Positions 1 to 64,000 of a DNA stretch of 64,000 nt are shown piece after piece (within the stretch, counting starts at the first letter, position 1; every line of letters begins with the position of its first letter). The stretch is from Eledone cirrhosa. Taxonomy: Eukaryota. The notes below the pieces were generated by a model that was given only the letters and a program-made list of their open reading frames with translations, searched no databases and was not told the origin of the DNA. The position numbers were made by a program, and so were the translations under genes. Location of the stretch: NCBI GenBank assembly GCA_964016885.1, contig OZ024740.1, forward strand, positions 388,554,001 through 388,618,000, read 5' to 3'.

Positions 1-124
1 AAAAAACAAGCCCTATTTCTTACGAGTTAATTATTCTCCGTCCATACACGTATTGTCGTGGCTTTCAAACTTCGAATTCTTTATACCATAATATGATGCT
101 TCAAGTAAATTACAAATTCCTTCT

Positions 125-130
<6 letters not shown>

Positions 131-216
<86 letters not shown>
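131..216. repeat. (TG)n microsatellite
   Basis: Pure TG dinucleotide run. Confidence 0.98.
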
Positions 217-219
<3 letters not shown>

Positions 220-846
220 AAATTCCTTTTCCAGCCTCTTTTGAACTACACAACAGGTACAGCCAGCTGCGTTCATTGTAGCGACAAACACAGAAAGACA
301 GAGCTGGTAAATTCTGCATGATGAATTCCAGAGATAATGTCTTATTTTCCCCCGTGTTGTTCTATTGGACAAAGCCGAAAGCAGATACATATGCCGGTTT
401 TGGGTTGATACAACTGACTGTTGGAGTATACACGTGTTTACGTAAATGTTACTAACAGTCCAGCTTTAGACGTAACTATCTGTGGTTTTGTTAAACATCA
501 ACATTTTAAAGTTTTATTCACTGACTGACTCTATCATCGTTTGTTTAATGCTAGATGACCATAATTAATTTGTGAGATATATCATTAATTTTGATGTCTG
601 TATTGGAGGGGTTGATTATCGTTAGGACGCTGAACATATTAAGCGTTTGTTGACAACCCAAATAATTTATTCAAATTTGCTATCTCACAACAGATTCCGT
701 AGAGAAATACTCTGGAACTAAGTAACACCTGTTAGCATTGAGTAGGACAATATGAGACCTAATGTTGCAGTACCATGCATGCGTGAAGCACCTCATGGTA
801 TTATGTTTCATGGACTTGTTAGTGTATATATATATATATATATATA

Positions 847-1436
847 CTAGCCGAATTACCCGCGCCTTGCTCTGTTTCACACATTTCTTTAAAAAGAAAA
901 TGTTGATTGATTTTAAATCAGTGATATAATTTATGGAGAAAAACTCTGCATTTCAATATTACTCAATGTAAAATGTAATGGATGAAAAATTGGAAAACAT
1001 TATTTTTTGTAATATAATCAAAATTACATCATTAAATCTTATTCTTATTTTGTTTCTTGTAAATAATTTTTTTTAAAATACCAATTCGAAACTTGATCAT
1101 TTCATTTTTGTGTAAAGCATTATTTAATTTGGGCTTCCAAAATTTTCACTATAGGAGTTTTAACCCCGATTAGGGTGTCTTAATATTATTGAACTTTGCT
1201 GAAATGTTGTGAATAGACATCATATCTTGTCATTTACCTATGGTTTAAATTTCATATAAATCGAAGGGAAAATTATTTTCAGCGGGGGTTTGTGCCCCCG
1301 GGGAACACTTTGATTAAAATGAAATATACTTATCCAAGTACCCTGGTCCATGTAGTTTCAGAATATATATGGTTATGGGGGTATATCTCCAAAACCATAG
1401 GAGTTCGTGAACAAACAGACACGAACTACAACTTTT

Positions 1437-1445
<9 letters not shown>
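847..1445 (-). mobile_element. Non-autonomous Helitron-like element
   Basis: Minus strand ends GCAAGGCGCGGGTAATTCGG-CTAG|T (GC-rich subterminal segment, then CTAG). The other end merges into (TA)n as TATATAAAAAGTTGTAGTTCGTGTCTG. Same layout as the Helitrons at 17826 and 52293. Confidence 0.55.
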
Positions 1446-1472
<27 letters not shown>

Positions 1473-1474
1473 TA

Positions 1475-2548
1475 GTTATATTTGGGGAGGGTCATATTTG
1501 CGTAATATTGCCAGAATTAATAACAGAACACACTCACTGTTTGGTTGGTTTTCGCTTCTCGCTGTCTTTTATATATATATATCTGCGATCTAACTTACTC
1601 GGTCCTCAATGTTGCCATTGACTGACCGGCGGTCAAAAATAATACAGATACAATATAGACACAAACACATATATATAGTTTACATAATTTACATAAATCT
1701 TTCGTTGCACATCTGCAACATCGTCAGTGGTGTTATATTCATTGTTCCTCCTGTTGTGTTGTATGTCTACGCCATTTTTTTTTTTGTTCAGTCTGTCTAT
1801 ATATTTATTTATTTATTTGCTTGTTTGTTTATCTTATTTTATTTTGTCTTCTTTGCGCATGCGTTTGCGTGTGTGTATAGTGTTATGTGTGATGTGTGAC
1901 TAGTGTGTATAGTGTTGTGTCTGCTGGGTGACTAGTGTGTGTTTATGTGCTTGTGTATGTATTTATTTATCTTATTTTATAAAAAATAAAATAAGATAAA
2001 TAAATACATACACAAGCACATAAACACACACTAGTCACCCAGCAGACACAACACTATACACACTAGTCACACATCACACATAACACTATACACACACGCA
2101 AACGCATGCGCAAAGAAGACAAAATAAAATAAGATAAACAAACAAGCAAATAAATAAATAAATATATAGACAGACTGAACAAAAAAAAATGGCGTAGACA
2201 TACAACACAACAGGAGGAACAATGAATATAACACCACTGACGATGTTGCAGATGTGCAACGAAAGATTTATGTAAATTATGTAAACTATATATATGTGTT
2301 TGTGTCTATATTGTATCTGTATTATTTTTGACCGCCGGTCAGTCAATGGCAACATTGAGGACCGAGTAAGTTAGATCGCAGATATATATATATAAAAGAC
2401 AGCGAGAAGCGAAAACCAACCAAACAGTGAGTGTGTTCTGTTATTAATTCTGGCAATATTACGCAAATATGACCCTCCCCAAATATAACAATATCTGTTT
2501 CGACACTCGATTTCATATAAAAAACCTCGCAAAACTAATTCATCGCCG

Positions 2549-2549
<1 letters not shown>
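1475..2549 (+). mobile_element. ~1 kb palindromic PLE-end-like cassette plus 60 bp tail, in (TA)n
   Basis: 1475-1980 is the near-perfect reverse complement of 1981-2489. Unique tail at 2490-2549. Hammerhead-like core CTGACGA-TGTTGCAGATGTGCAAC-GAAA at 2237-2264. A single-arm relative lies at 25693-26492. Confidence 0.75.
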
Positions 2550-2613
<64 letters not shown>

Positions 2614-2616
<3 letters not shown>

Positions 2617-2765
2617 TAAAATAACAGATTAAAGTTTAAGCAAAGAATCGGTACTTTTACCCTTAACGGGATCTTAAATATTTGCTCTACAGTTCTTATA
2701 TATTTGATATATATTTATCCTTATCGAGCCCTCTTTGGATTTTAGTCTTCATAATTATTATTACT
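2614..2765 (+). mobile_element. Centrally deleted copy of the 24027-24238 palindromic mini-element
   Basis: Shares the left arm (aaataacagattaaagtttaagcaaagaatcg...aacgggatctt) and the tail (aaatatttgctctac...ttttagtcttca) with 24027-24238. Confidence 0.8.
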
Positions 2766-3179
2766 ATATATATATATATATATATATATATGGGATAACA
2801 AATTATCGTTATAGGTAATCCAGTTAGAGGTTCTGAGTACTCTGTATTGTGGATAGTTTTAACGTACGGCGTTGTTTGACTCAACAAGAGGTTTCCTTAG
2901 TTAGGTGGCGAGTTCACGGTAATTCCTATGCAGGTTAATCTTGGAGTAATAATAGTGAAAGAATGAAGAATAACATGGTCAACAGTACAAAAAGGGTTTT
3001 ATTTACAGTATTAACAATTGTTTCATTGATTAGGATGTCTAAAGGCTGCTAATCACTCGAAGTTGTGTCACTCAACCTTAAATACAGTGTATGCCTAAGC
3101 AAATCATCGGAATAACTGACAAAGTTACACTCGGTGTTTGTATTTATACTATGGAGAATTCAAATAACAACATCAATAA

Positions 3180-3310
3180 TAAAGAAAGAAAAAGAAAAAG
3201 AAAAAGAAAAAGAAAAAGAAAAAGAAAAAAAAGAAAAAGAAAAAGAAAACGAAAACGAAAAAGAAAAAGAAAAAGAAAAAGAAAAAGAAAAAGAAAAAGA
3301 AAAAGAAAAA
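3180..3310. repeat. (AAAAGA)n microsatellite
   Basis: Hexamer tandem run. Confidence 0.95.
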
Positions 3311-5194
3311 ATAATAATAAAGAAGTTAGAATGAAGATTAAAAATAAGTAAACAAAATATATACATGAAAAAAATATATGAACATAATATGATTGTTGAA
3401 AATAGTGGTAGTGGTGGTGGTTAAAGTTATAGTGGTGTGTAAGTATAAAAATGTGATGAGGGTAGGAATATTATTAATATGAAAATAAATATTAAATATA
3501 TACGTAAATATATGCATTGGTTAAATCACAGATGGTTAGAGTAGAAAGAAAGAATATAATGATAAATAACATATAAAAGATAAATTAATAAATTAGAAGT
3601 TAGGTTAGAGGTTAGGAGATACAGGATAGGATAGAAGGGAAGAGGTGAAATAGCTTTAGGGAGAGAGTGAAAGAAAGTGAAAGAAAGGTTAGGAGGTTTA
3701 TGATGTTGATTTAGTGATTAGTTGGTCTGTTGACAGGTAATAATAGTGGGTTGGTATGTAGTTATTATAATAGACTCTGCTTGAATTATGGGATTGTTGG
3801 ATCGAATCATGTTGGTTTGAAATTTGCGAATTTAGTAACTGCTTTGTGCCTACAGTAAATTGATCGTTCTATTTTGCTGTTAAGGAAAATCTGCTTCGTA
3901 TCTCAAGACGTATCTGAAGAGCTTGCGATTTTCAGAGTCAGGTTCGATCATCACCTCGATCGTGCCTCGAGCTGGTCGCCAGAGAAACGATTGTAATATG
4001 TCCAATAAATTCTATTCGTCGCAACACTGATTCTCTTTTTTTCTGTGATTCCCCTACGGTTAGCTATACTCTTTGTTGTTCTCCTGTCTCACTCGCTTTA
4101 CGCGTTTTAATTGTCCTAATAACTTATTTTAGTTATTATTGCACCGACGTGAGGTATATGATTTTTAATTCAATGAAATATCTATGATCGTCGGCAAATC
4201 ACTGATGAGGGACTCATTTTATTACATGTTATCCATGCGCTACCTGCAGTATTTTTCTCCATATTTTATTACATATATATATATATATATATATATACGG
4301 ATTCTATAAAGATTCCATCAACCATACTTCTAAAGAATGCATTGCTAGATCGTCTTTGATATTAGGGCTGCTCAATTTCTACACAACAAAAACGACTGTG
4401 CAATTTGTATTTTATTATGAAACTGACCCGCTGCTTACTGCATAAGTGACATCATCTTCGAACGCTTGCCATCTACTAGACATAAATGTCAAATTTCCTC
4501 CGAAGTTTAAACCGATGTGTACTATTCTTGGAAAGAAGACAAGATAGTCAATTCTTGAAAACCGCTGATATTTACTCTGCTCTTTCACTGCACTGCCGAC
4601 TAAATGGATTAAGGAATATGGCATACAGGAATAAACAGACATGTGATAAAGAAAGTAAGAAACAATGTGTATCTCACAGAATTGTGTACGATAAACTAAT
4701 CAATTCAAATGTGTATGTTTCCGTTTCTAATAAGCGAATGTATGATATTTCTGTCGGACTAATTGTTCAGATCACAGCTACGTCTTCAAGTAAGTTTGTA
4801 TCGTATGTCTACACGATTACAAATTAAAGTGTGCTACACAGAAATATAACATGTATAATACCTCAGAGTGTCTGAATATAATTCTTCATGGAGAATAAGG
4901 AAGTTGGAGTTAATATAGTTATTGCAGAGCTCATTAACAATCTTACTAGAAATAATTTTGCCGTAAGTAAAGGAAAGCCAGTCAATTATTAATATTTTAA
5001 TTATTTTGTCAAGAAATAGCACAACCCAGAATATATTAAAGTTGTTAACTTACCGATTGTGTTAAATACATATGACATCAGTGAACTATTTATCCTCACA
5101 AAAGTATTTGTTTACTTATTTATCGATGCTTCCATCACTACTTTTGTAAATATGGTGACGTCAATATTTCCAAAAAAATCGTTGTACTACTCGT

Positions 5195-5395
5195 CAGATC
5201 TGTTCTGCTAGAGAAGGGGTCACAGGTGACGGATAGCGATACGGCCACCAGGTAGCTGCTGAATGAATAACCAACCCCGGTCCAACAGCGGTAAACTACT
5301 AAGGGAGATAGAGCAATGGGTGACTCCTGTAGCTCAGAAGAAGACTCTCACAACCCAGTGATGTAGCTACGACGAGGCGAGTAAAGGCCGCCTGT
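5195..5395 (-). repeat. Unclassified interspersed repeat (3 copies in window)
   Basis: Reverse complement aligns with 49580-49808 and 57306-57484 (tagctacatcactgg...ttgctccatctccc.tagtag...cgacccgttctctagc). Confidence 0.75.
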
Positions 5396-6835
5396 AAATA
5401 AGCGTAGTCTTCGAAGGTTTGATAAAGTACCAGATTGATGACTAGCGCGAATAAGATCACCGAAACTGAAACTGCAATATGATGAGGAAAACAAAAAGAA
5501 ACTATACCGCACTGTCCTTTATTGTGGTTCGTCTCCACTATTTGTTCACATAATTGTAAATAAATCATTAAAAATACTGCATTTGCTCGCCCCATACTTA
5601 TTTCTATTTTGCATTTTAATACTTCTTGCATTAAGAATGTTAACACTAACTGAAATATCTATTCTTAGTCATTTGACATAAAATTAATCTTTTCAAATAG
5701 TGAATGTGTTGTTGCTAGCTTGAACTGTGACGAAACATGATGGTTGAAAATAATGATATAAAGTGAAAATGTGTGTTGTATAAATTCTTAATGCTAAGGT
5801 AAAGCAGTCTAAAATATTATTCTATTTTCTTTGGCAACGTAATGTTTGTACGTGCGTATTTCTTAACGTTTTCCGCCACTTCGTTGCTAGTCTAAAATAT
5901 AGAAACTAAGATTCACAGGTAACAGAAGACCTTAATTGATTTTATGCTGATAAAGTCTGTAGCGAAGAAAATAGTAATGCAGATTCCTCTTGCTCTCTTT
6001 GTATAGACGAAACGCAGAGAATAATCTTAGCATCCAGAAGTTAGTATCTTTAAAGAAATCACGAAATACTTATAGATAAGTTCACAAGCGTATATTTATT
6101 ATTTTATTATAGAAGTATATAGTGTACCACGGACATTATATATCAAATGCACATTATCATAAACGTGTTGGTAATTGACAGTGAGGTTATCGAGGATAAA
6201 TAGGTTTTCACATTTAATATTAATGCAGTGTAAACGGATTAAATGAAACAAAAACGAACATCTGGAATAGTGATTGTAGAGACACTGTAAAATGTTCAAA
6301 AGTCGCTCTCACTCATAAGATTTCTTGATAAACATATTTTTGTTTTTGTCAACGTTACGTGATTGATAGACGCATATCTCTTTTTTCAATGGACTGTGGT
6401 TTATTGAAGTGCTTTTTCAGTAAAAATGATGGCCAGGTAAACTGACGTAATGTAAAATTATGTCTATACATAAATAAAAAAATAAAATTCTGAAAGATGT
6501 GAATTTACAGATCGCGAACTTTATTCAATTTGGTAAAACGTTCCTTCATATTCTGTAGCAATGTAGTGATATTGTACATCTCACCTACAAAGTAAAAATC
6601 ATCAGATTATATATTTTGTTCCAATTGGAGTTTTCAAGAAAGTTTACTCGCAATAACTTATGACATTACCGGTTTCACAAGCTATATAATTTTCATAAGT
6701 TAAGAGAGATTGAGAGATGTGTCTATTTCGCATTTTGAAATATACATAATTTTGAAAATCATGAGACCATTGAAATTAAAGGTTATTGTAAATAAGACTT
6801 CCTGAAAACTCCATTGCATTTTCAAGTTCTTTTTC

Positions 6836-6917
<82 letters not shown>

Positions 6918-7962
6918 AAAACTCGGTAGTTACAGATGATGTTGATCTTTTCTTCTTTTCGGGTTATAGCTACTGTTGCCCAGAGAGTGGGATTGGCTTG
7001 GTGCACAGTCTTCCCCCACTTTAAAAAAAATCTTCACGCACAGGCATTGCACGATAGCATTAATTGATAATTATAATTATCAATTAATAATTGTTTCTAC
7101 GTTAGGCACAAGGCCAGCAATAACCCAGAGTATTACTGGTAATTTTTAATAATGTTATATCGTGCAATGGCCATACTCGATAACGAGGGGGCAGCCATCA
7201 TGTATGTATGTATGTATATGATTTGTCAAGAGCTTACAATTATGGTGAGAATTATGGCACTTACCACAATAAAGAAGACAAAATATCGGCATGTTTTGTG
7301 TAGTGTGGAATCCTTGTCGTGTGTTGTCTATCTCTTTTTTTTTAAAAACATTTACTAATGATCTCATATTGTAAATGTAAGTCAAGATTATCGCTGTTTT
7401 GCGTCCATTGTTGTTGTGTAATGTTTCATGACAAAACATTCTTCAGTTAAGCACAAATTGCATGGGATGTTATAAATTTAGTTTTAACGTATTTATTGCA
7501 GAAATCATTAACTATCTGAAAACCTTTTGCTATGTGTGCTGATAGAGTGAATTAAGGTTACCTTTTGACTGTGTTTGCTACAGTCTCCAATGCTTCAGAT
7601 ACAATTAATTGTTAAGTAATGATAACAAACAGCTCTAGTGTTTTTCCTCTATGGTGGCCTGGTGAACAATGGTGTTACTTATTTATTTCATATCTTGGGA
7701 ATTGTTCAATCGTGTTTCATTTGCAATTATCATCTTTTTGTTTAATATTTTGGGGTGAAGAATTTCGTTTATGCCAAAAATGATTCATATACAAATTCAT
7801 TTGCAGAAGCAGCTGCCTTTATATTGCACTTTTTGAATAATTTATTGTGATTATTACCTTTATGGCAGTGTTTGGACAATGGATTCAACTACATTTTGTG
7901 TTTCCCCTTCTGTGTTTGTTTCTTGTTTGAAATATATTTATATATATCTATCTAAAAATCGG

Positions 7963-8016
<54 letters not shown>

Positions 8017-8044
8017 GATCTATTTATCTATCGATCTATCTATC

Positions 8045-8118
<74 letters not shown>

Positions 8119-8158
8119 TAGGAATAACCAAAGAATTCTTAGAAATACATTGTTTTAT

Positions 8159-8206
8159 TAGCTAACAGTGTTTCATCCATACACCATGGCAGGAATCATC
8201 AGAGCC
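8159..8206 (-). ncRNA. Minimal type I hammerhead ribozyme
   Basis: Reverse complement of the 10757-10804 motif. Confidence 0.75.
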
Positions 8207-10756
8207 TATAAACAAGAGTATATCAATAGTTGCATGCTCCATCGAGCTGCGTCACCAGAACAAGGTTAAAGGACCAGCAGGGGGTCCCGAGGCCAGCTAT
8301 ATGGAAAAAGACAGAATACATGATGCACATAATGTCATAAAATGTCTTAAAAAATTACATCAAAAATTAAAAATTTTAATTTAAAAATTAAAAATTAAAA
8401 ATTACACCAAAAATGTATCACTTAAATGGTGCAATAGATGATAAAGAGGTTGGGAGAGGGTAGCAAGAATGAGTGAAGGTATTACACAGCATGATCAGAT
8501 ACAATAAAAAAAATAAGAAGGTACAAAAATACATAGATAACAAAAGAGATAAATATACAAATACAAAACAATAAAGGAACAAAAAGCCCGAAAAACGAAA
8601 AAAATTTAAAACAAAGCAAAGCATAGATACATCAAAGCACAAGCAGTGCAAAAACAGGGTGTACAGAAAGATTAAGAGAGTTTGCAAGCATGAGTCTGTG
8701 AGAACAGTAGTTGGTTGGCAGTGGTGCAGCCTTACATGTATGATAGTCCATATGAGGGATGGTGTACTCCAATTATATCGCCTTGTAACACTATTTTTTC
8801 CAAAACCTATACCCAGGGGATTTATCACCATAGGCGGTCTGGGATATACACCTAAAATCTAAAATAAGAATTAAAAGAAAGTACGATGAGTTAAAGAAAT
8901 GTATGGTACATGTACAGCCGGCACACAAGTGAGGAAATTGAAAATACGCCAGGTCCGCAATAACTGGCATTCCTCAAAGTCATTACGTTCGGTCGCTCAA
9001 CCCAACGTCCCAGGTGAAATTCACTGTATGTCCGAGTTGGCGTCCAACCAATGTGTCGTACCGTATACAACTATACCACAGTAAATGTAAATCGTGATGG
9101 CTATCCCGTCACATAGACAGAAAGTGTATACAGGAAACTCCGCTTCCAGAATCACATATGGCAGAGTGAGCAGATATTGTTATAATAATAGGCAGGTCTA
9201 TTAGAGTGAATGCAAATTTTTGTAGAATATGTATATATATATAGAGAGAGAAGAGAAAACTCACGGCCAAACCTGTCAATGACAGTTATGTTATTTATAT
9301 GTCCGCCACGTGGTTTTCGTTTAGATTATTGACTCTGGAGGTTGCAATCCATTCACAGTCGAGTGTGGCCTCTCCTGGGTCGACCGGAGTTCAATATCGA
9401 GTGTCGCACTTTGCATTGAGTGTCGTTCTATAATTCATCAAAGCAGGATCACAATTCATATTCAACTAATTCCAACTTTCAAAGGTTAGCCTCTCGCTAG
9501 TAACACATAACGGTAGTCCGAATATAAACACAGGAAGTCGTAGTGTGACTATGAAAAGTATGGGAGGCAATTCGCGTCATAAAGGGCGGATTCATTAGAT
9601 ATCCAATGGGATGCTTGGGGTGAGTCTTTTTTTTTATTCGAACCCCTCAGCGATCAACTACCCCTTCCCCCAGGGGCTTGATCGATTCAGGGGCACCTAG
9701 CCCACACGATTTGCTACCATAATTCACTATACTATGTTAGCTCTATCACACACTTTAGGGTTAAGGTTAACTGAACCCCGGGAGCCCAATTCACTCACTT
9801 TATAGCTGCAGCAGGGTTTCCTGGGCTTTCGACAGACTATTATGTTGTGCTATCAGTTAGCGCACAATGGGTGTGTTTATAAACCATATTAATATGGTTA
9901 GTGTGGGTAGGTGCCTATATAGGGTCAAACTGTGCTAGGTATAGTGAAAATCCTTAAGTAAGTTCTACCCTATGGGTTCTTGGCCTGTGGTCCAGTAAGA
10001 TGAACTTTCTTTTATTTCTTATTTTAGATTTTAGGTGTATATCCCAGACCGCCTATGGTGATAAATCCCCTGGATATAGGTTTTGGAAAAATAGTGTTAT
10101 CTCACTTAACGTTCGGAACTGGAACATATCGATGTGGTTCGTAGGGTGATATTATGATAAGGAGCTTCGACCTGTAACAAGGCGATATAATGGGAGTACA
10201 CCATCCCTCATATGGACTATCATACATGTAAGGCTGCACCACTGCTAATCAACTACTCTTCTCACAGACTCATGCTTGCAAACTCTCTTAATCTGCCTGT
10301 ACACCCTGTTTTTGCCCTGCTTGTGCTTTGATGTATCTATGCTTTGTTTTATATTTTTTGGTTTTTCGGGCTTTTTGTTCCTTTATTGTTTTGTGTTTTT
10401 ATATTTATCTCTTTTGTTATCTATGTATTTTTGTACCTTCTTATTATTGTTTTTATTGTTTCTGATCATGCTGTGTAATACCCTCACTCATTCTTGCTAC
10501 CCTCTTCCAACCTCTTTATCATCTATTGCACCATTTAAGTGATACATTTTTGGTGTAATTTTTAATTTTTAATTTTTGATTTTTAATTTTTAATTTTTGA
10601 TGTAATTTTTAAAGACATTTTATGACATTATGTGCATCATGTATTCTGTCTTTTTCCATATAGCGCTGGCCTCGGGACCCCCCTGCTGGTCCTTTAACCT
10701 TGTTCTGGTAACGCAGCTCGATGGAGCATGCAACTATTGATATACTCTTGTTTATA

Positions 10757-10804
10757 GGCTCTGATGATTCCTGCCATGGTGTATGGATGAAACACTGTTA
10801 GCTA
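10757..10804 (+). ncRNA. Minimal type I hammerhead ribozyme
   Basis: GCT-CTGATGA-TTCC..12nt..TGGAT-GAAAC-ACT-GTT-AGC. Stem I GCT/AGC extends into ttgtttat/ataaaacaa. Confidence 0.78.
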
Positions 10805-10957
10805 ATAAAACAATGTATTTCTAAGCATTCTTTGGTTATTCCTATAACTATAACGGCTCTGTAGTATACTAGTTGTCCTACATTGAGCTAAAACCTCACT
10901 GTCATACCAAGGGCAATATATCTGCGTGTCTGGGCATATTGATATATTTGTCAACCA

Positions 10958-10997
<40 letters not shown>

Positions 10998-10999
<2 letters not shown>

Positions 11000-12160
11000 A
11001 AATAAAGATCCGAAGGCACGGTATAAATTTCCAATCATTTTAATCACGACACATGTTTCAATAAGAGATAGATCGATCATGTAGCCATGATCGATTATCA
11101 CTAATCTCGTAAGGTGAAAATGAATTGTCTTCAAATCCTTGATATGAGGGAGAAAATTGACGGTGTTCACTCACAGAGTTTAGTCCCTCATATGAAGATC
11201 AAGCAGTCAGAACACGGCGACTGCTATCGTCCTCAGTTAGGGTCATAAAACTATCAAGTCTCTATCTCCCAATAGCTTTAAAAGACACTGGACATGAATC
11301 AAATCTGTAGAATTACAGTCAGTCACAGTTAATGTTAGTGGGTACACACACACTCACACATATATGACGCGAGGTCAAAGAAAAAAAAATATATACACAT
11401 ACCAATACTGTATCAAATCTGTAGAACTATAGAGGGTCACAGTTATTGTAAGTGTGTACACGCACACACTCACACACACCGACACGAGGTTAAAGAAAAT
11501 ACAAAAATACAAATAAACCAACATAGTATTCACCGAAAGTTAGTTTACGAAACAACAAATGTTATATTGGTCAAATCTAAATTTGACGATGTAAATTGGA
11601 AAAATTGGGTCAACCGGAACCCTATACACACGCAAGTAAGTTCAGTTCAATGATCTGCTATACGTGTATAGATTGAATTGTAACATCCGTATAACCAAAT
11701 CGTGTATGTTATGGTATATACATCCGTATCGTCCAAAAGAATTGGAAAAATTGGGTCAACCTCAACCCTATACACACGCAAGTAAGTTCAGTTCAGTGTT
11801 CTGCTATACGTGTAAAAATTGAATTGTAACATCCGTATCTCCAAATAGTGTATGTTATGGTATATACACATCCATGTGAAGAGCAAGTAGTCAGCTCATA
11901 TCGAACTCAGTATGTGCTGTTGTCCGATTGAGAATCTGAGTCCCAAAATCTGTGCGTGCAAGCAACCGATATGTAGGCCACCAAGGGACACTGTGTAGGG
12001 TTGGGTACTTGGGTTAAGGTGTCAGTATGTGCGATTTCCCGTCATATGGGCCCTTGGGCTTTTAAGATAGGTGTTTGAGTGGTGGAGGTGTGTTATCTAA
12101 CACAAAAGGCAAAATAAAATAACAAATAATCGCAAAACCCAGAGAACGTGTGTAGACCCA
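10998..12160 (-). mobile_element. PLE 3'-end fragment with a variant hammerhead and internal tandem duplications
   Basis: Hammerhead at 11044-11117 lies near the (TA)n junction. Internal duplications at ~11300-11390/11414-11500 and ~11595-11727/11740-11873. Confidence 0.6.
11044..11117 (-). ncRNA. Hammerhead ribozyme with core substitution (CUUACGA)
   Basis: Minus strand reads TCAC-CTTACGA-long stem II (ATCGATCATG/CATGATCGAT)-GAAAC-ATGT-GTC-GTGA. Confidence 0.7.
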
Positions 12161-12185
12161 TTAATGGTGTGTAAGTTGTTGAATA

Positions 12186-12348
12186 TTCTTCTTCTTCTTC
12201 TTCTTCTTCTTCTTCTTCTTCTTCTTTTTCTTCTTCTTCTTTTTCTTTTTCTTTTTCTTTTTCTTTTTCTTCTTCTTCTTCTTCTTCTTCTTCTTCTTCT
12301 TCTTCTTCTTCTTCTTCTTCTTCTTCTTCTTCTTCTTCTTCTTCTTCT
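12186..12348. repeat. (TTC)n microsatellite
   Basis: Trinucleotide run with TTTTTC variants. Confidence 0.97.
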
Positions 12349-12620
12349 CAGAGTGTCGTGGAGACAGATTCTTCAAGCACTCCTTCCAGCGGGTTCTGAC
12401 GGAAGCTACTGTTTTGGATGAATCCCCAAGCGAGACCAGCCAAGCTCAAGGTTGTTATCATATGAAGCTGCATAATTTGGCTCAACTTATAATAAAAAAG
12501 AAATACGATTTCGCTTCAAGCACAGCTTTATACAATATGTATAAATATTTCTTATCTCCAAAGAGATTAATCACCTCATTCACACAGACGAGAAAAATAT
12601 ATATTCTGAGCTATCTTCTA

Positions 12621-12714
12621 GTCCAGCAGTCGCAAGCAGTGGGAGGGACCGTCCTGACGAAGGCCAGTTAAGCCTGAAATGCATAGACGGTTGTCCCCCT
12701 TGCTTCTGCTGGAC
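12621..12714 (+). ncRNA. Type I hammerhead ribozyme with long extended stem I
   Basis: ACCGTC-CTGACGA-AGGC-cagttaa-GCCT-GAAA-TGC-ATA-GACGGT (12648-12691). Outer pairing GTCCAGCAG/CTGCTGGAC. Confidence 0.88.
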
Positions 12715-12808
12715 ATCACAAGAGGGCGTTAGACCCCCCCCCCCCCAGGTGTTTGCATAGCTACTACGGCTTCCTAAAACTGTATTTCTTTAGAGATACG
12801 AAATATTT

Positions 12809-12856
<48 letters not shown>

Positions 12857-12861
12857 ATATA

Positions 12862-13131
12862 TATAATGAATGTGTCTAAAAGCGACTATATGTATGTATA
12901 TATGTGAAAATGTATATAAATAAGTAAATAAGTGGGTGAGTGTATATATCTATATGTGTTTGATGTGTATAATTAAATGTATGTGTATTCATGTATATGT
13001 GTATTTATATATATATATATATATATACACATGGACAAGAGTATGTATGTATATATGTGTGAGTCTATATGTGTGTGTATGAAGATAAGTAGAGTATGAA
13101 AGTGTATATACATGAATGCGTATGTATGTAC

Positions 13132-13176
<45 letters not shown>

Positions 13177-13785
13177 GGTATATATGTATGTAAGTATGAG
13201 CATGTAAGTATGTGTATGTGAGTGTATGTATTTGTAGAGGTGTACATATATGTATGTGTGTGAATGTGTATGTTTTTAAAAAAAATAAGTATATATACGC
13301 ATATATTTATGTGTGGGCGAACGGATACGTACATTGAAAGAAAAAATTAAGTCTGTATGTGAATTAAGTGCAAACACAAAACTAACCATACATATCTATA
13401 CTATCTCTAATCCTTCTATAGATTTAGAAAAACAACCAATACAACCAACGCCAAATAATGAATATTCTATAAAAATGTCAAACTCAACTAACAAAATAAC
13501 AGATGGGAATCTAATTACCCACTGCTATCAAACAATTTCTATCCACTCCCTTAACTATTCTTCTAACAACTTCACTCCTCCCTCTTAATATTCTCTATAA
13601 AAACCAAACAAGTTCTGAATGATATTATTCTGATGAAATTGGTAGTTGAAAATAACATTGAAATATTGAGTGTCTGCATAATTAATACTTTCTAGATAGC
13701 AGCTGTTTTCAGGTTAAATAACTGTTATTGAAACACGTGTCAATAAATTCCTTTTACTGAACTGTATCCATTTAAATCCTTCTAT
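12862..13785 (+). repeat. 5' pseudo-LTR
   Basis: Highly similar direct repeat of 16418-17355. Confidence 0.92.
13625..13746 (+). ncRNA. Hammerhead ribozyme with ~95 nt stem II insertion
   Basis: TTATT-CTGATGA-AAT(T)GGTAGTT...AACTGTTATT-GAAAC-ACGT-GTC-AATAA. Confidence 0.78.
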
Positions 13786-13947
13786 TTTCTCCGGATTACT
13801 TTTGAAACTACAACTGGAACCGTCGAGCAACCCTACGTGAGCTGTCCATCTACTGTGTATAATATTCATATTACAACACTACGGATAATACTATATATTT
13901 ACCTCCTGTAAAGTTGAGCAACCCACTCAGCAAACGTAACCACAACA

Positions 13948-16330
13948 ATGGAAAAGCATTACCTGGATATGTCACTTAAAAACATACCAACCCAAGGTAA
14001 AAAGGAATACTTATTGAGTATGATACAAAAAACAAACGAATTCATTCGACGTGTCAGGTGGAAAACGCTCCACTATGATAGAAGCCGTATGAACTCACAA
14101 TCAGAAAGTGGTGTAAACAACAAATTTGGTTTTAGAACGTGTAAAAACCCACCCACTAACCCACTATTAGATGCATTTGAGCAGGACCTTATGGACTTAA
14201 TCCTTAAAATTAAATTCAAAGGACGTAACACCAACAACAAACTGCAGAAAGATATTAAAAAACTACTGGACGACCTTAAAAACACCAAATTAATTGTAGT
14301 AAAAGCGGACAAAACATCTAACCTGTACACTATGGACTGCACTACATATAACAACTTCATTCGAAAAGAATTACATTAAAAATATAGAAAAACAAGTGAA
14401 GTTACCCTTAAGCACATCAATGATGAGGCATGCGAAATAGTGAAAAATCTCAGAATCGAAGATAGGACTGGACCAATCTTACCGGCGGTACCCACCTTCA
14501 ATCTCAAGGACCATAAGGTAAACTTTGATAATGACCCTAAAATTAGACTAATCTGCCCCTCTAAATCAGATATAGGTAAAATAAGCAAATATATCTTAGA
14601 TAGAATCATCCCCCAATTTAAGGCTAAGGTTAACATTAAACTCTGGGGGAAGACCCAAGAAGCAATAAGATGGTTTAATAGTATTAGCAATAAGAATAAA
14701 TATAAGTTTATCCAGTTTAATATCGATGAATATTACTCATCGATATCACCTGAAACTCTGAATAGAGCCCTTGAGTTTGCTAAGGATAACTCTGACCTTA
14801 CAAACGAAGAAATTAAGATTATATTAGAAGCTAGGAAAACTATAGTCAAATTTGAGAACAGTTATCGGGTTCGTAAAGATAGACCCTCCAACTTTGATAT
14901 AACAATGGGCTCTAACGATTCGGCGGAAATAACTGATATTGTGGGGTTATTTATCGCCTTTAGACTCCAGGAAAAATTCAGTAATCTCCACAGTGGAATA
15001 TACCGCGATGATGCTCTCCTCCTAGTTAAAAACCTAAATAACCAAAAACTAGAAAAACTACGCAAAGATATAAGAAAACTACTACTTGAAATAGGACTAA
15101 CTATAACATATGAACACAACCTTAAAGTAGTTAACTTCCTGGATGTCACACTCAATTTAAACTCTGGTCTGATTAAACCGTTTCATAAATTAAATGAAAA
15201 TCTCAAGTACGTGAATGTTGGGTCTAACCACCCCATCTCTATAATTAAATCTATCCCTAAAAATATTTCCCTTAGAATCTCGGGTCTATCTTCTAACATA
15301 CAAGTATTTAAGGAACACGCCGAGTACTACGATAACGCCCTTAGTAAAGCAGGCTACCTCAACAAAATAGAATATATAGATGAAAACAATCAAAATAAAT
15401 CCCACATAGGTAAAAATAATAACACAACACCAAACCACACTTACTACCATAGTGTACACACCAATAAACCAACAAACAAAACTCATAGAAAGTGATGCAA
15501 AGAGTACTTATGGTATAACCCTGAAAACAATAGTTCCATTAGTACAAATTTGCCAGTACTCTTCTTTAAAATAGTTAAGAAAGATTTTCCTACATCACAC
15601 AAATACCACAAAATCCTAAACCCTACCACTATAAGACTATCATACTCTACAGCGTTAAACCTTGAACAACACATAAAAAAGATTAATACTAGAAGGTTAA
15701 ACGAAAACACTAAAAACTTAAGTACAAAGAGCACAAAAAAAAACAGTAGACAATACACTACAGAACATAAATAAACCACACCTAAGTTCGTCCGCAATAC
15801 TACTCCAGAGTGAACCTAACTACAAAACCAACGTACACAACTGTAACTGCACCTATCCTGACAATTGCCCTCTCGGCAATAACTGCCTTGAAAAAAATAT
15901 CATCTATAAGTGTACCATCGAATCCGGAGGCAACGAGTGGTATTACGTGGGATCAACGGCAACATCGTTTAAATCTCGATTATATAGGCATTCTTACTCA
16001 ATAAAACACCAGAGCTAAAGAAATGTAACAACTTTAGCAGAGAAAGCTTGGACGCTCAGGGATAGCGATCAAAAGTTTACTCTAAAATGGGAGAAATTAA
16101 CTAAAACGCAAAGCTTTTCCAGGAGCCAAAATTTCTGCAAATTATGTAATCTTGAGATTGATTACATAATCACACACAAGAAGAAACTGCTTAATAACAG
16201 AATTGAACGAACATTATTCTGCCGTCACCGAACTAAAACCCTTTTTCCCCCACTACAAGCTGAATATTACATAAACGAGGGACATCCTCCCAACTATACA
16301 AATCCTCAATCTAATTATAAAGCAATCTCT
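13948..16330 (+). pseudogene. Naiad-type PLE reverse transcriptase + GIY-YIG endonuclease, disrupted
   Basis: Motifs SLKNIP, VKADKTSNLY, RLICPSKSDIG, ITMGSNDSAE, YRDD, VNFLDVTL, SNHP, LWYNP, CNCTYPDNCPLGNNC, IIYKC...YYVGST, CKLCNLE...LLN...CRHR. Stops at 14377, 15493 and 15772, plus frameshifts. Confidence 0.92.
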
Positions 16331-16417
16331 TCTCAACATATATATGTACTATTAATAACCTTAAATTACCACACTAATAATGGATAAATATGCTGGTGAG
16401 AATAGGTGTGAATATGC

Positions 16418-16557
16418 TATAATGAATGTGTCTAAAAGCGACCATATGTATGTATATATGTGAAAATGTATATAAATAAGTAAATAAGTGGGTGAGTGTA
16501 TATATATATATATGTTTGATGTGTATAATTAAATGTACGTGTATTCATGTATATGTG

Positions 16558-16604
<47 letters not shown>

Positions 16605-16706
16605 GGACAAGAGTATGTATGTATATATGTGTGAGTCTATGTGTGTGTATGAAGATAAGTAGAGTATGAAAGTGTATATACATGAATGCGTATGTATGTA
16701 CATATA

Positions 16707-16746
<40 letters not shown>

Positions 16747-17355
16747 GGTATATATGTATGTAAGTATGAGCATGTAAGTATGTGTATGTGAGTGTATGTA
16801 TTTGTAGAGGTGTACATATATGTATGTGTGTGAATGTGTATGTTTTTAAAAAAAATAAGTATATATACACATATATTTATGTGTGGGCGAAGGGATACGT
16901 ACACTTGAAAGAAAAATTTAAGTCTGTATGTGAATTAAGTGCAAACACAAAACCAACCATGCATATCTTTACTATCTCTAATCCTTCTATAGATTTAGAA
17001 AAATAACCAATACAACCAACGCCAAATAATGAATATTCTATAAAAATGTCAAACTCAACTAACAAAATAACAGATGGGAATCTAATTACCCACTGCTATC
17101 AAAAAATTTCTATCCACTCCCTTAACTATTCTTCTAACAACTTCACTCCTCCCTCTTAATATTATCTATAAAAACCAAACAAGTTCTGAATGATATTATT
17201 CTGATGAAATGGTAGTTGAAAATAACATTGAAATATTGAGTGTCTGCATAATTAATACTTTGTAGATAGCAGCTGTTTTCAGGTTATATAACTGTTATTG
17301 AAACACGTGTCAATAAATTCCTTTTACTGAACTGTATCCATTTAAATCCTTCTAT
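16418..17355 (+). repeat. 3' pseudo-LTR
   Basis: Direct repeat of 12862-13785. Confidence 0.92.
17196..17316 (+). ncRNA. Hammerhead ribozyme with ~95 nt stem II insertion
   Basis: TTATT-CTGATGA-AATGGTAGTT/AACTGTTATT (10 bp including G-U pairs)-GAAAC-ACGT-GTC-AATAA. Confidence 0.8.
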
Positions 17356-17825
17356 ATATATATATATAAACATTATATATAATCGTGTGTAATTGTTTTT
17401 TGCGATATATCACAAACATTTTTTATATATCACAATACAATTTTCCTAAAGGCGTTGTTTCTATAGCAAAAAACTTGTAGCAAGATAAATTATAAAAGCA
17501 AGGTAAATTTGTAGAAATGTGCATTGCCAGTGGCAAAACATACACATAATAACGTATATGTTGTTATATCCTCAAATATAAATATTCTAATATTCTAAAC
17601 ACACAAAATTACACTCACCTGTATATTTATATATTTATATATTTATATAGAAAGAAAACGATAGAGAGATGGAAGGAAAAGGAGAGAAAAAAGTTAGAAA
17701 AGCAGAAAAATATACAGAAAGTTTCAGTCCCGAAGAAAACAACAGATGATTCAAATATGAGCATTCATTATGTCCTCGTCCGAATAAATAGCCCCCACCC
17801 ATATATATATATATATTTATATATA

Positions 17826-18307
17826 CTAGCAGTGGTACCCGGCGTTGCACGGATAAGGTATTGTGAAATATATAACCGCCTTAGCTAAGCTTAGTTTTAC
17901 CACAACCACGGCTGGCAAAGAATGAGTGTCTTGAGCAAGGGTGGCAGCAGACAGCCAGACATACAGACAGATATTATAAGGGCGCGTTTTAGACGCAGAG
18001 CGAATTGTAGGAAGTGACGTAATGCAGACAGCCAGACATACAGACAGATATTATAAGGGCGCGACTTTATATGTATGTATCTCTCTAAAAAGAGAAAGAC
18101 TACGAATTATAGAGAGAGATCGCTAAATCGCCTAATGCGGTCCCTAGGGCATTTAAAATTTGAAATTTCCTTTGCTCAGAACACTCCGTGAAACATATTT
18201 ATTACATGTGTAAAGTTTGAAAACAGTCGGTTGGGTGGTTCTCTAGATTTAGGGATTAAAACTCACACACACACAGGCAGACATCCTCAGTTTTATATAT
18301 ATAGAGA
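17826..18307 (-). mobile_element. Non-autonomous Helitron
   Basis: Minus strand reads A|TCTCTATATATATAAAACTGAGG...CCGTGCAACGCCGGGTACCACTG-CTAG|T: 5' TC, 3' hairpin + CTAG, AT target. Homologous to 52293-52884. Confidence 0.85.
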
Positions 18308-18314
18308 TAAGAAA

Positions 18315-18595
18315 TTAAGTCCATAGAATCATTTGCTAAAATATATACAGTATTTCTTCTCCCAATCAGCATAATCAACCACATAAAAAATCAATTAAAC
18401 GAGGCTATAAGTTTAAAATGTACTTATGAAGAAACAATAAATAAATAAATGACAGCTATTTTATCCGCGATCCACAGCCACATAAGATTTACCTAGTATT
18501 TCTAATAGCCCATTCAAATTGACTAGATATATAGTTAACCATACACAATTAGGTACAAAATTTTAGTTAGAAGAAAATATGTACATAAACATACC
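18315..18595 (+). repeat. Diverged single-arm copy of the 24621-25215 palindrome family
   Basis: Shares ctcccaatcagcataat.aaccaca.aaaaaatcaatta...aagaaaca.taaataaata...aaccatac.caattagg. Confidence 0.75.
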
Positions 18596-18613
18596 AAAAT
18601 GTACATAAACATA

Positions 18614-18680
<67 letters not shown>

Positions 18681-18682
<2 letters not shown>

Positions 18683-19039
18683 ATGATATTAAATAAATGG
18701 CAACTATATTTATAAAACCATATTTACTATTATATATATTTCAAGGGTACCACAATTTTGGTAGGCTATCATCAGATAAAATACGTAGTGTGTTTTATAA
18801 ATTATGACATAACCAAGTTATGTCAAAATTTATAACACTTCTTATTTTATCTGATGATAGCGTACCAAAATGTTGGTACCCGTGAAATATATATAATAGA
18901 ATAACTATGGTTTTATAAATATAGTTTCCATTTATTTAATATCATTGTATATTATACTCCAGAACAACTGTAGAGTGCTCTGAATCAGTTATAAACATTT
19001 ATATTTGTTGAATTACCAACAAATTGAATATCCCTTCTG

Positions 19040-19041
<2 letters not shown>
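18681..19041 (+). mobile_element. Palindromic hammerhead mini-element (~270 bp hairpin + ~95 bp tail) in (TA)n
   Basis: 18681-18812 is inverted at 18815-18947. Hammerheads at 18721-18783 (-) and 18843-18903 (+). Confidence 0.85.
18843..18903 (+). ncRNA. Type I hammerhead ribozyme
   Basis: TATTTTAT-CTGATGA-tagc-GTACCA-aaatgt-TGGTAC-ccgt-GAAA-TATAT-ATA-ATAGAATA. Confidence 0.8.
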
Positions 19042-19091
<50 letters not shown>

Positions 19092-19853
19092 ACACAAGGA
19101 ATGTATATCAGTGATTAAGAGAAATCATTTACGTTTTGTATGGCTATATTGTTGGCTTGAGTAAACATAATTTCTATTTTCAGGACGTGCGTATCTATAT
19201 GTATGTATGTATACATATATATTTGTATGTCTTTGCATAAAATACTAATCTCTATAGCAAGGGTACATTTTGAACTCAGATTTTTGGTATATTGATCTCA
19301 AGTTTCTAAACTAAACATATGGTCATTATTGAACAATGTTTAATTTCTCATATTATATATCTATGTCCCATTCATGAATATCGATACTTATATTTATATT
19401 TTTATTATTCATTTCATATAAATTGCTAACTCAACTTAATATGACATGACGTAAAGTTGTCACTGTCCCCCCCTCTCTATATATAGTATTTCTCTCTCTT
19501 GAGTTTTTCTTTCTGTATGATGACTTGATATCTCTCTGTTGCTTTCCTTTGTTTTTCTTATTCCTTCCTTTTCTTTCTTTTTTATTTCCTCCTATCTTTA
19601 TCTATCTCTTTCTTTTCTCCATACATTTCTCTCTCTCTCCGATATTTCTCCAGGTTTTCTTTCTCTTTTCTTTCTCTCTCTCCGTCGTTGTTCTTTTCTC
19701 TCTCCGTCTTTTTTCTTTCTCTCCGTCTTTTTCTAATTGTGCTTAACACTATGACTTATTATATTAACAAATCACTCTCCAGACAGCCTCCAAAAGTAAT
19801 GGTTGTATTTTAAAAGGGTACGTCAAACCTATTTGTAAAACTGTTATATATTG

Positions 19854-19918
19854 TATTTTGTCTGATGAAGGCATACCATAATTTAATGTGGTATCCCTGA
19901 AATATGTATAATGAAATA
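19854..19918 (+). ncRNA. Type I hammerhead ribozyme (same family as 18843), in a solo PLE 3' end that stops at ~19958
   Basis: TATTTTGT-CTGATGA-AGGc-ATACCATA..TGTGGTAT-cCCT-GAAA-TATGT-ATA-ATGAAATA. The downstream tatggttttataaatatagtttccattt is shared with 18905-18935. Confidence 0.82.
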
Positions 19919-20109
19919 AATATGGTTTTATAAATATAGTTTCCATTTATTAATATCGTATATATATATATAGTATATTAGGGAGAGGATCAGGGGTGTA
20001 TAACACTCCACTTATCCAACAGGCAGTATAAGGTTAGCTCGATGTCTGAGGACAGAGCCGTGATATAATCAACAACAAAGAACGCCTATAGCATATGCAT
20101 ATCTTTACT

Positions 20110-20155
20110 TGCTAACATTGTTTCATCCGCACTATAAGTGGGACTCATCAGAGCA
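20110..20155 (-). ncRNA. Minimal type I hammerhead ribozyme
   Basis: Reverse complement of 23916-23961. Confidence 0.8.
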
Positions 20156-22139
20156 TAAAGTTTGATTACATATCACACAAGCAATAACAAATCCAAGACA
20201 TTGAAGAAATAAGAATAAAAAATAATAAAAGATAAAAAATATTGAGGAAGTAAAAATAAAAATAAACATTGAAAAATAAACATTGAAAGATAAACATTGA
20301 AAAATAATTGAAAAATAAGGGGTGCTATCAGTCACAGTTGGGCGGGGTGCTGTCAACATATAGTTACATACAAGCATACACATGGATAAGAGAACAGACA
20401 AGAATAGATAAGATAGATAGCAGTAGGTAAGAATAGATAAAAAATAGGTGAAAAATAGGTGAAAAATAGACACATAATATATATAAGAAAATATAAAAAA
20501 CATACATATAAAATATACAGATAATAGTGATACAGGGTAAGGAATGAAATAAAATTAAATTAAATTAAATTAAAATTAAAATTATATAAAATAAAATATA
20601 ATATAATATAATAATAAAATAAGATAAAATAAAATAAAATAAAATAAAATAAAATAAACTAAAATAAAATAATATAATATAAAATATAATTAAATAAAAT
20701 TAAATAAATAAAATTAAATAAAATGAAATGAAATAAAATAAAATAAAATAAAGTAAATTGAGATAAGATATATATTTTTTTAGAATATATTTCTCGAATA
20801 TATCAGGGGCCCACGAAGGCCCTAAGTGTCACAGTTATCAGTATCACTTGACCATTGCAATGCAATGGAGACGTCCCAGGTTGGGCAGTCTCAAAAGTTC
20901 ACTCGAAAGTCACGGGTGTGCATTCACACAGTTGAGCGGTGGGGTAATCACAAACCGGTTCACACCCGGGCAGGAGTCCAATGGTCAACAGAGGTACATC
21001 GAAGGAAGGTAGGAGAATTCACGTGCAGCAGCAAGAGGCAGACAAGTGGGCCGAAAGCAAGCAGGTGCAGGCGGGCTAGCCGAAAGCAAGCAAATACAGT
21101 TGGGTCAGGCGGGTTAATATGCATACCCAACAGCGCATACAAAAGATATATAAAAAATAGCTTCAAGAGCCAATATCATGAAGTCACCGCATTGGGACAT
21201 CTCAAGATTATACACACCAATATGTTCTGCACGTATATGCACATATACACACCACATGCATATGCAGAGACGGTATACATATATATATATTTTTATATAC
21301 AGACATATACAACCACCTACACCCATACACATATAAATGTATACACAGACACACACGCACACACACACAGCGTAGGACACCCGGGTCAAAGCTGATATTA
21401 AACACAGAAATACCACATCAGGCAAGACCCACCACCACGGGTAATACATTCAAAATAAATACATACGAGGAGATGCAGTAAAATACATCAAATTGAATTC
21501 CTACGAAGATAATCGTGTCTGCACGTGCCATTGCCCGATTCCAGTGTACACAGACCGTTAGTAACTACGGAGGGCTATCGGGGCCAAAACGTTACTTTTG
21601 GGATAATAACAACGACCGTCAATATATGGAAGGCCGATCGTGCTAGAAAGACTACAACACCGGGCAGGAGCTCCCAGAAGTCAGCCTGTAGATCTTAAAC
21701 CACAGAATAGGAGGGCAACACGTACATGTGCCACGTATCTACTGCTTACGGCGAGATGGCACGGGTCCGCCCACAGTTACAGGCTAGATTTCTATTTGTG
21801 CAGCCTATATCACAGTACACGCTCTACATAGATACATTACATCATAACTCATGCGCATACAGAGGTACAGATCCGCAAGATACACGTCGGGATAGACCCA
21901 CCAATGCACCAATGGTGGGTAGGCGAGCGTGGATGGGTTACATCCGCTGTGCCAAACAGGGGTGCTTATTAACATACACACCCACTCACCTGTACACCCC
22001 AATATCCAGATCAATATTCTCCCGCAGGCATACGTATACACTCACTGACTCATATACATAGAAGACAAACAATAGGAAACAGTTACACACAATAAGAGAC
22101 AGTTACACAAGATAGCCCAACTGGAGAATTAAGGAAGTG

Positions 22140-22588
22140 CTAGCTAATAGGTTTAAAGTAGAAGAAAGAGCTTAATATTCGGTGGGGGCAAGAGGAAAAT
22201 ATTTCTGACTTTCTGTTTAGTAGAGGGCATTTAGCAAATATAATAGAGTGGGATTCGGCAAGGCATAGGTTACATACTCTATTATGAGGAGTATATGGAT
22301 GGGATTTAGCAACCTGCCGCCAAGTAAGTGTGTAATGTGTTCGTGCATTTTTTAAATTGTGGACGTACGCTGCCAAGGAGGTGGAGTTCCTCAGTTTATT
22401 GAGTCTAAAAGTGCACTGGTGAGAGTTAAACCTGGTCTTAAAGGGGGTGGAGGTTGATCCTATATAGGTTTTAGTGGACGCCGTGGTTACCACATCACAC
22501 GCGTAAACTATGTTTCTAATAAGGCAGAAACCATTCAGGGGGCAGCCTGAAGCCCTTCTACAGTTACAATTCTGGTGATGCTATTCTG
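22140..22588 (-). pseudogene. GIY-YIG endonuclease domain of a Naiad-type PLE (5'-truncated, frame still open)
   Basis: CNCRRASGCPLNGFCLIRNIVYACDV...TYIGST...FKTRFNSH...TSLAAYV...CNLCLAE...LLNRKSEIFSSCPH. Confidence 0.9.
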
Positions 22589-23915
22589 GAATGTATTACC
22601 CGTGGTGGTGGGTCTTGCCTGATGGGGTATTTCTGTGTTTAATATCAGCTTTGACCCGGGTGTCCTACGCTGTGTGTGTGTGCGTGTGTGTCTGTGTATA
22701 CATTTATATGTGTATGGGTGTAGGTGGTTGTATATGTCTGTATATAAAAATATATATATATGTATACCGTCTCTGCATATGCATGTGGTGTGTATATGTG
22801 CATATACGTGCAGAACATATTGGTGTGTATAATCTTGAGATGTCCCAATGCGGTGACTTCATGATATTGGCTCTTGAAGCTATTTTTTATATATCTTTTG
22901 TATGCGCTGTTGGGTATGCATATTAACCCGCCTGACCCAACTGTATTTGCTTGCTTTCGGCTAGCCCGCCTGCACCTGCTTGCTTTCGGCCCACTTGTCT
23001 GCCTCTTGCTGCTGCACGTGAATTCTCCTACCTTCCTTCGATGTACCTCTGTTGACCATTGGACTCCTGCCCGGGTGTGAACCGGTTTGTGATTACCCCA
23101 CCGCTCAACTGTGTGAATGCACACCCGTGACTTTCGAGTGAACTTTTGAGACTGCCCAACCTGGGACGTCTCCATTGCATTGCAATGGTCAAGTGATACT
23201 GATAACTGTGACACTTAGGGCCTTCGTGGGCCCCTGATATATTCAAGAAATATATTCTAAAAAAATATATATTCAAGAAATATATTCTAAAAAAATATAT
23301 ATCTTATCTCAATTTACTTTATTTTATTTTATTTTATTTCATTTCATTTTATTTAATTGTATTTATTTAATTTTATTTAATTATATCTTATATTATATTA
23401 TTTTATTTTAGTTTATTTTATTTTATTTTATTTTATTTTATTTTATCTTATTTTATTATTATATTATATTATATTTTATTTTATATAATTTTAATTTTAA
23501 TTTTATTTTATTTTATTTTATTTCATTCCTTACCCTGTATTACTATTATCTGTATATTTTATATGTATGTTTTTTATATTTTCTTATATATATTATGTGT
23601 CTATTTTTCACCTATTTTTCACCTATTTTTTATCTATTCTTACCTACTGCTATCTATCTTATCTATTCTTGTCTGTTCTCTTATCCATGTGTATGCTTGT
23701 ATGTAACTATATGTTGACAGCACCCCGCCCAACTGTGACTGATAGCACCCCTTATTTTTCAATTATTTTTCAATGTTTATCTTTCAATGTTTATTTTTCA
23801 ATGTTTATTTTTATTTTTACTTCCTCAATATTTTTTATCTTTTATTATTTTTTATTCTTTATTTCTTCAATGTCTTGGATTTGTTATTGCTTGTGTGATA
23901 TGTAATCAACCTTTA

Positions 23916-23961
23916 TGCTCTGATGAGTCCCACTTATAGTGCGGATGAAACAATGTTAGCA
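23916..23961 (+). ncRNA. Minimal type I hammerhead ribozyme
   Basis: TGCT-CTGATGA-GTCC-CACT-tat-AGTG-c-GGAT-GAAAC-AAT-GTT-AGCA. Confidence 0.82.
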
Positions 23962-24026
23962 AGTAAAGATATGCATATGCTATAGGCGTTCTTTGTTGTT
24001 GATTATATATATATATATATTAATTC

Positions 24027-24236
24027 AAATAACAGATTAAAGTTTAAGCAAAGAATCGCTGCTTTCACCATTAACGGGATCTTCTGAAGATCCCGTTAAG
24101 GGTGAAAGCAGCGATTCTTTGCTTAAACTTTAAACTGTTATTTAAATAAATATTTGCTCTACGGTTCTTATATATTTGATATATATTTATCCTTATCGAG
24201 CCCTCTTTGGATTTTAGTCTTCAAATTTATTATTAT

Positions 24237-24238
<2 letters not shown>
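24027..24238 (+). mobile_element. Palindromic mini-element (~117 bp hairpin + tail) centred on a hammerhead-like CTGAAGA box
   Basis: Arms 24027-24084 and 24086-24143. CTGAAGA-TCCC-gttaa-GGGT-GAAAG. Relatives at 2614, 53040 and 53355. Confidence 0.75.
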
Positions 24239-24321
<83 letters not shown>

Positions 24322-24329
24322 CACATACA

Positions 24330-24465
24330 GAATAGTTACGTCCCTTTACGATCTGAGTTCAAATCCCGCCGAGGTTGACTTTGCCTTTCATCCTTACGGG
24401 GTCGATAAAATAAAGTACCAGTAATGCACTGGGTAATTGCTGGCCTTGTGCCTAAAGTAGAAACA

Positions 24466-24468
<3 letters not shown>
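24330..24468 (+). mobile_element. tRNA-derived SINE, 5'-truncated
   Basis: B-box GAGTTCAAATCCC plus the family core and tail. Confidence 0.85.
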
Positions 24469-24521
<53 letters not shown>

Positions 24522-24620
24522 TACACATACACCAATTAAACAAAGTCACAGGTATATATGTGTTTTGGCAACTTTTCACGATGTGGCTCAATGGAGAATT
24601 AATAAATTAATCAGAGCAAA

Positions 24621-25215
24621 ATATTATAGAGTAAAGCATGTCCTGAGAATTATTTGATAATATATATACATCATCTTTACTCCCAATCAGCATAATTAAC
24701 CACACAAAAAATCAATTAGACAAGGCTATAAGAATAAATGGCATCTAAGAAGAAACAGTAAATAAATACGCTATTGTGGCGTCTTCGCGAGCAACCGCTA
24801 TAGAATATTTACCCAACATTTCAACAGCAGGTGGAAATTAATTAAATATACAGTCAACCATACATAATTAGGTGAAAATTAATGTTAGAAATGCTTATAT
24901 ACATACCAGGATTTAGTGATTTAATCCTGGTATGTATATAAGCATTTCTAACATTAATTTTTACCTAATTATGTATGGTTGACCGTATATTTAATTAATT
25001 TCCACCTGCTGTTGAAATGTTGGGTAAATATTCTATAGCGGGTGCTCGGAAAGACGCCACAATAGCGTATTTATTTACTGTTTCTTCATAGATGCCTTTT
25101 ATTCTTATAGCCTGGTCTAATTGATTTTTTGTGTGGTTAATTATGCTGATTGGGAGTAGAGATGATGTATATATATTATCAAATAATTCTCTGGACATGC
25201 TTTACTCTATAATAT
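24621..25215. repeat. ~595 bp palindromic element
   Basis: 24621-24911 is inverted at 24924-25215. No intact hammerhead seen. Confidence 0.85.
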
Positions 25216-25402
25216 ATATATATATTTCGCCTGTCTCAAAGTCTAGTAGTAGGAAGAGTGAATCATTGTCCTGATGCATTGTCCTCTTCTATTCATAGCT
25301 GAGGCCTTCAAAATGTTTATTTATTAAATATACCGTATATCTTTAGATATACGAAATTCCTATACTTATTTCCATACAGCGATGTCGAAGTTAATTCTAG
25401 TA

Positions 25403-25495
<93 letters not shown>

Positions 25496-25652
25496 AGTAA
25501 GTAAGTTAATTTTTATAATTTTCTTATTTTACGTCTTTCATATAATTGTTCTGCATCCCCTTGCATTGAACCACAAAGTTACTAAGACAAAACCTATATA
25601 TTTGCTAGCATAGGTATGCATCTGTATATATATGTTGGTAGATATACTAATT

Positions 25653-25692
<40 letters not shown>

Positions 25693-25693
<1 letters not shown>

Positions 25694-26492
25694 ACACGTG
25701 AGAATAATAAAAGTCACAGGAAATTCGGAAACGGCGGACACATAGGCAATACACGCCCGTCGGCTGTCTTCAGTCATTCATTATAGATTCGTGTTGTTGT
25801 CTGGCATGTTCGTACAGTACTATACGAACATGCCAGACAACAACACGACGGTAACATAGACAACATAGAAATTAGAATAATATCTAAACATAGAAATGAC
25901 CCACCAGATAGGCAAATCAGAGAGGCCAGCGAAATAAAACTTAGAAGGCCAAGGCTAAACAGAAAAACTGAATGGAATAACAACAACACCCAAACAAACA
26001 ACACTGACCTAAGAGAAGTATAAATAAATAAATAAATAAATACATACGCAAGCACAATAGCAACAAACACATATAAACACACACTAGTAAACTAAGAGAG
26101 AATACAATAACCCAAACACGAACACACATCAAACAAAACACTATACACACACGCAAACGCATGCGCAGAGAAGACACACAAAAAATAAATAAATAAACAG
26201 ACTAAATAAAGATGGCGTAGGCATACAATACAACGGGAGGAAACATAATAGCACCACTGACGATGTTGCAGATGTGCAACGAAAGAACTTTGTTAGACAA
26301 TATATATATGTTTGTGTCTATATTGTATCTGTATTTTTGACCGTTGGTCAGTCAATGGTAACATTGAGGACCAAATAAATTAAATTAACCGATATAAAAG
26401 ACACAGAAGCGAAAACCAACCAAACAGTGAGTGTGTTCTGTTATTAATTCTGGCAATATTATTACACACATATGACTCTCCCAAGTATAACA
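25693..26492 (+). mobile_element. Single-arm longer copy of the 1475-2549 family, in (TA)n
   Basis: Shares caccactgacgatgttgcagatgtgcaacgaaag (26252-26285) and the terminus gttctgttattaattctggcaatatt...tataac. Confidence 0.8.
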
Positions 26493-26516
<24 letters not shown>

Positions 26517-26523
<7 letters not shown>

Positions 26524-26987
26524 TGAAATGACAGGAGGCTGGATTTGTGTAAATCCTTGAAAGGTTTATTATACTATGATCATTTCAATGACCGGGTTCC
26601 GTATGAATCCGGTGATATCATCAGGTATTCGAAATATAATACGTGAATGTAATAGATAAAATCCATCGGGCTGAAAATCGAGGACCTCGATTTTCAGCCC
26701 CATGGATTTTATCTATTACATTCACGTATTATATTTCGAATACCTGATGATATCACCGGATTCATACGGAGCCCGGTCATTGAAATGATCATAGTATAAT
26801 AAACCTTTCAAGGATTTACACAAATCCAGCCTCCTGTCATTTCATTTAATATTTAACTCCGTAATAGCACCACCAACTACAAAAACAAAGACGGTTGAAC
26901 TGCCTTACGTTGAGTACTCTCTATATTATTGCATTACGATTGACCATACGGAATAGACCAGCTCTATACAGTGGTGAACCTCAAACC

Positions 26988-26990
<3 letters not shown>
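26517..26990 (+). mobile_element. Palindromic hammerhead mini-element (~335 bp hairpin + 140 bp tail) in (TA)n
   Basis: Near-perfect palindrome centred at ~26684. Hammerheads at 26571-26628 (-) and 26740-26797 (+). Relative at 63860-64000. Confidence 0.9.
26740..26797 (+). ncRNA. Type I hammerhead ribozyme
   Basis: ATAC-CTGATGA-tatc-ACCGG..CCGGT-catt-GAAA-TGATC-ATA-GTAT, with self-complementary TATGATCATA-like stem III region (ATGATCAT). Confidence 0.8.
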
Positions 26991-27040
<50 letters not shown>

Positions 27041-27044
<4 letters not shown>

Positions 27045-27398
27045 TAACAAAATAGATATTCTTGTGATCAAGTTTCAGAGGTACTGAGTTAACTTCAGCA
27101 GTACGTCCTCATCAGATAAAATAAGATGATGCATGACATACCCTGACATAGTAGATGGTTAAAATTCAGTCATGGTATGTCATGCATCATTTTATTTTAT
27201 CTGATGAGGACGTACTGTTGAAGTTAACTCAGTACCGCTGAAATATGTATAATAAAATATACTTGATCACAAGAATATCTATCTTGTTAATATTTTGAAT
27301 TAATATTAATAACTCTGGAAAACCACAACTGTTGAGTGCTTCCAATCTATTGTAAAACTCATTCTTTGATTTATTCATTGAACCTTGTTTAACCTTTA
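27041..27398 (+). mobile_element. Palindromic hammerhead mini-element (~250 bp hairpin + tail) in (TA)n
   Basis: Arms 27041-27140 and 27172-27292. The left arm lacks the stem III/cleavage segment. Confidence 0.85.
27193..27259 (+). ncRNA. Type I hammerhead ribozyme
   Basis: TATTTTAT-CTGATGA-ggac-GTACTG..CAGTAC-cgct-GAAA-TATGT-ATA-ATAAAATA. Confidence 0.82.
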
Positions 27399-27408
27399 AA
27401 TATATATG

Positions 27409-27464
<56 letters not shown>

Positions 27465-27465
27465 C

Positions 27466-27500
<35 letters not shown>

Positions 27501-29229
27501 AATGTGTGTGTATACGTGCATACACACACAAATATGTACACATATATACTAATTCTGTCTCACTGAGAAATATAACCTGCTACGTATGGGAAGACCTTCA
27601 AATGCTAAATTGGGGCGGTTTAATTGACTATTGCAATACATATAATTTCATTTACGTTGAATTGATTGTTATTTTACATTGATCCTGAGGTACCAAAAGC
27701 GTGTTATGCATCTTAAATGATGTCAAATAAACATAGTAATCGTAATTACTATCGTATGCTTGAAGAAACATGTTATATAATGTTTATTACGCTTTCAGTA
27801 ATGTTATTCAAATTTGTTAAGATAGATATTTAATGTAGTGTTACAGATAGTTCCATAGTATCGAATTACTGCTAATACTAAAAGATTTAACATGATATAC
27901 TACTTAGGACTTACAACAGAATAATTTTGAATAAAAGATCAGCAACAAACATTCATTTTAAATTTGACAATTTTGTTTTCTCTCATTCAACTGGTTTCAG
28001 TGATGAGACAGTGGCTATATGGTGCAATGCCGATCATATTAACCGGAATACCTATCTTACCCTCGTACCTATTTTATCGATATCCCCTTATCATATAGAC
28101 ATACCACTAAGACATAAACGAATACAAGATGTCACATTGTTTAATATCAGTATGAGGAAACATAGGAAGATACAGATATACTTAGATAAATATCATAAGG
28201 CATTAGCCGCTGATTTTCAATCAATTATGCCACTGACCACTTTCTTTAGAAAATGCCAACAGTGGAATTCTAAATCAAATAGATAAATTGGGTATGAATG
28301 CTCTTGTCCAAATTGATGTTTGTCAAGACTTATAATTTAGATTTTTCACCTACAAAGCTTCAAATATGGGAGAATGGGTACACAGCTGGTACATATTTCA
28401 TCGACTAAGGAAGGATGAAGTCAAACACCAAAAATGTAGCTAAATACCCCAATGAAGTTTTATTGTTAATCTACCGATTCTACCGATACTTCGAAATAGT
28501 AATATTCGGAAGTCTTTGTGCACGATATCAATCTTAAACTTTTATTCATTCTTTTGGTGAATCAAGTCAACAATAATTGTAATGTGTTTCGAATTTTAAG
28601 AAAGAACAACTTGGAAAATCCTACAGCACAAGCAACTCAGATGAATATCAAAACTAGAAGAAAATATGAATGACCTGTGGAGCAGAATCATATGTCTAAC
28701 TATACAAACAATGTGTGTATGATGAATAATATATTCATGACATAGCAACTACGAAATAATTGATAAAAATGTCCGTAAATTTTACATGACAAAGTAGAAC
28801 TTAAAATGCAACATAACCAAATACATTAAAACATGACTATTATGCCAATAGCGACAATAAAACGTACATGTCTGTGGTGAGAGATACATCAATTAGAAGA
28901 CATTTTTATTCTTCGTGTAATTTAACCATGATATTCGGTTGGTTGTCTTTGATCTACCTGTGAGTATGTTTTTACTATTTTTTTTCTTTTGGTATTTCGT
29001 AGTGTTAACATAGATTCCAGTGTTATGTAAATCCCAACTACTAACACCAACTAACAGCCACCACCAGTACTACAATAAAAGAAAACATTACCAACAAAAA
29101 CAACATCAATGACATCGACAGAAGTAGTAACAACTATGTCAATAACAGTAGTAACAAGGTACAACAACAGCAGCAACAGTAACAGCAACAACATATACAC
29201 AACACTGAAAACGTGTAAACAAGAAAGAT

Positions 29230-29400
29230 AATTGTTTCTACTTTTGGCACAATTACCCACTACATTACTGGTACTTTATTGTATCGACCCCGTAGGGATG
29301 AAAGGTAAAGTTAACCTCGGCGGGATTTGAACTCAGAATGGAAAGGGCCGTAACTCTTTGCGTCAAAGCATGGTGTCCGACCCTCTACCGATACTGCCAA
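29230..29400 (-). mobile_element. tRNA-derived SINE
   Basis: Reverse complement of the family consensus, including A- and B-boxes. Confidence 0.85.
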
Positions 29401-29437
29401 ATGATAATAGTTTCTTTAATAGTGATAATGATTATAA

Positions 29438-31156
29438 CACCGTGTAACTTTCTCTCTTCTTGGCTTGTAATCACTTTTTTGTGTTGCTTAGGTCCCAAAT
29501 AAATAAAAAAGTGCTATTAAACAGTTAAAAGTTTGGGTTGGTAAACATTCTAAGCTCTTCACTAGAATTATTTGTATGCTGGATTTTACGTTGTATGTAA
29601 GTTTAATTTGCTTATGTTAAATGGTTTTTTTTTTATATATGTTTCAGGTTAAATTAAAATGATAAAATAAAGAGCAATACCTAAAGAAAATTATAAAAGT
29701 GCAATAAAGTATAAAATTGTTAAAAAGTGGATTAAAGAGATTTATTGATACTGGATTTTCGCACCCTGAATAAAGCGTAAGTTGTTTTTTAAGCATTCGT
29801 CTCCAGGATGAAGCAGTGGAACTTGGTAAAGGAGGAAGTGCAGGTGACAAGTCAGAGAAGTCGGCACGAACCTTTCTCAGGCTTTTACACTCTTAGGGAT
29901 GGCCTCTGCTTCTGCCATGACGTGCCTGGAATGTTTGACGTTATTTGGGTGCCGTTTGTGCCCAAGGAGTGGCGGCTATTTATAGACAGCTCCACCAGAA
30001 GTTTGAAGGCTGTCCTCCTCCACAATGGAAACAAGTTCCCGACACTGCCCCTAGCTCATTCAGTCTGCCTGAAGGAAGATTACTCCAGTGTGAAAGTCCT
30101 CTTGGAAGCTCTGCAATACAACCAGTACAATTGGGAAATCATTGGAGACTTCAAGATGGTGGCTTTTCTGCTTGGACTCCAAGGAGGATTTATCAAATTT
30201 CAATACTTCCTCTACCTTTGGGACAGCAGCGCCACCTCTGACCACTACAAAAGAAAGAACTGAGAGCAGCGAACAGAATTTGTAGTTGGGACCCGGAATG
30301 TCATGTGGGAGCCACTGGTTGATCCCAGGATTGTGCTCATGCCACCACTGCACATTAAGTTGGGGTTGATGAAGGCTCTCAACCAAGAATCAGCCGCTTT
30401 TAAGTACCTTCTTGAGTTCTTCCCCAAGTTATCTGAGGCCAAAATCGAAGGTTGAAATTTTGTTGGACCTCAGATAAAGAAGGGGTTGGAGTCTACCGAG
30501 TTCTCCAATAAGCTCAATAGGATTGAGAGAACAACATGGAACTATTTCAAGGTAGTTGTTAAGGGCTTCCTGGGCAACTACAGAGCTGAAAACTACCAGC
30601 AACTGGTGCAGGATCTGATAAAGGCTTTTGGCGCCATGGGATACAGGATGTCGCTTAAACTCCATATACTGGACGCTCCCCTGGAAAAATTCAAGGACAA
30701 TATGGGCGCCTACTCAGAAGAACAAGGCGAACGATTCCACCAAGATGTGAAAGAGATAGAGCGGAGGTACCAGGGCCACTACAATGAAAGAATGATGGGG
30801 GACTATATCTGGGGGCTAGTGCGGGTATGCGACCTGGACTACAACCGCAAATCCAGGAAATCCAGTCATTTCTGACGTGTATAAATTGCTTTATAAGTGT
30901 TATTTGTTTTTACTTGTTTGCTTTTGATAAGCTTGTGTAATAAAATAAATATATACTCTGTTGATTTAATTATATGAACTGATAAATTTTAAAAAATGTG
31001 TTTTTTCTTGAAAAATATGAAAATTTCGAAATATCAAACTCCTGACCACAAACTCAAACTTCTGATTAAATAATAGTGTTTTTTTTATAATAATGGGATA
31101 TAACAAACCATGAAATGACACTTAGAACCGGGGAAGAAAAAATATGTTACACGGTG
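29438..31156 (+). mobile_element. Chapaev3-type (CMC superfamily) DNA transposon, internally deleted
   Basis: Termini CACCGTGTAAC / GTTACACGGTG flanked by TAA on both sides (3-bp TWA target duplication), with a transposase remnant inside. Confidence 0.8.
29795..30875 (+). pseudogene. Chapaev3-like transposase, N-terminally truncated, with stops and indels
   Basis: WRLFIDSSTRSLKAVLLHNGN, IIGDFKMVAFLLGLQGG, PPLHIKLGLMK, MSLKLHILD, MGAYSEEQGERFHQD, MMGDYIWGL. Stops at 30261 and near 30453. Confidence 0.85.
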
Positions 31157-31288
31157 TAATTATATTAATCATTATAAATACATTCTTTAGCCTGGTGACG
31201 CAGTTTATATAGAGATGGTATCTCAATAAAAATACTCGTATGTAGGAAACCACACGAACCACTCTTATCGAACCATGCTGCAAAATAA

Positions 31289-31430
31289 TAATTGTTTCTA
31301 CTTTAGGCACAAGGCCAGCAATTACCCAGTGCATTACTAGTACTTTATTTTATCGACCCCGTAAGGATGAAAGGCAAAGTCAACCTCGGCGGGATTTGAA
31401 CTCAGATCCTAAAGGGACGTAACTATGCTG
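31289..31430 (-). mobile_element. tRNA-derived SINE, truncated
   Basis: Family core and tail. Confidence 0.85.
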
Positions 31431-31979
31431 GAAAATAATAATGATACAATTAAGGGCGTGAATAAAGCCGATACAATTACGGTGAAGGTCTCTCGCTCTG
31501 CACGTTTGGGGTTCACTTAAAGTAGTTTGCCCAAGGACGGTCGTTACCAGGCAACAGATTTTCACTAGGGCGACGTACTTGAGACTTTTGGATGGAAAAG
31601 GACATTTTTTATATCAGAAAGTAAACTAATGAACCAAGGGAGGGTGATTAGGAGGAAGGGCTGGTTAACTGAGGTAGAAATATCACGGATTAGTCAATGT
31701 TTAAGAGAACCAGCAGATGAACAACAAAGAAGGTTAGAGTAGAAGCTGAAATCATTTCTACAGTTGAAGTCAATGAGAAAATGTACAACAGGAACAGGGC
31801 GATTATGATGATGAGACTCTTAGATCTGTTGAGAAGGATTGTGATGGATTGAACTCTAGTACCTAGTACAAAACCAAAGCTACTCCAGCGGAAACCGTAG
31901 TGAAACAGAACCCAGCAAGTAATGGTAGAATATGAGGCGGTGGAGAAGAAACAACTTGTTATGAATAAGGGTTATTATT

Positions 31980-32190
31980 GCGATGGATTTGCAGAATCGG
32001 TAGAGCGTTGGACACCATGCTTTGCAGCATAGGTATGGCCCTTTATATTCTGAGTTTAAATCCCGCCGAGGTTAACTTTGCCTTTCATCCTTACGGGGTC
32101 GATAAAATAAAGCACCAGTAATGCACTGGGGTCGATTTAATCGACTTTCCCCTTCCCCAAAATGGTTGGCCTTGTGCCTAAATCAGAAAC
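31980..32190 (+). mobile_element. tRNA-derived SINE (longer-tail subfamily)
   Basis: A/B boxes and core, plus an extra gggtcgatttaatcgact segment also seen at 50170. Confidence 0.85.
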
Positions 32191-32699
32191 CTTTATTATT
32201 ATTACACTATATTATTTTTTTAATCTTGTATTTCACTTATTTATCAGCGATTTCTGAATGTATACGTTAGTCTATATTAAAACCAGCAGCCGTAATTTAC
32301 ATAATTTAGCGCTTCCACTAATAAAATTGATTTATTATAGAGATGGCACCTCAGAACTTTTTAATTCTGTTTGGTACAATTCCAAACACCATTCTTTTTG
32401 CAACTACCTTCATTACATTATTACTCCCTCATCCTTGAAGACTGGATATCATTGAAATAATTTATGTTTTAAATAGTTGCTTCTAATTCTGACAATAATG
32501 TGTTGCAGAATGGTTCTTACCAACTATAATGGTAATTAAAATCCTTAAGTATGTCGATATTGCTATCGTGTGATCGTGCTCATGCTAGCTCTACGTACTT
32601 TCTAAACTATATTTCTGCACAATTTCCACTGTCCGTCCACACACCATTAATGATTTTCTTCTTCAATCTTTCTACATCATTCTTTATTTCATTTCCTAT

Positions 32700-34140
32700 T
32701 GTGTAATCTACCTAAAGATGATTTCGGAATTTTAGCTACTGGAAATTTATTGCATCTTTTCCTCGAATCTAATCATTACTTTCAAATAATATTCCATAAT
32801 ATATAGATTTCTTAATCATGCTCATGATTAAACTATAAAAGTACTTTCATCTATCTTCCTAAAATATATTCGTATATTTTCCTTTGTTTCCACATAAACC
32901 ACTCTTATCGAACCATGCTCCAAAAATTCGTATATTTTCCTTTGTTTCCAAAATATTTCTTCTCGAATTCACTTGATTCTTTACATCTTTCAATTATTCA
33001 AGTACTTGCCTAATGAATTTATCTACGTTACTGTATAAAAGTTTGATCTATTTTAGGCTATACAATATAGTCTCCTATTAGTCTAACACTGTCTTTGTAG
33101 TTGTGTCGGATTTAGGAAATGTTTAAATCATTTAATCGGTATGGCCGGAAATGTGGCATTGTTAGCACACTGTGTTTGTTTCACTGTGTATTCAGGCACC
33201 TCAGGATTTCTTTTCTTGGCTTTAGTGGAAGCAGAGAAACTCTCTATTCTAACTATTCGTGGTGCACAACCAAGCAAAACATATTTAGGTCTAGTGAAGT
33301 GGTGATTATTGCTGAATGCTAATTCCTCCATAATGAAATGTGTTCCATACCATGTATTGTGTATCTAGGAATACATTGACTAATGTGTCCGCCTGTAAGT
33401 CATCAAGGAGGGTATGATTTAATGAATGCTTTCCTGGTATTTCTAGCAGTTTGAGTGACTGTGTAGTGTTTCCTAGTTGTAGTGCTAATGAAGCCTTTAA
33501 TAATTGTTTCTACTTTAGGCACAAGGCCAGCAATTACCCAGTGCATTACTGGTACTTTATTTTATCGACCCCGTAAGGATGAAAGGCAAAGTCAACCTCG
33601 GCGGGATTTGAACTCAGATCGTAAAGGGACGTAATTATGCAGGAAAGCATGGCGTCCGACCCTCTACCGATACTGTCAAAATGTTATTAAATCTATATTC
33701 AAATGCTTTTGTCTTCATTGAGTGAAGGAGATATGAAGGAGATTGTAGTCGGGAATGTTGTAGATAACTGTGATTTGTTGAAGATTAGGTTTGAATCAGA
33801 TATTGAGAGTGCTAGACCTAGCTGAAACAGCCAGCATGGCCAAATAAGTATCGAGATAGCATCAGGTTTTGATTCAGATTGGTTCCCAGATTATGCGATC
33901 TCTGACTGTGTTTGCAGTCAGTGATGATACTTTTACAATGCTGTTTTGTTTGTTAGTATATTCTTAGTTTAGGAAGCAGTGGCATTATTCCCAGCATGGT
34001 ACTCGCTCTATATTTTGCTTAGTAAGAACAGGTGTTTTGTTTCTGGTTAATTTAATTGTATCTTTCAATACTACGTTCACTTCTCTAGGATCCATTTTAC
34101 ACATACCATAAAGTCTGATCACATTTTTACTCACTCAGCG
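32700..34140 (-). pseudogene. Highly decayed non-LTR RT remnant (possibly R4/Dong-like), interrupted by a SINE at 33500-33678
   Basis: Minus-strand peptide traces such as SIVKSIITDCK...HNL resemble the region before the DYxKAYD motif. No intact motif. Confidence 0.3.
33500..33678 (-). mobile_element. tRNA-derived SINE
   Basis: Near-complete reverse-complement copy. Confidence 0.88.
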
Positions 34141-34175
34141 GTACATTTAATACATACTGGCCAGTCGTTATTATA

Positions 34176-34365
34176 GGCGGTGGATTGGCAGTATCGGTAG
34201 AGGGTCGCATACCATGCCTTGCAGTATAGAGTTACAGCCCTTTACAGTCTGAGTTGAAATCCTACCGAGGTTAACTTTGCCTTTCATCATTACGAGGTCG
34301 ATTAAATAAAGTACCAGTAATGCATTGGTTTAATTGCTGGCCTAGTGCCAAAAATAGAAACAATC
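34176..34365 (+). mobile_element. tRNA-derived SINE, full length
   Basis: Starts GGCGGTGGATTGGCAGTATCGG and ends tagaaacaat. Confidence 0.88.
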
Positions 34366-34767
34366 ATATTTATTATTGTTGTTTTTTAGTCCAAGGAAAT
34401 GCCTGCTGGATCCTGGTTTTATGTATGAATCGACGTCCCGGTTAATAGCACATGTATGGCATGGAGGACGATAGGTGTAACAAAATATCATCTTAGTGAT
34501 GGATGTGAAGTGGCGCACATTTATTTAGAGGGAAACATAAAAGTGACCACTGTGGAGGTAGTCATGACAGGCCTTGGGAATGAGGGTAAAAATACATAAA
34601 TAAATAAAAAATACAAGAACACAGTAAAAGAGTAAAAAATAAGGTATGTACATCAGTAGTTAATAAGAAATAAGGAATAGAATAGAATAACGATAGTGAA
34701 TTACGAGAGCTAACATATTAATAGAATAGGAATACCAAAATATAAATATCGAATATAAATAACAAAA

Positions 34768-34852
34768 TGAAAATAAACAGGTGTTCAATGAAAATAAACA
34801 GGTGTGCAATGAAAATAAACAGGTGTTCAATGAAAATAAACAGGTGTGCAAT
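34768..34852. repeat. 21-bp minisatellite x4
   Basis: (TGAAAATAAACAGGTGTKCAA)4. Confidence 0.92.
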
Positions 34853-36019
34853 GTATACATGTACATGAAAACAATGACGATCATGGATCTAGGAGAAATT
34901 TGGTGTAAAGTCAAGGATTAAAATCGGGGGTTTATTTGAGGGAAAATAATTGTTGTGAAGTTTAATATAACGTATAAACATGCGCAATGGAAATATTGAT
35001 CGTGCTCTAGACTAAGGGAAGGAATATTTTATAGACTAAATAGAGGTATAGTACAGCTGAACGTAATCGAATAGTGAGAATATGTATATTCGATAGGATA
35101 TGAACTTACCTTTGTTATTGGTCGCCAAACTATACATCATGTGAAGTGCAGCTTTAACTCCTATGTAGTTTATTGTTTAATTATTTATAATTTCGTATGC
35201 GTGATAAGTTCTCACTTTAGTATATGAGTAACTGTTCAAACCTATCAAAAGAGACCAGAAATGTGCATCAAGATATGAAACCCCAGCCTTCGTATTAAAT
35301 GCTCTCTCACTTTCTTTCTCTCCCTCGTTTCGTTTTGTTACGAAAAAGTATTTTTCTTTGGTAGCGAGGTCATCCATATGTTTATATAAACGTATTAAAT
35401 ATGTTTATATATATTCTCACATACATCATTAATATGGTTAGACGTTGTCTTAGTACTATCGCCAATTAAATATAACGGACTAAGCAAATGAACATTTCTA
35501 GTCCTTCTTTTCTATTTGGTATATGCAAACGAGTATCCCCAGCAAGTGATCATCATACACGATTCTATATAGACTATAGTCTAATCTATTTCATGTCAAT
35601 AGGTTTTGAATGAGTGTCACTGATGAACGATTAACAAATACAGATACGGTGTTGTCTGATATTCTCAGAATATAATTGCAACTCTATGATTTATTCATAG
35701 AAAAAAATAGGAAAAAATATTTTTTTTCATTTCGTTTGGTTTTGTTACGAAAAATGTTTCTTCGGCAGCGACGTTACCTATATGTTTATTGTATATAAGC
35801 ATATCATATATGTTTATAAATGCTTTCATATACACATATATTATGCTTAAACGCTGTCTTAGTGCTGTCGCCAATTATATATATATATATATATATGTGT
35901 GGGTGTGTGTGTGTGTTTGTATGTGTGTGTGTATGTGTGTGTGTGCGTGTATGCGTGTATGTGTGTGCGTATGTGTATGTGTGCGTGTCTGTCTGTATGT
36001 GAGTGTGTGTGTGTGTTGA

Positions 36020-36295
36020 CGAGTGCTCCATTTGTCTCATCTTATGGAGTAGGCTACCCTTTAAATTAAAGTGCAATTCACTGAACATTCCAGTCACGTT
36101 TATCTTTAACGTAGACTTCTTGAAGAATTAGTACGACATAGTGTGTAATAAGGCTGACCCTTTCAAATACAGTTGTAACTGATTTTTATCAGCTGAATAA
36201 CGTAAAATAACGCGTCTTGCTCAAGGATACAACACACTGCCGGCAATCGAACTCATGATTGCGGCAGTAGCCAAACAAATTCCTAAGCCGCGCGC
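36020..36295 (-). mobile_element. Second tRNA-derived SINE family (decayed)
   Basis: Minus strand reads GAGTTCGATTGCC (B-box) followed by GTGTGTTGTATCCTTGAGCAAGACGC, a V/CORE-type SINE body. Confidence 0.55.
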
Positions 36296-37004
36296 TTCCA
36301 AACACCTTCTCATACGCACATACACATATATTTAAATACATACACACGCACACATACATGCATACATACATACATACATACATACATAAGTATATACATA
36401 CATGTGTCTATGTTAGTGTGTATGTGTTTGTGTGCGCGTATGGTTGTGTTGGTGAGTGTGCATGTATATGTGTGTGTCACGATTCTTTTATTAACCACTT
36501 TAGAGTAATGTAAGATTTGTTTTTCTAACGAATTATTTTAATTAAAATTTTGAAAATTAATTTTAAATACCTAAAAATAATGACTTGCTTAATCAATTTT
36601 GATTTATTCAATAATGTTTGTGTAGTTGCAGAGTAATATTCAACTTCGAAGGGTTTTTTTTTATGCTGTTACACGGATTTTATCAAATAAATATGAAAGA
36701 TAATAAAATAATCTCATAGTTAATCGCCTTTGTATATTCAATAATTTACCAATTTCAAATTAATATCTATCTCATGGATTTATCAGTGCAACATGGAATT
36801 CAAATATAATAGAGAGTTGTGTTAGTGTAATTAAATTAAATAAGTTCACTTTAGATTTGAGATCAATGTACTCTGTTTTGTTGCCACAGTCAAGTTACAT
36901 ATAAATAAGTCAGTTTACAATTGCGAAGAATATATCTATTTTCTTCTTTCATATTTTAGGCCTAAAATGTATGTCAATTCATTCGTATTTCAACATGAGA
37001 GTTA

Positions 37005-37275
37005 TATTTCTGGTGTCTTTGGCCCTAGGGCTACCCCCCTACTTACCACCATAGGCGCTAAGCTGGCCAGCCGCAGGTGTGAGCCTCGCGAATTGGAATG
37101 GCTCTTCCAGCCCATCTCCCTTACCATCCTCCGGGGAAACGCCTTCTCCATTCTGTCCGCCTTCTCCATTTGCTCACCATACAGAGAGATGGGGAGGGCG
37201 AGAGAGATGGAGGCGATGACAGTGGGAGTTCGGCTCTTCCACGTTCGGTCCATATCTTTGTGGTTTTGTTCATTA
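37005..37275 (+). pseudogene. 3' fragment of CRE-clade non-LTR retrotransposon (restriction-like endonuclease C-terminus)
   Basis: SGVFGPRATPLLTTIGAKLASRRCEPRELEWLFQPISLTILRGNAFSIL. Confidence 0.75.
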
Positions 37276-37849
37276 AGCAGTTAATGAGTCTGTTTATGTA
37301 TACGTACATTTAGTCAGAAAGTATGATACATCTGTTGAACACCGTCTTGTATATTTAGGTTTTAGCATTTCTGAGAAATGTGATTCGATTCTTCTACACG
37401 ATCTATCTAGCCGTGTAGTAAGATAGCTGTGATTGCCTACACGCGTAAATGAACGGGATTCTATGAGTGAGAAAAGCCCATTTTTCAGTACATTCATATA
37501 TTTTATTCAACAGCAAAATACGTCACGATTAATTTAGTGAAAATTAGATCGATACTAGTCACACTTGAACACCACTTCATTTCGCTGAATGTAAATAATT
37601 GAATAATACATCTTTCACCATTTCTAAGCAGAAACATATCGTCATTGAAATGCCATCTAAATTACAACATGCAAATAGTTAATGACAACGATGCAATGAT
37701 TTTTTTTTTCTTCCTTTCATTCTTTTTTTCTTTATTTCTTTGTATCTGTCTTTCCTTCTTTCCTTTTCCATTTTCTTTCCCTTTTTTCTTTCTTCATTTC
37801 TGTAGATTCTCCTAATAATTGTATTTAAGACTATTCAACAGAATTCGTA

Positions 37850-38230
37850 ATATAATCAGCTTGTATCCCCACAGCCCCGCCGGACAGAATGGAGAAGGCG
37901 TTTTCCCGGATGACGGCAAGGGAGACGCGCTGGAAAAGCCACTCCAACACGCGGGGCTCACACCTGCGGCTGGCCAGCTCATCACCTATGGTGGTGAGTA
38001 GGGAGGTATCCCTAGGGCCGAGGACACCAGAAGTCTCCACTGCCAAGAGTACAACCGCAAACCTGTCGGAGAGCGACCGGTATTTGAGGAATATGGCCTC
38101 CTCAGCCCCACGTGCAGCAGAACCTGGGTTAGTGGCTGCAGAAAGTGTCGGCGCAAGTGGCATCCCAAACGAGGGGTTTGCCACCGGGGAACGGGAAGAT
38201 GATCATGTCATCTGGCCTTTTGCCGTCCCC
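37850..38230 (-). pseudogene. 3' fragment of CRE-clade non-LTR retrotransposon (RLE domain)
   Basis: AARGAEEAIFLKY...AVETSGVLGP...WLFQRVSLAVIRENAFSIL matches the AE..K..KY / ETxGxxG / QRLSxAxxRGNA pattern. Confidence 0.8.
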
Positions 38231-38436
38231 CTCGGTCCAGCCCCACCGGCTCGACCTGGGAAGGGAAGCCTGCCGCGTCCTTGTCAAACATAATATATAT
38301 ACACACACACATAAATATATATATATATAACGTTAAGACCCTCTTCCTGCCATTTCAAGTGTTAACCTAATATATTCCTGCCCTATACTGTACCAATTGT
38401 GTTGTTATTTCTGTTTACCTTTTACATATATATATG

Positions 38437-38518
<82 letters not shown>

Positions 38519-38957
38519 CGTATATATATATATACGTATATATATATAAACGTATATACGGATAAACGTATATACGTATATATATATACACACACATATA
38601 TATATATATATAAGTTAGGTTAATCTGAATATCTAAATTACAATTGTCTCTTCATCTACCCGATGAGATACAAACTACTCACCATATGAATATATTAACA
38701 ACTATGTTTACCTGCTTTCTTCTCTTCACCGCGACATTTGATATTCATATCAATAATTATAATTTAATAATAAACTTAATGAACACTGATTATGGGCAGA
38801 ATGAATCGTAAACAACTGATTGCTTGGATATATTCATTGAAGGGACAATATGGCTATCCTTAATTGATAAAGAACTATCTCCTTTGAAAAAGAAATGGAA
38901 AAAGTTAATAAAACTCTGACACCTAATGTTATGAAATTCCAATTAGAATTCCGTGGA

Positions 38958-39147
38958 AAGCGGTGGATTGGCAGTATCGGTAAAGGTTCGGACGCCATGC
39001 TTTTCAGCACAGAGTTACGGCCCTTGCCATTCTAAGTTCAAATCCCGCCGAGGTTAACTTTGCCTTTCATCCGTACGGGCTCGATAAAATAAAGTACCAG
39101 TAATACACTGGATAATTGCTGGACTTGTGCCAAAAGTAGAAACAATT
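38958..39147 (+). mobile_element. tRNA-derived SINE, full length
   Basis: A/B boxes, core and tail. Further copies at 39830-40016 and 40215-40392. Confidence 0.88.
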
Positions 39148-40513
39148 ATGTGCATACAAATAGTTATGATGAGGCAAATGTAAAGACAACTTGAGAAGAC
39201 AGATGACACATTTCATCTCATCAAACAGACAGAATGAATGGAATATAGTTTCACTTCATAACTCAGTATAACCACGGAAGATCTGTGAAATCATGTCGAC
39301 ATGAGACGATATTTTATTTTCTAAATCTAAAAACCACATTATTTCATATTTAAATATTTTCATTCTATCTCTCTAATAAGATAGGAAATACAAAACATAT
39401 TAACTCATTATCAACTATGTGTAAGTTTTTATCTCTTTCGCAGAATACTCTCAAGTAATTTGAATTATTAGTTTTGACATTAATTTAATGAAATCTAATC
39501 ACTTTACATGTAATGAAGCAGAAACGACAAATTGTATACCAACGTTGTAGGAATACACATCAAACGAATATTACAAGAAACATATTTTCACATGATTCCA
39601 CCGTGTAAATATTAAACATATTCTCATAATATTGACATTTTGTCATATTCCACTTGTGTCAACCTCCACACCCATACATACCCCCACCATACACACACAC
39701 ATACTCACACACAAATATATATATTCTAGGGCGGGTAAAATTCCCGAGATCCATGGACGAGTTCTCTCCAGCGGTCTTGAGTATTTTTTCTCTTTCTTTT
39801 TTTCCTTTCCCTTTTCTTTGCATATATTATATTGAATTGACAGTATCAGTAGAGGGTCGGACGCCATGCTTTCCAGCATAGTTACGTCCCTTCATGGTCT
39901 GAGTTTAAATCCCTCCGAGGTTAACTTTGCCTTTCATCCTTACGGGGTCGATAAAATAAAGTACCAGTAATACACTGTGATAATTGCTGGCCTTGTGCCA
40001 AAAGTAGAAACAATTATATTTGTTAGTGTTTTCGTTCTGTAACAATTATATTAAATGAGTTTAAAAAAAAAAAAGAGTTAATAAATAAATAAAGAGTTAA
40101 TGAATAAATAAAACGTTATACCTCTTTTACCCTCCCATTTCCAATTCACAGAACGAAATTTAGTTACTAAATTTAGTACATAAATTATGTAATATTCATT
40201 CATTATTTATTCAAATTGGCAGTATTGGTAGAGGGTCAGACATGCTTTCCAGCGTAGTTACGTCCCTTTACAATCTTATTTCAAATCCCGCCGAGGTTAA
40301 CTTTGCCTTTCATCTTTACGGGGTCGATAAAATAAAGTACCAGTAATGTACTCGGTATTTGCTGACCTTGCGCCAAAAGTAGAAACAATTATTTATTCAA
40401 AGTAATCAAACTTATTTTACTAACTGGATTAAAAGAAATGAACCGTACGCAGTCCTTACTTTATTATAGTTTAGATAAGTATAACTATTATTATTATTAT
40501 TATTATTATTATT

Positions 40514-40642
<129 letters not shown>

Positions 40643-40814
40643 TGGATATATATATATATATATAAAAGAGAAAACACAGGTAAGCATTAAGAGAAGGATT
40701 TTATCCAGGTATTTACGACCGTTTCATTGGTAAGTGCAACCTTATATTGCTATACTGCAAATAGCAGCCACTCAATTATAATTGTTGTTCACAGTCCAGC
40801 AATTTTCTGCTTCC

Positions 40815-44150
<3,336 letters not shown>

Positions 44151-44187
44151 GTTGGTGCTGAAAAGTTAAAAGAGGAAAAGAGATCAC

Positions 44188-46133
44188 TCACACTTCGATT
44201 TCCATGGGGGTGTTGGAGGGGTTGTCTGGACGGGTGGTGGTTTCCGGCGGGGTGGGGATGCAGATGTTTGGTGGGGTGGGGTCTGGTGGGATGGGGGTGT
44301 CTGGGGTGGGGAGGCATTTGAGAAGGATGCGGTTGAGTGGTTTCACGCAGGAATTCCCCACATCCTTCTCAAATGTTTCTTTTAGGGACCTATAAGTTTG
44401 TATAGGGACCCTAATCAGTTTTAGGTTCAGTTTTTTGCTATTTTTTATAGAGTGGGCGAAAGTTTTACCTTCGGTGAAAACCGAAGGGTCGTTCGTGATG
44501 GTCTCCATTAGTGTTTTGTTTTCAGTGTTTATGTAAGTGTAAGTGTAATTTTCTTGTGTTGTGTTTGTTTTTGTCTGTAGTTCTTGTGTGTGCTTTCGTT
44601 TTGTTGTAGGTATTTTGTTTTCAGGAGGTGGGGGTTTTGTTTGTGATATTTTTGTTGTTTGTGTTGGTGGTTGTATGTTTGTGGTAGTGTTTGCTGGTTT
44701 TTTTGCTTTTGTGATGTCTTTTCTTTCTTTTCGAGCGATGGGGTTCTCCCTCGCCTTCACTGGGTGATGGCGAGATAGCCTCATCTGTTGTATCGTCTGT
44801 GTGATTGGGGAGGGGTATGTCTTGGGGAGCTGTTGTGTCTGTTATGTGATTTTGCAGTGGTTTTAGGTGGAGTGGGGTTGGGTGGGACTGTGTTTCTTGT
44901 GTTTATTTTTGTGTGTTGGTGTTGTTGTTGTTGTGGTGGTGTTGGTGCTTGTGTTGTTTTGATGGGTTTCGGCAGAAGAGCCTTTTTTTGGTTCATTAGT
45001 TTAGGACAGGAAGCCCTCAGGTGACCCCTGCTAAAGCAATGGTAAGAGGAAGGCCGCCTACCCTCAACCGAAACGTTTATGTAGGTGAGTCCGTCCAGGA
45101 GTACACGCTGTGGGATCATAGCTATTCGCTCTGGGCTCATTTGCACCAGAACTTCAATGCTAGTCCCATTGAATACATCTCTGAGGGACTTTCCTACTGA
45201 CAGTATTCTGTCTTCATCAAAATTGATGAAGCCGCACAGTATCCACCATATGTTCACATTTGGTGTGACACTTGTGATTCTGATCTTTTGTGTCCTTTTT
45301 CCCATGTATGTAGGGAAAAAGGTGTACAGGTTGGATACAATTGGCGACATAGAGTAATTTTGGGCCGTCAATTGATCCTTCATGAGTACCGAAATACTCC
45401 CAAAAAGTTTGCTTCTTTGAATGAATGCAATATCATTCATTGAATCTTTGAAAACCAGTTCAATATCTTTCTGTGACAATTGGACTGGTTTTCGGGTAGA
45501 ATTGGAAACTGTCCTAAAAACTATCGTTTTAAGAGCAGTTTCCTTGCAAATTTCTACCGGAGAATTGATGCTGAAAGCACCATTTTTATCGAAAGTGACA
45601 TATCTCTTAGCGTCCTTTAAAAGGTGTTCAGCATTTGTTATGTCGAGATATATCAATTGTTCTTTCTTTTGAACTTTCTTCGCAAAGGAGATTTTTGGTT
45701 TCTTTGTGGAATCCGTATTGGTGGTGTTGTCATTATTGTTGTTATTGTTGTTGTTATTCTTGTTGTCACCGATGTTGGTATCATCCGTATTTTCCTTGGT
45801 GTTGTTGTTGTCTTTGCTGCTGGTGTTATTGGCGTTGTCTTTATTTTTTTTCTTTGTTGTTGTTATCATTGTTGCTTTTATCATCATTATTGGTTTTGCT
45901 GTTATTTTTGTTGTCATTGAACTGTTTGGTGTCATTTGAGTTGTTTGGATATGAATTCGTTTTTTTTATTTTCATTTTGTCTTTCCATCTCTATAGTATC
46001 TAGTGAAGAAGACGTTGTTGACTGCGATCTTTGTAGTCTTACCGCCTCTCCACCACTATTATCGTTGGACGCAGCGTTCATAACGTAATCAAAATTTTAC
46101 CATATCTTTTTCCAAGATTCGATGGAGAAACAT
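44188..46133 (-). pseudogene. LINE ORF1 (gag-like, degenerate CCHC knuckle, Pro/Thr-rich tail), frameshifted
   Basis: VEGRRPSSYHCFSRGHLRASCP, directly upstream of ORF2. Segments 44781-45935 and 44188-44784. Confidence 0.8.
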
Positions 46134-46729
46134 TTTTTAAATGGATATTCCGCCCCTGAAGGGGCGAAAATGAGTTGACCCACCAGCTGAAGGTCCAGAC
46201 GGGTGGTCAAGTTACACAATGATATAAAATTTAACTAAAAACTCACGTTTTTTTCTTACATAAATTAACGGAAACTTCTCCGCGAAGTTACACACGTCTG
46301 ATAGAGAGATAGATAGATAGATAGATAGATAGAGTATGATGTAAGCATTGTATTGTCTAGTCTGATATATCCACATTCATTTTCTATTTTCATTAATTAA
46401 TTAAAATTGGTTATATTTATATTTTTTTCAAACGATACGATGTCTCGTGATTAATTGAATATGAAATTAACTAAATTATAGAGAAATATGAGTTGAAAGA
46501 AAGTTTTCGAGATGAAACAGGAAGTATTTTTAAATGTTAACGTCTGTGTTTTTTTATGGAATAAATATAATTAATCTTCGCAATAATATTTATTTACTTA
46601 TTTATTCCAGAATTATTTATAGTTCTATAATAGTTAAGAAAGTTGCACAATAATGTGATTTCAGTAAATGAGTTGCAGTAAATACAAGATAATATTGAAA
46701 TACACGGATACAACTTTTAATATTTCTAA

Positions 46730-47195
46730 GCGACGGATTGGTAGAATTGACAAAAGGTCAAATAAAATGTCATTGCAATATTTGGTCTGGCTCTTTACAT
46801 TCTGAGTTCAAATCACGCTGAGATCAACTTTGCCAAGTCTCCTTCCGATGTCGATAAAATAAAGTACCAGTGAAGGCTTTGTGCCTAAATTGAAAATCAA
46901 TATTTATAGATCATATAGTATTTACGCAATCCGTATAACGTCGACCAAAATATTGTGATATTTAGTTGCGACACTTTACTTTGTTAATATTCTAGGGTCG
47001 ATAGAATAAATAGAAAAACATCCAAAGCATATTGCCTTGTACCAGAATTAGTCATCAATATTATTAGCCCCTTAGCGGTCTGAGTTCAAATCCCGCTGAG
47101 GTTAACTTTGCCTTTTATCCTTACGGGTTCGATAAAATAAAGTACCAGTAATGCACTGGGATAATTGCTGGCCTTGTGCTAAAAATAGAAACAAT
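46730..47195 (+). mobile_element. Cluster of decayed/truncated SINE copies
   Basis: Core motifs ctgagttcaaatc / gtcgataaaataaagtaccagt at 46800-46870 and 47080-47195. Confidence 0.75.
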
Positions 47196-48601
47196 ATTAA
47201 TATATTTTTTGAGTTGATAAAGTTGGGATTTGTTGAGTTGATGAGTAAATATTACATCGCATTTGTGTAACGAACTGAAATGTCCTTCCTAATAACACAT
47301 TGATGTTGGAGAGTAATGTTGTTAATTGTTTTAGAGGAATTAATTTAACTTCTAATTCAATGTGTAAAAATAATTAAAAAAATAATTAGAAAATTTAACG
47401 GCCTTATCAGAGGAGGGGTAAGGTCATACATATCTCATCTCAGAGCTTCCGTGACTAATGAGATGAAGAGCGAAAGATTTAATGTAACACGAATAAAACA
47501 TTTGGACCATAAATCTGGCCTAAAATCGATCTTTCAGTATAGCATGATCCTATAAAACGGATGAAAGCGTAAATCTAACATTCAGAGAAAAAAAACGAAT
47601 TGTTTATATGCTAAATTTATATACAGTTTCCCTCTGCTATATTATAAATACCAGTAATGTCCTAAATCCATTATATCGTATGTATCCATTCCTTAGAAAT
47701 GTGTATGCTTTTGCGTAATTTGAATAGGATTTTATATTTATATTAACAGTAATGTTTTTTTGTCAGCATTTAACTTTCTAAAGAAGCCATTTTAATAAAA
47801 TGAAAAAAATCCACTAAGTCGCGTATCTTACTTTCCTATGTTACAGAAATAAATTACGCATTTTTTTTTTTTTCTGCAATATTGGAAAATGAAATTTTAG
47901 AAGAATATTTTATATATTTTCGTAATTTTGTATGGTCTCAGTAGATTCTAAATTTAATAAAATTCTTCTTTTTTTATTTTTCTCATAAAATGATTCTTTT
48001 TGTTTTCTTTTTCTTTTTTTTTTTCTTTTTCTTTTGCACACAGATAAATTCAATGATAGTTCACATATTCCTGATTTTTAACATTTTAACGGCATCTGAA
48101 AATTCATATATTTTGTTTGTTTTTCTTTTTATTCTTTTTCACTTTTCATTTACAAAGCCAAACATATGGATCAGTTGTAAGAAAGAATGATGAGTATGAA
48201 ATCAATAATAAATGTTGGTATTGAAGTAATGAACATTTGCTGCACAATCAAAGAAACAGTATAGTGAGTTATTGTCTGCTTCAGCATGTGGCTTTGATCC
48301 AAATATTTATGCCTATTCATTTTGAATTTACTATATTGATAGCTTTTTTATGTTAAAGCAATTAAATCTTGTGTCACTACATTGAATTAGATGTACAGCT
48401 CGCTGAATCAAACCATACTTATATCCTTTGTCATGGGTTGCATTTTGTTTTTTTCATAAGCGACAACAAAGATACAACCAGTTACGTCCCTTGCTTTAGA
48501 TAAATGTCACCAGCGACAAACTGGTGTCATAAAACTTAGCGACAAACAGGGAACATATAACTGAACACAACATATAACAAGGTGTGAGAAAAAATGCGTA
48601 G

Positions 48602-48632
<31 letters not shown>

Positions 48633-49303
48633 GGGGGGGGGGGTTGGGGGTTGTGTGTGTGTGTTAAGAGATATATATGAAAGCATATACAATATATATT
48701 TAAAATATTCATATATAACTTTCGCTATGGATGTTTTAAAATGTGGTCATGTCACAGCTACATCCGTAGAAACCTTTCACCACCCACTCGCACTTGACCC
48801 ACTGCACTCATTTTCAAATACCTTAATAGGGTTCTCCTTCCTCGACTCACCTCCATTCACTCTTACATCCATGATACTAACCATGTAACGTTCGATAGAA
48901 TAAGTCTTAATGTTTCGAACTTTATTCTGTCAACGGAATAGAGAATGAGAGAAACAGAAGAGGATATCTGGAAGAGAAACAAGGGTATGAAAAGTAAGAA
49001 AAACGGGACGAAAACATTTTCAGTCTGAAAACACCTGTGTAGTTAATCAGACGTTTGGAAGATGTGTGTGTGTGTGTTAGTGTGTACATGTGTCTCTTTG
49101 CGCGTGTATGCACGCATGTATATAAATAAAATGCTGATAGTAGTGTTTATCCCCGTAGTCATAGATTTGGTGAGGGAGGATCGAAAATTGAATACCGGTA
49201 TCTTAACATAAAATGTTGTAATCAAGGAATTATTAAATTAGAGATTTTATATTACACACCCCGTCACTTTTACCGGTATTATGGTAATATGTATGTATAT
49301 GTA

Positions 49304-49416
<113 letters not shown>

Positions 49417-49579
49417 GATAAACAGAAATAACAACACAAACGGTACAGTATATGGAATATATATAAACTAATGCGGTATAATTCTTTTTCGTACCTCTCA
49501 CCATATTGCAATTTTGGGCGTCTTATTCTTTTCAGTCACCTATCTGCTACTTTCTCATACCCGAGAGGAATAGACTTTT

Positions 49580-49808
49580 TAGAGGCGACCTTTACTCGCC
49601 TTGTCCTAGCTACATCACTAGGTTGTGAGCGTTTTCTTGGGAGCAACAGGTGTCACCTCTTGCTCCATCTCCCTTAGTAGTTTACAACTGTTGGTCTGGG
49701 ATTGTTTATTCGTCCAGCAGCTTCCTGCGTATATCGCAAATAACCCTCATATTTGGTGGCCGTATCGCTATCAGCCACTGCGACCCGTTCTCTAGCTGAA
49801 CAGCTCAG
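49580..49808 (+). repeat. Unclassified interspersed repeat (copy 2)
   Basis: Aligns with 5195-5395 (-) and 57306-57484. Confidence 0.75.
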
Positions 49809-49941
49809 CGGAGAAGCAACTTTACTCAATATACTGCGTAGCTCGGAGATCAGAGCACTATTTCATGCTCTCTGTTTCGCTTTCGGAATCCTGTAACCAA
49901 ATTTCTTTGTGCTGTTACATTTGCTGTTGTTGGTTGAGTTT

Positions 49942-50240
49942 GATGAGTTCAAATCTCGCCGAGGTTAACTTTGCCTTTCATCCTTACGGGGTCGATAAAA
50001 TAAAGTACCAGTAATGCACAGGGGTAGTTGCTGGCCTTGTGCCAAAAGTAGAAACAATTATTTATTTTGTCGTAATTACTGCCCTTTACGTTCTGATTTC
50101 AAATCCCGCCAAGGTTAGCTTTGCATTTTATCCTGACGAGGTCGATAAAATAAAGTACCAGCAAGCACTGGGGTCGATTTAATCGACTTTCTCCTCCTCT
50201 TCAAATTGCTGGCCTTGTGCCTAAAGTAGAAACAATTATT
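49942..50240 (+). mobile_element. Two tandem 5'-truncated SINEs
   Basis: Two family cores, each ending agtagaaacaatt. Confidence 0.85.
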
Positions 50241-50843
50241 CATTTTGTCATAACTGGAAGCTATACATACATTGCTCCAGGTTAGGTGTATTAGAAAAGG
50301 TTATTTGGAACTTACTTCTATCGAGATATCTATGTTGAGAGAGAAATTATGTTTTCAATATAGAGAAAATATATTTTAGCGATGGGTGTGATTACTTCTA
50401 GGTCATGGTTGGGCTGAAAAAAAAAAAATTTATTTTTATATTCAGTGTATTCAATGCCTCTCTTGGTAGAATATAAAGGATTTGTTTTCCTTTGAAGGCT
50501 GAGATTATTAAGGTAAGACCGGATGTTATTCCATATGCTAATATTTTTTGCCTTGGCTGCATTTATTGCTCTCGGGAAATGTCGGCGCTTATACATTGTC
50601 AAGGGTGTTTTAAAGAACTTTGGAGAGTATTGCTAGACTCGGTATAATTATTGTTAGAGATTTTCAAGTATATTATCCGACTCTATTAACGTAAAGCTTT
50701 CAGACACGACTGCACTGTAATGGCTTCCTAAAGCCATTCACGTTTCATACGCCACAATGTTTGAAACAAACTACAGCATATAGTATATATATATATATAT
50801 ACTCTTTTACCTTTCCCAGTTGACAGACTGATGACATACATAC

Positions 50844-51790
<947 letters not shown>

Positions 51791-52292
51791 GTATCTCCTC
51801 TCATTATGATTGACTTCACCTTTGTTAATGTGACATTATTTGAAGTAATATATTAATGTCGATCAAATATTTTATCGTTTGCAAATTTCTAGACATGCTT
51901 CGGAGTTAAAACCAGTGACTTAGCAGAAAAGCTGGAAGTTAGACTGAATTAATTGACATATTTATTAACGTCTTTTTATGGCCTGAAAGAAAATCTTACC
52001 ATTCTTATCACATCTCCCATCCCCACATGGCGAAACTTTAAGCATAATCAAGGTAACGTTGTCAACGAATAACCTATAATCCTATAAAATATCAACACTA
52101 CTTTTGTGCTAAAAGTAGACAAGTCTTTTATCCTATTTTCAAAACAAATATAATCTCTTTTATTCCATCCTTGAAAAAAGCGAGAGAAACATAAAGTTGA
52201 AGAGCAAGCATACACACACGCCCAAATACATACATATGAACGTCTGATTTATAAACGTTGAAAGTGTAATTTGAACCGAATTTTAATGTTTA

Positions 52293-52884
52293 CTAGCAGT
52301 GGTACCAGGCGTTGCACGGGATAAGGTATTGTGAAATATAAAACCGCTTTAGCTAAGCTTAGTATTGCCACAACCACGGCTGACAAAGATGCAAGGGTCT
52401 GGTGGTACGTAAGTAAGCAACACTGTGGCTTAAAACGTGAGGAAGAAGTTGTGTGCACTTACCAACTGTTTGGGGAATGAGTGTGAGATTTGTCTTGAGC
52501 AAGGGTGGCAGAATAACCGGAGGCAGCAGACAGTCAGACATACAGACAGATATTATAACGACGTGTTCTGGACGCGGAGCGAATTGTAGGAAGTGACGTA
52601 ATGCAGACAGCCAGACATACAGACAGATATTATAAGGGCGCGACGTTATATGTATGTATCTATCTAAAAAGAGAAAGACTAAGAATTATAGAGAGAGATC
52701 GCTAAAGCGCCTAATGCTGTACCTAGGGCATTGAAAATTTGAAATTCTTTTTGCTCAGAACACTCCCTGAAACATAAGTTTTACATGTGTAAAGTTTGAA
52801 AATAGTCGGTTGGGTGCTTCTCTAGTTTTAGGGATTCAAACTCACACACACACAGACAGACATCCTCAGTTTTATATATATAGA
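52293..52884 (-). mobile_element. Non-autonomous Helitron
   Basis: 5' TCTATATATATAAAACTGAGG and 3' CCCGTGCAACGCCTGGTACCACTG-CTAG|T. Homolog of 17826-18307. Confidence 0.87.
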
Positions 52885-53530
52885 CTAGCAGAATGGCCCG
52901 GCGTTGCTCGGGATTTGCTCTAGGGTTCTTATATACTTGATATATATCGAGCCTCGTGAAATAAATACGTTTATTTATATTTTGTTATTGTGTATGCAAA
53001 AATATCTGTACACGAATATATAATTATATATATATATATATTAAAATAACAGATTACAGTTTAAGTAAAGAATCACTGCTTTCACACTTAACGGGATCTT
53101 CTGAAGCTAAAAAAATCAATCTGTGAACGCAGAAAATGAATCGCTGCTTTCACCCTTAACAGAATCTTCTACCTAAAAGCAGTATGAAGTACACTAAGAC
53201 TAACTGATATAATCGTTGGCCTTGTTTGTTTATATTTTGTTTTTGTGTAGGAAAAAATATCTGTCAGTGATGCATGTGATTATGTAATCGCCAACCTTGT
53301 TTGTTTATATTTTGGTTTTGTGTATGCAAAAATATCTGTACACGAATATCTATATTAAAATAATATATTAATGTTTAAGCAAAGAATCGCTGCTTTCAAC
53401 CTTAACGGGATCTTCTGAAACTAAGAAAATCAATCTGTGAACGCAGATGTAAATATTTCGAAAAACGTTGCAACCGAAGGAAAACAGGAAGACGATACTT
53501 TGGTTCGTGAAGACGTTCCCTGGCATAAGA

Positions 53531-53561
<31 letters not shown>

Positions 53562-53885
53562 ATATATACATATGTACACACACAGACTGATCGCGTCATA
53601 ATGTCGTAATGCAGACAGCCAGGCATACAGACAGATATTATGAAGGCGCGTCGTCATATCTATGTATCTATCTAAAAAGAGAAAGACTAAGAGAAAGAGA
53701 AAGAGATCGCTAAATCACCTAAAATGGTCTCTAGGGCATTGAAAATTTGAATTTGTTTTTGCTCAGAACACTCAATAGGACCATAAGTATTACATGTGGA
53801 AAGTTTGAAAAAAACGGTTGGGTAGTTCTCGAGTTTTAGGGAAACAGATACACAGACAGACAGCCTCTGCTTTATATATATATAT
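52885..53885 (-). mobile_element. Second non-autonomous Helitron, head-to-tail with the previous one, carrying foreign repeat fragments
   Basis: 3' CCCGAGCAACGCCGGG hairpin + CTAG. 53600-53880 is homologous to the 5' half of the other Helitrons. Internal pieces match the 24027 family. Confidence 0.8.
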
Positions 53886-56662
53886 TAATAATAATCACTT
53901 AGAGGTTAGGTTTGCCATCACTTAAATATATTGTTATTAATGGGAAATATACGAAAAGGAACTTATTAAAAACATAGACGGAGTATCATCTTTAATCTTC
54001 AGTTGTTTGTTTATATAAATTATTGGAATGGACCTAGGTCGATTTGTACGGTGATGTTCCAGTTGTTCGATCAACGGGGAATCTTGCTCCATGAAAGTTA
54101 ACGGGTAACTGGCTGGGCATTCGACAGATATGTATACTCTACGTATTTCTCGAGGAGATTCAGCATGACACAGGATGTGCTAAAATTTGTATTACATATA
54201 CCGTCTATGAGACGGGCTTCCAAACAGTTTTAGTCTATAGAATTACACTCTTAAGGTGGGGTTTTGACTCGAAGCTTCCCCAATAGTCCACGTACTATAA
54301 TTGAACCAATTATTGCGAATTTAACTTCTGAAACATTCGATCATGAAGCGTCTATATAAATGTTCAGTGTACAACGTAACTATGTTTTCGGAGTAATTTA
54401 TCTGAATAATACATAGTGACCTTTATCAAATTAGCAATCTCCATGTTTTTTTAAGAAATACTTAATTAAATTTCGAAAACATGTATATATAAAGCTGCAT
54501 TTAATTATATTCACATCAAATTGGTATAATGAGAAAATGATTTGTTACAGATTACTGTAACTCAAATAAGTTTTACTTCTCTAATATAATTATATTTATA
54601 TCAAAGTCGCTGCTAAATGTCTTGAATCAGTCAGTTGAGAAATTGTAATTAAAATTACTCACTTTCTGTGTTGAAACTATTATTATCTTAATGATTTATT
54701 ATGTCAAAAAATGATTTATTATGGTAAAAATTGTCAAAAGTCAACAGTCGGGAATTGATGCTATCTGATCTGACAACAATCAAAAGCAGACTGTGCCATG
54801 AAATCGCTAGGCATGTTTTAAAGACGTTTTAATCTATAGTTTAGAAAAATATTTTAATCTATAGTTTAAATCATGCTGAGCTCAACTATACTTTTCTTCC
54901 TTTCGAGGACTGTAAAGAAAGAACCAGTCAAATATTGGCGTTGATTTTGTGGTCTTGATATAATAGAGGATCGGAAAAAATATTTTGCTGTGTTTCGGAT
55001 CTGGTCATTCTTAAGTATATCTGATCTTGTGTCTATAGGATGGATTATTAAATGTTATTTATATTATATGTACATAATTTAGATACGTATTTCGGCAAAT
55101 ACACTATATTATGTCTAATCTCTCAGCTTCCAGTGTTCGAAACTTAGTATCAATTACAAACTGATGGCTATTCTCCTTCCACTTCATATTATTTTACCTT
55201 TTTATAATGTTGTTTTCTTGTCGCCAATTGTCAATGTATAGTGGTGTGATTTTAATTCACTATATACTGTAATAATATTAGTAGACGTTTTGTTGTATCA
55301 TACAAGACATACCTTTTATGGTATCTCGTACAAGTAACAAGAGATCTTAGGTAGAGAAACTCATTTCAAATGCGTGATGTTACAGATGGTGGAGTGTCTG
55401 CCTACTATTAACTTATTATATTCAGGGTTTATGGAGAATTTTTATTTTAAGGTACAAAGATTAGGACACTAGAATACAAGTAATTTGTTATTTAAAAATA
55501 AATTCTGCTTGAAATTCGACACCATATTTCTCCGTAACTTTCTATTCCCTATTGTCTATGACCAGATATATATTTTAAGATTTACCGCTATTTGTATAGA
55601 TTAACAATAAAAGCATCAGTCTGTCGTATAATGTTACATGAATTACAAAGACTGTTGTCAACAAAGTAAATCGAAAATGCTTAATTAAAAAACGTTTGCA
55701 ATATGTGATTTGTAATCCTCTATTAGCATTATTTCAGTTATCCCTCTGTTTTTAATATTCAATTATACTGAGGATTAATGATGAAATGTGTATATCAACC
55801 GAAGTAGCGTCCTTTTGAGTTTGCCATTAGTGTTAATATTTGCTGTTAGTCTTCGTAATTCCTTAACCGTTTTAGGAACGAACAACCTAAAATCCTTTCA
55901 TAATAATGGTTTCTTATATAGGCACAAGGCCATCAATTTTAGCACCGTGTAGTTGAGGAATTTGACTTCTGATAAATTTATCTTTTCACTCGGGTTTTAA
56001 CTAAGTAGCATAAATGTATTCGTCAGAAAACTGGAAAAGAACTACAATATCTCATGATGGTTAGATATTTATAGGTTCAAATAAGATGGATTATCTCTAA
56101 TCGTGTATTTTCATGTAGTCTGTGGTAAGATTTCATTCCATGGCCCTGTCCATTGAAACACAGACTTAGTCTCATACATGTCATAGGAACCCTTTAAAAC
56201 TCGAGATAAATTCAGCACGAGTTAGTTGAGAATGACTATGTTCATTAATTATATACCGAAAGATATAGAAAAAGCAGCATTGAAAACAAAAAGAAAAAAT
56301 AGATTCGACAACTTAAAGAATTGCCTCTGATCACCGCGAGAAGATTTACTATGCATAATTAAGTTGTCACCAGATACAACATTGAGCTGTAAATGAACAA
56401 AATGAATAAAAACAAAAGCAATAAATTACAATAAGAATATCGATCATTAATATTTCATTAAATACAAAATAAAAAAAAACAATAATACAAACCTTTAATT
56501 AATATCCCGTTAATGAATTTCAGTTTGTTTACATAGCTTTGTTTACATCTGTAAATGTTAGATATGTGTTCTCATTTATTTAAATTAGCGAATTATTCCG
56601 TAATTCCGAGATATGCCAAATATAATAAACTACTGATAAATACATACTGGCTTACCTAATAT

Positions 56663-57305
56663 AATTGTTTCCACTTTTGGCACAAGGCCAGCAATTATCC
56701 CAGTGCATTATTGGTACTTTATTTTATCGACCCCGTAAGGATGAAAGGCAAAGTTAACCTTGAAAGGCAAAGTTAAACTCAGAACATGGTACCTGGCGTT
56801 CTACCGATACTGCCAATCCTCCGCCCTACCTAATATAATTGTTTCTACTGTTTGGCACAAGGCCAGCAACTACACAGTACATTACTGGTACTTTATTTTA
56901 TCGACCCCGTAAGGATGAAAGGCAAAGTTAACCTCGGCGGGATTTGAACTCAGAATGGCAAGGGCCGTAACTCTATGCGTCAAAGCATGGCGTCCGACTC
57001 TCTACTGATACTGCCAGTTCTAGTAAATGATAGTCTAACTAAATTTCAGTCTAACTAAAATATGTATATTCCAGAGCAACAGCTGATTAATTAAGTGTAA
57101 CTAAGGGTATTAATAATGGATTTTGATTTAGCTACAAGGCCAACAATTTTGGAGGAGGGGAAAGACCATGAAATTGACTCCAATGCATTACTGGTACATT
57201 GTTTTATCGACTCCCTAAGGATGAAAGACAAAGCTAACCTCGGTGCGGTTTGAACTCAGACCATAAGGGGACGTAACTATGTGCTGAAAAGCATATTATC
57301 CGACG
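56663..57305 (-). mobile_element. Three SINE copies (56663-56826, 56837-57018, 57120-57305)
   Basis: Reverse-complement cores. TACCTAATATAAT is duplicated around the first copy. Confidence 0.85.
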
Positions 57306-57484
57306 TAGCTACGTCACTGGATTGTGAGAGTTTTCGTGGGAGTTACAGGGGTCACGCATTGCTCCATCTCCCCTAGTAGCTTATCGTTGTTGGTCCGGAG
57401 TTGCTTATTCGTCCTGTTCTCCGCTTATATCGTAACTAACCATCATATCGCTATCGCGACCCGTTCTCTAGCAGAACAGCTCTG
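57306..57484 (+). repeat. Unclassified interspersed repeat (copy 3)
   Basis: Aligns with 49605-49808. Confidence 0.7.
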
Positions 57485-58083
57485 TTTCAGAAAAAAAAAA
57501 CAGGTGATCGAATTTTAATTACATATGGTTTATTGAATTCTAAATCACATCTTTTGAAAGGTGAAATTTAGGAGCTCTAATTGTGTGTCAATGGAGCTTC
57601 AATGTTATCATAAGTATGTAGTGGTGAGCTGAAATCCACGAATAATGTTCCTCTTAAAGATTTGCATAATGCAAGAAGAAATAGTTAAGGTTTCAAACGA
57701 GTTGACATCCTGGGACAGAAGAAATGAGTGGTGAACTGCGTGAGGTGTGCTTTGTGAGAGGGAGTGATACAAGGGCATTAGGAGTGCCTAAGTGGGCTAG
57801 GGACTTGAACAGCCTAATATGAGGGCAAATATACCCATTTAATTACTGTAGAATAATTACGTCTGTGACCAATTATTGGAAAGTATTGGCAAGCATCATC
57901 ATGCCAGTTTGTCGTGTGGTTTTTAGTTTTGGGTGTTAGAGTTAAACCTTGGTGGGGTTGCCAGTTTAGTCGCCAACGACCCGACCATGAGACAGGTTGC
58001 ACTGGGATACATGTTACCAGTAGCACCAACTGGTGACCTGACATACATACATACATACATACATACATACATACATACATACA

Positions 58084-58117
<34 letters not shown>

Positions 58118-58363
58118 GGAAATTAGGAAATTACAAGTATAGTCCATTAATGGAACAGTAAAAATATGTAAAACATTCCAAACATTTTGCATCTAATAAC
58201 TGCATATACACATGTACAGATGCAAAGCATATACACATGCACACATACAACTCAAAACATACACATCCACACATACAATAACATCCATATCTACACATAC
58301 ATGCATAAATAATCTACCTAGTTGATGTGTAAATTCCAATGAGAGAGTCTTGTGTCTATGTTA

Positions 58364-59052
<689 letters not shown>

Positions 59053-59119
59053 TACATACATACATACATACATACATACATACATACATACATACATACA
59101 TACATACATACATACATAC

Positions 59120-60850
59120 ATACTAAAAGAACTGCAAGATACAAATAGAAAACTTACATTCATAGCAGTAAAGCTCAATAAACTACACAACCCTACACAT
59201 GATAGCAACAACGAGGACAACAGAAGAATAATCAATAATGAATTTAGCAATTATGTAATACAATGGAAAACATTTAATGAGCAGCAAAACAGAACAAGAA
59301 ACTTCACACAATATCAAAAAGAAAATCGGACACATTAGGAAAAAAAAAAATACTTAAAAATAAGAAAAATCACTTTTAGGTGTTAGTGAAAAATATTAAC
59401 AAAGCTGGAATCTATGAAAAGCTCTACCCCACTCATTTTACCGAGAAAATTACAAATAAAATCAATATCAAGGTTTTTATTTCAGTAAAATGAAGTTATC
59501 TCATCTGTGGCACTGGAATGCATACATGTTATTATGAAGAGGTTAAATATGAAGAATGTGAGAAAATACATCACCGAGACTAACACTTTATAAAGAAAAT
59601 TAACAAAACATGATCCATTGTAGAAACAGTCAAATCACCAAACCCAACACACCCAAACCACAATAATTCCCCTCAACCTAAAATATACTCAAACAACTAC
59701 AACAGAAATAACATACAAATTCACTACAGTATAGACAGCCAATCACAAACAAATTTCCCACAGAACCAAACTACAGAACAACAAAGGATGCCCCTAGAAT
59801 ATAAACCTTATGAATTTCAAAGAAATCCATTTAGTCCACATGTAATTCCAACAGAACCCACGCAGAAAAGCGACTATAACAGATACCCCACACTACACTA
59901 CAATAATTCCCACCAAAATCACACTACAAATCCATACAAAACAGACAAACAACAAACAACCGACGCAATCAAAATATTTTTTTAGCACATATACAGAAAT
60001 ATCAGGACACACGATGGCCTCTACACATGAGATACCGAAGGTAATCAATCTTTCAAAGGCATAATTGACAAACATCCACAGAGATATATTGAGTAAGGAA
60101 CTAAAATTTACCCCCACCTAACAAAAATCAAATTTTCCCCGAAATGAAAAATGCCATCACGGATTTCTGCCGAGAATTTATGCCAGCAGATTTATTTTTC
60201 TCCGATAACGATAATAATTGTTTCTACTTTTGGCACAAGGTCAGCAAATACCCAGTGCATTACTGGTACTTTATTTTATCGACCCCGTAAGAATGAAAGG
60301 CAAAGTTAACATCGGCGGGATTTGATCGATAATAATGAAAAAGAATCACTAGTTGAACATAAAAGTCACTTCTGTCCACAGAAAGGAATGAATAAAGTAC
60401 TAGACTCCTATTGTGAACACATGAATTTCCGCCTTGAAAAAAACTAGAAATATAAACATGAAATCAAATTTGTCAAAACATAAATGGAAGAACTTAATTG
60501 ATTTACAAAAAACACCGAAATCACCATTAAAGAAGCTGATAAAGGTTGTCATCCTGAATACAGATTACTATAAATATTTGATATCTAAAATGTTAGAAGA
60601 TAACAGTTACAATGAAAAATCACCCTGCTACAAAAGAATAAAAATAATGGAAAATCTTCTAAGAACCATAATGGACACGAAAGTATCCCCTATATACACC
60701 AAATTAGTCATGAGATTCTATGAACAAACATTTACAACCACATTCCACACACCAAGAAAACAACTAGAAAAGATACATGGCTGATTGCTTTATCTTATGA
60801 CAGGAAAACCTTGATATATTTACAGAATTCAAAAATATTATTAATAACCT
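59120..60850 (+). pseudogene. Decayed PLE (Neptune/Poseidon-type) 5' portion with internal deletion
   Basis: KVINLSK...ILSKELKFTPT, IKEADKG, TIMDTKVSPIYTKLVM, and a ryxDDCF-like trace near 60770-60790. SINE inserted at 60219-60326. Confidence 0.7.
60219..60326 (-). mobile_element. 5'-truncated SINE nested in the PLE, with target duplication
   Basis: CGATAATAAT on both sides. Confidence 0.85.
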
Positions 60851-60923
<73 letters not shown>

Positions 60924-60945
60924 ATAATAATAAAATTGAAGACTA

Positions 60946-60984
<39 letters not shown>

Positions 60985-61625
60985 GCGGGTGAACGACTAT
61001 ATATATTTACATTATATTCTATCGTCCCTATCATCGTCTTAAATACTGTAAACGTCGCTATCTTAGCTGTCATCGTTGTTAGTGTTGTTTTAGTCATGAT
61101 AACGTTGCCCCGGTTGACCTAAGTAGAGACTGAACAGAGATTATAAATCAAAACCTCTGAACTGCCTTTATCACCAGACATAACGACGCCTGTCTGTAAA
61201 CGAAATAACTAAAGAATACAGATGTACCGATGGACCATATACTGAGAGTAGCCACAGGCCAGTTAAAAATTAGAAAATTCTTAAAGACTAGAATAACCAA
61301 TCAGAAAACTAATACATAAACTACTAGAACTTAAGATACAGAAGATCCATGTGACGAACCACTTCACTACTGGATGGACCTGCATGACAACTACTGGATG
61401 GACCTGCATGACAACCGGCATATCACAATGATTGCATAACTGCACTCAAATCAAAATGATGAAGTCACATAAATAACCATGTAACAGAAATATATATAAT
61501 TCAATAAACCATTATGGTGATTTAATCCTGTCTTAACTACCATTATTTGATATAGATTCGATAAAATAAAGTACCAGTTATTGCTGGCCTTGTGCCAAAA
61601 GTAGAAACAATTATTTGATATATAG

Positions 61626-61813
61626 GGCGGTGAATTGGCAGTATCGGTAGAGGGTTGGACGCCATGCTTTCTAGCATAGTTACGTCCCTTTACAATCTGA
61701 GTTCAAATCCCGCCGAGGTTAACTTTGCCTTTCATCCTTATGGGGTCGATAAAATAAAGTACCAGTAATACACTGAGATAATTGCTGGCCTTGTGCCAAA
61801 AGTAGAAACAATT
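61626..61813 (+). mobile_element. tRNA-derived SINE, full length (reference copy)
   Basis: GGCGGTGAATTGGCAGTATCGG (A-box)...GAGTTCAAATCCC (B-box)...TTTGCCTTTCATCCTT..GGGGTCGATAAAATAAAGTACCAG...AGTAGAAACAATT. A short copy precedes it at 61556-61613. Confidence 0.9.
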
Positions 61814-61999
61814 ATTTTATATATATATATACATGTGTGTGTGTTTGTGTATGTCTGTGAGGCGGCGGGGGGGGGGGGATGCAATGACTGATCTTTTGTT
61901 TATTTTGAAGTCTTCTGTGTTCATGTGCCAAGTATCTTGACGATGACGATTATTTATGTTTTTTGTTGAACTTTACCGGTTTAAGCTGTGTTTACAGCC

Positions 62000-63490
62000 T
62001 TTACAGAAATCAGAAACAGCCATAGGGACAAAGGTGGCGCCAACCTATGCCAACCTAGTCATCGGATACCATAAATTACAAATTTACAATAAAACAGAAC
62101 AAATTTATGGGAATAATTTCGGCAACAGCTTCATATTGTCGTTGGAGAATCTTGACCAACTAAAGAAACTTCAATCCTCCATCATTGATATAAACCAGAA
62201 TATTTAATTTACAATGGATTTTAGCAATATAAAACTTCTATTTTTAGATATCCTGTTGACAAAAGGAAACAGAAACTTAGAAACTGACATATATTTCAAA
62301 CCTACTGATTCTTGGCATTACCTCATTTTTACATCTCATCCATCAGACATCCATACTAACATCCCTTTTAACTTAACCAAGCGAATCTGTACAATAACCT
62401 CAAACCCAACAACCACAGACGAAGTAAATGAAACAAATGCGTATCAAGAAAAAAATATCATCATAATTTAATCAGCAAAAGGGAAATCAAATCAACATCC
62501 AAACACTCCGAGAAACAAAACCGAATCAGGAAAAGGTCATACCATACATTTCAACTGTCAATCTGAAGAACACAGAGATATATAAACACACACAACTAAA
62601 CTATCTTACTAATGGACAAGAACATGAAAAACATCTTACAAAAACAGCCAATCATAAAAAGTAAGCGAGAACCAAAATCACGAAAGAAGATATTAACGAA
62701 TGTAAAACTGCAAACCGTTTTTTAAAATCCTCAAGATAGAAGGTGAAATCGACCCCACTGAGGAGTATGCAACTATATGCTAGAGGGTAATTAATGTAAT
62801 TTCAAAGACGGTCCCATCTTTATTGTCTTGCAAATCGAAGAATTTAATGTACACTATCACGTGTAAAGGCTACCACGAACATTATATTGCACAGACACTC
62901 CACTCTGAAAAGGAATAAACAGTTTACTGTCAACAAATCAAGGACAAACACACCAGAAATGTCCCTTTAAAGCAACATATAGAGGAATGAGGAGGAGGAA
63001 TTCTTCCAAATTTCTATATCTTTCCATTCTACAAGTGTAGTGAACATTTCACTCGGAGAAGGTGTATTAATAAAGAATGATTTTTAATAAGTAAATTGCA
63101 ACCAAATCTCAGGTTTTTATTCACTCAAAACAATTTTGTATTAAAAAGAAAAGCCTGAATCACATCCCTTTTAATGAATCATATTTTCCTCGATATGATC
63201 AACAAAGATAAAACCAGCTGCGCCCTTTGTGTTCAACAAGAACACAAGCGAACAACCACGTGACATAAACATAAACGAAAAACATTTTTCGAAAGACTAT
63301 AACGAAAATATTTTGGAAAAGGCTGTAAACACAGCTGAAACCGGTAAAATTAAACAAAATATATAATTAATCATCAATTTCACATAAACATAGAAACCTT
63401 CTAAACAACCAAAAGGGCAGTTATTGCATTTTTCAAACACAATTTTTTACTATAGCACGTGATTCATAAATAAACCCCTAACGTTTTAAT
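62000..63490 (+). pseudogene. Decayed PLE RT-thumb-GIY-YIG 3' portion with a degenerate hammerhead
   Basis: TAIGTKVAPTYANLVIG, FLDILL, ETDIYFKPTDSWHYL, SHP...NIPFNL, SKNLMYTITCKGYHEHYIAQT. Hammerhead relic ATTT-TGGAAAA-GGCTG..CAGCT-GAAACCGGTA-AAAT at 63310-63350. Confidence 0.8.
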
Positions 63491-63497
63491 TTTTACA

Positions 63498-63559
<62 letters not shown>

Positions 63560-63758
63560 GTATGTAGTTGACGAAAAAGAGTACTCAATACCGAAGTAAA
63601 GTTTAGATATTCCTTGATTATGCCTAGGTATTGTCTCGTTAAAAGGAGTTTCCTTTGCGTACTCGTAGGGATAGCTGACAAATCTTATCTGATGATCCAA
63701 GGAGTGCACATTTGAAATTTCAGAGTCATGACTCATTATTTAGCCATAGTAAAGGACC

Positions 63759-63828
<70 letters not shown>

Positions 63829-63859
63829 TACAGATTAATATATATAAATATATATATGT

Positions 63860-64000
63860 AAATAAAATAAGAGGAGGCTGGACTGGTGTAAATCCTTGAA
63901 ACCTTTCAAGGATTTGCACCAGTCCAGCCTCCTGTTATTTTATTTATAATTAACCCCGTATTCGCACCACCAACTACACAAACGAAGACGGGTGAACTAC
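63860..64000 (+). mobile_element. Short palindromic relative of the 26517 element, lacking the hammerhead
   Basis: ggaggctgg...aaatccttgaaa-cc-tttcaaggattt...ccagcctcc hairpin followed by the same tail (gcaccaccaactac...gacgg.tgaact). Confidence 0.8.

Follow-up and report, generated by a model that had tools for sequence, protein, structure and literature searches.

Judged from their sequence, the palindromic cassettes of the Eledone cirrhosa genome are 5'-truncated PLE insertions with an inverted pLTR and a tail, a gross structure that has already been published and is ordinary for PLEs. We consider it likely (probability of roughly 0.78) that each cassette consists of two cDNAs, one primed at either end of the tail, joined head to head upon insertion into (TA)n. 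The window analysed here is a stretch of 64,000 nt (GCA_964016885.1, OZ024740.1:388554001-388618000) and seven families of cassettes, A to G, are distinguished in it. A preliminary description had proposed that eight cassettes share one plan, in which (TA)n precedes an inverted arm, then a sense arm, then a tail and again (TA)n, and this plan was present at all eight sites. The arms are 77-99% identical within these cassettes, and each cassette carries one tail of about 55-140 bp with (TA)n on either side (for the cassette at 63860, the tail end was read via locus L039). A ninth cassette with the same plan, absent from that description, was found at 24517-25215. The features of the window are the following.

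1475..2549 (+): family A cassette, 3' end of a Neptune-like PLE; arms 1470-1980 and 1986-2494, tail to 2549; hammerhead cores at 1727 (-) and 2237 (+); this copy leaves stem I open
2614..2764 (+): family E remnant, inverted arm fused directly to the tail, without sense arm
8115..10960 (+): family B cassette, Hydra-clade; arms 8111-8790 and 10173-10852, sense part up to 10852, followed by a tail reaching 10960; cores at 8202 (-) and 10761 (+), minimal type I hammerhead, predicted site GUU
10856..10888 (+): one instance of the bulged hairpin, of the form RCTC-stem...stem-NN-GAGY, just past the arm/tail boundary
12866..17353 (+): Hydra-clade PLE, near full-length, interrupted; direct pLTRs about 12866-13783 and 16421-17353; RT/EN pieces at 13918-16384 with motifs RWK, DKT, CxCX5C, CxxC and CxH
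18679..19041 (+): family C cassette; palindrome from 18671 to about 18950-18956, then tail; cores at 18775 (-) and 18851 (+), with AUA as the predicted site
19973..24008 (-): family D cassette, Hydra-clade, element on the - strand; tail 19973-20062 on the left, sense part 20063-22588, inverted arm 22589-24008 (arm match 20063-21451/22589-24008); cores at 20151 (-) and 23920 (+), with GUU as the predicted site
22143-22580 (-): GIY-YIG fragment of 146 aa inside the family D cassette
24021..24239 (+): family E cassette, Hydra-clade; palindrome 24017-24153, hairpin centre 24085, then tail
24517..25215 (-): ninth cassette; tail 24517-24620, arms 24621-24913 and 24923-25215
25692..26492 (+): A-related sense copy without tail; contains the endonuclease C-terminal end and an internal palindrome of 60 bp
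26518..26990 (+): family F cassette; the two arms span 26518-26683 and 26685-26850 and the tail runs to 26990; cores at 26624 (-) and 26744 (+), helix III palindromic, with AUA as the predicted site
27041..27399 (+): family G cassette, Hydra-clade; palindrome to about 27293-27300, then tail; cores at 27115 (-) and 27201 (+), with AUA as the predicted site
63859..64000 (+): diverged F-family cassette; 43-nt arms within 63859-63946, no hammerhead, tail running beyond the window

The cassettes had been taken for protein-free mini-elements of about six unrelated families. Several families are indeed present, but they are not all unrelated: the cassette at 63860 is 87% like that at 26517, the cassette at 8113 resembles that at 19972 (71% over 112 nt) and the 18681 type resembles that at 27041 (76% over 71 nt). 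Nor does the description as mini or protein-free hold throughout: the cassette at 8113 is 2.8 kb long, and that at 19972 is 4.0 kb long and contains its GIY-YIG fragment. The near full-length Hydra-clade PLE of the window belongs to a family distinct from all those of the cassettes.

The PLE origin claimed earlier is supported: parents encoding RT and/or GIY-YIG were joined to five of the seven families in this genome; in the RT/GIY-YIG elements of these families, the sense arm and tail correspond to the end of a pLTR followed by the start of the next unit. RT is contiguous with a C-terminal GIY-YIG in the family A parent (L293/L294), the 3' end of family B is contiguous with RT and EN (L281), the family D parent is a 4662-bp tandem unit with RT and EN (L292), family E parents are contiguous with the cassette ends (L290/L291) and the family G parent is a pLTR-ORF-pLTR copy (L289). 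Motifs and domain order support placing B, D, E and G in the Hydra clade and A as Neptune-like. The window element, like families D, E and G, has RWK or RWR plus DKT/NKT (the N-terminus of B lies outside the sequence read), and the translations of D, B and the window element contain a CxCX5C linker, with CxxC and CxH near the end and no CCHH; the family E endonuclease was matched by tblastn and read. The translated family A parent carries YVDD, the DKS form of DKG, a CX4CxxC linker and a C-terminal EN with CCHH, and no GxKF/Y motif was found in the part examined. The Pfam GIY-YIG match is weak (E 0.01-0.02, under the curated cut-off). No ORF was found in the longest copies of family C (about 0.7 kb) or in family F, where the parent body is non-coding for at least 2.4 kb. 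These two families are tied to PLEs solely by the hammerhead, the tail hairpin and the similarity of C to G, and because no ORF was reached they may be non-autonomous. A Neptune-like RT near F copies (L034, L036) was rejected as the F parent as (TA)n and other repeats intervene, and a Hydra ORF downstream of C in L067 proved to be part of an E copy. As in PLEs, the pLTRs are arranged in tandem or inverted and the tail is one-sided; at least 4 TA directly follow the tail in 209 of 230 loci.

To characterize the junctions, the loci of the top 30 BLAST hits per query were read with 1.5-kb flanks. At 99 of 233 loci, an inverted arm that begins at the arm end lies adjacent, with 96 distinct junctions in those 99. 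Most copies have no inverted arm; arm length is variable and many pairs are very unequal. The inverted arm begins at the arm/tail boundary, without tail, and tail-less sense ends occur at this same boundary, the proposed second RT start. Junctions often overlap by a few bases. For polymorphic sites, agreement between the two arms of a copy was 16/16 in A, 9/9 in B, 6/6 in D, 14/14 in G and 7/10 in C. The centre of the family F cassette at 26517 is unique, with one occurrence genome-wide; that of family E recurs at 534 loci. The preliminary description had set one-off truncations against mobilised units and took a different inversion point in every copy as the mark of the former. One-off insertion is the rule, and mobilisation of a whole palindrome has support only as a rare occurrence, from two A-to-G marked copies; the inversion-point test gave no clean answer because family E reuses one centre. 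Among 50 of the 534 E centres that were read, the middle base relative to the tail was A in 24 and T in 23 (3 unassigned), and both bases occur inside each of two tail subfamilies. Same-centre E copies share no arm asymmetries, and the arm changes that they share mix A and T centres. Such a balance of the centre base would follow if every locus arose from a fresh annealing of two cDNAs, and the recurrence of the E centre points to repeated formation at a hot spot and not to a clone. In family E, left and right arms had seemed to differ consistently (T in 10 of 11 on the left, A in 30 of 30 on the right), as if made from two templates; unselected flanks and a second query showed this to be a query-selection artefact, and it was rejected.

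In four families, the cDNA ends stop sharply. The boundaries, like the tail hairpin motif, were defined after inspecting the same data, which makes p-values for either optimistic. The ends lying at most 25 nt inside versus outside numbered 20:1 in C (boundary at -183), 16:1 in G (-157), 17:1 in E (-69) and 20:0 in F (-222), and only 5 of 48 C ends lie past the boundary. The sequence at the boundary is TCACT in C, G and F and TTAGT in E. No clear end boundary was found in A, B and D. These sharp ends at initiator-like motifs likely mark the 5' end of the RNA, and the boundaries would then predict transcription starts to the base. Pile-ups in F also flank a hairpin and the C boundary is a small inverted repeat; structure could explain both. 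The bulged hairpin at the tail is present in B, C, D, E and F, with a longer bulge in G; D and G have it at their second site too, and it recurs in three families outside those defining the motif. G site 2 and E site 1 fail a strict motif script. The ninth cassette has the bulged tail hairpin and no CUGANGA core. This hairpin is a candidate RT signal in Hydra elements.

We propose that the PLE protein would nick both strands of (TA)n and that RT would have two start sites within the RNA, one where the tail ends and one where the arm ends, each of which in Hydra-type families precedes a bulged hairpin possibly acting as the RT signal. On RNA made from the pLTR promoter, no more than about 70-360 nt would separate the start sites from the 5' end, and the cDNAs would therefore be short and piled up at one boundary. 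Their 3' ends would anneal via short self-complementarity and then be filled in; in E, TTC/GAA pairing around a one-base mismatch could resolve either way. The hammerheads would be passengers, masked in the hairpin, and occasionally a finished palindrome may be transcribed, ADAR-edited and reverse-transcribed again in trans. A broader proposal, which we regard as speculative and on balance doubtful, is that RT at two hairpin-marked sites near the mRNA 5' end would make most insertions obligate mini-palindromes bounded by the transcription start, and that these, keeping the cis signals, would form a second tier of protein-free hairpin retroposons re-copied in trans, with ADAR edits entering the germline and thousands of dsRNA hairpins seeded.

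The last step of this scheme relates to a few marked copies, one of which lies as follows.

G000:C1:359989229: A>G-marked palindrome

In L345/L349, every one of the 16 arm changes is A>G on a single strand and 0 of 22 tail As are changed; the pattern used to find marked copies fixes 2 A>G changes per match, and 2 of its 4 matches have no inverted arm. The A-to-G clustering spans both arms in two palindromes, L351 being likewise marked in both arms. A 5' G neighbour precedes 1 of 42 changed As versus 21 of 87 unchanged As. Such clustered one-strand changes suggest reverse transcription of an ADAR-edited hairpin RNA, of which they are the expected mark, and with two marked palindromes occasional re-mobilisation is likely. 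No A>G excess was found in the top-hit palindromes (97 copies, a few double-counted; T>C 39 versus A>G 36 in left arms, A>G 26 versus T>C 24 in right arms), and just 1 of 50 same-centre E copies is heavily marked. For the marked copies only, an assembly error, or edited RNA written onto the same locus without a new insertion, is an alternative that we hold to be rather improbable. In three contig runs from one sample, the marked left arm of L345 had no cover and the right arm low depth, and no donor locus was identified. Against this, the changes, all of a single type and on a single strand, stay within the paired arms and are depleted after G; moreover L351 is cut off within its left arm and has a tail-less end at the second start site, which fits a new insertion.

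The marked palindromes also suggest that a route exists by which most of the swarm could be progeny of non-autonomous mini-elements, copied in a SINE-like manner in trans by PLE proteins from units reaching the promoter boundary or from finished palindromes. The lack of a reached ORF in C and F, the few C ends past the boundary and the one E centre common to so many loci are in line with such progeny, and in rotifers pLTR sequences of a PLE are reported, in the part of that literature available to us, to be enough for trans mobilisation. Yet the even split of the E centre base, seen in each tail subfamily, the mixing of A and T centres among shared arm changes, the near absence of repeated junctions and the single heavily marked same-centre copy all argue against it, and we consider it unlikely as the main source of the short cassettes. 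We give equally low weight to a single cDNA that folds back, or an antisense template that primes itself, and is extended to a hairpin, opened and inserted without second priming. Subfamily variants common to both arms of a copy and the frequent overlap at junctions would suit this fold-back, and self-priming has been proposed for rotifer PLEs in the accessible parts of the literature. A fold-back, however, would give one and the same centre base with respect to the tail, against the even split seen in E, would not have the inverted arm stop exactly at the second RT start, where tail-less sense ends also lie, and sits poorly with the many strongly unequal arms.

Hammerheads had been described as pointing outward from most arms, and the cassettes as possibly retrozyme-like. 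Two outward CUGANGA cores are present in six of the eight cassettes and none at 63860. In the family E cassette, CUGAAGA at 24084 is a product of the palindrome junction, the parent reading CAGAAGA, and around the core of the 1475 cassette stem I does not close. Inspection by eye showed a core with stems, and a GUU or AUA site, in families B, C, D, F and G. The Rfam scan proposed earlier returned no hammerhead family at E<=1; its 99 sub-threshold matches were mostly miRNA and snoRNA hairpins, the best ones miRNA families. Isolated hammerhead folds gave z of -0.3 to -2.0. On either strand the complement is transcribed first, the ribozyme region is predicted to be 89-100% paired with it, and freeing the core from the cassette hairpin would cost a predicted 27-30 kcal/mol. 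The cores are thus predicted to be locked in the hairpin. cDNA junction pile-ups at the hammerhead cleavage site, also considered, were absent, the boundaries lying upstream of the core. That the cassettes are active retrozyme-like RNAs, self-cleaving and circularising, is therefore very improbable: the minimal anatomy in five families and abstract-level reports of animal retrozymes as PLE-derived are outweighed by this masking, by the head-to-head arrangement, with no head-to-tail tandem repeats of a short hammerhead unit among the cassettes, by the lack of a canonical core in family E, the most repeated palindrome, and by the poor cleavage of published minimal PLE hammerheads, for which dimers are required. 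Short, AT-rich and bearing inverted arms with TA flanks, the cassettes recall MITEs or foldback DNA transposons moved by cut-and-paste, an origin of negligible probability given the asymmetric tail, the variable arms, the mostly non-palindromic copies, the contiguity with RT/GIY-YIG ORFs and the lack of a constant length with a terminal inverted repeat at either end.

In the available passages of Craig et al. 2021 (PMC8557442; supplement listing Hydra-1_Obim), Hydra-clade PLEs share with the elements described here the C-terminal GIY-YIG with CxCX5C linker, RWK/RWR, DKT, CxxC and CxH, a pLTR hammerhead, putative in the elements described here, and the (TA)n target, and PLEs in general share the inverted 5'-truncated copy with one-sided tail. 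Neptune-type PLEs have there, like the family A parent, a CX2-5CxxC linker and CCHH, with two cysteines within the C-terminal GIY-YIG. The present units are longer (4.7 kb in D, some 2 kb of it 3' non-coding, versus <3 kb), as are the tails (about 85-140 bp versus 30-40 bp), and those passages mention neither the bulged hairpin nor end boundaries or A>G-marked copies. The Anolis Poseidon PLE PAc, in the accessible part of Frangieh et al. 2024 (PMC11167929), shows two internal RT starts in vitro, which likewise bound the tail, and nicking of both strands of AT-rich DNA; its hammerhead is dispensable for in vitro insertion. Whereas the PAc starts lie within the ORF in an AC-rich stem-loop, the tail here is in the 5' UTR and a bulged hairpin follows each start; inverted arms are no subject of that part. 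In Schistosoma, pairs of minimal hammerheads 100-700 bp apart on opposite strands resemble the cassettes, and passages of Cervera and De la Pena 2014 (PMC4209133) tie most motifs to truncated PLEs; the junction spectrum and mechanism addressed here do not figure in them. Non-LTR retrozymes (PMC7229834; bioRxiv 10.64898/2026.07.22.740005, both in part) are similarly protein-free and PLE-related with a type I hammerhead, but have head-to-tail units, canonical ribozymes and circles, versus head-to-head units with minimal, masked or absent cores. ADAR-marked PLE copies, PLE twin-cDNA junctions and the Hydra tail hairpin did not appear in the titles and abstracts found (subscription papers, Repbase and most supplements aside), nor was a published account of sharp cDNA ends at initiator-like motifs found in the literature searched.

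The formation of inverted pLTRs is still described as unresolved in the parts of the PLE literature consulted, and young copies, with family D seemingly the youngest, are numerous enough in this genome for a test. A 50:50 centre base tells two annealed cDNAs from a fold-back. If the interpretation of the A>G-marked palindromes is true, they would be a genomic record of retrotransposition of edited hairpin RNA. As the repeats resemble MITEs and miRNA precursors, masking them as PLE fragments is advised.

In L1 twin priming, a second primer produces an inverted segment joined by microhomology. The second start of the cassettes differs in being at a fixed site, so that both arms copy the same stretch and a palindrome forms. 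Internal inversions with the look of L1 twin priming also occur among the copies.

The window has a GC content of 34% and is rich in (TA)n. The eight cassettes of the preliminary description were all recovered (8/8) with their shared plan: each of A to H consists of an inverted arm, a sense arm and a one-sided tail with (TA)n on both flanks, the tail of H running past the window end. The cassettes, including a ninth, are located as follows:

Cassettes in the window
start 1475, family A cassette
start 8115, family B cassette
start 18679, family C cassette
start 19973, minus strand, family D cassette
start 24021, family E cassette
start 26518, family F cassette
start 27041, family G cassette
start 63859, cassette H
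24517-25215, minus strand, ninth arm-arm-tail cassette in (TA)n, arms of 293 bp, tail hairpin present

Several families are present, as proposed, but they are not about six unrelated ones: H is a diverged member of F, and similarities link B with D and a C-type copy with G. A relative of the ninth cassette lies at 18294-18572, and copies of its family with other centres (junctions of the two arms) were found at loci L312, L125 and L204. Insertions are stacked between 19800 and 27399, where a C-type copy lacking its tail is followed immediately by D, and D by E, with D and E each occupying (TA)n left beside its neighbour; like stacks occur at many fetched loci. At 2614-2764 and at L100 and L241, an inverted arm is joined to the tail and the sense arm is almost wholly missing, either through hairpin deletion after insertion or through a very short first cDNA.

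The species' own genome (3.0 Gb) was searched eight times with tails or arms as queries, giving 90-1468 candidates each, of which the best 40 were scored and 30 fetched; longer genomic stretches were also read for parents. The ends of A (L293, L294) and B (L281) are contiguous with RT and EN; D is a tandem unit of 4662 bp (L292), the D cassette in the window enclosing a GIY-YIG fragment, G is arranged as pLTR-ORF-pLTR (L289), and E has EN upstream of the tail and an ORF start downstream (L290, L291). The tail corresponds to the beginning of the 5' UTR of the following unit. Marks of the Hydra clade (RWK/RWR, DKT, CxCX5C, CxxC, CxH), as listed by Craig et al. (PMC8557442), were present in D, G, E, B and the near full-length element of the window, as far as each was read; A carries the linker CX4CxxC and, judged on its sequence, is Neptune-like. 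The suggested derivation from Penelope-like elements (PLEs) was borne out for A, B, D, E and G by contiguity with PLE coding sequence, and no ORF was reached in the longest copies of C and F read. We put the probability that the cassettes are truncated PLE products at about 95%. The F body is non-coding over at least 2.4 kb, carries tandem duplications of ~510 bp and 230 bp (L295, L297, L034, L035, L037), and is either an extended 3' UTR or a non-autonomous PLE. At ~12866-17353 the window holds a near full-length Hydra-clade PLE with interrupted frames and direct pLTRs, themselves with (TA)n runs.

The cassettes are real and mostly known, being new families of a known type: the inverted 5'-truncated copy, the tail, the (TA)n target and opposite-strand pairs of minimal hammerheads are already described in the available portions of PMC8557442, PMC4209133 and PMC3846280. 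The centre-base ratio, end boundaries, tail hairpin and A>G-marked palindromes analyzed below were not found in the literature searched at listing level, and they make inverted-pLTR formation testable.

Junctions were counted at 233 loci with 1.5-kb flanks, window copies included and seven repeated F loci removed, from the best 30 fetched per search. In 99 of the 233 an inverted arm lies adjacent and begins at the arm/tail boundary; the others are simply truncated, internally inverted or long copies. The possibility that the cassettes are one-off truncations agrees with the 96 distinct junctions among these 99 and with the window F centre, which occurs once genome-wide; E is the exception, with one exact centre shared by 534 loci. 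An amplified master or a single fold-back would fix the middle base. In the 50 loci read, all on one contig (C1), 24 have A at that position relative to the tail, 23 have T and 3 are unassigned. Among the same 50, both bases occur within each of two tail variants, and shared arm changes mix A-centre and T-centre copies. The parent sequence at this point is TTC-A-GAA, where two identical annealing cDNA ends would leave a central mismatch resolvable either way. Joining of two cDNAs is therefore the reading we favour, with fair confidence. The arms of one copy carry common subfamily variants, which points to the same source at insertion or to later homogenisation.

In C, G, E and F, cDNA ends, whether of either arm or of simply truncated copies, cluster inside a boundary specific to the family. 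With boundaries picked after inspection of the ends, the 25 nt on the inner side hold 20 ends in C (-183) against 1 outside, 16 against 1 in G (-157), 17 against 1 in E (-69) and 20 against 0 in F (-222); A, B and D showed no clear boundary. The sequence there is TTAGT in E and TCACT in the three others. The TCACT motif is termed initiator-like in a rotifer pLTR (PMC3846280), Penelope has an internal promoter in its pLTR (PMC2377424), and RT of a Poseidon PLE initiates internally at two tail-bounding sites (PMC11167929). RT starting from two such sites on RNA begun in the upstream pLTR would yield short cDNAs running off the 5' end, and the boundary may, slightly better than evenly, be that RNA 5' end. 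In F and C, hairpins near the boundaries could instead cause the pile-ups.

A bulged hairpin, RCTC-stem...stem-NN-GAGY, lies 7 or 8 bases past the arm end in B, C, D, E and F, with differing inner stems and a shuffle rate of at most 0.4%. It was present in 30/30 fetched copies of C and of F, 29/30 of D, 26/30 of B and 25/30 of E, and recurs in D and G just beyond where the tail finishes; looser forms at the second site of G and the first of E were missed by the script, and A has none. It also occurs in three families outside its definition, namely the full element of the window, the family of the ninth cassette, and a further palindrome family found in flanks, and is a candidate RT signal. This further family is a very common short palindrome in (TA)n (flanks of L030, L045, L228 and L261) with the hairpin in its tail; one of its 20-mers occurs 24 times in fetched loci.

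At one of the 50 same-centre E loci (L345, the same locus as L349), all 16 changes in the arms are A>G when read along a single strand running through both, and 0 of 22 tail As are changed. A genome search with a pattern in which one AA>GG pair was preset found four matches, each with further A>G changes: L349, two sense-only copies, and L351, a tail-less palindrome marked in both arms with its left arm cut short. A G precedes 1 of the 42 changed As against 21 of the 87 unchanged ones (p=0.002, 8 of the 42 being preset by the pattern). ADAR avoids a 5' G neighbour. Had the edited template been sense-only, the arms would carry their marks on opposite strands, so the whole hairpin was likely present in it. 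Assembly error, or edited RNA written back to the same locus without new insertion, could possibly account for the marks; occasional re-mobilisation of edited hairpins is probable. The top-hit palindrome samples had no A>G excess.

Most arms had been said to carry an outward hammerhead. Two outward CUGANGA cores are indeed found in each of A, B, C, D, F and G, but none in H, and the E core arises at the palindrome junction, long E copies reading CAGAAGA; the ninth cassette also lacks a CUGANGA core. Read by eye, stem I closes over 4 bp in B and D, which have a GUU site, and over 4-6 bp in C, F and G, where the site is AUA and helix III is palindromic or nearly so; these five fit the minimal hammerhead described by Cervera and De la Pena (PMC4209133). 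Stem I is not closed in the A copy of the window. The Rfam scan proposed in the preliminary description gave no hammerhead match in the window at E<=1. In the head-to-head layout, the complement is transcribed before the ribozyme, whichever the strand, and in predicted whole-cassette folds of A, C, F and G the hammerhead region is 89-100% paired and core release would cost 27-30 kcal/mol. Retrozymes, in the text available from PMC7229834 and bioRxiv 10.64898/2026.07.22.740005, are tandem units yielding circles, whereas the cassettes are head-to-head, which speaks against the retrozyme-like reading.

Other repeats were also noted. At 40818-45965 (minus strand) lies an element that, judged from translation, is LINE-like, with open frames resembling endonuclease and RT; its left flank is (TA)n/(AG)n. 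Between 145-bp inverted repeats (86%), 29256-32130 holds transposase-like open frames (29793-30260 and 30456-30872), and we take it, by resemblance, to be probably a DNA transposon. A degenerate (TA)n array of ~960 bp without insert occupies 50836-51794. A dispersed SINE-like repeat of ~150 bp (24328-24473, 31285-31430, 33499-33651, 40241-40393) often adjoins cassettes at other loci.

Follow-up and report, generated by a model that had tools for sequence, protein, structure and literature searches.

The window, i.e. the whole 64,000-nt stretch of Eledone cirrhosa DNA that was analysed, contained a nearly perfect hairpin at 26518-26850. Two arms of 166 bp each, 26518-26683 and 26685-26850, were separated by a loop of a single nucleotide, A26684, and two mismatches were counted between them (26701/26667 and 26771/26597). 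The near-perfect pairing and the small number of arm differences reported in an earlier sequence-only reading were thus confirmed; however, the hairpin measured 333 bp in total rather than the 335 bp given there. The left arm, on the minus strand, corresponded to the 5'-truncated 3' end of a PLE with its tail-less terminus facing left, and the right arm carried the same truncated end on the plus strand, the 3' ends of both copies pointing outward. A tail of 139 nt without an ORF (26851-26989, plus strand) extended from the right arm only. The left junction was formed by a (TA)n run at 26493-26517, which also terminated an adjoining, unrelated PLE remnant, and the right junction by a (TA)n run at 26990-27040. 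Since (TA)n was present at both sides of the hairpin, no target-site duplication was readable at either junction.

In the PLE insertions known from the available parts of Craig et al. 2021 (PMC8557442), an inverted 5'-truncated copy lies next to the element, a tail of 30-40 bp is often present at one end and there is a bias toward (TA)n; the geometry of the present insertion fitted Fig. 2 and the text of that paper. As far as the accessible parts of PMC8557442 and PMC3846280 go, insertions of endonuclease-bearing PLEs shared with it the head-to-head arms, the 5' truncation, the tail at one end, the hammerhead near the 3' end and the (TA)n target without a readable duplication. In contrast, the tail was longer than the published ones and there was a stem-loop at the terminus. 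The hairpin with its one-sided tail is very probably a truncated inverted PLE insertion, and this insertion type is the already published pattern of an inverted 5'-truncated copy plus tail, i.e. routine PLE debris. A recent insertion, as the sequence-only reading had it, is plausible in view of one private change in each arm; nevertheless, homogenisation of the arms would look alike.

Twenty-four sequencing runs were listed, of which 14 contained part of the stretch and four were mapped onto the insertion. In run X4, one contig of 385 nt spanned 26686-26990 without inversion, with three differences and one gap, and continued upstream of the inversion point with 50 other bases; the upstream loose end in run X5 was the same. 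Since the family continues upstream uninverted, the turn at 26684 is a truncation point and not the 5' end of the family, and the tail is family sequence throughout. G26771 was private to the right arm; as no C>G change was found in X4, the second mismatch is likely a private change of the left arm. In run X1, 1729 contigs mapped, and the summed depth fell from approximately 842,000 over the hammerhead to approximately 79,000 at 26839-26849, a drop which mixes ends with divergence and is not a copy number. In run X23, 214 reads, possibly from one locus, left the family after 26846 and entered a microsatellite. Among the joints listed in the run mapping, one contig contained an opposite-strand joint, 26776/26950. 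No RNA run containing the stretch was found among the runs listed, and a pattern scan of metagenome contigs (eight loci) and viral contigs (one locus) gave only chance matches of 20-24 nt without flanking similarity.

A second copy of the family formed a short fold-back at 63859-64000 (plus strand) and was 87% identical to 26801-26901 across 101 nt. Its inverted arm ended within approximately 3 nt of the same outer site, whereas its turn point differed from 26684 and was located downstream of the hammerhead, which this copy did not contain. The sequence-only reading had assigned to it the same outer end and tail and an inversion downstream of the ribozyme. The outer end and the turn were as described; the window ends before the tail of this copy does, and therefore only the tail-less ends can be compared. 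The inversion point is thus variable and the outer end fixed, as had been claimed, which supports the proposal made on that ground that such hairpins may form during integration.

Type I hammerhead motifs were present in both arms, within the terminal repeat. The motif of the sense arm was located at 26740-26797 on the plus strand, with predicted cleavage after A26793, and that of the inverted arm at 26571-26628 on the minus strand, where the family A was kept at the position equivalent to 26771. Both strands read ATAC-CTGATGA-(31 nt)-GAAA-TGATCA-TA-GTAT (+ 26740-26797 and - 26628-26571), in agreement with the earlier reading. The plus-strand motif had a 4-bp stem I, a long stem II with U-U at its base and a C-C mismatch, and a palindromic helix III. 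The same scan gave 13 distinct hammerhead-like sites in the window, compared with a mean of 0.2 in 30 shuffles. In the window, no Rfam hammerhead match reached the gathering score, and at 24000-28000 only sub-threshold generic hairpins were found. The available part of Cervera and De la Pena 2014 (PMC4209133) reports opposite-strand hammerhead pairs 100-700 bp apart, and also low activity. The minimal PLE hammerheads treated there were similar to the present ones in being of type I, in the 4-bp helix I, the long helix II and the palindromic helix III, and in occurring singly or as opposite-strand pairs in truncated elements. However, the G10.1-C11.1 pair and the bulged base after A9, which are called highly conserved in that paper, were absent here and replaced by U-U. 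Four hammerheads of the window (26751-26781, 18858-18883, 19869-19897 and 27208-27239) had C opposite C at position four of stem II, with different flanking pairs.

When the whole-locus transcript of either strand was folded, all 11 core positions were paired with a probability of 1.0. The active monomer fold of the 26740-26797 hammerhead was 10.3 kcal/mol above the minimum-energy fold, the largest gap among the 11 hammerheads compared (0.9-6.0 kcal/mol for the other 10), and the active dimer was found at -18.6 kcal/mol, approximately 17 kcal/mol above the cofold minimum of -35.7 kcal/mol; these nearest-neighbour energies omit the tertiary core of the hammerhead. From this modelling, both hammerheads are predicted to be buried inside the hairpin and to misfold. 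The earlier claim of an intact hammerhead in both polarities was thus correct for the core letters on both strands, but there was no Rfam match and the core was fully paired in the locus transcript. The ATGATCAT palindrome, said to suit dimeric stem III formation, was present and matched the dimer model in the consulted part of PMC4209133; its duplex was worth -9.2 kcal/mol, against -3.8 kcal/mol in a family variant that breaks the palindrome and accounts for 6% of contig depth in X1 and 21-36% of reads in X23. Nevertheless, the energy of the active dimer lent little support to dimer cleavage. Each strand of the hairpin carries one sense hammerhead, and since the two motifs are on opposite strands they would not form an intramolecular dimer. 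Hammerhead cleavage was also considered as the origin of the 5' ends and rejected, because the arms extend 108 nt beyond the cleavage site and the 63860 turn is approximately 7-10 nt downstream of it.

The tail contained a bulged hairpin, hairpin 1, at 26856-26921 on the plus strand, starting 5 nt beyond the tail-less end. Neither this stem-loop nor a link to the Hydra clade had been noticed in the sequence-only reading. It consisted of an ACTC/GAGT outer stem, a TT bulge, a CGTAA/TTACG inner stem and a 40-nt AC-rich loop, and was followed by ACTCT. The general form, i.e. RCTC, stem, loop, stem, 2-nt bulge and GAGY followed by RCTYT, was found just past the tail-less end in Hydra loci, of which 15 were fetched first and more later. 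These loci came from bacterial assemblies and are likely animal host DNA; several such assemblies (L010-L048) contained Hydra-clade PLEs with (TA)n flanks, likely as host contamination. The fetched loci showed the same inverted, tailed structures as the window.

The strict hairpin pattern had 18 occurrences in the window (mean 3.95 and maximum 10 in 100 shuffles), and the 15 loci fetched first contained 22 (shuffle mean 7.4, maximum 13). When hairpins were picked on their outer boxes only, so that pairing played no part in the choice, 20 distinct ones were obtained; 56 of their 60 inner-stem cells were paired, compared with a mean of 33.3 and a maximum of 44 in 10000 column shuffles, and several pair types were present per position; one hairpin of this set is probably a chance match, and the related families in it are not independent. 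Since the hairpins fell out of register under MAFFT, covariance models were used. A model seeded with four sequences missed the hairpin of the insertion and found 23 further hairpins in 21 loci (E up to 0.26), each of them at a site already read as a tail or a 5' UTR. In the 35-hit alignment, which was itself fitted to the structure, six of seven pairs changed on both sides. A covariance model from 30 hits in 21 non-window Hydra loci ranked 26856-26921 second in the window, with 16.7 bits and an E value of 0.1 (0.0011 within 701 bp). Nine of its 12 window matches were at PLE tails or 5' UTRs, and the three others were at 49841, 33805 and 3083. At 49841-49867, the model and the pattern both matched, on both strands, and no hammerhead or inverted arm was identified nearby. 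The folding z-scores of the hairpins were weak (-1.95 to +0.71), those of the whole tails were unremarkable (0.59 for the insertion), and G-U pairs were too few to indicate RNA. A pattern search gave no bulged hairpin in the 60-nt tail of the non-Hydra 1475/26022 family of the window.

Because the tail hairpin is shared, the family of the insertion was placed in the Hydra clade, an assignment that is probably correct; the bulged hairpin is a feature found here and not a published clade criterion. The insertion in (TA)n is also a Hydra feature; however, it is common to other clades and is thus not diagnostic. Further likeness to the Hydra clade was seen in the hammerhead, which is approximately 110 nt from the end, has a U preceding GAAA and shows U-U at the stem II base (as do 14 of the 26 Hydra rows of File S2 by author count), and in the occurrence of the tail hairpin in ORF-bearing Hydra loci. 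On the other hand, stem II was longer with its C-C mismatch, no family ORF was seen, and the hairpin differed from the Hydra hairpins in its RCTC/GAGY with an A-U closing pair and in its loop (40 nt against 3-16 nt). No ORF linked to the exact family was found in the element or in the run contigs, which reach only 50-74 nt upstream. An assignment to Naiad or Nematis was dropped since the protein motifs match Hydra.

A near-full-length but broken Hydra-clade PLE of a different family was located at 12862-17352 on the plus strand. It had pseudo-LTRs in the form of direct repeats of approximately 920 bp and an ORF for RT and GIY-YIG that was broken by stops and frameshifts, the pieces of which contained RWK, DKT, CxCX5C, CxxC and CxH, all five Hydra motifs. 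An endonuclease fragment at 22143-22580 contained CxCX5C, CxxC and CxH. A profile from 82 homologs matched the ORF pieces of the 12862-17352 element and the endonuclease fragment of the 20063 element (E 3.5e-39). Pfam recognised none of the four PLE pieces among the Hydra ORF pieces, with GIY-YIG appearing only at E 0.026; the 22143-22580 fragment as a query returned no longer homologs and no loci, and no Hydra loci were found among viral contigs. The hammerhead core of this element (13630/17201) was without clear stems I and III. Its two hairpins, both degenerate, were at 13788 and approximately 13900, 112 nt apart, and its ATG was at 13948. The tail of the insertion aligned in register with the 5' UTR of this element when anchored at the junction, which ties the insertion to an ORF in an indirect way. 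By local alignment the similarity was not significant (z 1.8, reached by 18 of 300 shuffles). The junction-anchored alignment, which was chosen afterwards, was matched by none of 1000 shuffles, by one of 17888 window segments and by 0-9 of 3051 under six other scorings.

Two hairpins were present between the hammerhead and the start codon in all six fetched loci with an intact 5' UTR (L011, L012, L015, L016, L017 and L029). They were spaced by 62-69 nt, and the ATG followed the start of hairpin 2 by 38-49 nt where it was read, the start codon of L017 being uncertain. Among the six published Hydra consensi inspected by eye in File S7, four shared the tail hairpin, one of them in a deviant form: Hydra-1_Ajap has both hairpins at its start, hairpin 1 stands at the end of Hydra-2_Ajap and of Hydra-2_Amil, and Hydra-1_Crog has deviant forms at both ends, while none was seen in Hydra-1_Amil and Hydra-1_Obim was ambiguous.

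The ends of the elements were related to these hairpins. From 17 comparisons with hairpin 1, a cross-subfamily row at 19858 was dropped and four rows read by eye were counted as three families, and 14 of the 15 comparisons kept placed the tail-less end 2-7 nt before hairpin 1. Eleven gaps were exact, i.e. 5 nt in the insertion under study, 6 in 63860, 3 in 8111, 4 in 20063, 7 in 18680, 3 in 24621, 2 in the full-length element, 6 in L019, 6 and 6 in the L021 family and 3 in L048. Gaps in the same range were read past point differences in 24020, L014 5822 and L021 7094 (twice), and the exception was the 27041 element, with its tail-less end approximately 18 nt before the hairpin. The tailed ends were 4, 4, 5 and 8 nt before hairpin 2 in all four comparisons, from three family groups. 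The bases just 5' of each hairpin were A/T-rich and overlapped the target TA by a few bases. Since the ends lie a few nucleotides before hairpin 1 or hairpin 2, the tail likely equals the hairpin spacing, and the two stem-loops likely mark two sites where copying starts. The tail length was approximately 65 nt in sponge- and mollusc-associated loci and 90-140 nt in the window, and the 139-nt tail of the insertion exceeds the measured hairpin spacings of 62-112 nt. Its own hairpin 2 is predicted, on the model, to lie just past 26989; the 30-hit covariance model gave no second hairpin inside 26851-26989. A GCTC at approximately 26962 was rejected as hairpin 2, as it had no partner and was GTTC in other copies.

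At least eight other inverted elements with one-sided tails were found in the window (1475, 8111, 18680, 20063, 24020, 24621, 27041 and 63859). Among the 13 Hydra-type inverted elements inspected, eight from the window and five from the loci, 11 had one tailed and one tail-less end; the exceptions were L014 1235-5080 with both ends tail-less and L018 with both ends tailed. In L014 5828-6173, a single locus on a metagenome-assembled contig, the tail was on the shorter arm.

We favour, with moderate confidence, the reading that a Hydra-clade PLE inserted here once, 5'-truncated and head-to-head, with the ends set by two bulged RNA stem-loops. The full mechanism of twin priming has in our view a slightly better than even chance of being right. 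The RT-endonuclease would act as a dimer that holds the two hairpins of a single RNA molecule and nicks the (TA)n target on both strands, and synthesis would then be primed from each nick at the A/U-rich bases immediately 5' of a hairpin. The two cDNAs would halt at approximately one common truncation point, after which the RTs would jump reciprocally, each continuing on the cDNA made by the other. The product would be a palindrome in which the hairpin spacing is the excess length of one arm. The hammerhead would be carried along as a passenger, copied uncleaved and, if the locus is transcribed, locked in dsRNA. Twin priming would account for the one-tailed pattern in 11 of the 13 elements, the short spacers and the case of L014 5828-6173, where the shorter arm bears the tail. 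The chances seem about even that the duplicated, covarying hairpin of the 5' UTR acts in Hydra-clade PLEs as a ruler for the RT, each subunit of the dimer binding one hairpin and priming 2-8 nt upstream on (TA)n. If so, the ruler would account for the use of either of two 3' ends, for tail lengths that differ between families and for the head-to-head insertions tailed on one side.

A live rival is self-priming, in which one cDNA started from the tail end would be truncated, fold back and copy itself until it stops at a fixed block near hairpin 1, as is proposed for junction palindromes in the available part of PMC3846280. It equally explains the short spacers, since a plain fold-back predicts near-zero ones and 1-9 nt were found in six window elements (the insertion, 63860, 24020, 18680, 24621 and 1475), and it fits four of the five readable spacer polarities, which were those of the tailed arm in 20063, 63860, L019 and L014 5139. 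However, a single fold-back cannot put the tail on the shorter arm as in L014 5828-6173, and the loop letters of the insertion mismatch a fold-back of the upstream sequence of X4 and X5. Tail-less ends were found on direct copies as well (the 3' repeat ending at 17352, L047 and L034), so this site serves as an independent start site; we regard self-priming as rather doubtful. It is improbable that the hairpin motifs act at the level of DNA, where the GIY-YIG endonuclease would recognise them in cDNA or genomic DNA and trim the intermediate, the ends being cut sites. The G-U pairs too few to show RNA would suit such trimming, and so would the consulted parts of PMC8557442, which ascribes the tail to endonuclease-mediated resolution, and of PMC11167929, which cites the Penelope tail as needed for endonuclease recognition. 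Yet, in the sole PLE reconstituted in vitro, the genomic ends were RT start sites on RNA, as far as the available part of PMC11167929 describes it, and the overlap of the A/T-rich bases with the target TA is what priming would give.

A self-standing non-autonomous element, retrozyme-like or a fold-back mini-element that spreads as a hairpin unit by means of its hammerheads, would be in keeping with the abundance of the family (the 1729 contigs of X1, with the depth peak over the hammerhead), with the missing family ORF and with the origin of retrozymes from PLE terminal repeats proposed in the available part of bioRxiv 10.64898/2026.07.22.740005. We consider it very improbable, as tandem direct units with a type I hammerhead, by which non-LTR retrozymes are recognised, were absent, the second copy has another turn point and no hammerhead, uninverted copies extend upstream, and every core position of the ribozyme is paired in a transcript of the hairpin. 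The long near-perfect inverted repeat with TA-rich flanks and no coding sequence might also be taken for a MITE or for a fold-back artefact of assembly or library. The one-sided tail, the variable centre and the uninverted upstream continuation do not agree with the symmetry and fixed ends of a MITE, which the sequence-only reading had named as the alternative to the PLE origin supported here; moreover, the arms differ at two sites, and the mirroring does not run into the flank but stops at a site common to 63860 and the 214 reads of X23 (possibly one locus). A MITE or an artefact is thus hardly credible.

The reading of two stem-loops setting the ends was also considered beside the elements already described. 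According to the available part of Frangieh et al. 2024 (PMC11167929), a PLE protein cuts and extends both target strands, two internal start sites bound the tail, a dimer is predicted and ribozyme cleavage is not needed. Poseidon PAc of green anole, as treated there, is similar to the present insertion in the two adjacent termini that bound the tail, the AC-rich stem-loop nearby and the uncleaved hammerhead that is copied through; a repeated hairpin is not described in that part of the paper. Neither hairpin nor stem-loop is used as a word in Craig et al., main text or supplement. No description of an end-marking hairpin pair was found in the literature searched, including the text and supplement of Craig et al. 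and three text supplements of Frangieh et al., a search outside which lie figures, Repbase records, subscription journals and Arkhipova 2006 and 2017. What appears to be new is the end-marking hairpins, not the fold-back itself. Only one PLE has been reconstituted in vitro. For the choice of internal start sites by PLEs and the making of the one-sided tail, a short, conserved structure that occurs twice and keeps a constant distance to each end is a testable candidate for the cis-signal of the two RT start sites. Such hairpins allow a direct mutational test and the design of minimal templates for Hydra-clade proteins, and help to assign ORF-less stubs to the Hydra clade and to define where a consensus begins and ends. 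In Drosophila, silencing small RNAs are reported to arise from inverted Penelope copies (available part of PMC3681739), and hairpin stubs like the present one could likewise yield them.

Several other elements were observed in the window. A second hammerhead PLE family, with a classical hammerhead containing the bulge and the G-C pair and with a 60-nt tail, was found at 25789-26492 (plus strand), adjoining the insertion on its left, and at 1475-2550. The segment at approximately 25820-26017, which had no Pfam match, is presumably a GIY-YIG C-terminus, judged from motifs. The inverted element at 20063-24008 had arms of approximately 1.4 kb, a Hydra endonuclease fragment in its spacer and approximately 2 kb, possibly captured host sequence, between the end of the ORF and the hammerhead. 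A fold-back with 293-bp arms and the Hydra tail hairpin was present at 24621-25215 and 18319-18572, in which the CTGANGA core was not found. A decayed PLE at 61879-63430 contained an RT fragment (62208-62468, E 6.7e-7 with the Hydra profile) and an inverted 5' piece, and a degenerate element bounded by (TA)n at 63560-63765 carried a tail hairpin at 63602-63577 on the minus strand. A broken ORF at 29793-30875 (plus strand) had no Pfam match, and we take it by its motifs to resemble a DNA-transposon protein. A LINE with ORF1, AP endonuclease and RT was located at 40815-45965 on the minus strand (Pfam Exo_endo_phos, E 4.9e-13; RVT_1, E 9.3e-27), and approximately 18 SINE-like repeats of 140-190 bp were dispersed in both orientations over 24328-61816, e.g. 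at 29218-29400, 33499-33680, 38960-39149 and 56832-57020.
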